64,000 nucleotides of DNA, taken from positions 84,062-148,061 of the forward strand of contig VRVR01000055.1 in assembly GCA_009859145.1 (NCBI GenBank). Direction: 5' to 3'. The position numbers and the translations under genes are program-made. Under the pieces are notes generated by a model. That model did no database searches. It worked only from the letters and a program-made list of their open reading frames with translations, and was not told the DNA's origin. Positions 1 to 64,000 of this stretch are shown here, piece by piece. This DNA is from Andalucia godoyi And28 (Eukaryota > Protista > Jakobida). Every line of letters begins with the position of its first letter. Position 1 is the first letter of the stretch.

Positions 1-360
1 CTGCGACAAATTACCAAGCGACGGCGGAATCGATCCCGTCAACTGGTTAGAATCCAAGTACAAGATCTGAAGCTGCGACAAATTACCAAGCGACGGCGGA
101 ATCGATCCCGTCAACTGGTTGTAATCCAAATACAACTGCTGAAGTTGCGACAGATTACCAAGCGACGGCGGAATCGATCCCGTCAACTGGTTAGAATCCA
201 AGTACAAGATCTGAAGCTGCGACAAATTACCAAGCGACGGCGGAATCGATCCCGTCAACTGGTTGGAATACAAGTACAAGAACTGAAGCTGCGACAGATT
301 GCCGAGGGACGCAGGAATCGATCCCGTCAACTGGTTGGAATCCAAATACAACTGCTGAAG
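1..360 (-). repeat. Tandem array of five near-identical 72-bp units (one 24-aa LRR each)
   Basis: Units start at 1, 73, 145, 217 and 289, with a more diverged sixth at 361. The core cgacggcggaatcgatcccgtcaactggtt is identical in units 1-4 and partly changed in unit 5. Most differences fall in the last ~24 nt of each unit (plus strand). Confidence 0.95.
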
Positions 361-1206
361 GTGCGATAGATTCCCAAGTGAAGCGGAAATTGTGCCAATT
401 AGATTGTTTGAACGTAAATGGATATAAACAATGTTCCCAAGTGAATCACAATTGTATCCGTCAAGCGGAATAGAGCAGCATGCATTGGAAAATTGCAGGG
501 GCAAAGACGGTCCCCAATTGATCGGATACCAGTTCGGACCACCTGTACTCGCATATAGATCAACAAGCACGGCACAGTCTGGTGCATACGAAACAGAGCT
601 GAAAGAACGAACAGAAACACCCAGAGCCAAGCCATCGTCATCGTTCACAGAAAGTAGACTACGAGTTCGACGAGCTTCAGCACGACGAAAACTCAGCTTT
701 TGATGCATTTTCTTTCCAACAAATGGTTGTCCAATCAGGTTCACGGCTGACTCAAGATGGATCGATTGAGCAAACATCGACTTGTGCAAACTGTCATCTG
801 AACGACTCGTCGAAGAATCTTGCTCACTAGGAAACGCACCTTTAGGAATAACGGTCACACCATCCCTTTCCGATCGCTGAAGCCGACTGATTAGCCCGGT
901 AGCAAACCCAAAGATGCTGTCTTCTACCGTTCCAAGCATCGCTGCATCGAAATGCCGTTCCAACTCTTCCCACCAGCTTGCATTTCTCACAGTTGCGAGC
1001 AACATCCACCGTGTCGAATCCGAGGACAAATCCACATGACGTCCAAAGCTATCCCGCAAAAGTTGCTGTTTGAGCGGCAACACAACACTGGGAGGAAGCA
1101 ATCCGATTCTTCCCTCAAAAACAATCTTTGTGGGAGTGCAGCAAACCAGGCAGCAAGTTGATGACAACAGAAACAAGAAAAAAAGACCGAGGGAGGCAGC
1201 GAACAT
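1..1206 (-). CDS. LRR receptor-like protein, paralog 1 (5' part; continues beyond the left edge of the window)
   Basis: Manual translation of the minus strand from ATG at 1206 is open to base 1 (missed by the ORF track because there is no stop). It gives signal peptide MFAASLGLFFLFLLSSTCCLVCC, the motifs GRIGLL, VRNASWW and VEDSIFG shared with the paralogs at 5741 and 15109, the cap APDCAVLVDLYASTGGPNW..ACC..C, then LRRs LQxLYLxxNQLTGSIPxSLGNLSQ. Confidence 0.9.
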   Translation of the reverse strand, partial: MFAASLGLFFLFLLSSTCCLVCCTPTKIVFEGRIGLLPPSVVLPLKQQLLRDSFGRHVDLSSDSTRWMLLATVRNASWWEELERHFDAAMLGTVEDSIFGFATGLISRLQRSERDGVTVIPKGAFPSEQDSSTSRSDDSLHKSMFAQSIHLESAVNLIGQPFVGKKMHQKLSFRRAEARRTRSLLSVNDDDGLALGVSVRSFSSVSYAPDCAVLVDLYASTGGPNWYPINWGPSLPLQFSNACCSIPLDGYNCDSLGNIVYIHLRSNNLIGTISASLGNLSHLQQLYLDSNQLTGSIPASLGNLSQLQFLYLYSNQLTGSIPPSLGNLSQLQILYLDSNQLTGSIPPSLGNLSQLQQLYLDYNQLTGSIPPSLGNLSQLQILYLDSNQLTGSIPPSLGNLSQ

Positions 1207-1377
1207 CACGAAATGAATGTGGGAAAACTACGATTGAAGAAATTTTTATAAACTGATTCGGCTTTTGCGAAGTTTAAAGGTTGCACACCCAGCGCATCTC
1301 AAGCAGACAAGGAGGGGGGAGGGGGGGAGCTTGGAAATTGCAAACGAGGCGGTCCTGGAATCAGGACTACTGCCCCA

Positions 1378-3541
1378 CAGGGACACGCCGGTTAACCTAA
1401 CCGAGCCAAATCCGGTTATTGGTTAACAACCGGTTAACAACCGGTTAAAATCCTGGCATAATGCAATCTGGGCGGAGATAATCGATCCCAGCGACTTGCA
1501 GCATTTTATTTCCATTTCCTCCAATGTTTTTATTTTATTTTTTGATGATGTCAGTATTGTTTCTTTTTCAGCTTTGTCATCTCTTTTGAAACAATTCTTC
1601 CAATGGTTGTTTTGTCTGCTGAAAGAAAGCAAGCTCTGGTTGCGCTTCTCGCTTCTGAGGGGTACAAGACCGTGGAGAATTGCCGTTCATGGGTAGGACC
1701 GTATTTCATGATCGATGCCGATAAAAAGCATGCACGATGCCTCCTCTGCGCGCATGAAGACAAAATTTATCGAATTCGATTCCAGACATCGAATTGTGCA
1801 TATCATCTACAGCACTCTCATGGACTGCCCCTCCCTTCCGAAACGTCGGTTTCCGGTCCTTCGACGGTGTCTAGTTTGCCCTCCCTATTCGAGCGGATGC
1901 GAAAGAACGAAGTGCAGCGAAAGACACTGCTCGCTTTAGCTTTTGCTGAGGGACGCCTTTGTTACAGCATTCTACGTGTACCTTCTGTCAGGAAAGCTTT
2001 TGGCATAAGTGTTTCAGAGCATACTATGAAAAAAGAAATTCGCAAGCTGGCAGCTGAAGTTCGTTCTGAAGTACTTCAACGCATCAAGAACAGTTATGCA
2101 GCTTGTCTCATGTGTGATTCTACACAAGCTGATAATACAACCGGATCTTGGTTGAACTTTTGTGTGGTGTACGGAAAGCAGTCGTTTTTCTTCAAGGGAC
2201 TTCTATGGACAGAATCGCTTACCGGGGATAGAATCTGTGAGCTACTGCGGCAGGTTGTGGAAGAGATTGAAAGTAGTGCTAGAGTTATTGTTGTTTCGTT
2301 TTGCTCGGATAACGGTTCCAATTTTGTTAGCGGCATTGAGGGGTATATAGCGCAGTATCGTCCATGGGCGTTCTTCGTCCGATGTGCTGCGCATTCTATC
2401 CAACTCATTGTGAAAGACGCCATTTCACAACAGCTGCCTGACATAATGCAGCAGATGGCAGCGTCTCTTGCACCCTTTCGGCAACAGCAGGTTCAAAAGA
2501 TGTTTCGAACTGTCCAGGAAATGCAGCCGGCGACGACAGCGCTGAGAATTATTAAACCCGTTGAAGTTCGGTGGAACTCTTTTTACGATGCAGCAAGGCG
2601 TATTCTGGACCGCTGGCCCGCATATGTAAGCGCCGTGAGTGGTACTACTGTTGCTGGTCAGTTTTGTACCGAAACGTGGAAGAATAAGTTGACCGCCTTC
2701 TGCACCGCAATGAAGCCATTTGCTGCTGCCACCGATGCAGTTCAAGCAGATGCTTTCCAGGTGATTTCCTTATGGGACGTTATGTCTAAAGCCGGTAGCG
2801 AAGTGGTAGAGATTGCACGTTCCACGGAAGATTCCTTGACTCGCGAAATCTGCATCGCACTTAAGAATGCATATTGCTCGCGTTGGCATTCAAACTTGAA
2901 TCATTCGCATTTGTCGACTATCCTCACTTTTTTGGATCCTGGAAAGCGGCGGACGCTGAACATCCAACGATTGCAGATGGATTCCCGCTCCAAATTTGTC
3001 AGTTTTTGTCTTGGATTCATTCTTAAGAAAGAGTCCCCATCATCGACTGAAGTTGCCGTTCGTACAACCGCAATATCTTTGCAAATCGAACGCGAGTTGG
3101 GAGATTATACCTTGTCTGCTAATGTATTCTCCCATCTACGTTCTTTCGAAACAGATTTCATTACTTACTGGACCGCTGCTCTTAACCGTGATTTGCTTAT
3201 TGCTGGTGCGGTATTGGCTATGGCTGATATTGCATGCACTCAGGCAGATGTTGAACGTACTTTTTCCGTCGAAGGACAGCTTGTTGATGGAAGACATAAC
3301 ATTTCATTTGAATTGTTGGAATGCGAAATGACGATCCGATTAAATGCACGGCATGTATTGGGGGATGTCATGGAATCCCTGAAGCGGGACACTGCAGAAA
3401 TGAGTTCTTCTTCACTCAGCGGAGACGAAGAGGTACAGGAATAAAACATTATTGAGTTCTCATTACATACATAGGTTTTGGTGATTACAATGACATATCA
3501 GATAAAATAATTACAACAATTGCATATTATAATGATACATA
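1378..3541 (+). mobile_element. hAT-superfamily DNA transposon (left end tentative, right end not found)
   Basis: Contains the hAT transposase ORF. The putative left end CAGGGACACGCC at 1378 is followed by clustered subterminal motifs (ggttaac/accggtt, 11-bp ccggttaacaa repeats, 1389-1447). No matching right TIR or 8-bp TSD was seen. Confidence 0.6.
1603..3444 (+). CDS. hAT transposase with N-terminal BED zinc finger
   Basis: BED-like W..F....ARCLLC...TSNCAYHLQHSH; catalytic-type motifs CDST, SDNGSN, RCAAH (CxxH), RWNS; C-terminal dimerisation motif ACTQADVERTFS. The 613-aa ORF is uninterrupted. Confidence 0.9.
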   Translation: MVVLSAERKQALVALLASEGYKTVENCRSWVGPYFMIDADKKHARCLLCAHEDKIYRIRFQTSNCAYHLQHSHGLPLPSETSVSGPSTVSSLPSLFERMRKNEVQRKTLLALAFAEGRLCYSILRVPSVRKAFGISVSEHTMKKEIRKLAAEVRSEVLQRIKNSYAACLMCDSTQADNTTGSWLNFCVVYGKQSFFFKGLLWTESLTGDRICELLRQVVEEIESSARVIVVSFCSDNGSNFVSGIEGYIAQYRPWAFFVRCAAHSIQLIVKDAISQQLPDIMQQMAASLAPFRQQQVQKMFRTVQEMQPATTALRIIKPVEVRWNSFYDAARRILDRWPAYVSAVSGTTVAGQFCTETWKNKLTAFCTAMKPFAAATDAVQADAFQVISLWDVMSKAGSEVVEIARSTEDSLTREICIALKNAYCSRWHSNLNHSHLSTILTFLDPGKRRTLNIQRLQMDSRSKFVSFCLGFILKKESPSSTEVAVRTTAISLQIERELGDYTLSANVFSHLRSFETDFITYWTAALNRDLLIAGAVLAMADIACTQADVERTFSVEGQLVDGRHNISFELLECEMTIRLNARHVLGDVMESLKRDTAEMSSSSLSGDEEVQE

Positions 3542-3543
3542 TA

Positions 3544-5297
3544 ACCCTTTCCCGGGCCTAGTTGTCCCGCTTGTACGGCAGTCATGAGGCGAGCAAACAG
3601 TCAAATTCAGAAAACCTCTGGTTCTATTTCAGCGAATTCCGGCATTTTCAGTTCTGTTTTTAGCCTCCTTCTCTCCCTCCACATTTTTTTGGGCGCCATA
3701 CAAAACTCCACAGCAATGCTTTCCTTTTCATGCACCCCTTGATGGGGTTGTTTTCCTTTTGTAAAGACGACTGCAGGAATATGGAGACCACCTTGCCAAG
3801 CAATTCCAATGTCCTTCGTGTTTCGGAGGACAACCGTCATCCGGAGAATGATACGCAGATCGTTGCACGTAGAAATGTGTCTCCAAATCGTCCTTCCAAG
3901 TATCGAAAATACACCCTGGAACAGAGACAGAGGGTGTGCGAACTTTATGAAGACGGCGATGATATGACAAAAGTGGACACAATCTTGAATGTCAACCCAA
4001 AGACTGCATCGGAATGGATCCGAAAGTACGAGCACACAGGAGAGTGTGCGCCTCACCAGCGGGGCGGTGCCCGACGATGCATCATTGATGAGCTCATGGG
4101 CAAAGAAATCGAGACATTCTTTGCAGAGCACAGTGCTGCTACTCTCGATCAGTGCGAGGCATATTTGGCGACGAAGTTCTCGGAGACCATTCTCGACTCC
4201 AATGGAAATGCAGTGCGGAAGGAAACCAGACCGATACCAAAGCCCACAACGATCTGTGATTATGTGAACAAGCACGGCCTGTGCTTTAAGATTGCGAAGG
4301 TCATCGTGCCACAACAACAACAACCGGATGACCAATTGATCGAAAAACGAAGAGCGTACGCCGAATGGTTCTGCCACCTTCCACTACGTGCGCAATCACG
4401 AGTTGTGTTTGTTGACGAATTCTACGTGGACTATCGGTTGCATCGCTCAAAGGCTCGGGGTGCCACCGGTGTAAAGCCACGTGTGCTCATCCCAGCCAAA
4501 CAGAACGTGAAGCTGAATATCGTGGCCGCGGTCTCTGCCGATCTCGGTGTTGTTTTGTACAAGACGTACGCGGCACGTGATCTGAAACAGTTCACGAAAG
4601 AGAAACGACGCAAGAATGGTGAAAACAAGGAAAATGAAGAAATTCGCTCTTCAGTGTCCACTGCAGCTGCTGGTGATGATTCTGTGCGAGGAACCACCGG
4701 ACAACTGTTCCAAAGCTATTTGATGGAATTGAAAGCAAAGCTCATGAAGAACGGAGACGATGACCGATTCGTGATTTTCGACAACTACCGGACACATGCA
4801 GACAAATTCACGCTTCCTGCTTTCGAAGGATCGCGTCTGGTGCCGCATTTTCTTCCTCCGTGGTCTCCATTTTTGAATCCAATCGAGAATGTCATCGGAC
4901 ATGTGAAAGGAGTGATACGTACCGCGTGGGCAATGCTGTCTACGAGTATTGAGCAAGTGGCATCTCATGAGTTGCAGCCATATGAAAAACTCGCGCAAGC
5001 AAGAGAGAGAATTCTTCGAGAAATTCTGGATGACGCATTTCATGCAGTATCCGTGGAAGCTGTAAGCTCGTACGCTGAGAAGTCTCGTTCATATTTGCCG
5101 GATTTATTGCAGAAGAAACCAATAACAAACTGGGACTGACACAACCAGTGCCAGCAGCATTTCCAATAAAAAACCTTCGTAACCAGGTGGCTGAAAAGCA
5201 GTCCAACGAGCTGAAGTTGAAAATTGGAAAAACTGTAAATTCAGGACACTTGGCTTGTATGAGCAGAAGATGTCCTGGATGTGGCTCGGGAAAGGGT
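3544..5297 (+). mobile_element. IS630/Tc1-mariner DNA transposon with 15-bp TIRs and TA target duplication
   Basis: Left TIR ACCCTTTCCCGGGCC (3544-3558); right TIR reverse complement ACCCTTTCCCGAGCC (5283-5297), 14/15 match. TA flanks at 3542-3543 and 5298-5299. Confidence 0.88.
3730..5139 (+). CDS. IS630/Tc1-type DD34E transposase
   Basis: N-terminal HTH (YTLEQRQRV...VNPKTASEWIRKY); VFVDE, IFDNYRTH and LPPWSPFLNPIE with 34 residues between D2 and E (counted). The start could be the downstream Met at 3781. Confidence 0.92.
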   Translation: MHPLMGLFSFCKDDCRNMETTLPSNSNVLRVSEDNRHPENDTQIVARRNVSPNRPSKYRKYTLEQRQRVCELYEDGDDMTKVDTILNVNPKTASEWIRKYEHTGECAPHQRGGARRCIIDELMGKEIETFFAEHSAATLDQCEAYLATKFSETILDSNGNAVRKETRPIPKPTTICDYVNKHGLCFKIAKVIVPQQQQPDDQLIEKRRAYAEWFCHLPLRAQSRVVFVDEFYVDYRLHRSKARGATGVKPRVLIPAKQNVKLNIVAAVSADLGVVLYKTYAARDLKQFTKEKRRKNGENKENEEIRSSVSTAAAGDDSVRGTTGQLFQSYLMELKAKLMKNGDDDRFVIFDNYRTHADKFTLPAFEGSRLVPHFLPPWSPFLNPIENVIGHVKGVIRTAWAMLSTSIEQVASHELQPYEKLAQARERILREILDDAFHAVSVEAVSSYAEKSRSYLPDLLQKKPITNWD

Positions 5298-5740
5298 TAG
5301 TGTACTCATGTCGGTGGATGCTCCGAATAGCTGGCAGTATTAATAATTAAACGTTTCGTCTTGTTCTCTTCGGTTTCCTTGTTCGGATCGCACACTCGTA
5401 ACAAGAGAACGCACTCCATGCATCCTTTTCCGAGTATCTTTGTCGAGCCTCACACCGTATTGATTCTCCATGGACGCAATCATGGTGGCAGTACCGTTTC
5501 AGGAATACCAGGTGCGATTGCAGGAAACAATAGGCGGGGAGATGTTTCCGTCCCACACAACCTCGGCATTTTCTGCTCTGGCACACGATGTCATGTGCTG
5601 TCAGCAGCCCATCATCTCTGATCGACACGATGTGCAGCAAGGATCGCTCTCGAGGATTTTGGAAGATGATTTCCGTTTCAATCTCTCTTTCCTTCCTCGT
5701 TGGTCTTCCCCAAAAAGCGAATGTATTCATCCGTGTGCAA

Positions 5741-8700
5741 ATGAAGCAAGCATTGTTGTTTACATTTATTTTGTGCTTGCTTTACGTTCTTGGTCTCGTC
5801 TTTGGACAAAATCGCTCGGCAGCAATTCACAGCTTTCGCGGCAGAATCGGCCTTCTTTCTCCCGCGATCGCAGGCCCTGTCAAGCTCAAAGTTGCCGCTC
5901 AGTTGTCGTGCTCATTGTCCACGGATGCGGAACCAAATGCGTGCATTTTGGCGAGAACGGTCTGGAACTCGTCGTGGTGGGAAGGGGTAGTGCAACTGCT
6001 GGACTCTGCGACCATTCGCTTGGTTGAGGATAGCGTGATTGGACATGTTCACGGATTATTGGACTCAATGGCCACCATGCACAATGTTGCGGTCAACGAT
6101 GGCAATGCTGTGGATGTTCCGAACCACACATTTCCCGAAGTACCAATGGCAACACAATCAACAGCCAAACCAAGGTACAGAGCGAGATCTCGCAGATCGA
6201 CTGCAGCGGGGTATGAAAGTGTCCTTCCAAAGGCTTCACAACGACGGATGGACACAGCAAGTCGGCGGACCCCCTGGAAGGATGTTTCACAGAAATGGAG
6301 AATCAATAACGAGCATCCTCTGCGCAAAAATCGGAAGTTCGAGGTTGTGAGAATGGATGCCAGAGAGCATGTGGCGCTGTCTGCACCATCTTATGAACCG
6401 GATTGCAAAGTGCTGATGGACTTGTACGACTTCACATCTGGCCCTCAGTGGAGTCCTTTCAACTGGGGAAGCCCACTGCCCTCGAATTTTTCCACCGCGT
6501 GCTGTTCGTTGAACCTGGGAGGCATTTTCTGTGAACCTGGAACAGGAAGGGTTCTCGAAATCCTCCTTTCTAGTAATGGGCTTGTGGGAACGATCCCCCC
6601 ATCTCTTGGCAATCTTGCACAACTTGAGGAATTGTGGTTAGACGGAAACTCATTGACTGGGGCTATTCCCTCTTCTCTGGGGAACCTGTCATCGCTTGAA
6701 GTGTTGGTACTGTTTTTGAATCAGCTGACGGGGTCCATTCCGGAATCATTGGGAAACTTGTCGTCGCTTGTAGCCATGGATCTTGATTCGAATTCATTAA
6801 CGGGAGAGATCCCGAATTCGATAGGAAAACTTGTCAAACTCACTTTTCTTGCTTTGTTTTCGAATCAGTTGACTGGGCGCATCCCGTCCAGCCTTGGAAA
6901 CTTGAAAGGCCTCCAGAGCCTGCAGTTAGCGGAAAACCGATTGACAGGATCCATTCCGAATTGGATCGGGGGTCTTCTAAACTTACAGGACCTACGATTC
7001 GAGGCAAACGATTTGAGTGGTTCTATCCCCGATTCCCTGGGCAATTTGTCTGAGCTGCAAGTGCTGGTTTTGGTGGGTAACAGATTCACCGGTCCGATTC
7101 CAGCATCTTTAGGAAGCCTGTCTTCTTTGAAAACATTAGAATTGTGTCCGAACGGACTGACCGGATCCATTCCTTCTACGTTTTCGCGATTAACAGCACT
7201 CCAGCGTTTGCAGTTTGATTCCTGTGGCTTGACGGGGCAGGTGCCAGATTTGTTTCGTTCGATGTCAGATCTTGAGCTACTGACACTTTCTACGAACAAT
7301 TTCGAAGGCAAGCTTCCCGATTCATTGCAATTTCTTCAAGACTTGCGATACTTGGATGTTAGCGCCAACAATTTCGACGGTCCCATTCCGTCGTTCATCG
7401 GCCAGCTCGGCCAATTGCAGACCTTGGACCTTCATGGAAACAAGTTTAGTGGTCCTATTCCTGTTTCCATCGGGAATCTATCTCAGTTACATTATCTTGA
7501 TTTGCACTCGAATCACTTCGAATCCGCGATTCCGGACATTATTGGGTCGCTCTCTCAGCTACTAACATTGGATTTGTCGTCAAACAACCTGGTAGGTACC
7601 ATTCCGAGCAGTATTGGAAGCCTGACTCTGCTTACTTCGCTGAGCTTGCATGCAAACCTGTTACAGGGTTTTCTTCCGGATTCGCTGGGAAATCTTGCGG
7701 ATTTGCAGTTTCTTGATCTCAGTGTGAACAATATTTCTGGTTCGTTTTCGTGCTTCAGCTTGCCTCCGAACATTCAGTCTCTGAACTTGCAGAACAACCA
7801 ATTGTTTGGAGCCATTCCCCAATGCATTTGTAATGTGCAGTCATTGAGTTTTTTGTATTTGGGAGTCAACCATTTCTCTGCGTTTCCTGATTGCTCGACA
7901 CCTTCACTTTCGTTGCTGGATTTGTCGAGCAACAACATTTCATTCTTCCCATTTGATCGAATTGTCGAATTCCAGTCGCTGAAATCGCTCGATCTTAGCA
8001 ACAATGTCCTTCATGGCAAGTTTCCATTGAATGTCTTTCTTGGAGGATTGCGGCTTTCGTCGCTCTCTCTTGCTTACAATAATTATGAGGATGCTTTACC
8101 CATATATGGGTGCAGTTTCTGGAATGGAGATCAAGTCATGACTGTCAATGGTTCCACCGGTCTGGAAGTTGTGGACCTTTCTGGGAACACAATTACGGGC
8201 ATTCCTGGGTTGTACGACGTCACCACAGGAAAACCCTGTGGATTCCCGGGGTATCCTTCGCTGTCAGTACTCTCCCTACAACACGTGGCTGCACCTTCTC
8301 TGTTTCCTGGTTCGGTTGTGAATCTGGCCGGTTCTCAAGGTTTCTTTCCTTACCCTTCGTTCTCGCTCTTGGACATATCTCGTATTGCTCCTGGCTTGGT
8401 CTCTGTTGATGTTTCGCACAACGATTTGGATGCACACCTCGACTATGCGCTGTCCTTGCCTTTGCTGGTCGCGCTGGATTTGTCACACAATCGGATCGCT
8501 CGATTGTCGAGTCTTCCTGAAGCAGACAAAAGGCGGTTTTCGTACGATCCGACGACGTTCTATGCATATAGTGTACAGATGACTTGTCTTCAAGCGCTAG
8601 TGGATGGTGACACACAATTCCAGGCAGATCCGTCCTTCTTCGACTATGAGAATTGTGTGTGTCGATTGGGGTACTTTGGGAAACCGCCGAACTGTTCGAC

Positions 8701-10108
8701 GTGTCCCGAAAATGCGGATTGTTCCCTGACGTTTGACAGGGACTCACAGTTCCTGGATATGGAGAAGGCATACATGTCCAGCGGCAACATCGTTGCGCAA
8801 CCGGGCTTCTACGCATCGCCACCTGTGACCTACAAGGAGATGGCAAACAACCAGGCGTACCCCACTGCGATTGAGATTTGCGATCAGGCAGGCACTCCGT
8901 TGACCCCGTGCCAGGCCGATACCAGTCGGAGGTGCATTTCTGGGTATGAAGGCAGACTGTGCGCACGGTGCACTTCCGGTTACTTTCGTGCTGGCGATCG
9001 ATGTCACGAATGTCCGGATGATATTGTCATCTATGGAATCGTTTTGGTCATTGTCGCCATCTGCATCGTTGCGTGGGCGTTCTTCGTTGGCCCTTCATCC
9101 TCCGGTGCTGTCAAGATTCTCGTCTTCTTCTGGCAATCGTTTCTGTTCATTCGAGCTCCGATGCCCACCAATCTGTATCTGTTCACTCACAATACGTCGT
9201 CTTCGACAACGCTGAGCTTTGCGGGACCTGAGTGCGTGTTTGCAAACTGGGGATACCGTGCGCAGTACATCTTCTCCGTCGTTGCGCCCTTTGGTGCCTT
9301 GGCGATCGTGGGACTCATTTGGGTTCTTGGTCGCATATGTGGAGTGCCTCCGTCGCAACGGACTGCGTGGCTGGATCGATGCCGCCGAGCAGGCATCTTC
9401 TTGTTCTTGCTGTTGTACATGCCCGCCGTGTCTGCGGTCTTTGCACCTCTGTCATGCACAAAGGATCCTGGGAATGGAGAACGGTACATCCAGTTCAATC
9501 CAGCAGAACGCTGCTCATCCGCTCTTCAGGCGAACTCGTGGGTGCTGCTGCTGGTGTACTGCTTTGGCGTGCCCGGGTTCTTTGGCTACCGATTGTGGAA
9601 GACAAGGGTTCTGTGGTCCAGTTCTGGCAGTGACCCGCGAGCTCGTTATGTGTACGGGATACTGGTTGGATCGTTTCGGGAGGGACGTTTGTGGTGGGAA
9701 TTTGTTGTCACCATGCGCCGCATCGTTCTGGTTGCTGCGTACGTGTTGATCCCTCGATTGTCGGAGTATCTCACCCTGCTTGTGGTGCTCTTGTTTGTTT
9801 CGGCGTCGGGCGCGCAGGCAGTTGCTGTTCCGTACGGACGGAGCATTGACAACTGGGCCGAGATCGTGTCGCTCGGGCTTCTGCTGGTGAACTTGGTTTG
9901 CTCGGTCCAGTCACAGGTGCTTGGCGTATATGATGTCGATGACGCGGGTACGCTCGTCTTTGTGCTGAACATCTTGTTTTCTGCAACCCTCGTAGCGATG
10001 CTTCTTCACACGTGGCTGCGCAAGTTTCAAAGATTCCGTCAGCGAATCAGCGGCAAGTCGAACCTGGCAGCCTCCCTCTTAAACGACGAATCCGCCGAGT
10101 CTTTGTAA
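5741..10108 (+). CDS. LRR receptor-like multi-pass membrane protein, paralog 2
   Basis: The likely start is ATG 5741 (signal peptide MKQALLFTFILCLLYVLGLVFG), inside the 5588 ORF. About 17 plant-type 24-aa LRRs plus about 5 capping LRRs, a Cys-rich stalk (CVCRLGYFGKPPNCSTCP; GYEGRLCARC) and about 8-9 hydrophobic segments (KILVFFWQ; YG.L..SFR..R.WWE.V...RR). No kinase domain. Confidence 0.92.
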   Translation: MKQALLFTFILCLLYVLGLVFGQNRSAAIHSFRGRIGLLSPAIAGPVKLKVAAQLSCSLSTDAEPNACILARTVWNSSWWEGVVQLLDSATIRLVEDSVIGHVHGLLDSMATMHNVAVNDGNAVDVPNHTFPEVPMATQSTAKPRYRARSRRSTAAGYESVLPKASQRRMDTASRRTPWKDVSQKWRINNEHPLRKNRKFEVVRMDAREHVALSAPSYEPDCKVLMDLYDFTSGPQWSPFNWGSPLPSNFSTACCSLNLGGIFCEPGTGRVLEILLSSNGLVGTIPPSLGNLAQLEELWLDGNSLTGAIPSSLGNLSSLEVLVLFLNQLTGSIPESLGNLSSLVAMDLDSNSLTGEIPNSIGKLVKLTFLALFSNQLTGRIPSSLGNLKGLQSLQLAENRLTGSIPNWIGGLLNLQDLRFEANDLSGSIPDSLGNLSELQVLVLVGNRFTGPIPASLGSLSSLKTLELCPNGLTGSIPSTFSRLTALQRLQFDSCGLTGQVPDLFRSMSDLELLTLSTNNFEGKLPDSLQFLQDLRYLDVSANNFDGPIPSFIGQLGQLQTLDLHGNKFSGPIPVSIGNLSQLHYLDLHSNHFESAIPDIIGSLSQLLTLDLSSNNLVGTIPSSIGSLTLLTSLSLHANLLQGFLPDSLGNLADLQFLDLSVNNISGSFSCFSLPPNIQSLNLQNNQLFGAIPQCICNVQSLSFLYLGVNHFSAFPDCSTPSLSLLDLSSNNISFFPFDRIVEFQSLKSLDLSNNVLHGKFPLNVFLGGLRLSSLSLAYNNYEDALPIYGCSFWNGDQVMTVNGSTGLEVVDLSGNTITGIPGLYDVTTGKPCGFPGYPSLSVLSLQHVAAPSLFPGSVVNLAGSQGFFPYPSFSLLDISRIAPGLVSVDVSHNDLDAHLDYALSLPLLVALDLSHNRIARLSSLPEADKRRFSYDPTTFYAYSVQMTCLQALVDGDTQFQADPSFFDYENCVCRLGYFGKPPNCSTCPENADCSLTFDRDSQFLDMEKAYMSSGNIVAQPGFYASPPVTYKEMANNQAYPTAIEICDQAGTPLTPCQADTSRRCISGYEGRLCARCTSGYFRAGDRCHECPDDIVIYGIVLVIVAICIVAWAFFVGPSSSGAVKILVFFWQSFLFIRAPMPTNLYLFTHNTSSSTTLSFAGPECVFANWGYRAQYIFSVVAPFGALAIVGLIWVLGRICGVPPSQRTAWLDRCRRAGIFLFLLLYMPAVSAVFAPLSCTKDPGNGERYIQFNPAERCSSALQANSWVLLLVYCFGVPGFFGYRLWKTRVLWSSSGSDPRARYVYGILVGSFREGRLWWEFVVTMRRIVLVAAYVLIPRLSEYLTLLVVLLFVSASGAQAVAVPYGRSIDNWAEIVSLGLLLVNLVCSVQSQVLGVYDVDDAGTLVFVLNILFSATLVAMLLHTWLRKFQRFRQRISGKSNLAASLLNDESAESL

Positions 10109-10486
10109 ACGTGTTTACGCTTTTGAGCGATCTTCTGTTGTACCAGCGGCGAGCGTAGAGAAGCTACATTTCCGGACCTCGCGGAAGGTCAGAACAGAGG
10201 TGTGATATTTATTTGAGCTCAGTCGCCTTGGAATCCAAGTCCGGAGACGCCCAGTCATTGGCAATTTGACGTGTGTGCTTGTCAGATCCGTAATAGCGCT
10301 TTCAGCAAACTCTAAGAGAGCGTTCAAATACGGATCTCGTGAAAAACTAATCAGGCCGTGTTTTGTAACCATCGTTTCGTTGTCAATGTTCACTGAGTAT
10401 GAAAACTAAGCAACATGACCTAGAATCATGTAAAAATGCTGAAGCTGCTGCAGCACAACTTTCAACTGAGAAACCCACAATCCGCA

Positions 10487-13400
10487 TCAAAGTTCGGCAT
10501 CATCCGTCTGCAGCAATCGTTCCTGGAGGTTATCCAGCGATATCTGCCTATCTCGCTGTCGCCACCGAGCGGCAAATTGGAACAAGAGCATGCTAACAAT
10601 GGACAACGAAAACGCAACATTCAGCAGAAATACAATTGTACCGGCCCCAACAACATCTTGCACACCAAGGACTTGCGATTGAACGGAGCAGACCAGATTC
10701 ACAAGAAGCAGTCCCAGAGACGTGATCTCCACGGCGTTTTCGAGATTTCGACGATAGGGAGAGGCGACAGACTGCAAAATCGCCGCTATCACCAAAACGC
10801 CTGCGACCAGCATCGTGCGATGTTCGGACAATCGCGGAATCGTCACGTACGCGACCACGAAGAGGATACGACGAATGGTGATCACCAACTCCCACCACCT
10901 TCGGTTATCCTTGTAGGACCCAAAGAGAAGGGAATAGACGTACATCCGTCTCGTGTCTGGTTTCACATTCTTTGACAGAACGCCGCTTCGCCACACAAAG
11001 AAGGACAGAGAACCCGGAACAAGGATCGCATAGATCAAGAGAACACCCGAAGACACTGCTTGCATCAACGGTAAACACTGTTGGTCGGGATAGAACAGCA
11101 TGTACTTCTTTCCGTCCCCGGGATCCGTTGCGCAAGATAATGGAGCGAGAACGGTAGAGATTGCAGACATGAACAGAAAAACGTAAAGGAAAATGGCAGA
11201 ACGCCGACATCGGTCAATCCACAATTTCCATGCTGATCTTGGCAGTCTTCTGATAAAGATCCAGGCCATTCCAAACATCCACAGAAGACCAACAATCAGA
11301 ACAGCAAAGATGGGGGCAGTCACCGTGAACGTGTAATTCGTGTAGTAATCCCAATGTTTGAAAAAGCATTCTGGTCCAGCAACGCTCAGCATAGATGTGG
11401 TCGAAACGCTGTTGGAGAAAACATACAAGGACTGCGACATGGGGGCGCGAATGAAGAACAGAGCTTGCCAAAAGAACACAATAACTTTGACAAGGCCAGA
11501 AGACGAGGAACCAACAAAGAATGACCACAACAGTAAAGAAAGAGCGACAAGAAAAACGACAGCTGCAAAAATGATGAGACCTTCGGAACTCGGACATTCG
11601 ATGCATCTCTCACCGGCCCGAAAATTTCCAGGTGAACAGCCTGCGCATAATCTCCCCTCGTATCCTGCTTTGCATGGTCGATCTTGCGTTGCCTGGCAGG
11701 GTGTCAGATCGGTACCGGACTGTGCACAGATTTCAATGGACTTTGGATACGATTCGTTATTCATCATTTGGAGCCAGGTAACCGGAGGCGAAGCGTAGTA
11801 CCCAGGGTCGGCAAGGACGTTTCCGCTCTGCGCATACGCCAACGACATGTTTCCAAAAGGAATTTGCGCTTCATCTTGAAACGAGCATTCTGCATTGGCC
11901 ATGCATCTCTGGCAATTTGGTGGTTTGCCGTAATATCCCGATCGGCATACACAATTCTCGTAATCAAAGAAAGATGGATCGGCTTGAAAAATAAGATAAT
12001 GGTCGACAACAGATTGTAAGCAGGTCATATTCGTGCTATACGGATAGCTTGTCGACGGAACAAATGAGAACCGTTGCTGGTTGGTAATAGAAAGCATCCA
12101 TCTTCGAGCATGAGGATTGCTCCGGACGTCGAATTCCGACAACAGAGAAAGCGATAGCACGAAATCCAAATGCACAGATAGATCATTCGAGGAAACATCC
12201 AACGACACGAGACCGGGCAGGTACGGGAGGAAATCGAAAAAAGACAGTGGTGGAAAATTACAAAAAACATTCACAAGACCGTAAGGAGAATACGCAAAAC
12301 TCGGAAAGGTCGCACCAAAGGAGACGTTTTCAAGCTTCAAATCGGTCAAGGAGGGGTATCCCAATCCGACGCACATTTCACAATTCCTTGTGGAGTAGTC
12401 CACGACACCCGGCAGCCCAAGAATAACATTTCCAGAAAGATCGAGCGATTCAAGTCCTGAAATGCCATTGACAAGAACAATAGTATGGGTCTCATCAGGT
12501 ACCAAGTAATTGCAAGCGAAGATGGGAAATTCATCGACGAAGCTGTTGAAGGCAAGAGACAATGATCGAAGAGGAAGTCCGCCAAGGAAAACGTTGACAG
12601 GAAAAAGACTGCCTAGATGGTTATGACTCAAATCTAGCGAAGTCATTGACGAAAAGCTGGAAATCAGATCGAAAGGAAAGGAGGAGATTTGATTGTTCGA
12701 TAAATCCATCTGAATCACCGACGGAAGAGAACAATTCGGAAAGGATTGAAACATGTTGCTGCCCATATACACGAAAGTGAGATCACGCTGGGTGCAGAAG
12801 CAGTCCGGGATTGCTCCGGAAAGACCATTTCCTTGGAAATTCAATGAGGTAAGACTGGACCCAATCGAGTCGCATGAAATGGGTCCAGATAGTTGATTAT
12901 AGCTCAAATCCACAGACTGCAGTTTCGACAATTTCCCCAGAGAATCAGGAATCGGACCGGAGAGTTGATTGCTATGCAGATCCAAATAGAGCAAGTTCGA
13001 CAGACCACCGATTGTCGAAACAATTGGGCCGGAAAGCTGATTGGAGTTCAAATACAGTGTCTTCAATCGAGAATTCTTGTTCAGTGATGCCGGTAGTGTA
13101 CCATTCAACAAGTTGGACGATAAGTCCAAGTACTCAAGACGGGATAAATCACTCAAAGTGGACGGAAGGGGACCACTCAATTGATTGGATGACAAATCCA
13201 GATGCACAAGAGCAGAAAGCGAGCCCAAGGAAGAAGGAACTGAACCAGACAACTGGTTGGAATACAATTGCAATTCTTCAAGCAGCCTCAGATTTCCCAG
13301 TGATTCCGGAATAGTTCCGTTCAACAGATTAGAAGAGAGATCCATTGCAAGAAGCTGTGAAAGCATACCGAGTGATTCTGGTATGTCTCCAATAAGACGA

Positions 13401-15109
13401 TTCGAAGAAAGATACAGAGAAACCAATTGCGACAATAGGCGCAGGGAATTCGGAATTGATCCAGTTAATTGGTTTGCAGAAAGATCCAGTGTGTGAAGCT
13501 GTGATAAATTTCCAAGAGATTCGGGAATCTCGTCACTGAATTGATTCGACGACAGCGATAACAGCGTAAGTTGGCGTAAGCAACCAAGGGAATCCTGTAT
13601 CCGTCCACAGAGTTGATTGGAAGACAGGTCTACAAGCGTGAGTTTGAGCAAATTACCAAGCGATGAAGGAAGCTGTCCAGTCAGTTGATTCCGATGCAGA
13701 TACAGTTCTGTGAGATTCAACAAATTTCCGAGAGAGTGTGGAATCTCACCAGTCATATGATTGTCATACAGAGCAAGTATCTCAAGATGTGTTAGATTGC
13801 CTAATGATGCTGGAATTGGTCCAGTGAGATGATTGGCAAAGGCAATCAAAACACGAAGCTTGGAAAGCATTCCAAACGTCTCAGGAATGGATCCGGAAAA
13901 TTGATTAACGTATAATTCCAACACTTCGAGTTTGGACAAGCGACCCAGAGACGCTGGGATCTGACCAGTAAGTTGATTCCTTTGGAGCGAAAGTTCAACA
14001 AGCAAAGTTAAGTTGCTGATTGACGCGGGAATCTCTCCTGAAAGTTCATTTGAAGAAAGATCCAGCTGCAAAAGACGTGAAAGGTTACCCAGAGATGCTG
14101 GAACTGATCCACTGAACTGATTATCATGCAATAGCAGACTCGTGAGCTGCACCAGATTTCCGAGTGACACGGGAATCGATCCGTTCAAAAGGTTTGAATT
14201 CAACTCCAACTCTGACAAGTGGGACAGTTTTCCTAGAAAAACCGGAATAGGACCAGTAAAATTATTGAATGACAACACCAGCTTTCGAAGCTTCGACAAC
14301 AGTCCTAACGAAACAGGGATTCCTCCATGCAAGTTGTTATTCTGCAACTGGATATCGCGAAGATCCTCCAGTTGACTCAGTGACTCTGGAAGGGACCCGT
14401 CCAGCTGATTGGCGCTTAAATCAAGGCTCGTAATCCTTCCTGAAGCACTGTCACACGTAAATCCACCAAGACCCAGCGAGCAGCAATCTTTCGAAAAGTC
14501 CGAAGGCAACGGGTCGCCCCAGAACAACGGTCGCCAAGTGCGGCCACTGGTATTCGTATACAAATCAACGAGTACAGCACAGTCTGGCGCGTGAGAGACG
14601 GCATCGAACGAACGCGCTGGAGCTGACTGTACCGACTTTGAAAGTAGTCTCACAACGTTGTTTCTCATGTCGACAGAATGGACGAAACGTTGTGAACCAA
14701 CAGATTCCGATGCTGATTTGAGATAGGAATCAAAACCACTCGTCTTTGACGATTTCACAGAATATTGGGTGTTTGAAGAAGATTTCTCGTTCAGCGGAAT
14801 GGACAAATGATCAATCAATCCGAAAACGTGACCAAAGACACTATCTTCAAACAATTCAAAGGTTGCGGAGTTCAACTGCAACTGAAAAGCAGACCACCAG
14901 GTGATATTTCGAATGGTAGAATCAAGCACCGAACCAACAGAAACCGAGGGCGACGACGCATAGACCGGCGGCCCACCAAACACTTTCGTTTTAAGCGGTT
15001 TCAAAACATCTTGAGGAAGCAGTCCGATTCTTCCCGAGTACACTGGACCACACGCAACAAATTTGAACAAAACAAAGGCAAACACAACCAAGACTGATAG
15101 ACGCAGCAT
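10487..15109 (-). CDS. LRR receptor-like multi-pass membrane protein, paralog 3
   Basis: Same architecture as 5741..10108 and convergent with it. About 22 array LRRs plus about 5 capping LRRs. Shares the blocks FQADPSFFDYENCVCR, GYEGRLC and LLLVNLVCSVQSQVLGV. Confidence 0.93.
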   Translation of the reverse strand: MLRLSVLVVFAFVLFKFVACGPVYSGRIGLLPQDVLKPLKTKVFGGPPVYASSPSVSVGSVLDSTIRNITWWSAFQLQLNSATFELFEDSVFGHVFGLIDHLSIPLNEKSSSNTQYSVKSSKTSGFDSYLKSASESVGSQRFVHSVDMRNNVVRLLSKSVQSAPARSFDAVSHAPDCAVLVDLYTNTSGRTWRPLFWGDPLPSDFSKDCCSLGLGGFTCDSASGRITSLDLSANQLDGSLPESLSQLEDLRDIQLQNNNLHGGIPVSLGLLSKLRKLVLSFNNFTGPIPVFLGKLSHLSELELNSNLLNGSIPVSLGNLVQLTSLLLHDNQFSGSVPASLGNLSRLLQLDLSSNELSGEIPASISNLTLLVELSLQRNQLTGQIPASLGRLSKLEVLELYVNQFSGSIPETFGMLSKLRVLIAFANHLTGPIPASLGNLTHLEILALYDNHMTGEIPHSLGNLLNLTELYLHRNQLTGQLPSSLGNLLKLTLVDLSSNQLCGRIQDSLGCLRQLTLLSLSSNQFSDEIPESLGNLSQLHTLDLSANQLTGSIPNSLRLLSQLVSLYLSSNRLIGDIPESLGMLSQLLAMDLSSNLLNGTIPESLGNLRLLEELQLYSNQLSGSVPSSLGSLSALVHLDLSSNQLSGPLPSTLSDLSRLEYLDLSSNLLNGTLPASLNKNSRLKTLYLNSNQLSGPIVSTIGGLSNLLYLDLHSNQLSGPIPDSLGKLSKLQSVDLSYNQLSGPISCDSIGSSLTSLNFQGNGLSGAIPDCFCTQRDLTFVYMGSNMFQSFPNCSLPSVIQMDLSNNQISSFPFDLISSFSSMTSLDLSHNHLGSLFPVNVFLGGLPLRSLSLAFNSFVDEFPIFACNYLVPDETHTIVLVNGISGLESLDLSGNVILGLPGVVDYSTRNCEMCVGLGYPSLTDLKLENVSFGATFPSFAYSPYGLVNVFCNFPPLSFFDFLPYLPGLVSLDVSSNDLSVHLDFVLSLSLLSEFDVRSNPHARRWMLSITNQQRFSFVPSTSYPYSTNMTCLQSVVDHYLIFQADPSFFDYENCVCRSGYYGKPPNCQRCMANAECSFQDEAQIPFGNMSLAYAQSGNVLADPGYYASPPVTWLQMMNNESYPKSIEICAQSGTDLTPCQATQDRPCKAGYEGRLCAGCSPGNFRAGERCIECPSSEGLIIFAAVVFLVALSLLLWSFFVGSSSSGLVKVIVFFWQALFFIRAPMSQSLYVFSNSVSTTSMLSVAGPECFFKHWDYYTNYTFTVTAPIFAVLIVGLLWMFGMAWIFIRRLPRSAWKLWIDRCRRSAIFLYVFLFMSAISTVLAPLSCATDPGDGKKYMLFYPDQQCLPLMQAVSSGVLLIYAILVPGSLSFFVWRSGVLSKNVKPDTRRMYVYSLLFGSYKDNRRWWELVITIRRILFVVAYVTIPRLSEHRTMLVAGVLVIAAILQSVASPYRRNLENAVEITSLGLLLVNLVCSVQSQVLGVQDVVGAGTIVFLLNVAFSLSIVSMLLFQFAARWRQRDRQISLDNLQERLLQTDDAEL

Positions 15110-15299
15110 GTTCGCTAATCGCTGTCAACACAAGAAAAGGAAACAATTTTGAAAGAATTTTGAGCAGCAAAACTGGTGGAGAAAAATGGAACGGCTGGGC
15201 ACCTGCGGAAAGGTCAGTTTGCCCAAGAGCTGAGCGAAAAACGACACCAGGATTCTGCTGATGCAGATTCGGGTTATTTGGATGGCGGAGTGTCCATCA

Positions 15300-15779
15300 T
15301 AGGGGTGTGCAATTTCCTAGCTTCCGATTGGTTGCACGAGTTAACATGGACCGAAAAATTAGTTACGGAAGTTAACTTTTCTTGAGATTTTCCGTTTTGG
15401 CAAAAGCATTTGGGTTACTTCACCGCCTCACTGATTATGACGTGGCACGACAGCGCTGCTTCACGAATATCGAATTTACTCTTCTTAAGGTTCCGAATAC
15501 CTAAAATCCACTTTCACATACACATCTTGGATGTCATTGAAAACCGGTTCATCCCAGCGGACTTTCAGACCCCAATTCACACAAGCCTCTTTCGTACGCG
15601 GATGTTCAACTTCCACGATTTCGATATTGTCCTTCCCAAAAATCTGCGCTTCTGCTAGATCTGCACCAAGAGAAGTTCGAAGATCGTTCAGAACCAGTCC
15701 TGACAGAGAATTGATTAGAGAAGTTAACTTCACCGAAAATTGACCAGGTTAACTGTAGTTGACAAATTGCACACCCCTA
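15300..15779 (-). mobile_element. Internally deleted (non-autonomous) hAT element, 480 bp
   Basis: Perfect 16-bp TIR TAGGGGTGTGCAATTT at both ends with subterminal GTTAAC repeats. The minus strand retains S-L-S-G-L-V-L-N-D-L-R-T-S-L-G-A-D-L-A-E-A-Q-I-F-G-K-D-N, which resembles the end of the hAT dimerisation domain. No 8-bp TSD was found. Confidence 0.75.
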
Positions 15780-18323
15780 TCGTAAAGGCACCTATTCTTG
15801 CCAGTTTTTTCGCACTTGTCATGCCGGGTCATTGTCGGGTCATTCCAATTGGAAACCACCCAATTTTTAGTGCAAATTCGTGTTCTCCGCAGTCAAATGC
15901 ATGTGTTTCGTTTTCAAAAAGGTTCTTCTGATAATGCTCACTACACTGTTATTAGTGCCGCAAAATGGCCAAAATTTAATTAAGCGGCGGGTATTCTTGC
16001 CGGGTTTTCCGATAAAAATGTTTTGGCGTGCTTTCTTCTTTCTTCCTTTCTTTTTTCACCAAAATCAATCAGAATGGTCAAAACACGATCCCGCATCGAA
16101 AGAACCGCAAATTCGGATGCGCAGCTCACGAAGGACGTCCTCGCGCATATCATCAATGGCGCTAAATACCAAGATCTGCAGTCAGCTGGACGTACCGTGC
16201 GCAAATACGTGGGTATCTATTACGACGTGATCATTGATGAGCTCAACGACTGCGCACGAAGTGCGTTCGCGGAAACTCCTGGTGGGCAGCTTCAAACGTT
16301 TCATCCGGTCGTGCCAACGGAAGCGGAAAGGCGGCGCTCGACGATCCCTGAAGCTCTTTACCAGTTCATCGAAATGGATCATCTCGAAGAAGTCGTTTCC
16401 TTCTTTGGGAAGGCAGGACGGCCTGCTGCGCTGTGTCCGGACGAAGAGAAGCGGCTGTATCACTACGCAGTGTACAGAGTGCAGCGGAATATGCCCCTTC
16501 TGAAGCAGGATTTCCTCCGAATGGTGTCCAAGTACCTGAGCGATACCGGAAGAACAAGAACAATCACACTAACACGGAAGAGAGAGTGTTCTTCTGGACA
16601 CGGCGTCAAATCGAAAGAATCCAGAACGATGTTGTCGAAGAACTGGCTTCCCGCATTCAATCGCCGGATGGAAAAGCAAGGGTTGACGTCGCTAGTTCTC
16701 CGCCTACCCTCAACACTCGAACGATCCCGCGAGTACGCATTCAACAAGGAGAACGTCGATGAATTCTTTGGGGATCTGGAAACGGCGTACGCACGAGCAG
16801 GAATCACAAGCCCGGCAGATGCGTGGCGAGTGATCAACATGGACGAGACCGGTGTCCAAGGGGACCAGGAGTCCAAGCTGCGTGTTCTCGCTCCCAGAGG
16901 CACAAAGCGAGTGCAGATGGCAATCAACTCGGAGAGAAACCACGTGACGATGATCAATGCGATCTCTGCCGCTGGAACAGCATTCCGACCGATGATGGTG
17001 TATTCAAACACAGGACCGTCGTTGGACTACATGCAGGAGGTGCTCCTGAAGAAGGATCCGGAACTGAAAATCTGTCGAAGCGAGAAGGGATGGATAGACT
17101 CCACTCTCTTTGTGGAATTCTTGGAGGACCTCAAATCCCAGCTGCCCGCTGAGCGTCGCGACGCAAAAATCATTCTGATCGTGGACGGACACAGCAGCCA
17201 TACGACGATGGAAGCTGTGGAGTGGTGCTGCGCAAACAACTGGGAGTTGGTCACGTTTCCTGCGCACTGCACCCACAAAATGCAGCCTCTGGACGTCGAG
17301 TGCTACAAGACTGTCAAAAACGCATTCCGTTATGAGAAACAGCGAATGGGAGAGCAAGGGATTGATGTTGGGAAGCATGTGTTGTTGCAGGATGGCTCAG
17401 TATTCCGTCTAACGAAGGGAGGCGACGTCAACACCCATTGCCTGTTGAATGCGTGGAAGAACGTCTCTCCTATGCATGTCGAGCGTGCGTTTCAGGTCAC
17501 GGGGCTGTTCCCGCTTCGGAAGAACACGTTTGAAGCAGAGTTTGCGAAAGCAGAGCAAGCTGCTCAACAGGCTGTTGAAATGCGGTTTTTGGACAGCGGA
17601 TGCACCACTGCAGGACCGCATTCATCCAACACCGCATCTGAACGCCCCGAGGATGATGATACGGATGACGATGACGACCATAACGACGACGATGATGATG
17701 ATGACGATGCAGAGGGCCGCAAAAGAGCCGCAGTAGCTGTACAGAAACAGAGGCAGCGGCGCAACCGTCAACGAGGAGTCTTGTCAGCGAGCGCAGGCAA
17801 GGCATTGAAAAAGCCTCGAGGAAAGACGACAAGCTTCTGCCTGACTGCTCAGGAAGCAGTTGCTTTCATGCGAAACAAAGTTGCAGACGAGAATCAACGC
17901 AGAACCGAGAAGGAGGCGAAAGCACAGAAACGCCAACAGTCAGCAACGCGAAACTCGAGCGTTTCGACTGTTTCTCGTCCGCCAAACGCCATCCATATCC
18001 GTTCCTACAATGGCGGTGAGGGCAGCAGCACCTCGCCCTATGTTCCCGCTTCACAACAGCCAGCTGCAGAGGCAGCAGGCACCGTTGGCATACAGCCCAC
18101 TGGGCTGCTGTCGTCCATCCAAGCAGCAAACCGACGATTTGCCCAAAACTAACTGTTGCCACTCTCCAGGTGAGCCATTTGAGATGTAATTATTGTTCTC
18201 CACTCGAAACTGAATCCATTTATCTCGTTAATATTTTGAAAACATGAAAAATAATGAAAAATACGTGAGAAAAAATAAAAGCGAAAAACTGGGGGGAAAT
18301 GGCAAGGTTACGTTTTTTTACAA
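15780..18323 (+). mobile_element. pogo/Fot1-like DNA transposon, copy 1
   Basis: TA at 15778-15779 and 18324-18325. Imperfect 26-bp termini TCGTAAAGGCACCTATTCTTGCCAGT vs TTGTAAAAAAACGTAACCTTGCCATT (18/26 by my count), similar to the TIRs of copy 2. Confidence 0.7.
16074..18152 (+). CDS. pogo/Fot1-like DDE_1 transposase (DD35D) with HTH-CENPB-like region and acidic tract
   Basis: NMDETG, IVDGHSSH and FPAHCTHKMQPLDV with 35 residues between D2 and D3 (counted); Asp-rich tract and basic C-terminus. The first in-frame ATG is at 16074. Confidence 0.92.
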   Translation: MVKTRSRIERTANSDAQLTKDVLAHIINGAKYQDLQSAGRTVRKYVGIYYDVIIDELNDCARSAFAETPGGQLQTFHPVVPTEAERRRSTIPEALYQFIEMDHLEEVVSFFGKAGRPAALCPDEEKRLYHYAVYRVQRNMPLLKQDFLRMVSKYLSDTGRTRTITLTRKRECSSGHGVKSKESRTMLSKNWLPAFNRRMEKQGLTSLVLRLPSTLERSREYAFNKENVDEFFGDLETAYARAGITSPADAWRVINMDETGVQGDQESKLRVLAPRGTKRVQMAINSERNHVTMINAISAAGTAFRPMMVYSNTGPSLDYMQEVLLKKDPELKICRSEKGWIDSTLFVEFLEDLKSQLPAERRDAKIILIVDGHSSHTTMEAVEWCCANNWELVTFPAHCTHKMQPLDVECYKTVKNAFRYEKQRMGEQGIDVGKHVLLQDGSVFRLTKGGDVNTHCLLNAWKNVSPMHVERAFQVTGLFPLRKNTFEAEFAKAEQAAQQAVEMRFLDSGCTTAGPHSSNTASERPEDDDTDDDDDHNDDDDDDDDAEGRKRAAVAVQKQRQRRNRQRGVLSASAGKALKKPRGKTTSFCLTAQEAVAFMRNKVADENQRRTEKEAKAQKRQQSATRNSSVSTVSRPPNAIHIRSYNGGEGSSTSPYVPASQQPAAEAAGTVGIQPTGLLSSIQAANRRFAQN

Positions 18324-18449
18324 TACAGTGTCACAGAATCTTGTGATGAATCTGTTGTTGCATGTTGATGACGGGTCGATCTGACCGGGAAAACCATTGC
18401 TTCTTTTCATTTTTGTCATGACACTTCTAATCCGGAAAAAGACCATTCC

Positions 18450-19270
18450 ATGCGCCAAACACGGGCTAATCTGCCATCTCATCGGAAACCTGTGTCCACA
18501 GTTGACCATCAAAACAAGACATCCAAAAGATGCCGCGTGAGTCACGCTTGTGTGCATTGCCAGAGTGTACACAGACCCTGTGATGGCCAGCTTCCGTGTC
18601 ATCGATGTGTCCAAAAAGATATTGCGCTCGATTGCAGATATTCCTCGCAAGGCAGACGAGGTAAGCCCTCTGCCCACGGCAGACTGTTGGCCGAAAGTCA
18701 TGGTCGCGGGAAGCGATCTTCGTCTATACAGAAAATTGTCAGGCAAATGGAACCACAATCGCCCTCCCGATCTCCGACTGATGCAAGTGGTGACCGTCCA
18801 GTCGCAGACGGTTCATTCACGCCGATCAGGTCTATTGATGCCGTTGGACGAGAATCCTCGTCTTCTTACTCTCGTGGTCCTCCCACACAACCTGAAATGA
18901 TGGCTTCTGGAATTTCTACTGCAGACAATCCTTCCCAATTACGTATTCGAAAGAATGCAACAAATCCCACTGGTCAGTTTCCCTTCTGCCCAATCTGTTC
19001 CAGCTGCGCACAGTATACCAGATGTTCACGTCTTATCTCAACCGATTCTTGCGAACATTTCTTCAGGAATCCGTATTCGATATCCGTTCCCACATTACTA
19101 TCGACCTTGGGGTACGTAATACCATGGACACACTTTCTTCGACGTCTCTGTGGAAATTTGTCATGGATTTTGACAAGCAAACGGTCGTCTGAAGGTCGCT
19201 GAGAAAAGAGTGATGGAAGGTACAATTTGAATTGGTCTGCAACTCTTCGAAAAAAATTCTGAGACCGTAC
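18450..19270 (+). pseudogene. Zn2Cys6 (zinc binuclear cluster) transcription factor gene; frame-disrupted or spliced
   Basis: ACVHCQSVHRPCDGQLPCHRCVQKDIALDC. From about 18900 a second frame reads more protein-like (LLEFLLQTILPNYVFERMQQIP...) but has stops at 19117, 19171 and 19228. Short GT-AG introns could remove some of these, so its status is uncertain. Confidence 0.65.
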
Positions 19271-19447
19271 GTTAAGCAGCAGTCGGACAGCAAACATGTT
19301 TAAAAAAAAGAATATTGTTTGTGGCACAGACATTCCATAATAACGTACGATTCAGACTGGACAAGTAAACACCAAAGAAGTTTTCCTCAAAATTAATCTT
19401 CCTTTAGGAAAGCTGATATACCACGAAGTAAATAAGAGACCTTTGGA

Positions 19448-20086
19448 ATGACTACAAGACAAGGACAACAGCAAGCAGCGGACATGCAATCTGACAAATT
19501 CAGAACATCTAGCAACTCAGCGACCGAACTCCGACAGAATGCTGTCGAAACTCTGCTGAATCGCGTAATTCTCCGAAGCATGATCTTCCAAAAGCTGCTC
19601 ATAAGCCGCAAGACACAAAATATTGCTCAAACTGCAGGTGGAGAGTTCGCAACGATTGAATGAGTCGATGCTGTGAATCTGCATGTGGAGTGAGAACGTG
19701 AGCTTGTCTGTTGCCAAGTTGCGGTACGTTGCCCATCATACTGAACAGGGAAGCTCGTTTGAGGACTCTCCGCAACCCTACGTCTAGTTCTATGCAAAAA
19801 GAGATAGAAATCGGTGAAAACGAAAATAACAAAGAATATTTCTGAAAATACTCTTCCTGCGACGGAGTTTGTCAAGAAAACATCTGTCCTTTCTTCGGCA
19901 TCTGCTCTCTTTCTGCAAAATTGTAGCCAGATTGTTCAGAAGCTCGCGTTGGTGAGAGATCTGCATGACAGAGAAAACTGCGACAGTCCACGGGCGCGGA
20001 CAGAATATCAGAAACTGTTTTTAAAAGCGCATTATCCATCCAGAAGGCTTAAGGAACCTACAAAGCAAACGCTACGAATATATTGA
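19448..20086 (+). pseudogene. Possible decayed gene of unknown family
   Basis: ORFs 19448..19663 and 19814..20086 are in the same frame, separated by four TGA and one TAG. The flanking translations look protein-like but no family motif was recognised. Confidence 0.3.
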
Positions 20087-20316
20087 ATGAAAGAACGGAG
20101 ATGATTGTTTGGATTGCTGTAGTGCATGTGAGCAGACGGCCAAAAAAGAAGTTCGACAATGACCGGATTGCTCACACCATGTCGGACGACTGCAGCAGCA
20201 GCAAGGTTCGGAGAGTTCCTGTCATGAAGCGCCTAGAATCTGTAAAGTGAATCCGGGTCTTTTGTGGACACATTTTTTCTCTTCGTTTCGCTTTTCGTTT
20301 GGATTCTTTCCTTTCC

Positions 20317-21477
20317 ATGAACAAAGACGTGCTATTTCATCTCGAAACAGGATTCACGTCAAAGATAATGTTTTCGATGAGCCAGGCTGATTCATTTCCC
20401 TACACGAGCCACACCATTTCTGCAGCAGTCACGGACGTGCTGAAGAACAAGTGTGTATTTCCGAGATTGCTTCCAGATCTCATTCTGGACGAGAGCTTTT
20501 TGAGTGTTGTGGACTCTGCTTTTGATGAATGTGCCGACTCTGTCATCAAAAAGCCAAGCAGCTGTGAAGTTACTGATTGCACTCCAAGCGATGATGCAAA
20601 TTCTCCTTCGACCGCGGTTTCTACCAATCTTTCGGATCCTCCAATTGTTCTACGTTCGGAATCCGAAGCCAAATCACAGCGTACTTCTTCGGCGGGATAT
20701 TCTTGCCAAGCGAGCTCGGATCATGTGCACGATTGGACCTTGATGTCCTCGGCAGTCAATAACACTTGCCTCCGCATTCAGTCACGGTCTTCAAGGACGG
20801 ATTTTCGAAGCTGGACAGAGCCGTGTGGACATGCCGGCTTTTACAGACACATCCTTGCCAACAGAGCTCGTGGAGCCAACAGCCTTGATTTTGCAGACTT
20901 GGAATGGTACAAGACGCATGTGTACTCTCTTTTCGTGTCTGTGTCTTTTCCAATCTCAAGTCTGTGCAGCGTCGGGATGGATGCATGTTACTCTTCTATG
21001 AGTGATCTGCGTTGCTCACTTGAGCTGACAGATGCAGAAGGAACTGCGATCCACCACTCTTTGCTTCGAGGAGGGAAATCAACCGCCGGTAGTGGTGACC
21101 AGACCTCCGGGGACCACTCTATTTCTCCCGCAAGTCTCTTAGAATACAGCATGCTTCAGACAGACAAGAACGACGAATCCGGAATGGTGACATACGAAGG
21201 TTTTGTGGGTCCTTTTCGCATACTGTCGCACTCTCAATTGTCAACGGGAAAACTTGCTCCGAGGAGGCTTCGAGTCTCAGTGTTCGCCGAAACACACTTA
21301 GAGAAATCGACATCATCACCCTTACTTTATCTTTGCCAGACTTGGAGTCCCACGTTCTTCGTCAAAGGCAAGAAGCCTATCTGCGTCGCAGCGCTACCGA
21401 AGAGAATCGAACACACCGTGACTCAACATCTACCGCTTGCTCCGGTTGCAAAGAAGAGACGAAAAGCAATGGCATAA
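20317..21477 (+). CDS. Hypothetical protein, possibly an Ig-fold (velvet/p53-like superfamily) DNA-binding protein
   Basis: Clean ~386-aa ORF from the first ATG. Ser-rich N-terminal half; C-terminal GPFRILSHS...RLRVSVF...WSPTFFVKGKKP pattern and terminal NLS-like KKRRK. The family call is pattern-based inference only. Confidence 0.6.
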   Translation: MNKDVLFHLETGFTSKIMFSMSQADSFPYTSHTISAAVTDVLKNKCVFPRLLPDLILDESFLSVVDSAFDECADSVIKKPSSCEVTDCTPSDDANSPSTAVSTNLSDPPIVLRSESEAKSQRTSSAGYSCQASSDHVHDWTLMSSAVNNTCLRIQSRSSRTDFRSWTEPCGHAGFYRHILANRARGANSLDFADLEWYKTHVYSLFVSVSFPISSLCSVGMDACYSSMSDLRCSLELTDAEGTAIHHSLLRGGKSTAGSGDQTSGDHSISPASLLEYSMLQTDKNDESGMVTYEGFVGPFRILSHSQLSTGKLAPRRLRVSVFAETHLEKSTSSPLLYLCQTWSPTFFVKGKKPICVAALPKRIEHTVTQHLPLAPVAKKRRKAMA

Positions 21478-21967
21478 GGGCCTTTGTCTGCCTGGCTCTC
21501 TTTACGTCTCGACTCTTTTGTTCTACTGCATATCCTTCCTCGGTCGGGACTATCGAAGCGCAGAAGGGTCGGTTTGCTGTACATCGTGTGTCATGAATCA
21601 ATTACAAGACCGTCTATCACATCTTATCCTTGCCGCTGTCGGAGCATACTGTGTGAGGGAACCATACTTTCGGAGTCTGTGTCTCCATATTTTAGTGGAT
21701 GCTTCGGTCGGGAAACTATCCATCGTGAGCGCCATCCTGCACATCCAATTGTGCTGATTAATACACGTCGGCGCCATCGTGACCTGCCCCTTCGAACTTC
21801 CCGGTGTGCATCCACTTTCTTTCCGAAGCGGCTTTTTTTGTTTTTTGTATTGCTTCTGTCCGTCGCTCCGTTGTAAGTTCCCAATCAATTCAACATATTG
21901 TGTTCTGTTTTCCCTGAAGGCGCTTTGGGTTACGCTGATATTCATATAAAAACGATTGAATGCTATT

Positions 21968-22446
21968 TCACAGGGACGGTGTGTATACGTTAGCATCCTC
22001 GTAGTCGTTCAACCACAATGCTATCAGCACGGTTGCGCCTCCAGGGGGATGAACTGACTCTGTAACATACATCAGAGCAATCGCTAGTCCAGCGGAAGCG
22101 CTTGAAAGTATCGCTTGTACGAATTGTGAGTATTCACTAAGCGCCTGTGTCAACAAGACTCGTATGGTCAGACCGACAAACGCGGAAACGAGGTGTCCGC
22201 CTACGAAATTGCGTGGCTGCGCCAGGGGCGATGTTATGACTCCATAAATAGCACAGCAGAGGCGCCGAAACTGGCAATAATCAGCCGCTGGCTGCCAACA
22301 ATGTTGTAGTGCAGAGCAGCAACTATAGAAATGCCAAAGAACCCGCCGACGAACCCCATCATAACGTCAAATGCAGGGCTTGGATGATGTGTCTTGTACG
22401 AGGAATCTCCTTTCATCTTTGAGAAGAACTGCTTCCAGAATGGCAT
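21968..22446 (-). pseudogene. HPP-family membrane protein with a 1-nt frameshift
   Basis: IIASFGASAVL / (Y)GVITSPLAQPRNFVGGHLVSA...VHPPGGATVLIA. The two halves join if one T is added to the T-run at 22246-22248. The C-terminal TM segment looks short or missing. Pseudogene or assembly indel. Confidence 0.8.
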
Positions 22447-23110
22447 GCGACTGCAGTCGTGGACAGGCGCAAACACTGAAGAAGCCCGGCATCCTGCATT
22501 TTATAGTCATCGATCGTCAAATGTGGCCAATCGTACGCAGGAAAGTCGAGAGGTACGCCTCGTCTACTGGTTGTGACCTCTGCAAATAGTTCTTCGTCTA
22601 AAACTGAGAGGAGACACCATGTGCACTGTCGACAAGGACACCTTTATGTGATGCTCATGTGATTCGTTAGAGTCGCGTCGACAAATGTAACCCCGGAGTC
22701 ACCGAGTCTGTTTCCGAAATGGCGTTCATGAGGTAACGTTTTCCTACGCTTCGACAAACGCACCGGATTCACAGGAAACCCACGTCATATCAAATCTCCG
22801 CTGCTTTACCCGAATTTTCCTGCCTCCCGAGTCCGGGCGAGGTTACGGAAAACTGTCTTGCACGTCGAAAGCGGAATGGGACAAAGAAAAAAGAACGGTT
22901 TCGGAAAGACCAGGAAACTTTTCCGATCATTTTCTTTCGGGAGTTTTGTCGAATGATCCAACTTGAGTACGCATTCCAGGCCATTGCAAGGATGGCCAAA
23001 TTTTTGTGCTCCTTTGAACAAGATGGAAGAAAGCCTGCTTTCAATTCGAATTTTTGTGACATCTTCATGTAATAAAGAGCAATTAACGGAGCCAGCAAAA
23101 TAACGTAGCA

Positions 23111-24260
23111 ATGCGATTCTCGTTTACATGGACTCCAATCATCTTGCTCATTTGCGTCCTTTTCTGCTCGCATGCTTCTCTGACCTCAGGGAGTACCGAG
23201 AATGAAGACCTGTTCCACCTTAAGCTGCCGATGCCACCAGCTCTTTTCTTGGACAGATTGCAACGGCCGCATGACCCGTCAGTGCTCTGCCAGTTTCTGT
23301 CGAGTGTCGTGTCTCGGCATATCGTTAGGAATTTGGAACGGATTATATTCCGGTACAAATCGTTTGATCCTCGGCAAAAAGGGATAGCATCGATGTTCTC
23401 TGAGAGCGTGGTTGAATCTATGGTCTCCAGTGTCTCCAATCCGAGAAGATCCAAAGAGAACCAGCATGGGAATGCTCACTCAATTGCGGGACTTTTGATG
23501 TAATCCAAACCAGTTCATATCAAGTATCGATTTCTGTGGAACGAGCCGTTGATCGTCTCTCCATTTTGACCGGCTGTCAACATCTTCCTTGCCCATGCAA
23601 TGGAGGAGTTGTATTCGACTACTACTAGTGGACACGATGGCGGGAATGCCGCGGTATTTTGGAAGGCGATTGTGGAAGGAACGTCGGAATGGAAGTATTT
23701 GGTGTTTTCTCCAGTTATCGATCGCATCTCATGTGACCGAGATCTGTATGAGATCAAGTTTGAAAATCCTCGGTTTTTTCGGAAACGATGAGATACGCCA
23801 GTACTGGGATGATTTTGTAAAGAATGGTGTTTTCGACTCCGAACACTTTCTGGAAGAAGAGCTGTTCGAATCCGAGTTGTACAGCGCAACAAAGCCAAAT
23901 CGCCGTCGTCGTCAGCAGACGCAAGAGAAACCAACATCTCCTGTCGCTGATGCTGCGTTGCATGAAGATGGTACTGTCATACTGGTGAATCCTGCTCCAG
24001 TGGTGAAATCGAAAAACAGCAGGACAAACCGGGAAGCTGTTATGTATGCGCCGCAGAATGCTCTAACAGAATTTGCTTTTCGTGGAAAAGACGTTTTTAC
24101 TCGCCTAGATGCAAATCTCGATAGCCCATTGAATTCCTACGGGGTTCCATCAGGGAATCCGAAAGACAGGAAGTTTTTCCTATGGAAACGAAGACATCGT
24201 CATTATGATTTGGCATTTGTGGAATTGACGCTTTCGGTTCAACTGCGAACGTTTCCATAA
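23111..24260 (+). pseudogene. Putative secreted protein split by about three frameshifts
   Basis: Signal peptide MRFSFTWTPIILLICVLFCSHAS. Protein-like segments hand over between frames near 23485 (G-run), about 23620 and 23775 (T-run, ...ENPRFF/GNDEIRQYWDDF...). Family not recognised. Confidence 0.45.
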
Positions 24261-24443
24261 CACATTATGAAGTAAAAACATGGTGCCATCGAATTACGTA
24301 TTTTATCCCGCTGAATTCAAAATTTCATACTCCGACGTTTCTCACTGATTTTCCTTGGGAATTCAAATCGGCGCGAATCCATCACGAATATCCAATAGCT
24401 GGGATCCGCTCCCGGTCTTTGGTTGAGCTGTGCTATGCTACAT

Positions 24444-24740
24444 CTATAAAGTACCAATCTCGTCCAGCAGAGTTTCATTAAGCGAGTCTTGACCATTCAG
24501 TCGCTTCGGCTCGCGCCACCGTTGTCGAAAACGTAATACAAGCATCCCGAACAGAACAACTGAGAAACCGATATTCAGGAGAAACACAACTGTTCCTGCT
24601 TCATCGACATCTCACACGCCCAGCACTTGCGATTGGACGGAGCATACGAGATTCACAAGAAGAATTCTCACAGAGATGATTTTGTCCGAATTCTCAATAT
24701 CCCGATGATGCAGAGCTGCGACTGTTGAAAGACCAGCTGT
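24444..24740 (-). pseudogene. 3'-terminal relic of a fourth LRR multi-TM receptor paralog
   Basis: The minus strand gives RDIENSDKIISVRILLVNLVCSVQSQVLGV*DVDEAGTVVFLLNIGFSVVLFGMLV..RWR / DSLNETLLDEIGTL*, colinear with the last ~90 aa of paralogs 2 and 3, with one in-frame TGA and one frameshift. Confidence 0.85.
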
Positions 24741-25137
24741 GCTACCGACCACCTTTGTCAGTGGATACTTACATGGTCCTCTGAGAGTGGAGGAATTGCA
24801 ATGTAGGCAATGGCAAACAGCATTCGGCGAAGTGAAGCAAGGAGCTTCCACAGTCTCCCATTCGGCTGTTACGCCCCGAACAGAAGAGAATGAACGTAAA
24901 GTCTGCTTAGAATTGAATGAAAACGTTCTGCGGCGCCAAATGCATTAATCTGAGATAGGGTTTGCGGGACTGCATAGTTTACATGTTCTAACTTGTTTGC
25001 GTGAGCACAGGTTCAAAAGCACTTTTCAAGAGCATTTTCTTGAAAACCTTCTCAGATCAATTATTACCACCGCTGCAGTTGGGAGAAAGGTCTGAAGCCA
25101 TGAATTAACTTGGGGTTCGCCCGCTGTCTGGGATCCG

Positions 25138-26443
25138 TTGGTTTCCGCGCAACGATTCGCATGTTTGATCCGCCGTCTCTTTTTTGAGTTCGATCTGGTT
25201 CTCCACATTGTGTGGAGAAATACGGTTGATAATCGAAGAGACGTCGTATTTGGTGTCGCGATTCATGGTGGGGACATTGTATTCAATTGGATCCACCATA
25301 TTGAAAAAGCAGGCTACAGAAACTGGCTGCTTGCCGTTCGACATCAAGCGTTGTTTGACGAAGTCGGATGCGAGTATCCTAGTCATACAATCGTTGGTTC
25401 GCTTATCATGGACAAGCTTGATCTGGGAAAATGCGGAGACGAGTATGAAAATGGGCTTGATCTGGAGCCAAATGGTGACAATTTCAGCGGCGTGGTTGAG
25501 ACGATTGTCCATTACATGCTGCTGAAACGGGGATACACTGTCATCTGCGCCAATGTCGACGTTGTGTTTCGGGATCCCATGGATCTGTCCCACAAGATGA
25601 GCAACACCAGCATTGCCTTTTCTACGTACGACTATCCTTATTACGGGCCTTTACCGAGGGCTGTCAGCGTGCTTCGAAAGTTGGCGTCTGGTGTTTCTGC
25701 AAACTGGGGGTTCTTTGTGCTGTTCCGCACCAACTATACTGTGATTTACTGAGAGTGTACGCACTGGTGCTACTGCTGCATGATCGCGTATGTGCAATGA
25801 CCAACTGTACGGTATCAGATTGTTGACTGATCATCCAGAGTGGATGTGTTCGTACGGGTATGCAGATTCCGCGACGGATATGATCGAATACAGCGGATCG
25901 AAGCTGCATCCTGATTGGTGTGTGCGGATTCTCTCTCTTGACACATTGAAGTATCCCATCTATGCGTGGTACGTCTCTGGATTTGCGCCGGATGCCATCG
26001 CGGTCCACATGACGAACCATTACCTCGCGCCGAAGACTCACGGCTTGCGTTCCTTGGATCTGTTCGACGTCGACAAGACGAAGGATGGTATGAAGCATTT
26101 CCAAAGATGTGTTCTAACGTACGACTACAAATGCGGGAATAATCTCGCAGAACGATACACTGCTGCACAGAAGGCCACTTCTCTGGCGCTCTCATTGGAG
26201 CGAGATCTGATACTGCCCATGTTTCCCTACAAGGAAGTAGCGGAGTATTTTAAAGCTCCGCTTCTTGAAAATTTCCGCAAAACGTGGTGTCCCTATGACT
26301 GGTATTTGAGTCCAACTGTTTTTGGACAGGGGTTGTATCCTGCAGACTTTCTGAAAGACACGTTTCTGCAGCGAGGAGAAGCCTGTGCAGCGACAAAGAT
26401 GTTCGCAGGATTGGTTCGACGGCGCTCGATGTCGATGCTTTGA
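25138..26443 (+). pseudogene. Nucleotide-diphospho-sugar transferase family glycosyltransferase, split by frameshift(s)
   Basis: ORF1: LLKRGYTVICANVDVVFRDP...NWGFFVLF. ORF2: NDQLY..LL...RILSLD..KYP...AVHMTNHY...K..GLR..DLF. This is the motif order of that family. The junction at 25741-25790 appears to need two 1-nt insertions. True start uncertain. Confidence 0.65.
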
Positions 26444-26679
26444 GCGACGTAGCCAACAATGCCCTCGAGCTTCGGTGTTTTGTGGACGCTGAGTTGCGAA
26501 ATGTCCCTCAATCAGTTCTGAATATTTTTTCGGACGATGAAGACCAAATGAAGCGGTCCGATGACTCTAGACTCTGTCTTCTGTAAAAGAGTTACCCGTT
26601 CTAAACTAGAAATGGAGGTGGTGTTGGTGTTTGTATTTACATGTACTGGTCCCCTCTTCAGTCCAATCCGATATGTGAA

Positions 26680-27358
26680 TCATTTCTCCGACTGTCCCGT
26701 CATGTAGTAAGCGCGCGCACCCGGAATCAAGGAGCGAGAATGTGTTGGAGCAACAGCAAGCAATTGATCGACAAGCTGACGAATGCGCTGTTGGTTAGAT
26801 GCATGGGAAGCTGTGTCTATTGTCACCACTGTCCTTTTCATGCGACTGCATATATGAAAGTCATTCTTTGCTGATCCACACCATTTTCTCAACGGTCGGA
26901 AGACTGCAGTGAGGTGAGAATCCGACCATCTTTGTCCATGCTGTCCGATGGCAAATCTGTGGAGATGGCCTGGCTGATCGGCGGTGTCTGCTGCAGTTGT
27001 CGCTAATGTTTCTTCGTTCATCTGTTGTTGTTCCGACGAAACATCTACTATCCTGTTACGTGACGGAAAGCTGTCCAGCACCAGCAGACGAAATACGATG
27101 GGTGCTGATATGCGTCAATTGTGCGGGCTTTGCTTTTGAAGCGGATATCCAAAATGGAATACTTTCGGAGTTGGGAGCGAGCGGCAGCAGATCCATCGAC
27201 GGCAAATGATGTGCTCCGGTCTCAACAAGATACATGAGTAACGAACAGCTGGATCGATCTGCTTGTATGTCGCGGAGGAAACCTCTGAATCGCTGAAAAG
27301 GATGGCAACCAGCGGAATGACAATTCCTGGGTTGCAACAAAAATCGCTTTTCCCTCAT
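26680..27358 (-). other. Possible disrupted hypothetical gene
   Basis: Two overlapping minus-strand ORFs (27056..27358 and 26680..27081) in different frames with partly protein-like composition. No recognisable motif. Confidence 0.2.
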
Positions 27359-27404
27359 TTTCTTTCTTCTTTTTCATCGAATTGTTCTTAAGTAAACGAA
27401 GAAA

Positions 27405-30400
27405 ATGAGACTGATTCTCCGGGCTGTGCTCTTGTGTACGTTAGCTTGTTTGACTCACGGGCAGCAGTTCAATACGTGGGTCAGCGTGGGAAACGGTGTT
27501 ATTAATTCTGGTGCAGTTGTATCAGATACAAATCTTGTACTCAATGGTTCTGGAGTCCCGTATGTTGCTTACCGAGATAATGCGAACTCGGGCAAGGCAA
27601 CAGTGAGGGCATACGTCGGTGGGATATGGACGACAGTCGGATCGGCCGGTTTTTCTGCTGGATCCGCTGGATTCATTAGCCTTGCGCTCAATGGCTCTGG
27701 AGTCCCGTACGTTGCCTTTCAAGATGAAGGAAATTCTGACAAGGCAACAGTAATGAAGTACAATGGTAGTGTATGGACGACTGTTGGATCGGCCGGATTT
27801 TCTCCTGGAGACGCTATGTACGTCAGTCTTGCGCTCGATGGTTCAGGAGTCCCGTACGTTGCTTTTCGGGATTTAACAAATTCCGGCAAAGCGAGAGTGA
27901 TGAAATACAGTAACGGGGCGTGGACGACTGTCGGCTCGGCCGGAATTTCTGCTGGAAGCGCAACTGATGTGAGTCTTGCACTCAATGGTTCTGGAGTCCC
28001 GTATGTTGCTTTTGCAGATGCCGGAAATGCCCATAAGGCAGTGGTAATGAAGTACACTGATGGAGTGTGGACAGCAGTCGGATCAGCTGGATTTTCTGCT
28101 GGAGATGCATATGACACAAGCCTTGCGCTTGATAGCTCTGGAGTCCCGTATATTGCTTTCCGGGATGTAGCGAATTCTAACAAGGCAACAGTGATGAAGT
28201 ACAATGGTAGTGTGTGGACGGCAGTCGGATCGACTGGATTTTCTGCCGGGACCGTAGATAGCACGAGGCTTGCGCTTGAGAACTTTGGAGTCCCGTATGT
28301 TGCTTTCCGGGAAAATTCTTACAAGACAACGGTGATGAAGTATAATGGTAGTCTGTGGACGGAAGTCGGATCGGCCAGATTTTCTGCTGGAGGTTCAGGA
28401 ACAGTTGACACGAGCCTTGCGCTCGACAGCTCTGGAGTCCCGTATGTTGCTTTTGTAGATAATGCACTTGGTCAGAGGGCAGTAGTGATGACTATCGCAT
28501 GTTCTCCGGGTGCTGCTGGCCCAAACGGTCAAAGCTGCGATGTGTGCGCAGAAGGAACATATACTACTGCTGCTGGAGCGCTTAACTGCACAAGGTGTCC
28601 TGCTGGAACATATAACCCTACGACGGGGGGTAACAGCACTTTGTCTTGCTTCTCATGTCCAGCAGGTAGTTACGTAGCCTCAGCTGGATCGTCGCAATGC
28701 ACTCTTTGTGCTGCGGGCACGTTTGGCAATGCTACTGCAGCAAACAGCTCTTCGGCTTGCTTCGCATGTCCAGCAGGTAGTTACGCAACGTCGGCTGGAT
28801 TGTCGCAATGCACACCCTGTGCTGCGGGCACATTTGGCAATGCTACTGCAGCAAACAGTTCATCGTCTTGCTTCACATGTCCAGCAGGCAGTTATACAGC
28901 ATCCAATGGATCGTCACAATGCACACTCTGTGCTGCGGGCACGTTTGGCAACGCAACTGCAGCAAACAGCTCTGCGGCTTGCTTTGCATGTCCAACAGGC
29001 AGCTATGCAGCGTCGGCTGGATCATCGCAATGCACACCCTGTGCTGCGGGATCGTTTGGCAACACAACTGGTGCCACGAGCTCTTCTTCGTGCTTTGATT
29101 GCCCGAGTGGATCCTACTCAATAACAGTCGGGTCCAATGCTTGCGTTTTATGTCCGTGCGGAACATTCGGCAACACAACTGGGGGTACGTCGAGCGCATC
29201 TGCATGCCTTGCATGTCCGGCTGGCTCGTTTTCCGCATTGAATGGCTCGACATCATGCACGTTTTGCGCTGCCGGGACATACAGCAACCGCACAGGCGGA
29301 ATCAGCTCGGCATCGTGCCTGCAATGTCCTGCTGGCTCGTTCGCAGCGGCCAACGGTTCAACTTTATGCACGTTGTGTGCCGCCGGGACATGGAGTAACG
29401 CCACTGGATCTGCAACCAGCTCTGTGTGCACACCTTGTTCTGCCGGAAGCTACACGACCGCTGCGGGATCCTCGTCGTGCGCACTGTGCTCTGCAGGTAC
29501 CTACAATCCGAGCAACGGCTCGACGAATGCAACATCGTGCATTCCGTGTGCTGTGAACTCGTTCTCGTCGACGACGGGCAGCGCTACCTGCACAGCTTGC
29601 AGCACCGGACAGTGTGCGCCTGCTGTCGGATCGACGTCCTGCGGTGCCTGCACATGCGCTCCCGGTCAGTATCGTGTTAGCGCAACGACCTGTGCGCAGT
29701 GCCCGGCAGGCACATGGCAGAGTCTGCCGGACCAGCCGTCATGCTACTACTGTCCCTTTGGACAGGCGTCGTCAGTCATCGGTGCGTACAACGTCAGCGT
29801 CTGCACACCCTGCGCTGCTGGATGGTATCCCGCAAGCGGATCGGCAAGTTGTGTGCAGTGTTATCCGGGGTGGTTTGCTCCCGGATCAGGAAACTCTGGC
29901 TGCGGCCCATGCCCTGCAGGAACCTACACGGGCATCTATGCAAGCGGGGCTTGCGATGCGTGCCCAGCAGGAACGTTTTCGACTGTTGCATCTCCTGGTT
30001 GCACGGCCTGCTCCAGCGGAGTCTCCAGTGTGGACAGAGCTCTGCGATGCAATGTCTACAATGTTTCCGAGTCTGCACTGTCGCCAACGGAAGTGTCGCT
30101 GCTGTCGTCAGACTGGCAGTGTGCGTCACACCAGATGGGCTCGTCGAATACCTCCCTCGCTGTGTATGCGACGTGGAATCGCCAAGCAATGACGGTGGAA
30201 TCGTTTGCTTCGTGCAACGTCAGCACATTTGAAACACTGCCGACTGCGAGCACCAAAGGAGAGTCGCTGAGCTTGGCGCTGAATGTGACGACGCTCACGT
30301 CGGCGAGCGCGTGGTTTGTGCAAGGTGCAAAGTGCTTCGTGTGCATGCGTGCATCGGCGGCAGGCACTGCCTGGATTGCGCTGTCAGAGACGGAAGTTGT

Positions 30401-31253
30401 TGCCGAGAATGCGGAGATCCTGGTCGGCGTCATTGCTCCGGACCAGCCAAAGTTCGTTTCCACGCCACCGTTCGCAACCTCAGGCGCCCGAATCGTCGAA
30501 ATCACTCTCACGGTGACCGGAGGCACAGTGGATGCGTACCTGTCGACATCGAACCCCTCGCCCTCTTCGGCCAGCTGGGAAGTCATGCAGCACATCGAGT
30601 CGACAACTGCAACATTGTCGATTCTTGCGAGCGGCCCTGTGTACGTCGGTCTGTACAATCCGACGCCGTTATCTCCTGCACCTGCTCTGCACGCTGTCCG
30701 CAGCTCCGGATCACAGCCGACTGTGACCGTTTTGTATGCGCTCCGGAGCCCTTCTGCCCCATCGTCTGACGGAAGCGAATCGGGCTCACTGTCTGCAGGA
30801 GACATTGTTGCAATTGTTGTGGTACCGCTGGTGGTCCTCGGCGCCCTAGTTGTTGGAGGAGTCTGGTTCTGGAAACGACGAAAGTCCACAGCTCTGCCTT
30901 TGTCTCCAGGCATCCCCATGCTCGACATGAGCACAGACGACGCGGAGTGTGGATCATCATCGCATGAAGCAGAATGCAAGATGTCGTCGAGCGTTGACGA
31001 GACCAACGTCGTCGTCGTGGAGACGGAGGCGGCTCCAGAGAAGGAAGAAGTCGTCAGTGAAGAATCGCGAATTTCCGAGCCAGAGACCGGCATCAGTGCA
31101 GCGGAAATGGTACCCGACACCGAGTTGAACGGAAAGCTGGCGTCTCCGAATTCTGAAGAACAGTCGAATGATGATTGTATGCCACTCGAAGAGAAAGACC
31201 CTGAAATTGCCGAGGACGTCGCTGCCGCAGATTCTCAGCCTGCCGCCGAGTAG
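27405..31253 (+). CDS. Type I membrane/surface protein: 7-bladed beta-propeller, Cys-rich (GCC2/GCC3, ephrin-receptor-like) repeats, single TM and acidic tail
   Basis: Signal peptide; seven ~49-aa repeats WTxVGSAGFSxG...SLALxxSGVPYVAFxDxxNxxKAxVMKY; many CxxCPAGSY/CxxCAAGTF repeats; TM IVAIVVVPLVVLGALVVGGVWFW followed by KRRK. Confidence 0.92.
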   Translation: MRLILRAVLLCTLACLTHGQQFNTWVSVGNGVINSGAVVSDTNLVLNGSGVPYVAYRDNANSGKATVRAYVGGIWTTVGSAGFSAGSAGFISLALNGSGVPYVAFQDEGNSDKATVMKYNGSVWTTVGSAGFSPGDAMYVSLALDGSGVPYVAFRDLTNSGKARVMKYSNGAWTTVGSAGISAGSATDVSLALNGSGVPYVAFADAGNAHKAVVMKYTDGVWTAVGSAGFSAGDAYDTSLALDSSGVPYIAFRDVANSNKATVMKYNGSVWTAVGSTGFSAGTVDSTRLALENFGVPYVAFRENSYKTTVMKYNGSLWTEVGSARFSAGGSGTVDTSLALDSSGVPYVAFVDNALGQRAVVMTIACSPGAAGPNGQSCDVCAEGTYTTAAGALNCTRCPAGTYNPTTGGNSTLSCFSCPAGSYVASAGSSQCTLCAAGTFGNATAANSSSACFACPAGSYATSAGLSQCTPCAAGTFGNATAANSSSSCFTCPAGSYTASNGSSQCTLCAAGTFGNATAANSSAACFACPTGSYAASAGSSQCTPCAAGSFGNTTGATSSSSCFDCPSGSYSITVGSNACVLCPCGTFGNTTGGTSSASACLACPAGSFSALNGSTSCTFCAAGTYSNRTGGISSASCLQCPAGSFAAANGSTLCTLCAAGTWSNATGSATSSVCTPCSAGSYTTAAGSSSCALCSAGTYNPSNGSTNATSCIPCAVNSFSSTTGSATCTACSTGQCAPAVGSTSCGACTCAPGQYRVSATTCAQCPAGTWQSLPDQPSCYYCPFGQASSVIGAYNVSVCTPCAAGWYPASGSASCVQCYPGWFAPGSGNSGCGPCPAGTYTGIYASGACDACPAGTFSTVASPGCTACSSGVSSVDRALRCNVYNVSESALSPTEVSLLSSDWQCASHQMGSSNTSLAVYATWNRQAMTVESFASCNVSTFETLPTASTKGESLSLALNVTTLTSASAWFVQGAKCFVCMRASAAGTAWIALSETEVVAENAEILVGVIAPDQPKFVSTPPFATSGARIVEITLTVTGGTVDAYLSTSNPSPSSASWEVMQHIESTTATLSILASGPVYVGLYNPTPLSPAPALHAVRSSGSQPTVTVLYALRSPSAPSSDGSESGSLSAGDIVAIVVVPLVVLGALVVGGVWFWKRRKSTALPLSPGIPMLDMSTDDAECGSSSHEAECKMSSSVDETNVVVVETEAAPEKEEVVSEESRISEPETGISAAEMVPDTELNGKLASPNSEEQSNDDCMPLEEKDPEIAEDVAAADSQPAAE
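27480..28490 (+). repeat. Seven coding repeats with a ~147-nt period (propeller blades)
   Basis: ggagtcccgta recurs at 27552, 27699 and 27846 (147-nt spacing) and in the following blades. Confidence 0.9.
28656..29100 (+). repeat. Four coding 111-nt tandem repeats (37-aa Cys-rich unit)
   Basis: tgtgctgcggg recurs at 28707, 28818, 28929 and 29040. Confidence 0.9.
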
Positions 31254-31991
31254 TACCTTATGAATCCCTAGATACCCTCCTCCGTCTTATTCTGCATACA
31301 GATTGATGAAGGACTCTTCAGGAGAATTTTCGTTTTGTGAGGAATGCACGAAGTCCCTGCAATATTCTTTGATAAAAGAAGTAAATCGCGGCCCAATGCG
31401 TTAACATTTCAAAGTTCTTGGTCAAACAGACATGATCATGTGATCGGCAGCAGTTAGACCCGTCGCTGCTTTTGGGTGATTGTTGCACTGTGCAGACTGA
31501 AAGTGCTTTATCACTAGAGAATGTGATTCTACAAACAGTTGAGGGCTCTGGAAGACGCGTTCATTCGGTTTTCAAAAAACCACAAGATGAAGAGATGAGT
31601 GGAAAATGAAAGAGGTGCTGCCGCTGCACACTGTTCTTATGTGAGTGCGTCATTATTCTTCAGAGGTGTTATTTAATATCCCATGGATTTTTCAGTGAGA
31701 TCGATTATTCAACAAGCATTGCTTCTTACCAGCATTGATTGTTTCTCCAAAAGTCCGAGGAGCTAGTAAAGACAAGAAGAAGGATGGCCACAATGACGAA
31801 TTCGGCAAGATGTCAATAGAACTCGCTCTTCAAGCTGAACAAACCAGACATTTAGAACGGAAGACAAGGTGGTGCGCACTCAAGGGAGATTCTGAATTTC
31901 TAATACACTACGCACACGGAACGCAATCACGATGACAAACATGACGAATATCCGTTGGAATGTTCTAAACTGCACGCAATGGAGTGGAATC

Positions 31992-32471
31992 TCAACCCCC
32001 ATGCGGAGCTCCGGTGTAAAATCCGAAAATTTCGACCAATAATGACTCGACTCCATTGCCAGAAATGTCGGTGCTGCTCGGACACATGGTTGCGAGATAG
32101 AAACAGTCAGGATCGGTTGAAACCCCGTCGACCATGTAGTACTCGCTCAAATTCACGGTCCATGGAAGCAGCCCCGCGCGGGCGTCTCCAACCACAGTCG
32201 AAATCCCGAACCATCCATCTGGAAACAACGTGGCGATGGAGCGATGCGGAACGATTGTGCCAAAAGCGATCTTGTAATGTCCATTACCATCCCTGACCGT
32301 TGTGATATTTTGGTATGGAAGATTTTGAATTTCGAGATTCACGACTACCAGCTGATCGCCTACCAGGTGCATCCGCGCACGCATCAGAGGGCGACCAGCT
32401 GGCGTCTTTGCAGCATCTGCTGCCCGAGCAGCAGTGAGGACGACCAAGAGACAAACGAATCGCATGATCAT
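31992..32471 (-). CDS. Small putative secreted protein, unknown function
   Basis: Signal peptide MIMRFVCLLVVLTAARA; beta-rich ~150-aa mature part with two Cys. The 3' end falls in a G-run and may be affected by an indel. Confidence 0.55.
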   Translation of the reverse strand: MIMRFVCLLVVLTAARAADAAKTPAGRPLMRARMHLVGDQLVVVNLEIQNLPYQNITTVRDGNGHYKIAFGTIVPHRSIATLFPDGWFGISTVVGDARAGLLPWTVNLSEYYMVDGVSTDPDCFYLATMCPSSTDISGNGVESLLVEIFGFYTGAPHGG

Positions 32472-32642
32472 CGGTTTGTACAGGTGATCAACAGACCAAT
32501 ACATCATGGATCGGTTTACAGCTCAAATTCGCCCGAGCAAAGAAAAGAGAGAGGAGTGCACCAAATTGTTCCTTCCTGGACGGAAAAACCTTCCCACCGA
32601 TTGTCGTGCTATTGTGCAGAAAATCCGCGGAATTTTGCGCTA

Positions 32643-34579
32643 TCGTAACCAAACCTAAGATTGCCGGTGAAAACCTGTTCTTCCTTACGGCCGATATTTT
32701 CCTGGCTCCACAAAAAAGGAATTTTTACTTATGCTATACCTAAGCTTGCCGATCTCCGATACCTTTTGTTTTTCTCCATAACCTTATTTTTCAATCGAAA
32801 ACCACACATTTTCCCATCCAATTCAAAGGTATTCGGTGCGAGGAACATGGATAGTTCATCACATGTGCGCCTCACACAGGACATCCTGCGTCATTTGGTC
32901 TACAGGACCCAGTACAAGGACCTAGAGTCTCCTGAGAGGGCCATCCGCAAGTATCTCAAGATCTACTTCGACATCGTCATCGATTTTCTGAACGGCAAGG
33001 CGGAAGAAATACATGGCTCGCAACAAACTGGGACAAGCGCATTGTGCGTCTGCTGTCTCAAACATGGATGAGAAAATTCAACGAACGGCTCGTGAAACGA
33101 GGACGCGCACCGCTTGTGTTGCGTTGCCCGTCAACAATAGAACGATCAAGGGAATATTCGTTCAACAAACCCAGCGTTGACGAGTTTTTCGTGCTCCTCA
33201 AAGAAGCGTTTGAGCGAGCCGGGATTCGCAGCCCAGCAGATGCGTGGAGGGTCGTGAACATGGACGAGACGGGAGTTCAGGGAGACCAAGAATCGAAGAA
33301 CCGCGTTCTGGCACCTCGAGGGACCAGGAGGGTCCAACTAAAGGTCAATCCTGAACGCAACCACGTCACTATGATCAACGCTATATCAGCAGATGGCAAA
33401 GCATACACGCCGATGTTTGTGTATGCTGGAACCGGCCCCACACAGGACTTCGTTCGCCATGTACTCTGCGGGAAGGGCTACAGCAACACCATGCTTGCAC
33501 GTACAGAAAATGGCTGGACCGACAGCGATGTCTTCCTGGAATTTCTTGAGTTTTTGAAGGAGCAGTTGCCTGCGCTCGGTGACGATGAGAAAGTCGTGCT
33601 GATCGTCGATGGACACAGCACGCACACGACGATTCCAGCACTGCGATGGTGCCTGGAAAATCGATGGGAGTTAGTCACTTTTCCAGCTCACTGCACGCAC
33701 GAAATGCAGCCACTGGATGTCGGGTGCTACAAGAGAGTCAAGCAGATGTTTCGCAGCGAGAAGCAGGCTCTGGAGCATGAGAAGATCGCAGGTGGAAAGG
33801 TAATCTTGCTTCCAGACGACCAGTCCATCATCTTGAAGAAGTCGGACGACGCCAACACGTACTGCTTGCTGGAAGCATGGAAATCGGTATCGACAAAAGC
33901 AGTCCAAGATGCCTTCCGCATGACAGGCATCTTTCCGCTGAATGTGAAGATGTTCGACAACAAGTTTGTGGACAGGGAAGATGTGCTGCAACGAGCGACA
34001 GAGTTCAAGATTATCATCCATTCCGTGACGCCTGCGTTGATGCGCGAACCCCAGAATCAAGGAAATGGAGTACTCGGAGCGGATGCAGAGGATGAGGAAG
34101 GAGCCCCAGCACACTCAGCAACATCAGCTCCATCAGAACGTGTTCTACAACATGGATCACGAGGAGCACTCTCGAAGAAGACACTGAGCGAAGCCAGCAA
34201 GCGAAATCCCAAGGGATGCGCACAAGCCCTGTGTGCCGATGTCACGTTGCAGTTGCTGGATCAGCAGGAAGAGGAGAAACGCCAACAGGAAAAGGCGAAA
34301 AGCGAGAGGGCAGCAAAGAGAATGAAGACGAGCGTTGCGATGGATGTCCGAAACCAGTGAAAACGCGGAAGTCGAGCGAGGTTTGCATGTAAACATTAGT
34401 ACTTTTCGAGGGGTCGGACAACACTGGATATTTCAAACATGGGGAATCGAGGGCGCTGAACACGATTTCATGAAGAAAAAAGCATCAAACCGAAAGCATC
34501 AAATCGAAATTCAGGAAATTGGAAAAATCGAGGGACCGGCAAGCTTATGTATGACCGGCAATCTTAGGTATGGTTACGA
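32643..34579 (+). mobile_element. pogo/Fot1-like DNA transposon, copy 2 (defective)
   Basis: 26-bp TIRs TCGTAACCA(A/T)ACCTAAGATTGCCGGT at 32643-32668 and 34554-34579 (25/26). TA on the left, AA on the right. An internal TAAGCTTGCCG motif is repeated near both ends (about 32740 and 34535). Confidence 0.9.
32847..34360 (+). pseudogene. DD35D pogo-like transposase with N-terminal deletions and a frameshift
   Basis: The N-terminus MDSSSHVRLTQDILRHLV..KYLKIYFDIVIDFLN aligns with copy 1. About 45 and about 63 aa are missing relative to copy 1, and the frame changes near 33045. The catalytic core NMDETG/IVDGHSTH/MQPLDV is intact. Confidence 0.85.
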
Positions 34580-34838
34580 AAGCTAGTCTGGCAGAGATGC
34601 AACCTATTCGGACAAAAATGCACGTGAGGCAGTCTACTCCACAGCTCCTCTGTCTTACTCGCTGTCCATCTGAATGAAAGACACGGACGCGCACAGATTC
34701 ATTTTCATCCGTTTACCACCAAAACTAGTACGACAAAAAGATTAACAGCTCCAAACAGCTCGTTCCAAGCAGGAGTGATTCTTAACTTGAACACAACTTG
34801 AGAGAGACTACGAACCCTGCTCAGATGAATCGACAAAG

Positions 34839-37800
34839 ATGCCTGTCTGGGACACAGAATCAGAGTCTTCTCCGATGGCACAGATCTCACAAACGAATTT
34901 GTTCGCACCATGCAGAATTATCGGCTCTCTTCGTCTCTCTGCACTTTTCTTTTTTATCAGATACTGTCCTTTTGTTGGAGTGTGCAAAGAACGAGAATAC
35001 CGACCATTTTCTTCTATGCAGCCGATGGAAGATGGGTCTTCGTCAAATGGGTCGTCCTCGGTTTCGTCGCTCCGATCGCGTCTCTTCAGTGCAGCGCTGA
35101 AGGCAAGAGCCGTGCGGTTTGTCTGCACGTATACGGCACCGTTTGTTTCGCGAGTGCTCAATGTGACGATCCTGGACCCCGCTTGCTCTGCGCTGTTTTC
35201 GTTCCTTCGCTGCTGCTCCATCGTCGTGCTGCTTGTCCATATCTTGTGCGTTTCCATCGTCGGCTTCCATTTTGCCGCTCAACATTCCCCAAACCTCGGT
35301 GCTTTGTTGTCAGTCGCCGATGGCGTGCTTCTGTTTTCTCCAGTCTCTTCTTCGTCCTTCACAGCACGGTCGCAGCTGTGCATCCTGCTGGTGGCGTGGC
35401 AGCTTGTCGGAATTGTCGTAGCCGGGTTGCTGCAGTTCCTAACCAAGACGCCCTTTTCCCAGTCTCCTCGGATGATCTGCCGGTTTGCCGCGCTGCATGT
35501 GGAGCTCACCATCATGTTCTTTCTGACGATCGTCCGCCACTCGCTGCTGTTCCTGGCCTGTGATGAGGACGCGAACCTGCGTGCTTTCAGCGACCGGAGC
35601 TGCTCTGGGCCGACGTTCGCTGTGTATGCGTTTTTATCCGTCGGCACGATCGTGGCGTCTGCTTCCATCGTCGCCGTCTTTGCTCCGACCACGCACGCAA
35701 TTCCGCTTCTCGTTCCGGTGAGTCGCTTCGACTTCTCGGGCATCATCTGCCCGCTGACGTCCGTTTCGATGCGGCTTGCTCCAGCTGCTGTTTTGCTGCT
35801 TTTCGTCCTCGTCCGCATTCCACTGCTGAATGCATTCTTGAGTGCGGCACTCTGGATTTGCCTGCTGAAAGTCGTGTCCCGTCTGTCGTACCCATTTCTA
35901 AAGCCAGCGGCTGGCGCACTCTTTGTGGGTGTCGCATGGGCCGCAGTTGCGCTGAGCGTCTGGCTCGGTGTGTGCAGTCTGCTGGACTCGAGTGATGCTG
36001 CTGCGTCCGTGGAACTGCCGATTTTGATTGTGGTGCTGGTGACCGCTGTTTCTGCAGGTGCAGCGTACCGCATGCGCCGATACCGAAAGACCGTTACGCA
36101 ATTCGCAGCTGCAATGGAACTGGACTATGACACCTTCTTGGCCATGAACACCGTTCCTCGTCTTGTGCGCGATCCTGCGGTGAGCAGGGATTCTCCGAAC
36201 GACAGTGCTTCAACGGCGTTCCCGTCGATGGAAAGCGTGTCGAACAGCAGCGGTAGTGCTGTCGACACTTCCTCAACTCCAGCGTTCTCGAACAATTCCC
36301 GTCGGCTCTTCTGGGCTGTTGTCCTCAGCTCACCAGAGAACATGATATTTGTGGCACGAGTCTTGCTGGGGTCTTCGGAAGCAAACATGCAACTGCGAGT
36401 TCAGTCCTGCATGTACCTGTTCGAAACCGTGCTCACGCAGCCGGAGTACTCGTCCTGCGACTCCATTTGGGTGTACTACTCGAGCTTGCGACTCTACCTT
36501 TCGCTGGCTGGAGATATCCGTTCGCTGCAAAATGCATCTACATCACCGAATGCCGCAGAAAAATTGGGTTCCTCTAGCGAATATCGAGCCACATTTCGCG
36601 ATTTGACCGGAAGGAACAAAAAGCGACAGTCGATCGTCGATACCGAAGAGTCAGCAAACCCCAACGAGCAGCGGTTTCGGTTTCGAACAAAGGACGCGCG
36701 GACACTCTACTACACGTGCGCGCTGGACGAGCGACTATGCTTGACGAAGCTTCGGGAAGTTGCGTCCACCGATTCTCTTTCGGTTGCCAAGCGATTTTCA
36801 GCCTCTCTGATCAATGTGCTGTTGATCGACAATCGCGTTCTCTCGTTGCTGCTCTTTCCGTGGGCAGAGCATGAAAAGTGCGTTCGCAGAGTTCGTGCGT
36901 TCTGGAAATTGCTTCTGTCTCCCAAGCCTGACGTGTCCTCGCTGCCAAGGGTGGTCTCCTCCATTGACGATCACATTCGCCTGGCCGAGCGGTACTTTGA
37001 CATCCTCAAACAGCGTTTTCCCAAGGATACTGAAGTCGAGAAGGCCTACCACGGATTTTTGTTTGAAATGGAAAAGGTGGCGGAGCCAAACAGCGAGGTT
37101 GGGGCGTCCATTCCGGCAGCTCAGGTCGCCCGCGTGAACACCTGGCACAACACGATCGTGCAGCTCAAGGACAAGCAAATCTTTCGTCTTCGTCTATCCG
37201 TACTGCTGTCTGCGTTTATTGTGCTGTGCTGCGTGTGCATCGCTTTTGGAGTCACTCTGTACATGTTCAGCACGTATTCGGGAGCATCGGAAACACTCAC
37301 TCTTGTCAGCCGAAACCGCCGAATCTCTCAAGGTGTGGCGATTGCAATGCGGCTGGAGATCATACAGCCCACCTTGACGGCGAATCTGGCGCTGCTCCAG
37401 AGCGAAGGCGATTTGTTTCAAACGAACATGCGAAACATCGAAACGGCCTCGGTGCCAAACCCCGCAAAGAGGAATGAAATCCTGCATGAAAAGGTTACGC
37501 CGAAGCTGTACATTCCGGCCACAGACTCGTTTGACACCACTGGTCGCCAGCTGAGCATGAAGGATTTGACGCTGCGCGTAGGTCAGACGGCATCGAATCT
37601 TGCGAAGTCCAGCACCCTGACGACTCTCCAGAACGCCAGCACGGATCCGTCTGTCCGCTATGTGCTTGACAACAGCATTTCCGTGCTATTCTCGCTTCTA
37701 TCCGGCAGTTTCACAAAGATTGTCTCCGTGTATGATGACACTTATGCGACATTCGTGATTGTGCTTGTGGTTCTGCTGTGCATCGGCTGGGTGATTCCCT

Positions 37801-40223
37801 TGTTCCTGTTGCTGGGACTTTTCTACCCTGCAGCCAAGCGGTTTGTCCAAAACCGTGCGCAGCTGTATTCTTTCTTCGGATCAATCCCCAAAGGAATGGT
37901 CCAGCGGATTGTCTCCGGATTCAAGATCCGGGGGACGCGGTCCACCGATTCCGCGACATCTGAATCCGACATGGAGACCGAGGACGTGCCGTCCGGCTAC
38001 GACGACAACTTTGCTGCTTCCAATGGGGTTGTACCGTTCCGTGTTCGGAAGGATCCTTTGCGCCGGCTCTCCGTCGTGTTCATCCTCACCCTTCTTTTGT
38101 CCTCCATTTTGATCACGGTTATCTGCATTCATGGGTTTGTGTTCCTGTCGCTCTTCCGAGACAATACAGAGCTGACGTCAGTGTCTGGAGATCGCAGGTC
38201 GATCGTCTCGCGCTTGCATTCTCTCTCGGTCGAACTTGTCGCAAACGACACGCGTTCATGGTCGTCGCGGTCTCAGATTTTGGTGGAACTCCAAGACCTC
38301 ATGCGGGAAGTTTCGCAGGCGGACTTGGACCTCCGTTCAAAGTATGATGGTCTTGATTCTCGAGCAGATTCCATGCATTACGATCCGTTTTGCAGCGATC
38401 AATCGCTCATTACGTGCCGTCCTCTTGCGACACTGCTCGGCGACTTTCTCTATGCGGTATCGCAGTGGGCGTCAGCTGCACAGGATCCTTCTGATCTGAA
38501 TCTTCCGCTCTACACATCGATCTCCCAGATGGAGTCGTATCTGGTGAGCCAGTTCCTTACACTGCTCACGTATCAAAACGCCGCGTATGACCGCCGCGTG
38601 GACGTTCACTACACGTCTGTCATTGTGTGCTTTGCAGTGCTTCTCCCCATTCTCTTCGCGTGTTTCGTGTGGCTCATCAGTTCCTTGGCTGGACTGGAAC
38701 ACGAGTCGCAGCGCGCACGACTGCTGTTCCTTTGGCTTCCGTGGAACTGGCTGAAGGCGTGGCCCCTGTTCGGAGTGATCTTGTTTGGGGACAGCGCGTA
38801 CAATGGAGAGGACGCCAATGTGTATCATGCCGATCTCCTGAAGCTGTCCAAGCTGCAGCTGGTGGAGCGGCAAGTCGATCTGCAGACGCGTTTCTCGCGA
38901 TTGCTCGAGACATCCAAGGATGGCATTCTCGAAATTGCCCTTCATGTGCCCGCATTTGGCCGCGGGGATCGAGAAGAATCTCCTGAGACCATTATGGACG
39001 TGGAAATGACGGGAAGAAAAGGGCCTGGCAGCCAGCTTGGCATAGTATCTTCCGGCAGCCGAGATCCTCGCGTCGAGAATTGCAACCGAGCCTTTTGCTC
39101 GATGGTGGGTCTGGACAATCGCATGGTGCTGGGTCGGTCGCTGTGCTCCTTTGCAGCGACGGCGGACGACACGGTTCTCATCCAACGAGCCCTTTCGCCG
39201 GATTCTGTGACGCGCCACGTGGATGTGCAGTTCTCGCGAGGGCTCTCGGGAGCTCCGTTCCCTGTGCGGCTTGACATTTCGCGGACTTCGGACAGTTCGC
39301 ACGCGGAACTCAAAGATGCACAATCCGAGCAGAACTCCGCCGATACCACCGTCACGTTTCTTGTGTTTGTTCGGGATATGAGCGAAACGGTGCGCCGCGA
39401 AACCCTTCTCGAGGCTGAGAAACGCCGTGCAGACACGCTGCTGCAGAACATTCTTCCTTATTCCGTTGCGGACCGCCTGCAGCGAGGAGAGACCTTGATT
39501 GCCGACATGTACGATGAAGTGACGATTTTCTTCAGCGACATCAAGGGATTCACGCAGCTGTCTTCAGCGTTGACTCCCGCCCATCTCGTCCGGATGCTCA
39601 ACTCGCTCGTGACCGGAATGGACCGTCTGGCGCTGCACTACGGAGTGGAAAAGGTCAAGACAATTGGCGATGCGTATCTGTGTGTGGCGGGAGCTCCGCA
39701 GCCCTGTGTCGACCATCCTGTACGAATGATCGAGTTCTCCTTTGCGTGCATGGAGCTTGTCAAGCGTTTGAATGACAGCGGAGTGCTAGGATTGAAGGAC
39801 CCGCTGCAGATACGCGTCGGCGTGCACTCGGGCCAGGTCATCGCGGGGTGCATTGGTGAGAACCGGTACATCTGGGATGTGTATTCCGAGGACGTGAACA
39901 TCTGCTCGCGTCTCGAGTCCACCGGGTTTCCTGGGCGCATTCATATTTCCAGGGCCACGTTTGAGCGAGTCCATTCCATGTATGACTGCGAAACGCGCAC
40001 GGTGATGCTTAAAGGTGTCGGAGAGGCGACGACTTACTTTGTGCACGGACGCACTGGATCGACGGTGTTTGGCTTCCCGGAGCCGAACTGGGAGGAGATT
40101 CTCGATCCCACCGACCGCTCGCGGGTCTCCTCTGCCGCGCCTTCCGTCAATCGGTCCGTCGTACGCCAAGTCGTCCCGAAGACCGTCTCCATTTCTCTGG
40201 AAAGGCGACCGGCTCCCCTGTAG
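34839..40223 (+). CDS. Multi-TM, PAS-containing class III adenylyl cyclase (TmcB-like architecture), paralog 1
   Basis: Many N-terminal TM segments, helical middle region, further TM pairs, PAS-like segment (DGILEI...NRAFCSMVG...LGRSL) and a cyclase with FSDIKGFT, EKVKTIGDAY, RVGVHSG and WDVYSEDVNICSRLE (K/D pair, ATP-type). The true start may be a later Met near 35014-35025. Confidence 0.9.
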   Translation: MPVWDTESESSPMAQISQTNLFAPCRIIGSLRLSALFFFIRYCPFVGVCKEREYRPFSSMQPMEDGSSSNGSSSVSSLRSRLFSAALKARAVRFVCTYTAPFVSRVLNVTILDPACSALFSFLRCCSIVVLLVHILCVSIVGFHFAAQHSPNLGALLSVADGVLLFSPVSSSSFTARSQLCILLVAWQLVGIVVAGLLQFLTKTPFSQSPRMICRFAALHVELTIMFFLTIVRHSLLFLACDEDANLRAFSDRSCSGPTFAVYAFLSVGTIVASASIVAVFAPTTHAIPLLVPVSRFDFSGIICPLTSVSMRLAPAAVLLLFVLVRIPLLNAFLSAALWICLLKVVSRLSYPFLKPAAGALFVGVAWAAVALSVWLGVCSLLDSSDAAASVELPILIVVLVTAVSAGAAYRMRRYRKTVTQFAAAMELDYDTFLAMNTVPRLVRDPAVSRDSPNDSASTAFPSMESVSNSSGSAVDTSSTPAFSNNSRRLFWAVVLSSPENMIFVARVLLGSSEANMQLRVQSCMYLFETVLTQPEYSSCDSIWVYYSSLRLYLSLAGDIRSLQNASTSPNAAEKLGSSSEYRATFRDLTGRNKKRQSIVDTEESANPNEQRFRFRTKDARTLYYTCALDERLCLTKLREVASTDSLSVAKRFSASLINVLLIDNRVLSLLLFPWAEHEKCVRRVRAFWKLLLSPKPDVSSLPRVVSSIDDHIRLAERYFDILKQRFPKDTEVEKAYHGFLFEMEKVAEPNSEVGASIPAAQVARVNTWHNTIVQLKDKQIFRLRLSVLLSAFIVLCCVCIAFGVTLYMFSTYSGASETLTLVSRNRRISQGVAIAMRLEIIQPTLTANLALLQSEGDLFQTNMRNIETASVPNPAKRNEILHEKVTPKLYIPATDSFDTTGRQLSMKDLTLRVGQTASNLAKSSTLTTLQNASTDPSVRYVLDNSISVLFSLLSGSFTKIVSVYDDTYATFVIVLVVLLCIGWVIPLFLLLGLFYPAAKRFVQNRAQLYSFFGSIPKGMVQRIVSGFKIRGTRSTDSATSESDMETEDVPSGYDDNFAASNGVVPFRVRKDPLRRLSVVFILTLLLSSILITVICIHGFVFLSLFRDNTELTSVSGDRRSIVSRLHSLSVELVANDTRSWSSRSQILVELQDLMREVSQADLDLRSKYDGLDSRADSMHYDPFCSDQSLITCRPLATLLGDFLYAVSQWASAAQDPSDLNLPLYTSISQMESYLVSQFLTLLTYQNAAYDRRVDVHYTSVIVCFAVLLPILFACFVWLISSLAGLEHESQRARLLFLWLPWNWLKAWPLFGVILFGDSAYNGEDANVYHADLLKLSKLQLVERQVDLQTRFSRLLETSKDGILEIALHVPAFGRGDREESPETIMDVEMTGRKGPGSQLGIVSSGSRDPRVENCNRAFCSMVGLDNRMVLGRSLCSFAATADDTVLIQRALSPDSVTRHVDVQFSRGLSGAPFPVRLDISRTSDSSHAELKDAQSEQNSADTTVTFLVFVRDMSETVRRETLLEAEKRRADTLLQNILPYSVADRLQRGETLIADMYDEVTIFFSDIKGFTQLSSALTPAHLVRMLNSLVTGMDRLALHYGVEKVKTIGDAYLCVAGAPQPCVDHPVRMIEFSFACMELVKRLNDSGVLGLKDPLQIRVGVHSGQVIAGCIGENRYIWDVYSEDVNICSRLESTGFPGRIHISRATFERVHSMYDCETRTVMLKGVGEATTYFVHGRTGSTVFGFPEPNWEEILDPTDRSRVSSAAPSVNRSVVRQVVPKTVSISLERRPAPL

Positions 40224-40308
40224 TTGGGATGTTGCGTCAATGTTTGAACCTTGCTTTTCTTGCTCTTCTCTCTCTTAACATGTTTATCCACAGACTTCTT
40301 GACCAAGA

Positions 40309-40521
40309 ATGCGCATCGTGTTTTGTCTTCTACTTTGCTTAGCCGTTGCAGCAGCTGTTTGTGCAAGCCCTTGCTCCGCTTGTGGAGGAGCTGCGCACGC
40401 TGACATTGTCTCTCGTCTTGCGCAATGTTTTCCGGCTGGTCTCAGCATTGTTGCAGTGCACTGTGGAAGTACTGGTCCACTTGCGGTGCATTCGAGTGCT
40501 GTGGAAGCGCATAAAATATAG
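40309..40521 (+). CDS. Small putative secreted Cys-containing peptide or gene fragment
   Basis: Signal-peptide-like MRIVFCLLLCLAVAAAVCA; 70 aa; no family motif. Confidence 0.3.
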   Translation: MRIVFCLLLCLAVAAAVCASPCSACGGAAHADIVSRLAQCFPAGLSIVAVHCGSTGPLAVHSSAVEAHKI

Positions 40522-41126
40522 ATAGTTCCACTTTGTTTATAATTTTTAAAAAACATTTTCGCACACTGCAGCGACTTTGGAGCCGATCCAACTCGGTTAA
40601 TCCCAGCTTGTACTGGTTTGTTCAAGCTGCAAAGAAGAGACGACATATACTTGTAGAATGAAGTTGCTGGACGGGTACACCTTGCTCTTCATACGGCCAT
40701 TTGTGTTGGGAGAAAAACATAATTCTATCTTTGATTCATTGTGTTCTCTCCCCACCCGAAACTGTATGAAAATTGCGTTCTAATGACAAATGAGAGCTTT
40801 TTTGGAAAATCGCTTTCCGGTGATGTCAGATTGCATCAAGCGGCAAACAGGAGCGCTTCGTCCGTGCAGATTACTTCATCATTTCCATGCTTCTCCCTAC
40901 TGCATTGAACAGGCGTCCATGCTCTTCTTTGGTGGTCGCTTCCGTCCCCTTTTCTCGGATGAAACTCTCGCAACTGCCAGATTCTTCGTTTTTCCGTGGT
41001 TCGTTGGTGTTGGGGGTGAAAGACTTCCATTAGTATGATGATCTCAATATAGGAAGGAAACAACAGCAGATTTCATAACATACACCTCCTATTTAACCAA
41101 CCCGCGGTGGTGGAACATCAAAGCGA

Positions 41127-44100
41127 ATGTTAGGAATTGTTGAAGACAGTGATGGAGAAGATGTTGAATCCTCAAAGCACCCTTTTTCGCTCCTCAGTCC
41201 ACGTTTTGCCGCTTTATTTGCGACCGGATCTCTGTTTCAACAGTATCTGTGGCAGCCGGCAATCACACATTTGTTGTGGTTCGTGTCGATGACTGTCTTT
41301 GGGTTTTCGTGGTTTTTTCGTGACGACATGCGGACATCCATGAGGGATTCCAGCGCAGCGACTGCAATCACCTGGATATTATTTGTCCTGTCCTTCCTCT
41401 CGCTGTTCTTGTTCTTTGTTCTCTATGCGCGACTCGCACAGGGAGACTCTGGAAAGTCCGTGCTGGATCGGATGGCGCGTTGGCTGTCGTGGATTATTCT
41501 GTCCACCCTGCCCGTCCACTATCTGATGCTGAGAGCATACGCGTTGGACGCAAATGGTATCGCCTCCTCTCGAATTGGCAGTCCGGAAAGCATCATCTTG
41601 TTTGTGCACATCGGTTGGACGTTCCTCACGTCCGGGCTATACATGTCGCTTTTCTGCACGCTGACCACGCCTCTCAGCTTTGCCATCCAGTCAGTGTCTA
41701 TCGGATACTTTCCGTTTGTGCTCTTCTCGCTCGAAGGATTGATATTCCTTCTTGATTTTGTGTCCATAGCTGTTGGCCAGAGACTCGTGTTCTACATTGC
41801 GTCTTCTGTGCTGTGTGTGTTCATCCTTGCTGCCGGGCTGTACGTGCTTCCCTGGAATACGCAGGAAGGCAATCTTCTTGCGATGTACCCGTTTGTCGTC
41901 ATTCTCTTTATGAATGGAATGGAGGCATCATCAACACGCTCCGCAGCGATCGTCGTTCCCGTGGCTGTCTGCTGCCTTTTTCTCTTGTGGGCTGTCACGA
42001 TTGCCAGCTTCCGTCGCCACACCTTGTTTGCCGCGAGAGAAGCGGGATCGGGGTTGGACATGTTCGAGCGTGATCTGTACGCATTGTCAAAGGCTCCGAA
42101 TGCATTGGCCTGCCATCTGATTTTGCGGAACATGATTCGCAGGATCCTGCACTTGCCGGAGAATCACTCCTTTCCGTTCTGCTTGCGGTCGGAAACCATC
42201 AGTGTGCCGCCCGATCAAGCCCAGGAGGTTCTGCAGCTATTGGACAGTGTTCTAGATATTTTCTCGCTGTCGACCTTCCTTGCATCTCAGTATTGCTTGA
42301 CGCGGTACTTGCTGAATCTTTCGGTTGGCCGTGCTACTACTACCTGGATTTTGCCTTCTGTCATCGTGAGACTTGCACTCATGCAAAAGGTCACGTCTCT
42401 CTGGTCAGCATCCACGAGCTTTGAGTTTTTCCACGGTCTTACCTTTTTGCGTTCAACAATGCAGGCAGTTGGCTCCGATGGCAACCTTAGCCTGTACCGC
42501 ATCCGCGCCGAAATCAACGCACTCGATCGTATTCGTCGCGACATCATTGCTGGTATCGCCATATTTTGGAAAGAAGTCATGAGCACCACTTCGCATTCCG
42601 AGGTGGAGCTACAAACAAAAATGTTTGTATCGAAACACAACTTCTTTCACAAGTGGACGAATCGCTCGTGGGAGAGCTCGTTTGACTTGTCTCGGTTGTG
42701 GGGCATCTTGGCTTACATCGAATCCCTGGAGAACAAGGGGTCTTTGATCATTCAACGGTTGCAGCGCATTCCCATGGTGACCCCCGAGATGTTGCGCTGC
42801 CACGCAAGGTGGCTGGACGACGTCGAGCACAATACAGAAGTTGCCGCAAGGTTGCTCGTTCAGGCAGATACGCTTGAAGACCATATTGCCCGTCTGTCCA
42901 GGGAAGCGAGTCGGCAGTTCAGTGTGCGAAGACCGCGCCAGCCTTCGTACGTCAGCAGCAAAGAGTCTGTTCTTCCCACCAATGCGGGACTTCCATCGCT
43001 AGGTACCTCGTCTGCTCCAAGTGAAATTCGATCGGATGAAGGCAATCCTGCTGGGGGACTGCCAGCAAGTTCCAGAAACCTACCGTCTCCCGGGTCGCTG
43101 GGCGATGACGAGAGCGTAGAGCCAACATACTCCTCGGAGTCGATGAACGGGTCGGGAAAGGGCTCTTCTGAAGCTCGACGGCTGAAGGGGCTGCGGTCTG
43201 CTGTCATGAATCGGAGTTCGTCGACGATTTGGGGTATGCGTATGGCGATTCTCGTTACGCTGCTTGTGTCCATGGCTCTGGTTATTGCACTGTTTGCAAT
43301 CTCGCGCTTTGTGATTCGCTCTCCAGTCACGACGCAGTTTCTTTCAAACTCAATTTCCTACGACGGTGTGGTGCAGAGCAGCAATGAAAATGCAGCGACA
43401 CTGCCGCTGGAAGCAGCGTCCCGTCTGATGCGGCCTATTGGCATGCTTGCACTCATGTATCGTACCATGGGACTGCCGTTTTTCTTGTCCTCCACAGAGA
43501 TTGATTTTGCCAAGCTGGCGCTTCCTGAACTTCTTTCTGCATTCCGCGGAATGTTAAAGGTTGTGCTGGACGAGGAGCACCCAGTGTCCATCGACTCTTA
43601 TTGGAGAACTGTTGCAGCCGATATGTCCTTCTTTGTGGAGGTTCCGTTTCCTCTCTCGAACAGCAGTGCGCAGAACATTACCATCTCCAGTAACTATGCG
43701 CACATCTTTTCTCCAATCTCCGTTGCAAGCGTTCTCCGGGCGTATGAGCCAGTGCTGCAACAGGTCGTTGAGTGCTCTCAAGACCCGATGTTGTTTGGCT
43801 GGCAGTTTTACGCAAACACGTCGTATCCATTTTCCAATTTGCGCAACATCTGCATTGAATCCTTGCTGTCAGGCTGGTTTAATAGTTTGGTTACTGCGTG
43901 GAACGCTGCACAACGGTCTGTCCCGTTTTACCAAAAGGAGACTGAGCACTACGTAGATGATCTCTTCAACATCGTACTTACTTGTGCACTGTGTGCCTTT
44001 TGCATTACGCTGGCTTGCTTGATGTTCATCATCATACCATTTCTGGTGAAGACCCACAGCGACCAAACGAGGATGATGTTCCTTAATTTGGATTTCAACA

Positions 44101-46529
44101 AGTATGCACTTAGCGAGGAACATGCTCGCATTGTGAAGGACCTGTCCAATCAGAACATTAACAGCGTGAGCCGACGAAAAGGATCAACGGAGGGCATTCG
44201 TCAGCAGATGGGCACTCCACGGAGCAAAATATCCGATCAGAAGGACCCTGGTTCGACACACAGTGCAGAGTCTCGTTTGACTGGCCAGTCGGCTTCGGTT
44301 TTTGCGAGCAAATGGAATGCTCATCGGTATCTTTATGCGGGCCTCTTAATTGTCGCCGCCGTGCTGATCATCATGCTGTACTGCCAGGTTTTCACGCTCG
44401 TGCTGTTTTTGAACGTGTCAGACACGCGGAAGGCGATCTATGAAGTCGAGTATTTGTCCGCAGTGCAGGGAATGCTTTCGCGGGCGGTCGGATCGGCCAT
44501 TGAACTGTTTCCGATTTCCTATCCAACGGTGCTCAAGATAGCTTATCCCCAGTTTCCGGAAGCGCTGCTCTCTGCGGTGTATGTCCAAACGTCTCAGCAG
44601 CTTTCCGCACAAGCTCTTCAGAACTGGGCCTATTTGATCAGCGGTGATGATTCGCACACCGGCGGGATCCCAGGTTACTCGAGCGATATTCGCGACGCTC
44701 TATTCACACCGCGCTCTGCCTCCTTGTATCCTACGTATTTTCCAGACGTCGCTGCCCGTTCTCTCGCTGCAGACATCTCCACCGTGTATGACGACATCGT
44801 CAGCATGATCGCGACAGGAGTTGACGAGACTGTGTTGTGGTCAGTGTACAAGAGCCGTCTCCAGCCACTGTTGTTTTCGATCATTCCAGAAAAGATGGAC
44901 ACAGTGTATCGCCTCCTTGTTTCGTACTACAGGAACCGAAGTGACGCGTACGTGACTGTTGTGAATGTGCTGTTTGTTGTTTCTTTCATTGGGTTTCCTC
45001 TTATTTACGTTTTGTGTTTCCACAGGGCGCTGCGGCACTTGGAACGTCGGGAGTTGCAGATGCGAAAGATTTTGTGCTCGCTGTCTCTTGATGCACTGTA
45101 CTCGAATCCTCGCGCGGTCACGTTCATGTCGTCAGGAATGCTGGTTGAAGCGGCCCAATTGAGAACAAAGAAGACGCGGGAGTCCATGTCATCGAGTGTG
45201 TCGCAGTATTCGTCCGAAGAAGACGACGTAGAATCAAGATCTGAAACAAAATCGGGCGTGACGTTCAGCAGAAAGGCTGATGTGAAGGCAGATTCCAAAT
45301 ACGTCTCGCATTTTCCGATGCTGACAGGCCCACAGTGGATCGTGCGCACCATGCCCGCTGCGTTGTGCCAGGTTATTGGTACTTGCCCGACAAAGTCAAA
45401 AGCAGATGTGCGGTTTGTGGTTCACGAGTCTAACATGAAGTTCCTGCGCATGTTTCGTCGCACCGAGTTCGATGCCTTGGGCACGCCGCTGGAGGAATTT
45501 TTCGTGAGAGACGACGCATTTGTGGATTTCGATAAGTTTTTATCGCAAGTAGACCCGTTGGAGGCACCCGTGGGTTCTCGGGAGTTCCGGCTGCATGGAC
45601 AACGTGGCTCTCGAAATCGATCGAACTCTTCCGCAGACTTGTCCTTGGGCGATAGCTCCGCGTCTCCCACTGGCAAACCGAGAGAATCTAGTGTGTTTCC
45701 GTGTGCGGTGACTGCCATTTCGAATGGTGCTGAGCTGCATCGTCGCGGCCGTGTTGTTTACGATATTTACATTCGCGATATTTCGATCGAGCTGATGCAC
45801 CGCGCCTTGTTGGAAGCCGAGAAGCAAAAGTCGACTGATCTGCTGCTGAACATGATGCCTGCTCCGATTGTGGACCGTCTGAAGCGCAACGAACGACCCA
45901 TCGCCTTCTCGCACTCCAATGTCTCGTGCGTCTTCATCGACATTGTCGGGTTTTCAACCATGTGCCAGAATCGAATTGCGGAAGGCCCGGGTGCAATAGT
46001 GTCGCTTCTGGACAACCTGTACACACGGTTTGATGTCGCCGCGGACTCATTCCACGTCTTCAAGGTGAAGATCATCGGCGACTGCTGGTTTGGGGCGACC
46101 GGTCTCCGGTTCTCCAACACGTATGGATCACCGCAGGAGCGAAGCCACGACATTCGCAAGGACGCACTGGCGGCCGTGCAGTTCTGTTTGGAAGTTATCG
46201 GCATCGCAAATGAATTCGGGATGCATGTGCGCTGCGGAGTTCATACGGGTCCAGTAGTGTCCGGGGTCATTTCGAAGAACCGGTACTTGTACGATATCTA
46301 CGGCCTTTCTGTGAACTACGCAGCCCGGCTTGAGCAAGCGTGCCCGAAGGTCGACGGCATTCACCTCAGTCGCGAGACCTGCGAGCTCATCAGCCCGTGG
46401 TACAAGTTCTCCAGCGTCAACTCCGTGTTCAAAGGGCATGAGAGCGCCATCACGTATTTGCTTGGGGCGGAAAGAGAGGTTCCCGAGGATCTTGCATCCG
46501 ATGCTAATCACTTGGCAGTAGAGGAATAA
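41127..46529 (+). CDS. Multi-TM, PAS-containing class III adenylyl cyclase, paralog 2
   Basis: Same domain order as 34839..40223. Cyclase motifs FIDIVGFS, FKVKIIGDCW, RCGVHTGPV and YDIYGLSVNYAARLE (K/D pair, N/R retained). Confidence 0.9.
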   Translation: MLGIVEDSDGEDVESSKHPFSLLSPRFAALFATGSLFQQYLWQPAITHLLWFVSMTVFGFSWFFRDDMRTSMRDSSAATAITWILFVLSFLSLFLFFVLYARLAQGDSGKSVLDRMARWLSWIILSTLPVHYLMLRAYALDANGIASSRIGSPESIILFVHIGWTFLTSGLYMSLFCTLTTPLSFAIQSVSIGYFPFVLFSLEGLIFLLDFVSIAVGQRLVFYIASSVLCVFILAAGLYVLPWNTQEGNLLAMYPFVVILFMNGMEASSTRSAAIVVPVAVCCLFLLWAVTIASFRRHTLFAAREAGSGLDMFERDLYALSKAPNALACHLILRNMIRRILHLPENHSFPFCLRSETISVPPDQAQEVLQLLDSVLDIFSLSTFLASQYCLTRYLLNLSVGRATTTWILPSVIVRLALMQKVTSLWSASTSFEFFHGLTFLRSTMQAVGSDGNLSLYRIRAEINALDRIRRDIIAGIAIFWKEVMSTTSHSEVELQTKMFVSKHNFFHKWTNRSWESSFDLSRLWGILAYIESLENKGSLIIQRLQRIPMVTPEMLRCHARWLDDVEHNTEVAARLLVQADTLEDHIARLSREASRQFSVRRPRQPSYVSSKESVLPTNAGLPSLGTSSAPSEIRSDEGNPAGGLPASSRNLPSPGSLGDDESVEPTYSSESMNGSGKGSSEARRLKGLRSAVMNRSSSTIWGMRMAILVTLLVSMALVIALFAISRFVIRSPVTTQFLSNSISYDGVVQSSNENAATLPLEAASRLMRPIGMLALMYRTMGLPFFLSSTEIDFAKLALPELLSAFRGMLKVVLDEEHPVSIDSYWRTVAADMSFFVEVPFPLSNSSAQNITISSNYAHIFSPISVASVLRAYEPVLQQVVECSQDPMLFGWQFYANTSYPFSNLRNICIESLLSGWFNSLVTAWNAAQRSVPFYQKETEHYVDDLFNIVLTCALCAFCITLACLMFIIIPFLVKTHSDQTRMMFLNLDFNKYALSEEHARIVKDLSNQNINSVSRRKGSTEGIRQQMGTPRSKISDQKDPGSTHSAESRLTGQSASVFASKWNAHRYLYAGLLIVAAVLIIMLYCQVFTLVLFLNVSDTRKAIYEVEYLSAVQGMLSRAVGSAIELFPISYPTVLKIAYPQFPEALLSAVYVQTSQQLSAQALQNWAYLISGDDSHTGGIPGYSSDIRDALFTPRSASLYPTYFPDVAARSLAADISTVYDDIVSMIATGVDETVLWSVYKSRLQPLLFSIIPEKMDTVYRLLVSYYRNRSDAYVTVVNVLFVVSFIGFPLIYVLCFHRALRHLERRELQMRKILCSLSLDALYSNPRAVTFMSSGMLVEAAQLRTKKTRESMSSSVSQYSSEEDDVESRSETKSGVTFSRKADVKADSKYVSHFPMLTGPQWIVRTMPAALCQVIGTCPTKSKADVRFVVHESNMKFLRMFRRTEFDALGTPLEEFFVRDDAFVDFDKFLSQVDPLEAPVGSREFRLHGQRGSRNRSNSSADLSLGDSSASPTGKPRESSVFPCAVTAISNGAELHRRGRVVYDIYIRDISIELMHRALLEAEKQKSTDLLLNMMPAPIVDRLKRNERPIAFSHSNVSCVFIDIVGFSTMCQNRIAEGPGAIVSLLDNLYTRFDVAADSFHVFKVKIIGDCWFGATGLRFSNTYGSPQERSHDIRKDALAAVQFCLEVIGIANEFGMHVRCGVHTGPVVSGVISKNRYLYDIYGLSVNYAARLEQACPKVDGIHLSRETCELISPWYKFSSVNSVFKGHESAITYLLGAEREVPEDLASDANHLAVEE

Positions 46530-46988
46530 TTCCGTACCTATCAGTTGGTCACCGACATGTTTTGAACCCTCACTCGTTCAAGGATTAGTTGATCTGACGT
46601 TTCACAGCGTAGACGACTTACGGCCTGCTTCAGAATGTTTGCTGTAATCGCAAAAGTCGTCAGTAGACGACTGCGCATGTTCCATTGATTGTTTCCTATG
46701 ATCGGAACCGCTCATGACTGCCATGGTTTGGCAGTTCTTCCTACTCGAGGAACACCATGAAGATTCCTGCAGCATTGTGCGTTGTATAGCTCATTATCTT
46801 CTTGTTTGATCTACAGAATTGCCAAGGTTCACTGTTGGAAGTTTGATCGAGAACAGATTCCCAACGATGTATCGCATGATTCAGGGGGGTGATAGTAAAG
46901 ATTGACAGTTTATTTTTTAAAAACGAACGGATGCAGTCCAAACAGACTATGAACGAGATGCAGGAGTTGCGGCAGCACAATCGGAAGG

Positions 46989-49900
46989 CTACGGATTCAA
47001 TTTGTGCTTCTTGAGAATAGTCCCTAATGATTCTCGATGCACAGGCTTACCCAAGAAATCGTCCATTCCAACCTCGAAGCACCGTTTCCGGGTTTCGTGG
47101 AGGACATCTGCAGTGACAGCAATGATCGGAATTCGACGGTGTTCCGAAACTGATTTCTCCTCCATCCGAATCTTCGCCGTTGCTTCGAACCCGTCCATGT
47201 TAGGCATAAAACAGTCCATTAACACCACATTGTACTTCTGCGGATTCGCTTTGAACAAATCCACTGCTTGGAAGCCGTCACATGCAATGTCATAGTCCCA
47301 TTCGAGTTTCGAAAGATGTTTTGCCAACACTCGGGCATTCAAAGGATTGTCCTCGGCAACAAGCGCGCATTTCTGCGCATCCCTCAGTGCGCTCGCATCA
47401 GAATCGGAATGACCCTGAAATTCGTGCGCCGAAGCAATTTGGACGGAGAGCGTCATATTGTGCATTCCCTCATTCTGAACTGTTACCAACGTATCTTCGA
47501 TGGACAACAACGTCAACGGTTTGAATACTGTGTATATTTTGCACGACCTCAAAATGTCAGAAAACTGTCCAACTTTTTCAAAAATCTCTGCGGCAATGGG
47601 ATCGATGCGGAGAATGGACTCATCAAAACGGGCTTGAACAAGTGGCAAAAGATCCTCGGAATAAGAAATTCCATCGCTGCTCATGTAACTATCGCTCTTT
47701 CTTTCTGATGAATGGTGGACAGAATGGGAGCTGATAGACAACGACGAAGACGCTGACGATACAGTCGTCTGCAAAGAGTCTGCATTTGACTTCATCACTG
47801 ACGGCGGCATGATGTCGCGATGGACATCGAATTGGGCAGTGCACTCTCGATCCACAATCTTGGACATATGCTGAGACCGAATTCGAATAACGTAGTAGTT
47901 TCTCCAGGTGGCTTCTTTGATGAGCTGCAAGCACTCCAGTGCTTCAGAGACGGTAGGCAAATCGTGACACAAGCTTTCGTCTTCAATGATGATGATGTAT
48001 TTCCTGTCTAGCTGAAGGCGATGCTTCAGAGACGCTAATCCAGTGCACTGGATAATGTCAAATCCAAAGAACCGCATCAGCCACGCGATCGTGTCAAAGA
48101 AGGAGCCAGCTAGGATCAGCACCGTCGGATAGTTGTCGCGGAGCCATCCAATCTTGTTGGATACGACAAGACAGTCATCACGGAGCAATCGCATTGGTTT
48201 TGCTGTCGACAGCCGCAAAGGAAGACGGATAATGAATTCGGATCCGGAACCGACAGAACTGTCCACATCAATACGACCGTTCATGCGATCCACAATTTGT
48301 TTGCACAATGTCAAGCCCAGGCAAGAGCCACCGTATTTTCGCTTTGACACGGCCGATTCCTTCGGAAACAGTGGATTGAACAAATTGTCCAAAACGACCT
48401 GTTCCATTCCAATGCCCTCATCTCGAATGCTCACAACAATCGTCGCTTCATTCTCCTTGTCCATGAAATTCGGATCGATCTGCCGCAACAATACGACATT
48501 CATGAAGACCGAGCCACGAGGTTCTGTGTACTTGACGGCATTCCCAAGAACATTGATCAACACTTGATGAAGACGTTCCACATCAAAAACGGCGGCGGAA
48601 GGAATGTCAGGATGGATAGAAAGGAACAAACGAACTGCCCGGCGATCCGCAGCGACCTGCAGAATTCTCGAGGCTCTCTCAAACTGTTGCGGAAGCGGGG
48701 CTTCACGTTCCGCAAGGTCCATTGCGGAAGTCTCCAGCTGAAGCAACTCCAACAAGTTGTCGATCAACATCAATGCAGAAGTTGCAGACGAACAGGCAAG
48801 ATGGATTGTTTCCAGCGAAACTTCTTCCTTTCGAGCCAGATCATTGAGTGTGTCGAGAACATTGTTAAACGGCGTACGCATCTGATGCGACAAATGCGAC
48901 AAGAAACCTTTCCGCAGCTTGTCACTTTCCATAATCGCAAGTTTCTGAAATTCACTCTTCACAGCTCTTCTCTTTTCCAGCTGCACTGACAAATTCTGCA
49001 TTTGTGCATAAAAACCTTCTTGGACCATCCTGCAGACATCGACATCAGAGGGATCCCATCGTTCACTTCTACCCGAAATCGTTTGCAAATACGAGTCAAA
49101 CGACTCTTTAGGGAAAAACACACCACTTTCATTTGCTTCCTTTTGTGCCGGGTTACCAAGCCATTTGATCAGGCGATGCTTCTCAGGACGGAAAAATGCA
49201 AGAAAGTCAGCTCGGTTTGGAGATAGCGGAATGAAAACGGCGCCCGCCACATTCGCGTCAGCGCCACCTTCGATGTTCAAATGCAAGTCGTAGGGAAGCT
49301 GAGCGGGAAAATCCTCCTTGAGACACTCAATCACTTCAACAGGTGGAAGCAGCAAATTTGCCACTGGAGACTGGTAGGAAGATGGAGCTGACCGCTGCGG
49401 AGCAGAACGCGATCGCATCCACGAACACAGCTCCAGGAATGGTTCAACAGACGGACACTGATCGGAGACGAAAGCATTTCCAGCGACTTTGAGTATCATA
49501 AGAGGTGAGCGAAGCCGGATCATCAGCATCGTACTCGCACAGCGTAACCACTGCGAGAGCGCGGCATGGGCGGGATTTGCTTCTTCATCGTGTACATCGA
49601 AGACCAATTTCGATAGAGCAGCCTGGACTAATCGAAAATCTGCACTCCATGTGGCTATCTGCATCTGCCTGATTTTCTCGGAAATAGTGGTGGAGGCGAG
49701 TTTGGAGAGACACTCGCACAGCGATCGAACATGCAACGGTGGAAAGAAGGGAGAATAGTGGTGGCAGGAAACAAGTCCCCAAAGTCTCCCCTCGACAACA
49801 ATGCTCAGAGACAGGGAGGCACGCACTTTCATGTTTTTCAAGTACTGTATATGAACAGACGAGACACTGCGAAGGAAGCTGTTCGATAGATCTATCGCAG

Positions 49901-50754
49901 ACGAAGTCGGCAAGATCCTCGAATTTCCGATGTCCACGTCTGGAATGCAGCGAATGGGATTCCTTACGTACAGCGATCGTGCAATAAGCGGAATGTCGGA
50001 TGCAGGGAAGTGCAGCCCGTAATACGAAGTGGTAACTGCATCGCGCTTCCATTCGCAAATAACATCTCCAGACTCGTCAGAAACGTCGAATTCATAAACC
50101 ATGCAGCGGTCGCATCCAAGGAATTCAAAGACCTGCGTTCCCACGACTGCACAAACATCATGCAGTGATTTGCAACAAGACATACGTTCGTTCATGGTGG
50201 TGATGCCACGTCTGTACATTTCCACATATTGAAGAGAGTTCGAGGGCCACGAAGATGCAACACGATGCGCAGGACGCGCGACCTCGGCACAGTCCAGTTC
50301 CAGAACTAGAGTACCTTTTGTCATAAAAGTAAAAGCAGGAAAGTGCTTCAGTGTAACGTTGCCGCGTTGCTCCTCTGCAACACATCCTCGATTCTGATTC
50401 ACGTATTCGACAAGCGGACCAGGTTCATTGATGTACACAGAAATAGGACCAAACCTCGAAGTTTCGCCAGCGAAACGCAAGGGTTTTGGAGTACAACAAG
50501 TTCAGTTCCTTGGTGAGACCCCCATCAAAGATTTCCACAGAATCGATTAGAACCGATAGAGGCTGATTGAGAAGTCCGTCGGCTGAAAAACCAAGGTGAT
50601 CCTTCACATTGTCGGAGATGTTCAAGATGAACGGGGGCTGCGAATCAGAATTGTTGGCATTGAATGATATACCAATGAGGACCCCATAGTTGAGCACAAG
50701 CCCAGAAAAAGGCAGTGGCTCCTTCTCACAAGAGTCTATGAACAGCTTTTGCAT
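46989..50754 (-). CDS. Phytochrome hybrid histidine kinase (PAS-GAF-PHY-HisKA-HATPase-degenerate REC-REC), biliverdin/N-terminal-Cys type
   Basis: ORF 50425..50754 gives SCEKEP..G/PAS2. ORF 46989..50480 gives GAF (MVYEF, HFPASDIP, LRSVSSVHIQYL, LWGLVSCHH), PHY (WLGNP..PKESF), H-box SHQMRTP, N-box GNAVKYT, G boxes and REC (EDNPLN, LMDCFMP, GKP). A phase-0 61-nt GT-AG intron at 50454-50394, or one extra C near 50481, joins the two ORFs. Confidence 0.93.
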
Positions 50755-51084
50755 GATGAGAGCACTTCAGTAGAACTGATTGAAGAGAGAGAAGAGAGAA
50801 GGAAAAGTTTTAGGAGGAAAAGTCAAAAGACAAGACGAGAGCTCGGGCTTTTCAGAAGGAAATTCGAACACAGAAGCAAGTCCCAACAAAGGACCGCCAA
50901 TTGTTCAACTTTCGCTGCCATCTCACTTTTTTCCCAGTCGTCGAACTCGGTTTGTTCTTATGTTCATCGAATTTTTGGAATCTGAATTCCCTCTCCCCTT
51001 GACACGCATTTCTTAAATTGGCAGACCACATCTTTTTTGTCGCGCGAATCGTTGATCATTCAAACTGAAATATAATGCCATTCG

Positions 51085-52483
51085 ATGGGACATCCGAAGA
51101 AGAAGCTGAAGAAACGATCGCAGCATTCGTCCCGCTGTGACGAGCCGCCGACTTCGGTCCCAGCCCCATCCGCGACATCTCCGTTTCCTTCACAAGATAC
51201 AGTATTATCAAGCACGGCATTGGTTTCGTATCCAAATGATCGCAGAAGAGTGCAATCTGCAGAATTCGTTCGCTTTCCTTTTTCTGTTCGACAATCGCTT
51301 TCAGTTCCATCTCTTTATTCCCATCTTGCCCCCAGCGCTGTGCATGCCGAAAGAACGCCGCCTCAAACCGTTCCAAGGTCGCTTGTACCATACAGCTCTG
51401 ATTACGTAGGGTGTCCACAGTATCACAAGTATCCTTCGATGTTTCCGTCATTCCCTCATCAGCCGCATCCACATCTTCACAGCAACATCACTTCTCATGG
51501 ACAGATCGTGGTTTCAAGACTTGAACAACATCTGCAACATGGATACACACAGCCGTCACCGGGTACAAGCTCTGTCTGTGGCCCACAACCGTTGCCTGCT
51601 GACCATCCGACCAGCAGCTGGTTTCAGTTGTTTTCGTGCGAGCGCTGCCGTCTGAAGCATCAAAGTTGCGGAAGAGAAGGTCCTCCATGTGCGCGCTGCG
51701 CAGAGATCGGAGAAGAATGCAAGTATGTCGGAAAGCCTCCGGGTCGTCCATCGAGACTCGCCAATAAGTATGAAGACCAGCGGAATGACTGGATGATGCG
51801 AGACACCAGAGGCTCTTTGAGCACGGAAATTTTCTGGAATTGTCTCTGCTCAACCTCTGACACTGCAGCGTGAGGCTCCAGCTGCCATGCGTCGAGAGGA
51901 AAAACCGCTTGCGAGCATACTTAGCAGAGACCAAATGAACGACGACGATGACGTTGGCTATTCTGATCCGCATGCTTCTCGTAGTCAACGTTCAACTTCT
52001 GCACCATCAGAAACCTCGAATGGCCGGGAGAGGGAAGCACAATCGGAACCAAGCAGACAGCGACGGCGAGCTGCCATTGCACTTTTGGCCGACAACACTG
52101 AGCGGATGTCTGCCAGCCGTCAGCGCCCAGATCCGAAAGCCATTCGTGCGGATGGCTCATTCGATGATCGTAGCAAAGAAGGTTCGAACCACGCTGCAGT
52201 GAATTTCAGCAGCTGCACCGAGCTCCTTCAGCGGGAAATGTCCTCATCGACAGCTGTATCGCCTCCTGATGTTCATTCCGAGGCTCACTTGCCTTCGACA
52301 GCCGACTTTCTAGTGGGTCTCTCCGTGCCAGTTGAGAAGTTGCGGATCAACGGACGACAGGCAACGGACGTTTTTCCTGCTCTTGACCGACTGTCGGCTG
52401 CTTGCTATCCCGTATCTGTGCTGTCGGAGACATCCTCCCTGCAGCTGCTGAACCAGTTGAACCAGCTAGGCGATATTCTTTAA
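51085..52483 (+). CDS. Zn2Cys6 transcription factor (paralog A), frame break near 51820-51870
   Basis: WFQLFSCERCRLKHQSCGREGPPCARCAEIGEECKYVGKPPGRPSRL; S/P-rich N-terminus. ORF 51887..52483 appears to continue it in the +1 frame, and 52696..53265 may be a further segment. Confidence 0.75.
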
Positions 52484-53437
52484 CAAAGGTAACTTGCCTG
52501 ACGACCTTCGAATGCCAAACGGTTGACGTCGGAACCAATTATGTTCAGAACCAGCTGAATTGATAGTTAGACACCCATGGAAATAGGATGAATGTATGAA
52601 TTTACGCTCTTCTCCTGCATTTGCATTAACGAACAGTTGTCTTCATATTCTTTACTGTTTCATTCTTCACGATTCGGATAATCCAAGAATGCATTTTGTC
52701 CTGTCTGGGATGTCTCTGCACATCCATATGTTGTTTTTCACAATTGCTGATAATACCCTGCTTCTGCTCCTTGCCAGCCCCTCTTTTCATGCCCAGAAGA
52801 CCGCTCGAGACGTCCAAAAACGACCAATTCGTACTCGATCACAGAGTACTTGTCAGAGTGTGTATTTCTAACAGACATCGTGTAAAATTCAGAATATGCT
52901 CCGCACCTTCGGACGGAAGACCCTGCAACAAAGTTCTCGATCCTGCCAGGCGACATGTCCCGGGTCACCCACACATTCCCGACGACATGGACCTTCCAAC
53001 TTGTCGGAGCGCGAAATCCAGGCAGTTTTTTTCCGCAGTGGGAACCCTGCGATGTAACAGTTCCGGTGCTGATATGGAATTCAACACTCGAAAGTCGAAA
53101 CGTTTCACCGTGAAGTTGCTCGAATGGCTGCAGTACAGCAGAGCACCACGCGGAAAAACTGCTTTACAAGGCAGGCAATCGGAGTTTATTGCCTTCTGCC
53201 AGGTGTTCGTACACGGACTGGTCGGAGTTCGAAAAGACCTGCCTTTCTGTGCCAGGACTTACTGAACGTCACTTCACTTGATCCGGATAAGCAAAGATCT
53301 TCTATTTCTTTCTTGCAGTCGAGAGTTTCTTGGGGAATTCACGACACAGTAGTTAGCAACAGTTGAAAAAGAAGAGAAAAAACTGTTTTCTTTGCAATTT
53401 CGCAGTTTGATGTGCTTGTTTACCATTTAACTTTGCA

Positions 53438-54492
53438 ATGGAGGATGGCTCTCCGGATCAGTTGCAGGGTACTTCTTGTGTAGCTTGCCGAAGCACACAT
53501 AAAAAATGCGATCGCTATGGGCCTCCTTGTCGACGATGTGTATATGCTTCTCGAGAGTGTGTGTATACCGGAAGAACACCCTGTAGAACCTTCAAAGGCT
53601 GCAGGGACGAGGACGTGGTGACGGAATTGACCGACGAATCCGCTTCTATGAGAATGGTCGCCACACACATCTGAAGAGGGTCTATCGCAACAAAGGTCCA
53701 TCCCGAATGTCGCGAACTGCAACTGCTCCTGCGCCACGCAGTCCACAGGACAATGCGGTTTCCGCCGTTGAGATAGCAGTTCCTCCTTCTCTACTGCATA
53801 GTTTCTCAAATTTGCAGAGCGACAGTATGTTGGCACAAAAGAAAGCAAATGCACAGCTGACTGCTAAACAAACCGTGGATAGTCAAAAGTTTGGATACGC
53901 GGTGCGTTCCAGCACTAATGAAACACACAACCAGCAATACACGGCAATTCAAAGAGCAACATGCAGCTGCGACTCAGCAACTCTTGTTCATCGGATCCCG
54001 CTCTCTGAATATTGTGATGCGAATTCCGTTGTGTCGCCCGGACTGTCGAAAAGTCAGCTCCCTGCCCTTTCCATTTCTCCGTATGCATACATGCCTTCAT
54101 CCTGCAGTATACAAATGCAGCGACATCAGTCCTTCCAATTTCCTGGAACTGGAAGTGCATGTCTATCTTCTTCGCTGTTCCAAGGTCTACTTCGGACAGT
54201 TACGGCGTCCGAGGAATCCACGCACTCCGCCCAGGAAAGAGCAACTGTCGATGGGCCGAATGTGTTGTCGGTGTGCTCAGTCGGTCAAGCCACGGTGGCT
54301 TGTTCAGGACCAAGTCCATGGTCTGTCGAGCTCTCCAGAATGATTGTCGTTGGCACTGTTGCACAAGACCTTGGTCGGCAGTGCGCTACCCTTGCGCAAA
54401 CTGATCCGATGGTGCTGCATGAACCTTTTTCTTCATCTGACAATCAACATGAATCACATTTCGCTGCATTGTCGCCATTGTTTTCTAATTGA
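53438..54492 (+). CDS. Zn2Cys6 transcription factor (paralog B), frameshifted just after the cluster
   Basis: TSCVACRSTHKKCDRYGPPCRRCVYASRECVYTG. Removing single A's at about 53588 and 53596 restores RPSRL (as in paralog A's GRPSRL) and runs into the 53707..54492 frame. Confidence 0.78.
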
Positions 54493-54639
54493 ATTCTGTA
54501 GCAACCAATTAGACATACACACGTCTGCGGACGATGTAGGTCAAAGAGTACAAAGCATTATAAAGATTTTCCTTTCTGTCGATAACAATGCCAGTATATC
54601 CATCAGCCAACTGTACGCTTCGGATAAAACTACATGGCC

Positions 54640-55626
54640 TCAGGTTTGGGCCCTATCCGGTACTTGGAAATCCGGATACGCCGACTTCAGTCTTTTGAAT
54701 TGGTCGGTAACATTTGTCTCGCTGTGCAATGCCGACGAATTCGTCGACGCCGTCACCTTCCCTGGGGGAAGCTCTATTACCTTGCTTGCCAGCTTGCTGA
54801 TTCCGTGATCAACAATCCTCTGGACATCTTGTCGGCTTCCCTTCACCTCCAAAATGAATCCGTGGCACTCCGCTGAGGAATCAGGGTCCACATCCGTACC
54901 ACTCGAGATGATCTGTTGCCGAGTGGGTTGTGCAGATGCTGCATCTGAATTGAAAATGTGCTCGTATGCGTCAGAAATGACGGTAAAGACACCCAGGCGA
55001 CCATGTCGAAACAAGTCTGCGATATCCGAGTCATGCGATCCATTGAAAATGTCTTCCGGTTGCATCGTTCCTGAGGGTACCTTGATCGCAAGAAAGGTGA
55101 CTGGGGATGAAGAACGGAGCAGGTTGCCAAGAACCGTGGGCTGAGGTAGAGCTGCGTGGCCGCATTTAATGGAGGAAGAGGGTCCTGAACGGGAAAGGTC
55201 ATCTTTGTCAATGAGGCCCATGCGAAGCAGCGCTTCCGTCTCATTCACCACTTCCAGGGCGTCGGCATGGACTGCGAGATGCAGCGGCTTTCCAACAAGG
55301 ATGTCGCTCCGAAGATGAAACTGCGAATCCCAGCTTCCGGCCTGAGGACGAACAAGCAGATCGACAGTCAACCAATCCGAGGAAATCGTACTCTTCTGCA
55401 CGTTGTACAATAGCAAGTACTCCGATCGAGGGTCGCACGGAAGCGCGCCGTTGTCGACGTTCCTCTGCAGCACATCCACCAAGCATCCCATTCGACGTGC
55501 AAGAGACGTCTCAATTTGATCGCATCCCGAATACCATCTGCCAGAGAATATCCGGACATTGGCAGTCTTGTTGGCGCTTGCAGTGAGCAGAAACAGAAAT
55601 TCTTCCGACCTCATGAACGCGAGCAA
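54640..55626 (-). CDS. Hypothetical protein
   Basis: 328-codon open frame with globular-protein-like composition; no family recognised; start uncertain. Confidence 0.55.
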   Translation of the reverse strand: MLAFMRSEEFLFLLTASANKTANVRIFSGRWYSGCDQIETSLARRMGCLVDVLQRNVDNGALPCDPRSEYLLLYNVQKSTISSDWLTVDLLVRPQAGSWDSQFHLRSDILVGKPLHLAVHADALEVVNETEALLRMGLIDKDDLSRSGPSSSIKCGHAALPQPTVLGNLLRSSSPVTFLAIKVPSGTMQPEDIFNGSHDSDIADLFRHGRLGVFTVISDAYEHIFNSDAASAQPTRQQIISSGTDVDPDSSAECHGFILEVKGSRQDVQRIVDHGISKLASKVIELPPGKVTASTNSSALHSETNVTDQFKRLKSAYPDFQVPDRAQT

Positions 55627-56780
55627 TTTGATCCCCAGACGACAAAGGCGGATGAATGAACTTCTGCTTCACAGCAAATTGCTGATTGTTGTCCTTCTCG
55701 CCAATTTGTGCGTCAACATTTCCTTCTGCTTTGTTGTATGAAAAAAACAGACAAAAAGCACATTCTCGTGCACGCTGCCCAACCTGGCGATAAAATGCCG
55801 GGGAACGTCCACTTTTGCGTGGTTCCCGCTTCCCTGAACGAGTTTTTCAACAACGATCCCTTTTTCGGCGCAATTCTCCGCCAATTCGAAGAAGCAAGGA
55901 ATGAAGCCTCAATTGACGCGCAAAAAGCATGCAGCCTGCTTTTGAGAACTGCCGTTGTTCGTTTGTTTCGGGCTCTGGAATCTGAAGGGGTTTGGCTTTT
56001 TTGACAGCCGAAACGTCTACTGCTGCACGCGAGCCATGGAACAGGATGGCAAGAGACCCGATGGAGGCGTAAACGATGACAAGTCGGACGAGAGGCCAAC
56101 AACCGCTACCGCACCGAGTTCCACATTCGCACATTCGACAACGCAAGAAAGCGGTGCTTGCATGAATCCGTGCCGTCAAGAGAAGCATCGTTCATGGAAT
56201 TTGGAGTAAGAATAGAAACAATGTTTGCGAAGTGGACAGCATATATTTTATGGAACTCCAGGGCTGCTCCGGACAGTTGAACGAAATGAATGAAGGCGCA
56301 AAAAAGTTGCACGAATTCGAGAGCATCTCCTCCAGCATACACGGGGCGGTTGAAGGCAACACCCTTCTGCGGCATTGCGATTTTGCGGCGGACCCGCGTT
56401 AATTTGACGATTCGGATGGTGTGAGCACATGGAGTCAAACAGAGGAAGAAACAATCGCTGTGCTGCTCGAAACAGAGACTCGAGTTCTGCACAACAGAAA
56501 AACCAGTACTCTTGTTTGAGAAAGTATTTTGTCCAAATGAGTGCAAGCTCGACCCTCTGCATGTGAGAGAGTTTCCGGCTTACTGTGGTCCAAGCAGCAC
56601 AAGGAATTCATTAGAAGATCAGTTCAACGGCCGGGGGGGGGGGGGGTGGAAGAGGATGAGAATGCTCGGAGAAGGAGGTTTACGATACTCAAATGCGGAG
56701 CCAGGATTGCTTCGGTGGCTCTGTTCTACCATTCCAACTTTACAAGGCTCGGAGCGTACTGCACAAACTGCCCCTCCTTT

Positions 56781-56993
56781 TCAGTCCTTGTTCTGGGTCT
56801 CGCCCTTCGAGAATTCGACCTGGCCCTTGTCTTTTGCCTGCTGATAGTCGTCAGGGTTGTCATAGCCGTGGGCGTGCGCCTGTGCAGTCAATCCGCCCTT
56901 GCTTGCAATGGACTGCTGCTGCTGCGGGTCCATTGCTGCAAAGCCGCGCTGGCTGCCACTGTTGGAATTGTCTTGGTCCTGTTGACGGTTCAT
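56781..56993 (-). CDS. Small hydrophilic KGG-motif protein (Con-10/YciG-like stress protein)
   Basis: RGFAAMDPQQQQSIASKGG matches the KGG/Con-10 repeat consensus; 70 aa, very hydrophilic. Confidence 0.85.
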   Translation of the reverse strand: MNRQQDQDNSNSGSQRGFAAMDPQQQQSIASKGGLTAQAHAHGYDNPDDYQQAKDKGQVEFSKGETQNKD

Positions 56994-57777
56994 TGCTGAT
57001 AGATGTTATTTTGGGTGGTTTCGCTTTGTGCAAAAGAACGAATGGAAGAAAAAAAAGATGTGCAGATCAAATGCAGAGCACAGCTATTCATACGAATTCA
57101 TGAGTTCATTCATACAACTGCAGTTCAATTGGTTTGTAATTTCGGCTGTTCCATTGATACAGACTGCGGATCCAGCGGGGAAAGTGCAATTTCAACTGGA
57201 TCCTCGTCCTTGCGAAGGGGGGCTGGAAAAATTAGCGACTGACTCCAGTGCGATCCTTATGCAGAGGGTAAGCAACCAAGTCGTCCGCCGAGCGGTTCAA
57301 GTTTTTCACATCGCCCAGTTTCGTTGTGTCAAAGATCGGTTCATCGGAGGGAACTGGTCAGGAGCGACGATAACCCGGGGAACGGTCATTGAATCTGCGC
57401 TCCGACTGCGGCTGTGTCACGCAATAGTGGGCGATCAGATACGGAGGCTGTGCGAATACAGAACTGGTCGGATCACATTTGGACGGTAGCAAGGAACTTT
57501 CGAACTGTTGAAGGGAAGAACTTCCATTTCGGGTTTGCTGAGATGTCCCAATCGGGTTGCATTTACGTCTGCACCGCACTACAAAAGAGTTCCTCCTCAT
57601 GTGCTCGTATTGAAATTGTTGGACCGCGAAAGGGAGGCTCTCCTTTGTTGTTCCACTAATCCTCTCTCTCTCTCTCTGTGTCAGCTCAAAACGGAGAGTG
57701 CTGTCTTGTTTGCATTTTTTCATTTCTTCTTCTTCTTCTCTGAACAGTCATGGGCTTTGACACACGCAAGGGAGAAC

Positions 57778-58368
57778 ATGGACGACTTTGACACAGAATC
57801 CCCCGAATCCTTTGAAAGCACATCGTGTGCTTCCTGTCGATTTCTTCACAAGAAATGCGATCGTCATAGCCCTGTTTGCATCAGATGTCTTCGAACCGGT
57901 AAACAATGCGTATACACAGGGATAACGGCTGGAAGACCGAGGAAATCCGCAGGAACAGCGACTCCTACTTGTGCAACTCACTTCAAAAAGAAAATCTGCT
58001 CTTGCGACTTTACCGAGTCTCGGCTGTGCGTACCGCCACCTATAAAATCGACGCCCTTCAGCCGAGGCGACAATCACCGATTGCAGTCCGATTTTGGCAA
58101 TCGCTACCACAGCCGCTTGGATGCATTCACTCCAGACTCGGAAAACAAGAACGCCATCGTTCCCAAATCACGGCCACTGTCTCTCTCTCCTGTTCCGCAC
58201 GCCGCTTCGTATCTTCCGTCTCTCGACTACTGTTTGCCAGCCAATTCGTCTGTGAATCTGGCAACCAGTTTTGCACATGATGATATCGAATGCTCCATTC
58301 TGCAGTGCGTCGCACGACAGCTGTTGGCATTTGGAACTTCGACAACTCCCGTGAATGACTGCGTGTGA
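57778..58368 (+). CDS. Zn2Cys6 transcription factor (paralog C), possibly prematurely terminated
   Basis: MDDFDTES..TSCASCRFLHKKCDRHSPVCIRCLRTGKQCVYTG..GRPRK. The same frame stays open past the TGA at 58366-58368 to 58707. Confidence 0.8.
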   Translation: MDDFDTESPESFESTSCASCRFLHKKCDRHSPVCIRCLRTGKQCVYTGITAGRPRKSAGTATPTCATHFKKKICSCDFTESRLCVPPPIKSTPFSRGDNHRLQSDFGNRYHSRLDAFTPDSENKNAIVPKSRPLSLSPVPHAASYLPSLDYCLPANSSVNLATSFAHDDIECSILQCVARQLLAFGTSTTPVNDCV

Positions 58369-59310
58369 CTTCGGCTAATTCGTGAGCAATACTCATGTGT
58401 AAACGAATTTCCCCAACGACAGCCATTCGTGCTTTGTTTGTGTGCTAGATTGTCGAAGCACCCAATGAGCGCTGCGAATGACGCGAAAACGCCCAAAGCA
58501 ACAAAAAGGGCGCGGCTGACAACGAATCGAGGTGACCGGTTCATTCAAATGCAAACAGTTCTGTGCATTATGAAACACACATCAACATCTAGGCGGTTTT
58601 CTCTTTTACAACACAGAAAAGGACCGGTTTTTTGTTTTTTGTTTTTTGTTGCAAAAAGAGAGGCAATGTCGTCGTTCAACCTTTTCATTCCACATACTGA
58701 CAACTGACAACAGTTGACGTTCTCCATTTGGTAGTATTTGCGAAAATTCTCCGGCAGCACCCCATTACTCGACCGTTCGCCTTTTCATTATCTTCTTGGG
58801 GACGCATCCTTTCTTTTCTTATGGAAGAACAAAATTCTTTCCATGCTATTCCATGTGTGCATGTGCGCCCCCATGAATTTCATTTGTGATTGCGAGTAGT
58901 TGATAGAGTCGCTCACACCATGGCTTGCCAGCTGTTGAACAACTGACAACCACTGGACGCCCAACCGATGTCTTGCCCGGCGTTTTCATTTGTCGTGTCT
59001 GTACTGCAGCACTAAAATTGCATATGCTGCAGAAGTACACGGACTGTTGAAAGCCATCGTATAGCGATCTTGCTTTCTACTGTTCGATTCTTATCCAACA
59101 GGGGCTGTCTTGAATTTGATATCCGGATTTTCTCGCAGTAGACGGTGCGTCCTTTCGTTCCAAATGCACAAAATGCATCGAAGACCTTTCAGAGAATTTG
59201 GGGTGTTTCCAAAGTTTTTGTCGTCTTCCCATTGTCGATGAGTTCTTCGTCCTCTCAGACACGAAGCCGGTGGATTGTTTGTTTGATCTACATATCGTAT
59301 CCAGAGCAGA

Positions 59311-60004
59311 TCAGCATCGCTCAGCAGTATTCAGCAAATGCCGCATGTCCGACTGGCTCGCATTGAAGACCCGGAAGAAGTCACCCAACACCCAATCTAT
59401 CAAGACGCCTGTCCTTTCAATCAGCAATGTCCAGCTGTTTGCTGTTGCAATGATGACGCTCGGTGACCTCTGTGTCATGACAGTTGTGCAGGTTGTTGGG
59501 GGGCTGCGTTCCATGCTCATTGCGACCGTTGAAATGCAGCACTGTGATGCATGATGCCAGACTGGGCGAGGCAGTTTCTCGCTGGTCTGGTAAGGCAGGA
59601 CCTCGCCATCCTTTCGCCATCCAGTCATTGCACGCGCCTTGAAACTTTTCGGCAAATTTTGCGGCTCTTCCAGGTGGCTTCCCGACATATCTGCACGATT
59701 CTCCGTCTTCTTCGCAACGGCTGCACGGCGGTCCTTCCCTCCCACACTTCCTATGCAAGGAGCGACATCGCTCACAGGAAAACAATTGGAAACTTTGGTT
59801 TCTTTCTTTTGCATCGACCAACATAGTGTCCACACAAATTGACTCGAGTTTTGAATGCATAGGCTGGCTGCATCGTTCAGCACGGTCTTCACAGCATTCT
59901 TGTACTGTGGACGAATAGCTTTCGGATGAAGGAACTTCATCGTGAATCATAATCCGAGGAACTGCTGCAAGCTGATTTTCGGATGTTTCTTTTGGTGTTT
60001 TCAT
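59311..60004 (-). CDS. Zn2Cys6 transcription factor (paralog D) with a possible PAS-like C-terminal part in another frame
   Basis: SFQLFSCERCRSLHRKCGREGPPCSRCEEDGESCRYVGKPPGR is very similar to paralog A. The downstream frame gives TLLIERTGVLIDWVLGDFFRVF (PAS-like, weak). Confidence 0.72.
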
Positions 60005-60747
60005 TGTGCGGAAACTGTTCTTTTCGACTTTTTGGACTGGTGTTTTTGAGACAGCGAATTGAGAATGGAGTGTGTCGAACGACAGTGAACCACGAGAAGA
60101 AGGAAAAGTGCAAATAGCTCGATCAAAAACAATTAGACATTGCGGAAGGGGAGGTCTGTGTTCCGTAGTCTACAGAGAAGACAAGCCGAACTCAAGCTTG
60201 CATTTCAACAGTTGTTGCGCCTGGTGTTCTGTTTCCACTCTGATCGCAGAGGATCACTTCCGATACAGAATTTATGCTTCATGTTGCTCTCTTTCTTTGA
60301 GCATTTTGATTTCTTCTTTTTGTCCGAAATTCTTCTTCGTTTGACAGGCACACAGTCCTTCTTGTTGTGGAGTTGCGCTGATTGGCGATTGCTGTCTGGT
60401 TTCTTTGTTCTTTTCTTCGAGTCCTGACAATGACATGTTGGCTGAATCAGAGACGCGGTGTTGATGGTATGCACAGCACAGAAAGACACAGTCCGTGTAA
60501 TTGGTACGTTTTTAATGAATGTTGTTATTTTTCTGCGGAAACATGCGTCGACAAAGGCATCCATATTTTTCCCAATCAGTCCTTCTGTAGATGGCTGTTG
60601 AAATGGTCATTTTCATTGCTCCGAAAAGCCTTCTCTCTTCTTTTTCAAGAATACTGTGCAAATGAAGAAATTTTCGAGAAAGAGCAATGATACAGAAACG
60701 ACGAATATCTTCATCAATTTATCTCTTTTTGCATTCATTGGATTAAA

Positions 60748-61962
60748 ATGATCACTGATCTTCCATACGCACCATTCCAAAGGATCTTGTCCTTTTTGAA
60801 CTATGAAAACGTCCTCTCTCTTCGTTTGGTTTCTCGCAAGCACGAACAGGCCATCATAAGTGTGTTCTTGATTGGTGGCATCGTTTCGTTTCCTGACGAC
60901 GCTTGGCCGATAAAGGTCAGCGAGTTCCTCCGCATCTTCCCAAACATGCGGATTGCTCTTCGTTCGATACGGATCGCGAGCATGGAAGAGTGCGACGCAT
61001 ATCGTTTGTATCATTCACGGCTCCAGATTTCAGATATATTTGTTTTGCCTTGCATTCCAGGTGTCTATTCTCATGGTTTGTCTGCTGTCCACACTCTGTT
61101 GCCTCATGTCCCGACGAATTTTTTAGAAGAGGACCTGCAGGGCACGGCAGACAGTTTGTTTGGCGGTTGCTACGGGACACTGCATGTCGGATCGGAGATT
61201 TCGGTCAGCGACTTGACGCGGATCGCTGTTCATTTTCCGTACTGGGACGTGTCGGTTCGGTCCTTAACTTTGTGTTTTTCTGATGTGGAAGTCGATTTGC
61301 TGATCTCGTCCGCCCAGAGGATCCGGTGCACGGAAATTTGCATTGAAGTCGGATCTGCCTTGTCGTATTTTGGTCAATTGCTGCCGATCGCTAGTCGCTT
61401 AGTCTGTCTTCCGCGTCATTCCTCGAGGGTCTGTGCCTGGGAATGGATGCACTCCGTCTGTCACCGGTTCCTCCATGTGGAGGAGCTGCTGGTTGTTGTC
61501 TACCCTTCGCGAATACACGATGTGTATCTTCCGACCCTGTCCTCTCTCCCACAGCTGGAGAACTTGCGTTTTTGGGATCTTATGTGGATATCTGGAGACA
61601 TTTGCACGATCCACGTCCGGTTTTCCCGGTTGGATCCGGTTCTGATGATTATGATCAACGGAGATTCAATTTTGCAGACCGGTGTTTCCTCCAAAGTTGA
61701 GGTTTTCCCCTTGCCGATTGTCAATTCGTTCTACTCAGAATTGGTGTTGATAATAGATCTCCCGGAACCGTGGAGCCAGCGGTTGCATTTACCAGGATCT
61801 TCTTTCATATCTTCCCTCACTATTATACAAAAATCTGTGGCGACGTGTCCGAATCTTTCTGTCGGAAGGTTTCCAGATCTGTTGCAGTTGAACACCATCG
61901 GGGACGTTTTGCCTGCTTGGACGGCTTGGTTTCCCAGTGCTCAACTATGCCGATCTTCTTAG
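60748..61962 (+). CDS. F-box protein with degenerate LRR-like C-terminal region
   Basis: N-terminal DLPYAPFQRILSFLNYENVLSLRLVSRK fits the F-box consensus; later LxxLxxLxL-like segments (FLHVEELLV, LPQLENLRF). Confidence 0.8.
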   Translation: MITDLPYAPFQRILSFLNYENVLSLRLVSRKHEQAIISVFLIGGIVSFPDDAWPIKVSEFLRIFPNMRIALRSIRIASMEECDAYRLYHSRLQISDIFVLPCIPGVYSHGLSAVHTLLPHVPTNFLEEDLQGTADSLFGGCYGTLHVGSEISVSDLTRIAVHFPYWDVSVRSLTLCFSDVEVDLLISSAQRIRCTEICIEVGSALSYFGQLLPIASRLVCLPRHSSRVCAWEWMHSVCHRFLHVEELLVVVYPSRIHDVYLPTLSSLPQLENLRFWDLMWISGDICTIHVRFSRLDPVLMIMINGDSILQTGVSSKVEVFPLPIVNSFYSELVLIIDLPEPWSQRLHLPGSSFISSLTIIQKSVATCPNLSVGRFPDLLQLNTIGDVLPAWTAWFPSAQLCRSS

Positions 61963-62672
61963 CAATATATAGAACACAATATGGTCATCCGGATGAAGTT
62001 GCACCGTATGTATTCGTGAGCTTGTTTTCTGCTTGCTCTTTGAACTTGTATTTTGCACTGACGAGTGTTTCTTTTCTTTTTGGTGAAATAGGTGTTATGT
62101 CTTTCTCGCAGCTCGAGACAGCAGCTACATGACGGGCCAGGTGCTGCATCCAAACGGCATATGTTTCTGCGCTCCTTCTTAGACATTGGATTATCGATAC
62201 TGATGTTCTTGTTTTCTTAATGCAGGGCATGTCCGTGAGCAGCTAATCTGCCGATTGTCGACAAGAGTGGGGAATGTGGGAGGTTCCGTTGGGTGTTGAT
62301 TCTCCACAACTCTACTTGTCTTCTCCAGCTCTTAATCGGAATAGTCACAGCAGGTTTTCTTCGAAAGTTTTGTCAAGACCCACAAAGTAGTTTACAGCGC
62401 CCACAGGACTAAACACGTCCCAGATTGTTCGCCAAATTCCGATTCGTCCGGAGCTACACTTTCCGACTTGTGTGGAAGGACCAAAGGAGACCACACAAGT
62501 GTCTGCGGATTCACCCCGCAAGCATCACAATTCTTCCCATTAAAAAATATTAACAAAATAAATATGGCAGGCTCCACCGCCCTCCGAAGAGCCCTGTCCG
62601 TCCAGATTGCAAATATGCAAGCAAGCAGACATGCTGCGTACAGTAACAAAGGACGACAGATGAAAGTCGACC

Positions 62673-63400
62673 ATGTTATGGGACTCTTTCACCAATGGCA
62701 GTTCGGAGGGGAAGCGTAGACGAAGTAATTTGGAAGCATCTTCGGTCCCGACGTCTCGCTCAAGCGCGTCGAACCTACCACCCAGACAAGAGAACCGCTG
62801 CCCAGCTAGTGAAAATCATCCTTCGCTTTCTGTGCGAGGTCTACTTTGTTCTTTACACAATATACATAAAGTAACTTCAGATGCGTTCTCATTTCCGAGT
62901 GGTTACAGAAACAGAGTCTCAACAGTCTTCACCATCCGCTTTGTCATCAAATCAGACAGATACGAAAGGCAGTACCGCCCAATCTGGCATTCCAATGACC
63001 AGTTCTCATTCAGCTGAGCGAAATGCAAAGCCGTATGATGATGTGCAAGTCTTTCATAAAGATTCAGCAGACGGGATTCACGATGCGCTTGCTGCAGTAC
63101 AAAACATGCAAGTTGCAACTGTTGACGATGCATCGTCGGCTTTTCCTCTTTCAACAGACGCCTGTCCATCACGCACAAACGTTCAGAAAAAGGATGCAAC
63201 AACTTGGTTTCAACTGTTCTTATGCAAGAGGTGCCGACAATTACATTAGATCTGCGATAGAAGAGCTCTTCGATGCCTGCGATGGGAAGACGCGAACGAG
63301 GACTGTGTATAAGTTGGAAGATCTCCAGGAAGAAGAAGACCGTCACACAGTCAACAAGAGTGGATGACGAAAGGATGACGCGGCCCTGCTGCAGCATCGA
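62673..63400 (+). pseudogene. Zn2Cys6 pseudogene (paralog E)
   Basis: WFQLFLCKRCRQLH*ICDRRALRCLRWEDANEDCV*VGRSPGR has in-frame TAG (63247) and TAA (63310), and Cys5 is replaced by Trp. The spacing C-x2-C-x6-C-x6-C-x2-(W)-x6-C is preserved. Confidence 0.85.
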
Positions 63401-63767
63401 AAGCCGACGAGAAGACGGGCGAAGAAAGAGTGGAAACGCACGAGAACCTCGTTTAATCCTTTTGGATTCGTGAGGCCGTATCTGGTGTTTCGTGTCTGTG
63501 ATGAAGATGAAGCATTCGTCAATGAAGCGAGGCTTTTGAAAATTAAATTATTGGTTCGATCGTCAGATAGCAAGGCAACTCCGCCATTCGATGTTCGCTG
63601 ATGGAATTTCAAAACCGCCTGCCCAGTGCATGTTTCCCTTATTCTTCGATCCGAGAACAAAACTGATTTACAAAAAAGATGCTTGTAAACCGCAGCATCA
63701 CCAAAAGTACATGTGACCCTAGCAGTAACAGAAATTTTTTGCAACAGTCCTACGCCAAGATCCAATC

Positions 63768-64000
63768 TCATGGTCCTTCCGTTTCTTGCGTCCAAACGCA
63801 CTCTTCCGCCTGCAGAAACGCTTCCCGCGACTGCTCGAACGCGTCTGCGGCCTCGGCTTTCGCAATCTCCTCGGCCTTCTGAATCAGTTCCTCGTGCTCC
63901 GAGCACAGACGCACTCGCTTCCGCGCCCTCTTGGTCTCCTCATTGACGTATTCCTGCAGTGCATTCGCGAGCGTTGTGGACGTGCCCGCTTGTAATTTGC
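63768..64000 (-). CDS. 3' end of a coiled-coil-rich protein entering from the right edge
   Basis: Manual translation KLQAGTSTTLANALQEYVNEETKRARKR..EELIQKAEEIAKAEAADAFEQSREAFLQAEE..EGP* is open from the window edge. Confidence 0.5.
   Translation of the reverse strand, partial: KLQAGTSTTLANALQEYVNEETKRARKRVRLCSEHEELIQKAEEIAKAEAADAFEQSREAFLQAEECVWTQETEGP

Follow-up and report, generated by a model that had tools for sequence, protein, structure and literature searches.

The window analysed here, a 64,000-nucleotide stretch of Andalucia godoyi DNA, opens with an array of leucine-rich repeat (LRR) units that are nearly identical at the DNA level. The locus raises the question of whether such an array belongs to a system that actively reshuffles a selected binding surface or is the product of ordinary tandem duplication. 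A sequence-only reading of the window had favored the former and likened the array to the LRR shuffling of lampreys and brown algae. We consider the latter probable: the array appears to be a fairly young tandem LRR amplification that arose through ordinary slippage or unequal crossover and then drifted under the constraint of the scaffold.

A receptor-like gene at the edge of the window

The gene that carries the array (paralog 1; two relatives in the window are paralogs 2 and 3) occupies positions 1-1206 of the minus strand as an open frame of 402 codons, which starts from an ATG at 1206 and leaves the window at position 1 (Table 1). It encodes six LRRs in one continuous ORF with no introns. 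The N-terminal region that follows the signal-peptide-like segment, about 180 residues long, has no Pfam match and gave a low-confidence AF2 model. The cap is common to paralogs 2 and 3 and to A. godoyi family members by alignment, and the Foldseek matches of the cap in paralog 1 were plant LRR ectodomains, caps included. Between the first LRR and the other units, 30-33 of 72 nt differ, and the array that follows this LRR matches Pfam LRR_1 and LRR_8.

Table 1. Features of the 64-kb window, listed with position, strand and the basis or content of each assignment.
Feature	Position	Strand	Basis or content
Paralog 1, signal-peptide-like hydrophobic N-terminus and start codon	1135..1206	-	ORF, hydrophobicity
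Paralog 1, family-specific N-terminal region (GRIGLLP..NASWWEE..VEDSIFGF)	592..1134	-	alignment
Paralog 1, LRR N-terminal cap with conserved Cys (PDCAVLVDLY..GPNW..CCS..C)	433..591	-	alignment, Foldseek
Paralog 1, first LRR, diverged (IVYIHLRSNNLIGTISASLGNLSH)	361..432	-	translation, unit comparison
Paralog 1, five near-identical 72-nt (24-aa) plant-specific-type LRR units, cut by window edge	1..360	-	
Unit U1	360-289	-	strand LQQLYLDS, A later in the unit
Unit U2	288-217	-	strand LQFLYLYS
Unit U3	216-145	-	strand LQILYLDS
Unit U4	144-73	-	strand LQQLYLDY
Unit U5	72-1	-	strand LQILYLDS
hAT-like DUF659 transposon ORF	1603-3444		Pfam
Tc1/mariner DDE_3 transposon ORF	3730-5139		Pfam
Paralog 2	5741..10108	+	signal peptide, N-domain, cap, LRRs, Cys-rich EGF-like part, ~8 hydrophobic helices
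Paralog 2, membrane domain, C-terminal ~430 aa	8780-10108	+	
Paralog 3	10487..15109	-	architecture as paralog 2; 22 regular diverged LRRs
Paralog 3, membrane domain, C-terminal ~430 aa	10487-11800	-	
Two pogo-like DDE_1 transposon ORFs	16023-18152, 33044-34360		Pfam
1282-aa ORF	27405-31253	+	11 Ephrin_rec_like repeats, NCD3G and TNFR-like Cys-rich modules
Tandem adenylate/guanylate cyclase genes, 1794 and 1800 aa	34839-40223, 41127-46529	+	
Phytochrome-type GAF-PHY-HisKA-HATPase-REC gene, adjoining cyclases	46989-50480	-	

The array has a 24-residue period with the pattern LxxLxLxxNxLxGxIPxxLxxLxx, by which LRRs of the plant-specific type are recognized. The best solved relatives of its LRRs were the ectodomains of FLS2, GSO1 and PEPR1, with 4mn8 matched at E = 1e-163. 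In the AF2 model, pLDDT was above 90 across the LRRs. Both the model and the Foldseek matches gave a solenoid with a parallel β-sheet on its concave face, and the top 50 Foldseek matches were all plant LRR domains, nearly all of them from receptor or co-receptor ectodomains. Since the strands are predicted at unit positions 3-7, positions 3 and 7 lie in the concave strand; in the model, position 8 would fall just past that strand, and the convex helix would begin at position 17. A homology search with the whole fragment was dominated by generic LRR proteins. Many bacterial and metagenomic proteins (P0034, P0039, P0045 and P0002 among them) share the consensus NQLTGSIPPELGNLS and are 60-70% identical to the jakobid units; the "plant-specific" LRR class is far from restricted to plants.

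Paralog 1 is best explained as the 5′ part of a gene whose product is an LRR receptor-like protein, either secreted or located in the membrane. By analogy with paralogs 2 and 3, its 3′ part probably carries an EGF-like region and a multi-pass membrane domain, and the ectodomain may bind an extracellular ligand through its concave face. Continuation of paralog 1 beyond the window edge found no match in metagenome contigs, either in a protein-guided scan or in an exact 39-nt scan, and exact-product look-ups with five window ORFs and two ANDGO models also returned no match. Over positions 1-360, frame 1 of the plus strand is open as well (LRQITKRRRNRSRQLVRIQVQDLK per unit). This antisense frame was rejected as a gene and is attributed to the repeat itself. 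An 11-nt direct repeat, GGTTAACAACC, is present in 2.5 copies at 1421-1448, within the 400 nt that separate the start codon of paralog 1 from the hAT-like ORF.

A family with a multi-pass membrane domain

The N-domain motifs (GRIGLLP/N-x-SWW) and the Cys cap are common to the three paralogs and to ANDGO models, and paralog 1 has the full N-terminal signature of the family, namely the signal peptide, the N-domain with these motifs and the cap. The family comprises at least 15 A. godoyi members, the three window genes included, in a 20-Mb genome. The EukProt relatives that were found all came from Andalucia godoyi EP00762, and the closest named relatives were A. godoyi models together with a few metagenomic or Logan proteins. 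Paralog 2 (5741-10105) is 100% identical to a protein represented only in EukProt, and the C-terminal part of paralog 3 has 87% identity to ANDGO_07458. EukProt annotates family members with names such as [quoted passage not shown] and "MDIS1-interacting receptor like kinase 2". Members have from 3 to 22 regular 24-aa LRRs each; paralogs 2 and 3 have 16 and 22 diverged ones, respectively, alongside irregular LRRs.

Downstream of the LRRs, the EGF-like part of paralogs 2 and 3 is Cys-rich with weak DUF7630/EGF_laminin matches and is followed by ~8-9 hydrophobic helices that form a multi-pass membrane domain. This domain had no Pfam match in either paralog, and a PDB profile search gave a chance-level match only. 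In P0130, a metagenomic relative with 23% identity, the membrane part passes the Pfam threshold of PF06011 TRP. A profile search with the C-terminal domain retrieved 72 cluster representatives at E ≤ 1e-30 and 6290 at E ≤ 0.001, so the domain is widespread yet poorly described. The family thus joins a plant-type LRR ectodomain to a multi-pass membrane domain, a combination for which no description was found in the literature searched. The genome paper (PMC7050145) and a full-text search for DDB_G0281931 yielded no discussion of the LRR/EGF-like/multi-pass family of A. godoyi. The family may be of interest for studies of prey or environment sensing in free-living protists.

The gene at the window edge could also be a decaying fragment or pseudogene beside transposons, devoid of a functional 3′ half. 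DNA-transposon ORFs indeed lie 0.4-4 kb away. A homology search with the N-domain returned a single match, ANDGO_04709 (P0121), a 160-aa A. godoyi model that matches the N-domain core of paralog 1 (NASWWEELER..VEDSIFGFATGL) and then follows a shifted frame of the gene at 592-1134. This closely similar model looks frameshifted, which may be true of the paralog itself or stem from an error in sequencing or in gene modelling. Neither that search nor the 50 best family representatives contained a full-length model of paralog 1. Yet paralog 1 has 402 codons free of stops, its signal peptide and cap are intact and its LRR framework is strongly constrained (pN/pS of 0.05), which makes decay highly improbable. 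Several other ANDGO family models begin inside or after the LRR region.

Five near-identical units

Tandem Repeats Finder (TRF) reported a 72-nt period at positions 1-378 with 5.2 copies, 88% matches and a score of 581. The units, numbered U1 to U5 in protein order, each consist of a strand segment followed by NQLTGSIP[A/P]SLGNLSQ. TRF and translation agree exactly with the five 72-nt units, the near-invariant framework and the strand strings that the sequence-only reading had described. Pairwise nucleotide identity among U1-U5 is 84.7-97.2%, with a mean of 90.3%; only 14 of the 72 nucleotide positions vary, and amino-acid variation is confined to unit positions 3, 7, 8 and 17. The regular LRR units of paralogs 2 and 3, in contrast, have nucleotide identities of just 46% and 50%, so the array is much younger than theirs, as had been proposed. 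The term "recent" is nevertheless relative here, given a mean pS of 0.23 between units.

Among the family members sampled, paralog 1 is the only one with many near-identical units: it has 10 unit pairs that are identical at 20 or more of 24 residues, whereas the other members have at most one. Paralogs 2 and 3 contain no near-identical units. The LQQLYL and LQILYL strand variants also adjoin in the family member ANDGO_04360, and the difference between them may therefore predate the amplification.

Variation and selection among the units

The differences among units cluster in nt 7-24, which encode the β-strand. We compared codon classes by Nei-Gojobori estimates over all pairs of U1-U5. The concave codons (2, 3, 5, 7 and 8) had a pN/pS of 0.35 (pS 0.59, pN 0.21), the other 19 codons, which make up the framework, 0.05 (pS 0.17, pN 0.01) and all codons together 0.24 (pS 0.23, pN 0.055). 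Constraint is strong in the framework and relaxed in the concave-face codons. The contrast between the two classes gave a Fisher p of ~0.1 when counted as events, which are few (~5 nonsynonymous and 8-9 synonymous). Synonymous differences are likewise enriched in the strand codons.

These values bear on the proposal that the concave face carries the variation and that its variable positions are under diversifying selection. The first part holds in that the differences cluster there and the framework is the more constrained class. Three of the four variable residues are on the concave face, which gives p = 0.018 against all 24 positions of the unit but only p = 0.15 when compared with the 12 freely varying positions of paralogs 2 and 3. 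The second part finds no support, as pN/pS is above 1 in no codon class. Furthermore, the same combination of fixed framework and variable strand was found in 8 unrelated LRR proteins, chosen as high-scoring database matches outside the family. Mean entropy in these proteins reached 2.0-2.7 bits at the concave positions, compared with 0.5-1.6 bits at the remaining non-core positions and ~0-0.3 bits at the core. The pattern is generic for consensus-like arrays of the plant-specific-type LRR class.

The strand patch nonetheless bears on a reading in which the array is under active, selected diversification, with ongoing unequal crossover or short-tract conversion shuffling strand variants and positive selection keeping concave residues. 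Outside a patch at codons 3 and 5 that is shared by U1 and U4, the nonsynonymous changes among the four youngest units are I3F, D7Y and S8Y; all three are concave and two are independent changes to Tyr. The standing of paralog 1 as the sole sampled family member with many near-identical units would fit such a process as well. On the other hand, the concave pN/pS remains at 0.35 with synonymous changes enriched in the same codons, the events are few, the level of pS between units does not suggest ongoing homogenisation, and the LQQLYL/LQILYL pair recurs in ANDGO_04360. Together with the recombination tests described below, these results make selected diversification unlikely.

How the array was built

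That the array was built by unit duplication is borne out most clearly by its longest exact repeat, which spans 112 nt at an offset of 144 nt (positions 10-121 equal 154-265). This offset indicates that the last event copied a block of two units. The blocks at 1-144 and 145-288 differ at 8 positions, 6 of which fall within 17 nt (122-138) in the strand-coding patch of U4 and U2 (scan p = 0.0012). Four of these six constitute the CAG..TAT versus ATC/TTC..TAC patch, in a state common to U4 and U1. The remaining two each create a private Tyr, through D7Y in U2 and S8Y in U4. This clustering exceeds what simple duplication and drift predict. It includes a whole-codon difference, CAG versus ATC, and leaves room for short-tract conversion or selection.

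The informative sites 7, 8, 9 and 15 separate {U1,U4} from {U2,U3,U5}, and site 24 groups {U3,U5}. In the four-gamete test only one site, the synonymous nt 64, was incompatible, and the tree ((U1,U4),(U2,(U3,U5))) fits all informative sites but that one. U1 carries five private changes within nt 48-60, while its 5′ half matches U4, with a max-chi2 p of 0.06 against U4. These private changes and the clustered block differences make short-tract exchange possible without demonstrating it. The 5′ patch of U4 resembles that of U1 while its 3′ part is the same as in U2, as shuffling would produce, yet the failure of only a single site in the four-gamete test speaks against shuffling. The sequence-only reading had described its unit 5, counted from the window edge, as a mosaic. 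The strings it quoted are indeed shared with its unit 2, and "ttggaa" with its unit 4, but the sites fit a duplication tree and a mosaic origin is not needed. The "ttggaa" string is the consensus TCC-AAC state at a third codon position, found in three of the five units, and is thus no recombination marker. Neither the selection and four-gamete tests nor the search for donor cassettes (see below) lends support to active reshuffling of a selected binding surface.

The length of the exact repeat is also relevant to whether the array is an artefact of assembly or polishing, in which the unit number, unit order or some of the variant sites would stem from Newbler or from correction with Illumina reads that lack a unique placement, with the contig perhaps even ending inside the repeats. 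The published assembly was built from 454 reads with Newbler, corrected with 94-bp Illumina reads and comprises 66 scaffolds with 150 gaps (PMC7050145). Because a 94-bp read does not reach across the 112-nt repeat, mis-correction of single variant sites is conceivable. Moreover, the array reaches the window edge and a number of ANDGO family models break off at or close to their LRR regions. GS FLX+ reads, however, extend over several hundred nucleotides and would span several 72-nt units. The units are distinguishable, with 2-11 nt differences per pair, and no exact full-unit duplicates of the kind expected from a graph loop are present. The reading frame is intact across all units and the framework codons carry a coherent signature of selection. 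An artefact seems very unlikely in view of these features.

We therefore return to tandem amplification and drift as the probable history. LRR units would have multiplied in tandem through unequal crossing-over or replication slippage, and the most recent event would have copied the 144-nt two-unit block. The register of the duplication would keep the reading frame. The framework residues (L, N, G, IP and LGNL) would then have been held by strong purifying selection, leaving the exposed β-strand positions 3, 7 and 8 free to change after duplication. The array is real but reflects ordinary evolution for such genes, with no special diversity-generating system. It provides a jakobid example of a known rule, according to which tandem duplication of units in frame enlarges LRR receptor genes, scaffold residues are kept and exposed strand residues drift. 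The array alone opens no new question.

Comparison with known repeat systems

The variable lymphocyte receptors (VLRs) of lampreys and hagfish arise by somatic assembly, in which donor cassettes that flank an incomplete germline gene are inserted into it. Paralog 1 resembles them in its 24-residue LRR modules and in having its diversity on the concave face. An nhmmer search of the 64-kb window with the unit profile, however, found no donor LRR cassettes outside the three intact genes, and VLR-like cassette assembly was accordingly rejected.

The protist LRR genes of Ectocarpus (ROCO; PMC3341825) and Tetrahymena (PMC6564038) are similar to paralog 1 in that their unit number has been changed by recombination between units, and the Ectocarpus ROCO unit is also 72 nt (24 aa) long. 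In both of these systems each LRR is its own exon between introns, whereas the units of paralog 1 are contiguous in one ORF, and the LRR class of paralog 1 differs from theirs. The ROCO proteins of Ectocarpus are cytoplasmic GTPases (PMC3341825), and the proteins of the 90-bp LRR exon arrays in Tetrahymena are mostly without membrane domains (PMC6564038). Exon-per-repeat shuffling of the ROCO type was rejected for paralog 1 as the ORF is uninterrupted through six LRRs. With neither cassettes nor introns, there is no sign of the lamprey VLR-like or brown-alga-like shuffling to which the array had been compared. Amplification of LRR or other recognition repeats within a gene by unequal crossover is itself documented, in Tetrahymena (PMC6564038), Ectocarpus (PMC3341825) and the WD repeats of Podospora (PMC1805685).

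Plant receptor ectodomains such as those of FLS2, PEPR1, GSO1, MIK2 and PGIP share with paralog 1 the 24-residue LxxLxLxxNxLTGxIPxxLGxLxx repeat, the Cys N-cap and secretion, and the variable residues of paralog 1 lie on the concave strand as in plant LRR ectodomains. Unlike plant LRR receptor kinases, paralogs 2 and 3 have neither a kinase domain (no Pkinase match in either) nor a single-pass anchor; they have an EGF-like region and ~8-9 membrane helices instead. The host organism, a jakobid, sets the family apart from plant LRR receptors as well.

If it were actively diversifying, the array would be expected to behave like the highly internally conserved (HIC) repeats of fungal NLRs, as in the WD40 repeats of het-d and het-e in Podospora (PMC1805685). 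Like these, the paralog 1 units are tandem and very similar at the DNA level (HIC repeats being recognized by units of at least ~85% DNA identity within a gene, against 84.7-97.2% here), they have few variable positions on the interaction surface, and the repeat number varies within the family. They differ in fold, LRR as opposed to WD40. Positive selection, exchange between loci and polymorphism among strains have been demonstrated for het-d and het-e (PMC1805685), whereas in paralog 1 omega is not above 1 and no inter-locus exchange was seen. The strongest version of this comparison is that paralog 1 is a jakobid HIC LRR array, still exchanging two-unit blocks and undergoing 17-nt conversion of the strand patch, with a unit number and order that vary between Andalucia isolates. 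We regard it as quite unlikely. If true, it would equip a bacterivorous flagellate with a fast-evolving recognition surface, a Discoba LRR counterpart of the fungal NLRs with HIC repeats.

Other genes in the window

The window is eukaryotic and intron-poor with long uninterrupted ORFs, and few A. godoyi genes have introns (PMC7050145). A bacterial origin was rejected in view of the eukaryotic transposases and of the EukProt protein identical to paralog 2, and the window very probably derives from the A. godoyi nuclear genome. Two of its four transposon elements separate paralog 1 from paralog 2. On either side of the DDE_3 ORF there is a candidate 17-nt terminal inverted repeat (3542-3558 and 5283-5299). 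Recently amplified repeats also occur in another receptor-like gene of the window, the 1282-aa ORF: one tandem array in it lies at 27540-28454 with a period of 147/294 and 72-73% matches, and another at 28632-29062 with a period of 111 nt, 3.9 copies and 84% matches. With the cyclase and phytochrome-type genes included, the window groups together genes for sensing and signalling.

What the first reader, a model, noticed from the sequence alone, without database searches (positions are those of the whole stretch)
1..15109. Clustered family of kinase-less LRR / Cys-rich / multi-TM receptors with variable LRR number
Seen: three paralogs in 15 kb share caps, stalk and TM block but differ in array length (about 17 vs 22 LRRs in the complete copies). 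The cytoplasmic tail is very short and has no kinase. The TM block has the pattern YGxL..Y/F..xxWWE.V...RR...PY...N..E, reminiscent of the FLC/TRP-like and GPCR-like multi-TM domains of protists. Inference: an uncharacterised recognition-receptor family (prey, microbe or self recognition) that signals through the membrane domain itself.
Basis: partly seen in the sequence, partly recalled or inferred. Interest (0 to 1): 0.7.

Follow-up and report, generated by a model that had tools for sequence, protein, structure and literature searches.

The report
LRR receptors on a Pkd2/Flc-like membrane domain
A free-living flagellate (Andalucia godoyi) carries a large, fast-diversifying gene family that joins a plant-style leucine-rich-repeat 'sensor' to a nine-helix membrane domain distantly related to the fungal Pkd2/Flc putative calcium channels, an undescribed receptor design that also occurs in several other distant protist lineages.

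Summary
Window 1-15109 contains two intact, intron-less genes (A, 5741-10108 +, 1455 aa; B, 10487-15109 -, 1540 aa) and the 5' part of a third (C, 1-1206 -). All share a signal peptide, an N-domain, an LRR cap and 24-residue plant-type LRRs. A and B also share a Cys-rich stalk, a nine-helix membrane block and a tail of about 20-30 residues with no kinase. B has five more LRRs than A.

The DNA is Andalucia godoyi, a jakobid, and at least 18 further paralogs exist there. No Pfam model matches the membrane block of A or B directly. However:
- the consensus of a 48-sequence family profile hits PF06011 (fungal 'TRP-like' Pkd2/Flc) above its gathering score;
- ten individual distant members (of about 110 proteins scanned) hit PF06011 collinearly just below threshold;
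- a confident AlphaFold model (pLDDT 91) matches a giant-virus protein named as a TRP ion channel, and nothing in the PDB. It is not a GPCR and not a canonical 6-TM TRP.

A profile of the block finds 10,539 clusters with many different ectodomains. LRR-bearing members occur in Stygiella, Diphylleia, Gefionella, Rhodelphis and Thecamoeba.

Receptor or channel function remains inferred. I rate it a new variant of a known kind.

The parts
1..1206 (-). Copy C, 5' part only (402 aa visible): signal peptide, N-domain, linker, LRR N-cap and six near-identical 24-aa LRRs. The gene runs off the left edge of the window.
   Evidence: Translation. Alignment with A and B. A 72-bp tandem array at 1-378 with 88% matches; 196-nt reference unit, overlapping copies 72 bp apart, 86-92% identical.
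5741..10108 (+). Gene A, complete and without introns, 1455 aa: signal peptide, N-domain, linker, LRR N-cap, about 16-17 regular LRRs, irregular LRRs with C-cap, Cys-rich stalk, 9-TM block, short tail.
   Evidence: ORF. Identical to database protein P0019 from EukProt. Pfam LRR_1, LRR_8 and LRR_14 hits and no kinase.
6557..7780 (+). Gene A: regular 24-residue LRR array, consensus LxxLxxLxLxxNxLTGxIPxSxGx.
   Evidence: Regex and repeat-HMM counts. Per-position entropy.
8615..8995 (+). Gene A: Cys-rich stalk (FQADPSFFDYENCVC...GYEGRLCARC..GYFR.GDRCHECP), ending in a DUF7630 / ephrin-receptor-like module just before TM1.
   Evidence: DUF7630 at E 1.3e-4. The family consensus reaches 29.1 bits against a gathering score of 27. 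Weak match to the EphA2 Cys-rich region in the PDB.
8996..10048 (+). Gene A: nine-helix membrane block, a divergent PF06011-like domain.
   Evidence: hmmsearch with profile A2 matches aa 1086-1436. 51% identical to B over the block.
10487..15109 (-). Gene B, complete and without introns, 1540 aa. Same architecture as A with five more LRRs. Convergent with A, 378 bp between the two stop codons.
   Evidence: ORF. Pfam hits. Alignment.
12803..14431 (-). Gene B: regular 24-residue LRR array (21-23 repeats). Its closest solved relatives are plant LRR-RLK ectodomains.
   Evidence: Repeat HMM. PDB sequence search: GSO1 E 8e-159, FLS2 2.6e-137, MIK2 2.4e-123.
11612..11992 (-). Gene B: Cys-rich stalk, the most conserved segment between A and B (63% identity).
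10538..11611 (-). Gene B: nine-helix membrane block. Topology is N-terminus outside, C-terminus inside. Conserved Cys residues lie in the TM2-3 and TM4-5 outer loops. The WWE...RR motif lies at the cytoplasmic start of TM6.
   Evidence: AlphaFold model m4cde556fd19a, pLDDT 91.1, pTM 0.86. Conserved columns. BFVD fold match.
10490..10537 (-). Gene B: end of the cytoplasmic tail (the tail totals about 20-30 residues after TM9). Acidic C-terminus with a conserved L..LL motif and no recognisable domain.
24459..24944 (-). Decayed relic of a fourth copy. Only the TM6-TM9 region and tail remain, with two in-frame stops and one frameshift.
   Evidence: tblastn at E 6e-32. hmmsearch at E 2.7e-11. Three-frame translation.

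Best explanation
**What it is (shown).** Region 1-15109 holds three members, one cut by the window edge, of an Andalucia godoyi gene family with at least 21 members. Each encodes a large secretory-pathway membrane protein built from these parts, in order:
- a signal peptide and an N-domain of about 100 aa of unknown fold;
- a variable linker;
- a plant-type 24-residue LRR solenoid;
- irregular LRRs with a C-cap;
- a disulphide-rich stalk (DUF7630 / ephrin-receptor-like);
- a nine-helix membrane domain, which is a divergent branch of the PF06011 superfamily (fungal 'TRP-like' proteins Pkd2, Flc1-3);
- a short tail of about 20-30 residues without any enzyme domain.

The ectodomain faces outside or into a lumen. 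The conserved WWE...RR motif sits at the cytoplasmic face.

**How it most likely works (inferred).** The LRR solenoid binds an external ligand or particle, such as a bacterial surface, substrate or partner cell. Binding, or the pulling force on the bound ectodomain, passes through the rigid stalk to the nine-helix domain. That domain then acts as the output by letting cations, probably Ca2+, through, as reconstituted fission-yeast Pkd2 does when the membrane is stretched. Ca2+ would then drive the feeding, motility or adhesion response. No kinase would be needed.

**How the family evolves.** It diversifies by duplication, gain and loss of LRR units, and gene decay.
For: **Organism and family size**
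- P0019 is gene A, held under EukProt.
- Named paralogs are ANDGO_00366, 01672, 01823, 01900, 02991, 03677, 04360, 04723, 06887, 06923, 07004, 07424, 07451, 07458, 07724, 07771, 07793 and 08004.

**Architecture**
- LRR Pfam hits and no kinase.
- 24-residue consensus LxxLxxLxLxxNxLxGxIPxSLGx.
- Best solved relatives are the plant GSO1, FLS2 and MIK2 ectodomains, with E-values down to 8e-159.
- 12-16 N-glycosylation sequons and 26 Cys in each ectodomain.

**Membrane block**
- AlphaFold model with pLDDT 91.1 and pTM 0.86, showing nine long helices.
- The consensus of the 48-sequence profile hits PF06011 at 34.1 bits, above the gathering score of 28.5, with E 1.8e-8, over profile positions 144-403 of 426.
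- Distant members hit PF06011 at E 6.6e-7 to 5.6e-4. Between them the hits cover profile positions 140-407, in collinear order.
- The top BFVD fold match is a Megaviridae 'Transient receptor potential ion channel': E 2.9e-5, probability 1.0, TM-score 0.55/0.51 over 379 columns.

**Published properties of PF06011 proteins**
- Pkd2 has a signal peptide, an extracellular domain, nine TM helices and a cytoplasmic tail (bioRxiv 10.1101/2022.08.11.503631).
- Reconstituted Pkd2 passes Ca2+ on membrane stretch (PMC9727806).

**Signalling context in the superfamily**
- Other members carry cytoplasmic EF-hand, cNMP-binding, WW, SH3 and GYF domains.

**Diversification**
- A and B are only about 50% identical, and B has five more LRRs.
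- Regular LRR counts range from 7 to 23 across paralogs.
- Copy C has a 72-bp LRR tandem array with 88% matches; overlapping copies of the 196-nt reference unit are 86-92% identical.
- A relic copy carries stops and a frameshift.

**Wide distribution**
- The same LRR, DUF7630 and TM-block architecture occurs in Stygiella, Diphylleia, Gefionella, Rhodelphis and Thecamoeba.
- These cluster together in a rough NJ tree.
Against: - Neither window protein reaches PF06011 on its own: no hit at E up to 10. The jakobid-only consensus gives only E 0.007. The link therefore rests on family profiles, transitive hits and a predicted-versus-predicted fold match.
- No PF06011 protein has a solved structure, and the PDB search found nothing. 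Pore, gate and oligomeric state are all unknown.
- Channel activity in the superfamily is shown only for Pkd2. The yeast Flc proteins are described as ER flavin-transport and Ca2+-homeostasis factors (PMC9600462).
- No ligand, location or expression data exist for these genes.
- One paralog, ANDGO_01900, is named 'conserved mitochondrial ...' in NCBI.
- Selection on the LRR surface could not be measured, because no orthologous DNA was available.
Confidence: 0.5

Rival explanations
1. These are pure adhesion molecules. The LRR ectodomain sticks the cell to substrate, prey or partner cells. The nine-helix block is only a sturdy anchor that links to the cortex, as proposed for Dictyostelium SadA (signal peptide, EGF repeats, nine TM helices). 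There is no ion conduction.
For: - SadA has the same architecture class, and its loss abolishes substrate adhesion and impairs phagocytosis (PMC2173991).
- Protein B matches Pfam LRR_ComC, a Dictyostelium EGF/LRR membrane-protein model, at 34.9 bits against a gathering score of 27.
- Ectodomains across the superfamily are typical adhesion modules: Ephrin_rec_like, C-type lectin, FG-GAP, CUB, fn3 and kringle.
Against: - An anchor would not need about 350 residues with invariant polar and charged residues (W, E, R, P, D) conserved across thousands of clusters.
- Relatives carry EF-hand and cNMP-binding tails, which fit regulated signalling.
- Homology of SadA's membrane part to this block was not tested.
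Confidence: 0.2
2. These are intracellular transport or homeostasis proteins of the ER, vacuole or mitochondrion, like yeast Flc1-3 (flavin carrier, Ca2+ homeostasis). The LRR part would face a lumen, with no role in recognising external things.
For: - PF06011 members Flc1-3 and part of the Pkd2 pool are at the ER (PMC9600462; abstracts listed).
- Paralog ANDGO_01900 is named 'conserved mitochondrial LRR_4 and EGF_Lam domain-containing protein' in NCBI.
Against: - A housekeeping transporter is not expected to exist in 21 or more copies that are 30-87% identical with 7-23 LRRs, or to leave relic copies.
- The ectodomains look like extracellular receptor LRRs, with caps, sequons and 26 Cys.
- The mitochondrial label came from a targeting-signal-based survey. 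The genome paper's main text has no LRR, leucine or EGF terms, and its supplementary files hold none of ANDGO_01900, LRR_4 or EGF_Lam.
- The N-terminus reads as a hydrophobic signal peptide.
Confidence: 0.1
3. These are GPCR-like receptors. The membrane block is a seven-helix G-protein-coupled core with extra helices.
For: The weak, non-significant top Foldseek hits of the first, low-confidence model were GPCRs. A neighbouring gene and some superfamily members carry NCD3G, a class C GPCR ectodomain module.
Against: - With the confident model, no GPCR aligns better than TM-score 0.17 or E-value 1.
- There are nine helices, not seven.
- No 7tm Pfam family is hit apart from a noise-level Frizzled match at E 0.63.
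- PF06011 is the only consistent match.
Confidence: 0.03

Closest known systems
Fungal 'TRP-like' PF06011 proteins: S. pombe Pkd2, Trp663, Trp1322; S. cerevisiae Flc1-3; C. neoformans Flc1
   Same: - The layout matches: signal peptide, extracellular or lumenal N-terminal domain, nine-helix membrane domain of about 350-400 aa, and a cytoplasmic tail (one search compared).
- The family consensus passes the PF06011 gathering score.
- The fold matches a PF06011-named viral protein.
   Different: - The N-terminal domain is an ML-like / Ig-fold lipid-binding domain in fungi, but a 900-1100-aa LRR solenoid with a Cys-rich stalk here.
- Sequence identity is too low for the window proteins to hit the model individually.
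- Fungi have 2-4 copies per genome; A. godoyi has 21 or more.
- The tail is short here and about 135 aa in Pkd2.
Plant LRR receptor kinases and receptor-like proteins (GSO1, FLS2, MIK2, PEPR1, RLPs)
   Same: The same 24-residue 'plant-specific' LRR class with Cys-pair caps. These are the best PDB sequence matches, with E down to 8e-159. Plant RLPs likewise lack a kinase. LRR number varies and the genes are clustered.
   Different: The plant proteins are single-pass with a kinase or a short tail, and need co-receptors. These proteins have a nine-helix domain instead and no kinase. The similarity lies in the repeat type and is not evidence of orthology.
Dictyostelium SadA (and ComC-type EGF/LRR membrane proteins)
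   Same: A signal peptide, a Cys-rich or EGF-like ectodomain, nine predicted TM helices and a short tail, in a protist phagotroph, with a role in adhesion and phagocytosis. The LRR_ComC Pfam model matches B.
   Different: SadA has EGF repeats rather than an LRR solenoid. Whether its membrane part is homologous to this block could not be tested here, because the sequence was not obtainable with these tools.
Animal polycystins and canonical TRP channels (PKD2, TRPML)
   Same: They share the name only ('TRP', 'Pkd2') and the idea of a large ectodomain coupled to a cation channel. One distant superfamily member has a C-terminal EF-hand.
   Different: Canonical TRPs are six-TM tetramers. There is no Pfam or PDB match, and no polycystin or TRP chain appears among the 50 best rows listed. 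Published identity of Flc1 to human TRPML1 and PKD2 is 1-2%.

Membership tests
PF06011 'TRP' (fungal Pkd2/Flc-like) superfamily | Match to the Pfam PF06011 model at or above its gathering score (28.5 bits) | tested here: inconclusive
   - Window proteins A and B: no hit even at E up to 10.
- Jakobid-only consensus: 15.6 bits, E 0.007.
- Consensus of the 48-sequence family profile: 34.1 bits, E 1.8e-8.
- Ten individual distant members: about 19-29 bits (from listed scores and the best E-value), most or all below the gathering score, collinear.
PF06011 'TRP' (fungal Pkd2/Flc-like) superfamily | Nine transmembrane helices, N-terminal domain outside, C-terminus cytoplasmic | tested here: met
   The AlphaFold model (pLDDT 91) has nine long helices. 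Conserved Cys pairs lie in the loops on the ectodomain side and basic loops lie on the other side. Pkd2 is described the same way.
PF06011 'TRP' (fungal Pkd2/Flc-like) superfamily | Fold similarity to a protein annotated as PF06011 / TRP-like | tested here: met
   BFVD A0A5J6VHI1, 'Transient receptor potential ion channel' [Megaviridae]: E 2.9e-5, probability 1.0, TM-score 0.55/0.51. Both structures are predictions. The fungal models themselves were not available.
PF06011 'TRP' (fungal Pkd2/Flc-like) superfamily | N-terminal ML-like / TRP_N (PF14558) lipid-binding domain | tested here: not met
   No PF14558 or PF02221 hit. The ectodomain is LRR plus Cys-rich stalk.
PF06011 'TRP' (fungal Pkd2/Flc-like) superfamily | Stretch-activated Ca2+ permeation | not testable with these tools
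   Shown only for reconstituted S. pombe Pkd2 (PMC9727806).
Plant-type LRR receptor kinase / receptor-like protein | Extracellular array of 24-residue LxxLxxLxLxxNxLxGxIPxxLGx repeats with Cys caps | tested here: met
Plant-type LRR receptor kinase / receptor-like protein | Single transmembrane helix followed by a kinase (RLK) or a short tail (RLP) | tested here: not met
   Nine helices. No Pkinase hit.
G-protein-coupled receptors | Seven-helix GPCR fold or a 7tm Pfam family | tested here: not met
   No GPCR chain is better than TM-score 0.17. There is no 7tm Pfam hit.
Canonical TRP / polycystin channels | Six-TM voltage-sensor-like plus pore fold (Ion_trans / PKD_channel) | tested here: not met
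   No Pfam hit. The PDB sequence searches found none, and none appears among the 50 best fold matches listed.
Dictyostelium SadA-type adhesion receptors | Sequence or fold homology of the nine-TM part to SadA | not tested
Only the published architecture could be compared.

The most novel reading that the evidence does not exclude
The fusion of LRR, Cys-rich stalk and PF06011-like domain is an ancient, pan-eukaryotic class of 'receptor-channels'. It would have been present before the split of Discoba, Amoebozoa, CRuMs, malawimonads and Archaeplastida. In this class, a plant-type LRR recognition surface directly gates a nine-helix cation channel. In phagotrophic protists it would serve as the diversifying recognition repertoire for prey or microbes, an innate-immunity-like system that needs no kinase, and it would be one branch of a largely unannotated superfamily of modular ectodomain-channel sensors of more than 10,000 clusters.
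Probability: 0.25. Interest if true: 0.85.

Novelty: new variant of a known kind. Interest (0 to 1): 0.6.

Why it matters
**A different output for an LRR receptor.** Cell-surface LRR receptors are known to signal through kinases (plants), TIR domains (animals) or co-receptors. Here the same kind of LRR solenoid is wired to a nine-helix domain related to the fungal Pkd2/Flc putative mechanosensitive Ca2+ channels. The design recurs in five or more deeply separated protist lineages.

**If the membrane domain is the output,** this would be a distinct, possibly very old way to turn extracellular recognition or adhesion force into an ion signal.

**A handle on poorly understood proteins.** The function and gating of PF06011 proteins are themselves unclear, and no structure is solved. 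This family offers a new angle on them.

**An annotation gap.** The membrane block defines a superfamily of more than 10,000 sequence clusters that current Pfam models do not capture at threshold. A dedicated model would annotate a large share of 'hypothetical' protist surface proteins.

**Prey recognition.** For A. godoyi, a 20-Mb compact genome, 21 or more copies set among transposase ORFs mark this as one of its most dynamic surface-protein families. It is a candidate for prey recognition in a bacterivore.

Tried and rejected
The exhaustive profile search was needed to see the superfamily.
- **First AlphaFold run,** with the stalk included and 20 sequences, gave pLDDT 57. Its Foldseek hits (GPCRs, MFS transporters, E above 0.3) were meaningless and were discarded.
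- **PDB searches** found no relative, either by sequence with two profiles or by fold with the good model. GPCR, canonical TRP/polycystin, MFS, ABC and TMEM16 were all rejected, with TM-scores of 0.22 or less.
- **Neighbouring gene 27405-31253.** This Cys-rich gene was tested as a possible fourth member. It has Ephrin_rec_like repeats but a single TM helix and no match to the block. P0030 has the same length by coincidence, but it is ANDGO_07724, not this ORF.
- **Source contig of gene A.** The look-up of encoding contigs has no record of gene A's product, so its position on the scaffold, subtelomeric or not, is unknown.
- **Transposon ends.** No terminal inverted repeats were found around the two transposase ORFs between C and A.
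- **Literature.** No paper in the library describes an LRR protein family with nine TM helices. The A. godoyi genome paper's main text has no LRR, leucine or EGF terms, and its supplements hold none of ANDGO_01900, LRR_4 or EGF_Lam. The ComC literature is not held.
- **dN/dS on the LRR surface** was not attempted. A and B are too diverged (about 50% amino-acid identity), and the closest paralog, ANDGO_07458 (87%), is available only as a C-terminal protein fragment.

Full report
**1. What is in the sequence**

Region 1-15109 holds two long uninterrupted ORFs lying tail to tail.
- Gene A runs from 5741 to 10108 on the plus strand and encodes 1455 aa. The listed ORF starts further upstream, but the database protein P0019 equals the translation from the Met at 5741.
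- Gene B runs from 10487 to 15109 on the minus strand and encodes 1540 aa.
- A third copy, C, begins at 1206 on the minus strand and runs off the left edge of the window, so only 402 aa are visible.

Between C and A lie two transposase-like ORFs: 1603-3444 (DUF659, hAT-like) and 3730-5139 (DDE_3, Tc1/mariner-like).

A three-way alignment shows that all copies share:
- a hydrophobic signal peptide;
- an N-domain of about 100 aa (GRIGLLP...WW...EDSV.GHV.GL);
- a poorly conserved linker;
- a Cys-containing LRR N-cap;
- 24-residue repeats.

A and B go on to share irregular LRRs, a Cys-rich stalk, a multi-helix membrane block and a short acidic tail.

Identity between A and B by segment:

| Segment | Identity |
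|---|---|
| N-domain | 36% |
| Linker | 28% |
| LRR N-cap | 56% |
| Regular LRRs | 48% |
| Irregular LRRs | 49% |
| Cys-rich stalk | 63% |
| TM block | 51% |
| Tail | 37% |

In the regular LRR segment B also has 120 extra columns, which is exactly five additional repeats.

Pfam finds only LRR families plus a weak DUF7630 hit, and no kinase. The one caveat is that the C-terminal half of copy C lies outside the window.

**2. Organism and family size**

The closest database proteins carry ANDGO_ locus tags from the EukProt proteome of Andalucia godoyi. P0019, which is gene A itself, is held under EukProt with its name masked, as the tools do for window-encoded proteins. The window is therefore A. 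godoyi nuclear DNA. This fits the intron-poor, compact genome described for that species (PMC7050145).

Eighteen other paralogs were recovered by name. Many of those models are 5'-truncated. Regular-LRR counts range from 7 to 23 across the 20 models, some of them truncated.

Three further signs of turnover were found:
- A decayed fragment of another copy lies at 24459-24944 (-). Only TM6-TM9 and the tail remain, with two in-frame stops and a frameshift.
- Copy C's LRRs form a 72-bp tandem array at the DNA level with 88% matches. Overlapping copies of the 196-nt reference unit are 86-92% identical, which suggests recent unit duplication or homogenisation.
- The 64-kb window contains four transposase ORFs.

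Together these describe a birth-and-death family, not a small family under uniform constraint.

**3. The ectodomain**

The repeat consensus is LxxLxxLxLxxNxLxGxIPxSLGx. Entropy is low at the scaffold positions and high at the x positions. This is the 24-residue 'plant-specific' LRR class.

A sequence search of the PDB with B's ectodomain returns plant receptor-kinase ectodomains first: GSO1 at 8e-159, FLS2 at 2.6e-137, then MIK2, PEPR1, RGI (RGFR) and BRI1. This is similarity of repeat class and does not show orthology.

Each ectodomain has 12-16 N-glycosylation sequons and 26 cysteines, as expected for a protein that passes through the secretory pathway.

The stalk ends in a module of about 45 residues (GYEGRLC..C..G.FR.G..C..CP) directly before TM1. 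For the family consensus this module reaches the DUF7630 gathering score: 29.1 bits against 27. It also weakly resembles the ephrin-receptor Cys-rich region.

**4. The membrane block**

Neither A nor B hits any Pfam model in this region, even at E up to 10.

*Size of the superfamily.* An exhaustive profile search of 1.84 billion representative proteins found 10,539 clusters at E up to 1e-3 and 2,826 at E up to 1e-10. The block sits at the C-terminal end of proteins from about 300 to 5,900 aa.

*Diversity of partners.* Among the 39 longest top hits, 26 have LRRs. Others have Ephrin_rec_like repeats, WW, C-type lectin, NCD3G, beta-helix or FG-GAP domains. More distant members add CUB, kringle and fn3 outside the membrane, and EF-hand, cNMP-binding, SH3, WW and GYF domains on the cytoplasmic side. 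The block is thus a shared membrane module under many different ectodomains.

*Link to PF06011.* This rests on three results:
- Ten individual distant members, of about 110 proteins scanned, hit PF06011 ('TRP', the fungal Pkd2/Flc family) at E 6.6e-7 to 5.6e-4. The hits lie in collinear register and between them cover profile positions 140-407.
- The consensus of the 48-sequence profile hits PF06011 at 34.1 bits, above the gathering score of 28.5, with E 1.8e-8, over positions 144-403 of 426.
- The jakobid-only consensus hits only PF06011, weakly, at E 0.007.

*Structure prediction.* A first AlphaFold run was poor (pLDDT 57). With the 48-sequence alignment, the block of gene B was predicted at pLDDT 91.1 and pTM 0.86. 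The model has nine long helices, a short beta-hairpin in the TM4-TM5 loop, and a TM9 that extends into the cytoplasm.

*Topology.* The ectodomain precedes TM1. The conserved cysteines (C89, C167, C186 in block numbering) fall in loops on the ectodomain side. The basic loop and the YxYsLLfGSY...WWE.V...RR motif fall at the cytoplasmic start of TM6. The C-terminus is therefore cytoplasmic.

*Fold searches.*
- Against the PDB the model finds nothing: best E 0.11, and all TM-scores 0.22 or less. It is neither a GPCR nor a canonical six-TM TRP or polycystin.
- Against predicted viral structures, the top hit is a Megaviridae protein that UniProt names 'Transient receptor potential ion channel': E 2.9e-5, probability 1.0, TM-score 0.55/0.51 over 379 columns. 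Two more Megaviridae proteins follow it.

*Match to the published Pkd2 layout.* Fission-yeast Pkd2, a PF06011 protein, is described as a signal peptide, an extracellular domain, a 405-aa domain of nine TM helices, and a cytoplasmic tail (bioRxiv 10.1101/2022.08.11.503631). This is the same layout.

I conclude that the block is a divergent branch of the PF06011 superfamily.

**5. Distribution of the LRR-bearing form**

The architecture of LRR, DUF7630 and this block is not confined to Andalucia. It occurs in:
- Stygiella incarcerata, another jakobid;
- Diphylleia rotans (CRuMs);
- Gefionella okellyi (malawimonad);
- Rhodelphis marinus (Archaeplastida);
- Thecamoeba quadrilineata (Amoebozoa);
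- several environmental contigs.

In a rough neighbour-joining tree of 138 blocks, the LRR-bearing sequences fall together in one half and the non-LRR forms in the other. Window genes A and B sit inside an Andalucia-specific expansion. The tree has no support values. It suggests, but does not prove, that the fusion is old.

**6. How it most likely works**

*Shown:* the architecture, the topology, the remote homology and fold relationship to PF06011, and the size and turnover of the family.

*From published work:* reconstituted Pkd2 passes Ca2+ when the membrane is stretched, and pkd2 mutants have reduced Ca2+ spikes (PMC9727806). Fungal Flc proteins affect Ca2+ homeostasis and flavin transport (PMC9600462).

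*Inferred:*
- The LRR solenoid binds something outside the cell.
- Binding or mechanical load passes through the disulphide-rich stalk to the nine-helix domain.
- That domain opens to cations.
- Ca2+ is then the signal, which would explain why no kinase and only a short tail of about 20-30 residues are present.
- EF-hand and cyclic-nucleotide-binding tails on distant relatives fit a regulated channel or signalling module.

I put about 0.5 on this receptor-channel or mechanosensor reading.

*Main rival, about 0.2:* a SadA-like adhesion role in which the block is an anchor. SadA has the same layout with EGF repeats (PMC2173991). Its homology to this block could not be tested.

*Intracellular Flc-like transport role, about 0.1:* this is disfavoured by the copy number, the LRR variability and the receptor-like ectodomain. 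The 'mitochondrial' label on ANDGO_01900 most likely reflects a signal peptide scored as a targeting peptide, which is my inference. The genome paper's main text has no LRR, leucine or EGF terms, and its supplementary files hold none of ANDGO_01900, LRR_4 or EGF_Lam.

*GPCR reading:* essentially excluded.

**7. Novelty and verdict**

No paper in the searchable library describes an LRR family with this membrane domain. Databases label the members as hypothetical proteins or, wrongly, as plant receptor kinases.

The parts are known kinds: plant-type LRR, DUF7630, and a PF06011-like domain. What appears undescribed is:
- their combination;
- its wide phylogenetic spread;
- its expansion in a compact jakobid genome;
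- the existence of a superfamily of more than 10,000 clusters around the block that Pfam does not capture at threshold.

I classify it as a new variant of a known kind, with interest 0.6. Function remains untested, and the decisive experiments and computations are listed separately.

Noticed in passing
window 46989-50480 (-): An ORF of 1163 aa with GAF, PHY, HisKA, HATPase_c and response-regulator domains. This is a phytochrome-like hybrid histidine kinase in a heterotrophic, non-photosynthetic flagellate.
   Followed up: no
window 34839-40223 (+) and 41127-46529 (+): Two adjacent ORFs of about 1800 aa, each with many predicted TM helices and a C-terminal adenylate/guanylate cyclase catalytic domain. 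They form a tandem pair of large membrane cyclases.
   Followed up: partly
window 27405-31253 (+): A single-pass membrane protein of 1282 aa with six Ephrin_rec_like repeats, NCD3G and TNFR_ELAPOR1 hits, and internal 147-bp and 111-bp tandem repeats. It shares the Cys-rich repeat type seen in other members of the TM-block superfamily but lacks the block itself.
   Followed up: yes
window 1603-3444 (+), 3730-5139 (+), 16023-18152 (+), 33044-34360 (+): Four transposase-like ORFs in 64 kb of a compact 20-Mb genome: one hAT-like (DUF659), one DDE_3 (Tc1/mariner-like) and two DDE_1 (pogo-like). No terminal inverted repeats were found around the first two. The region may be a transposon-rich, fast-evolving part of the genome.
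   Followed up: partly
window 24459-24944 (-): A pseudogene relic of the last four membrane helices and tail of a fourth family member, with two stop codons and a frameshift.
   Followed up: yes
BFVD entries A0A5J6VHI1, A0A5J6VI06, A0A5J6VLW6 (not in the window): Environmental Megaviridae genomes encode proteins with the same nine-helix fold (TM-score 0.41-0.64), so giant viruses of protists carry PF06011-like membrane proteins.
   Followed up: no
window 10490-10537 (-) and 10049-10105 (+); tails of paralogs: The short cytoplasmic tails end in a conserved L..(S/E)(L/F)L motif followed by acidic residues (ERLLQTDDAEL, ASLLNDESAESL, ESFLEQNGTL, SSLLADKELDDV). This may be a sorting signal.
   Followed up: no
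NCBI KAF0852326.1 = ANDGO_01900 (paralog, not in the window): One family member is named 'conserved mitochondrial leucine-rich repeat (LRR_4) and EGF_Lam domain-containing protein'. Other paralogs are auto-named as plant receptor kinases (GSO1, MIK2, MSL1) although they have no kinase. These are likely annotation errors.
   Followed up: partly
L001 1531-3141 and 3814-7794 (JGI metagenome contig Ga0456364_0006116): An environmental homologue with the LRR and TM-block architecture (P0026, 1326 aa) is also a single uninterrupted ORF. It sits next to a VWA-domain gene.
   Followed up: no
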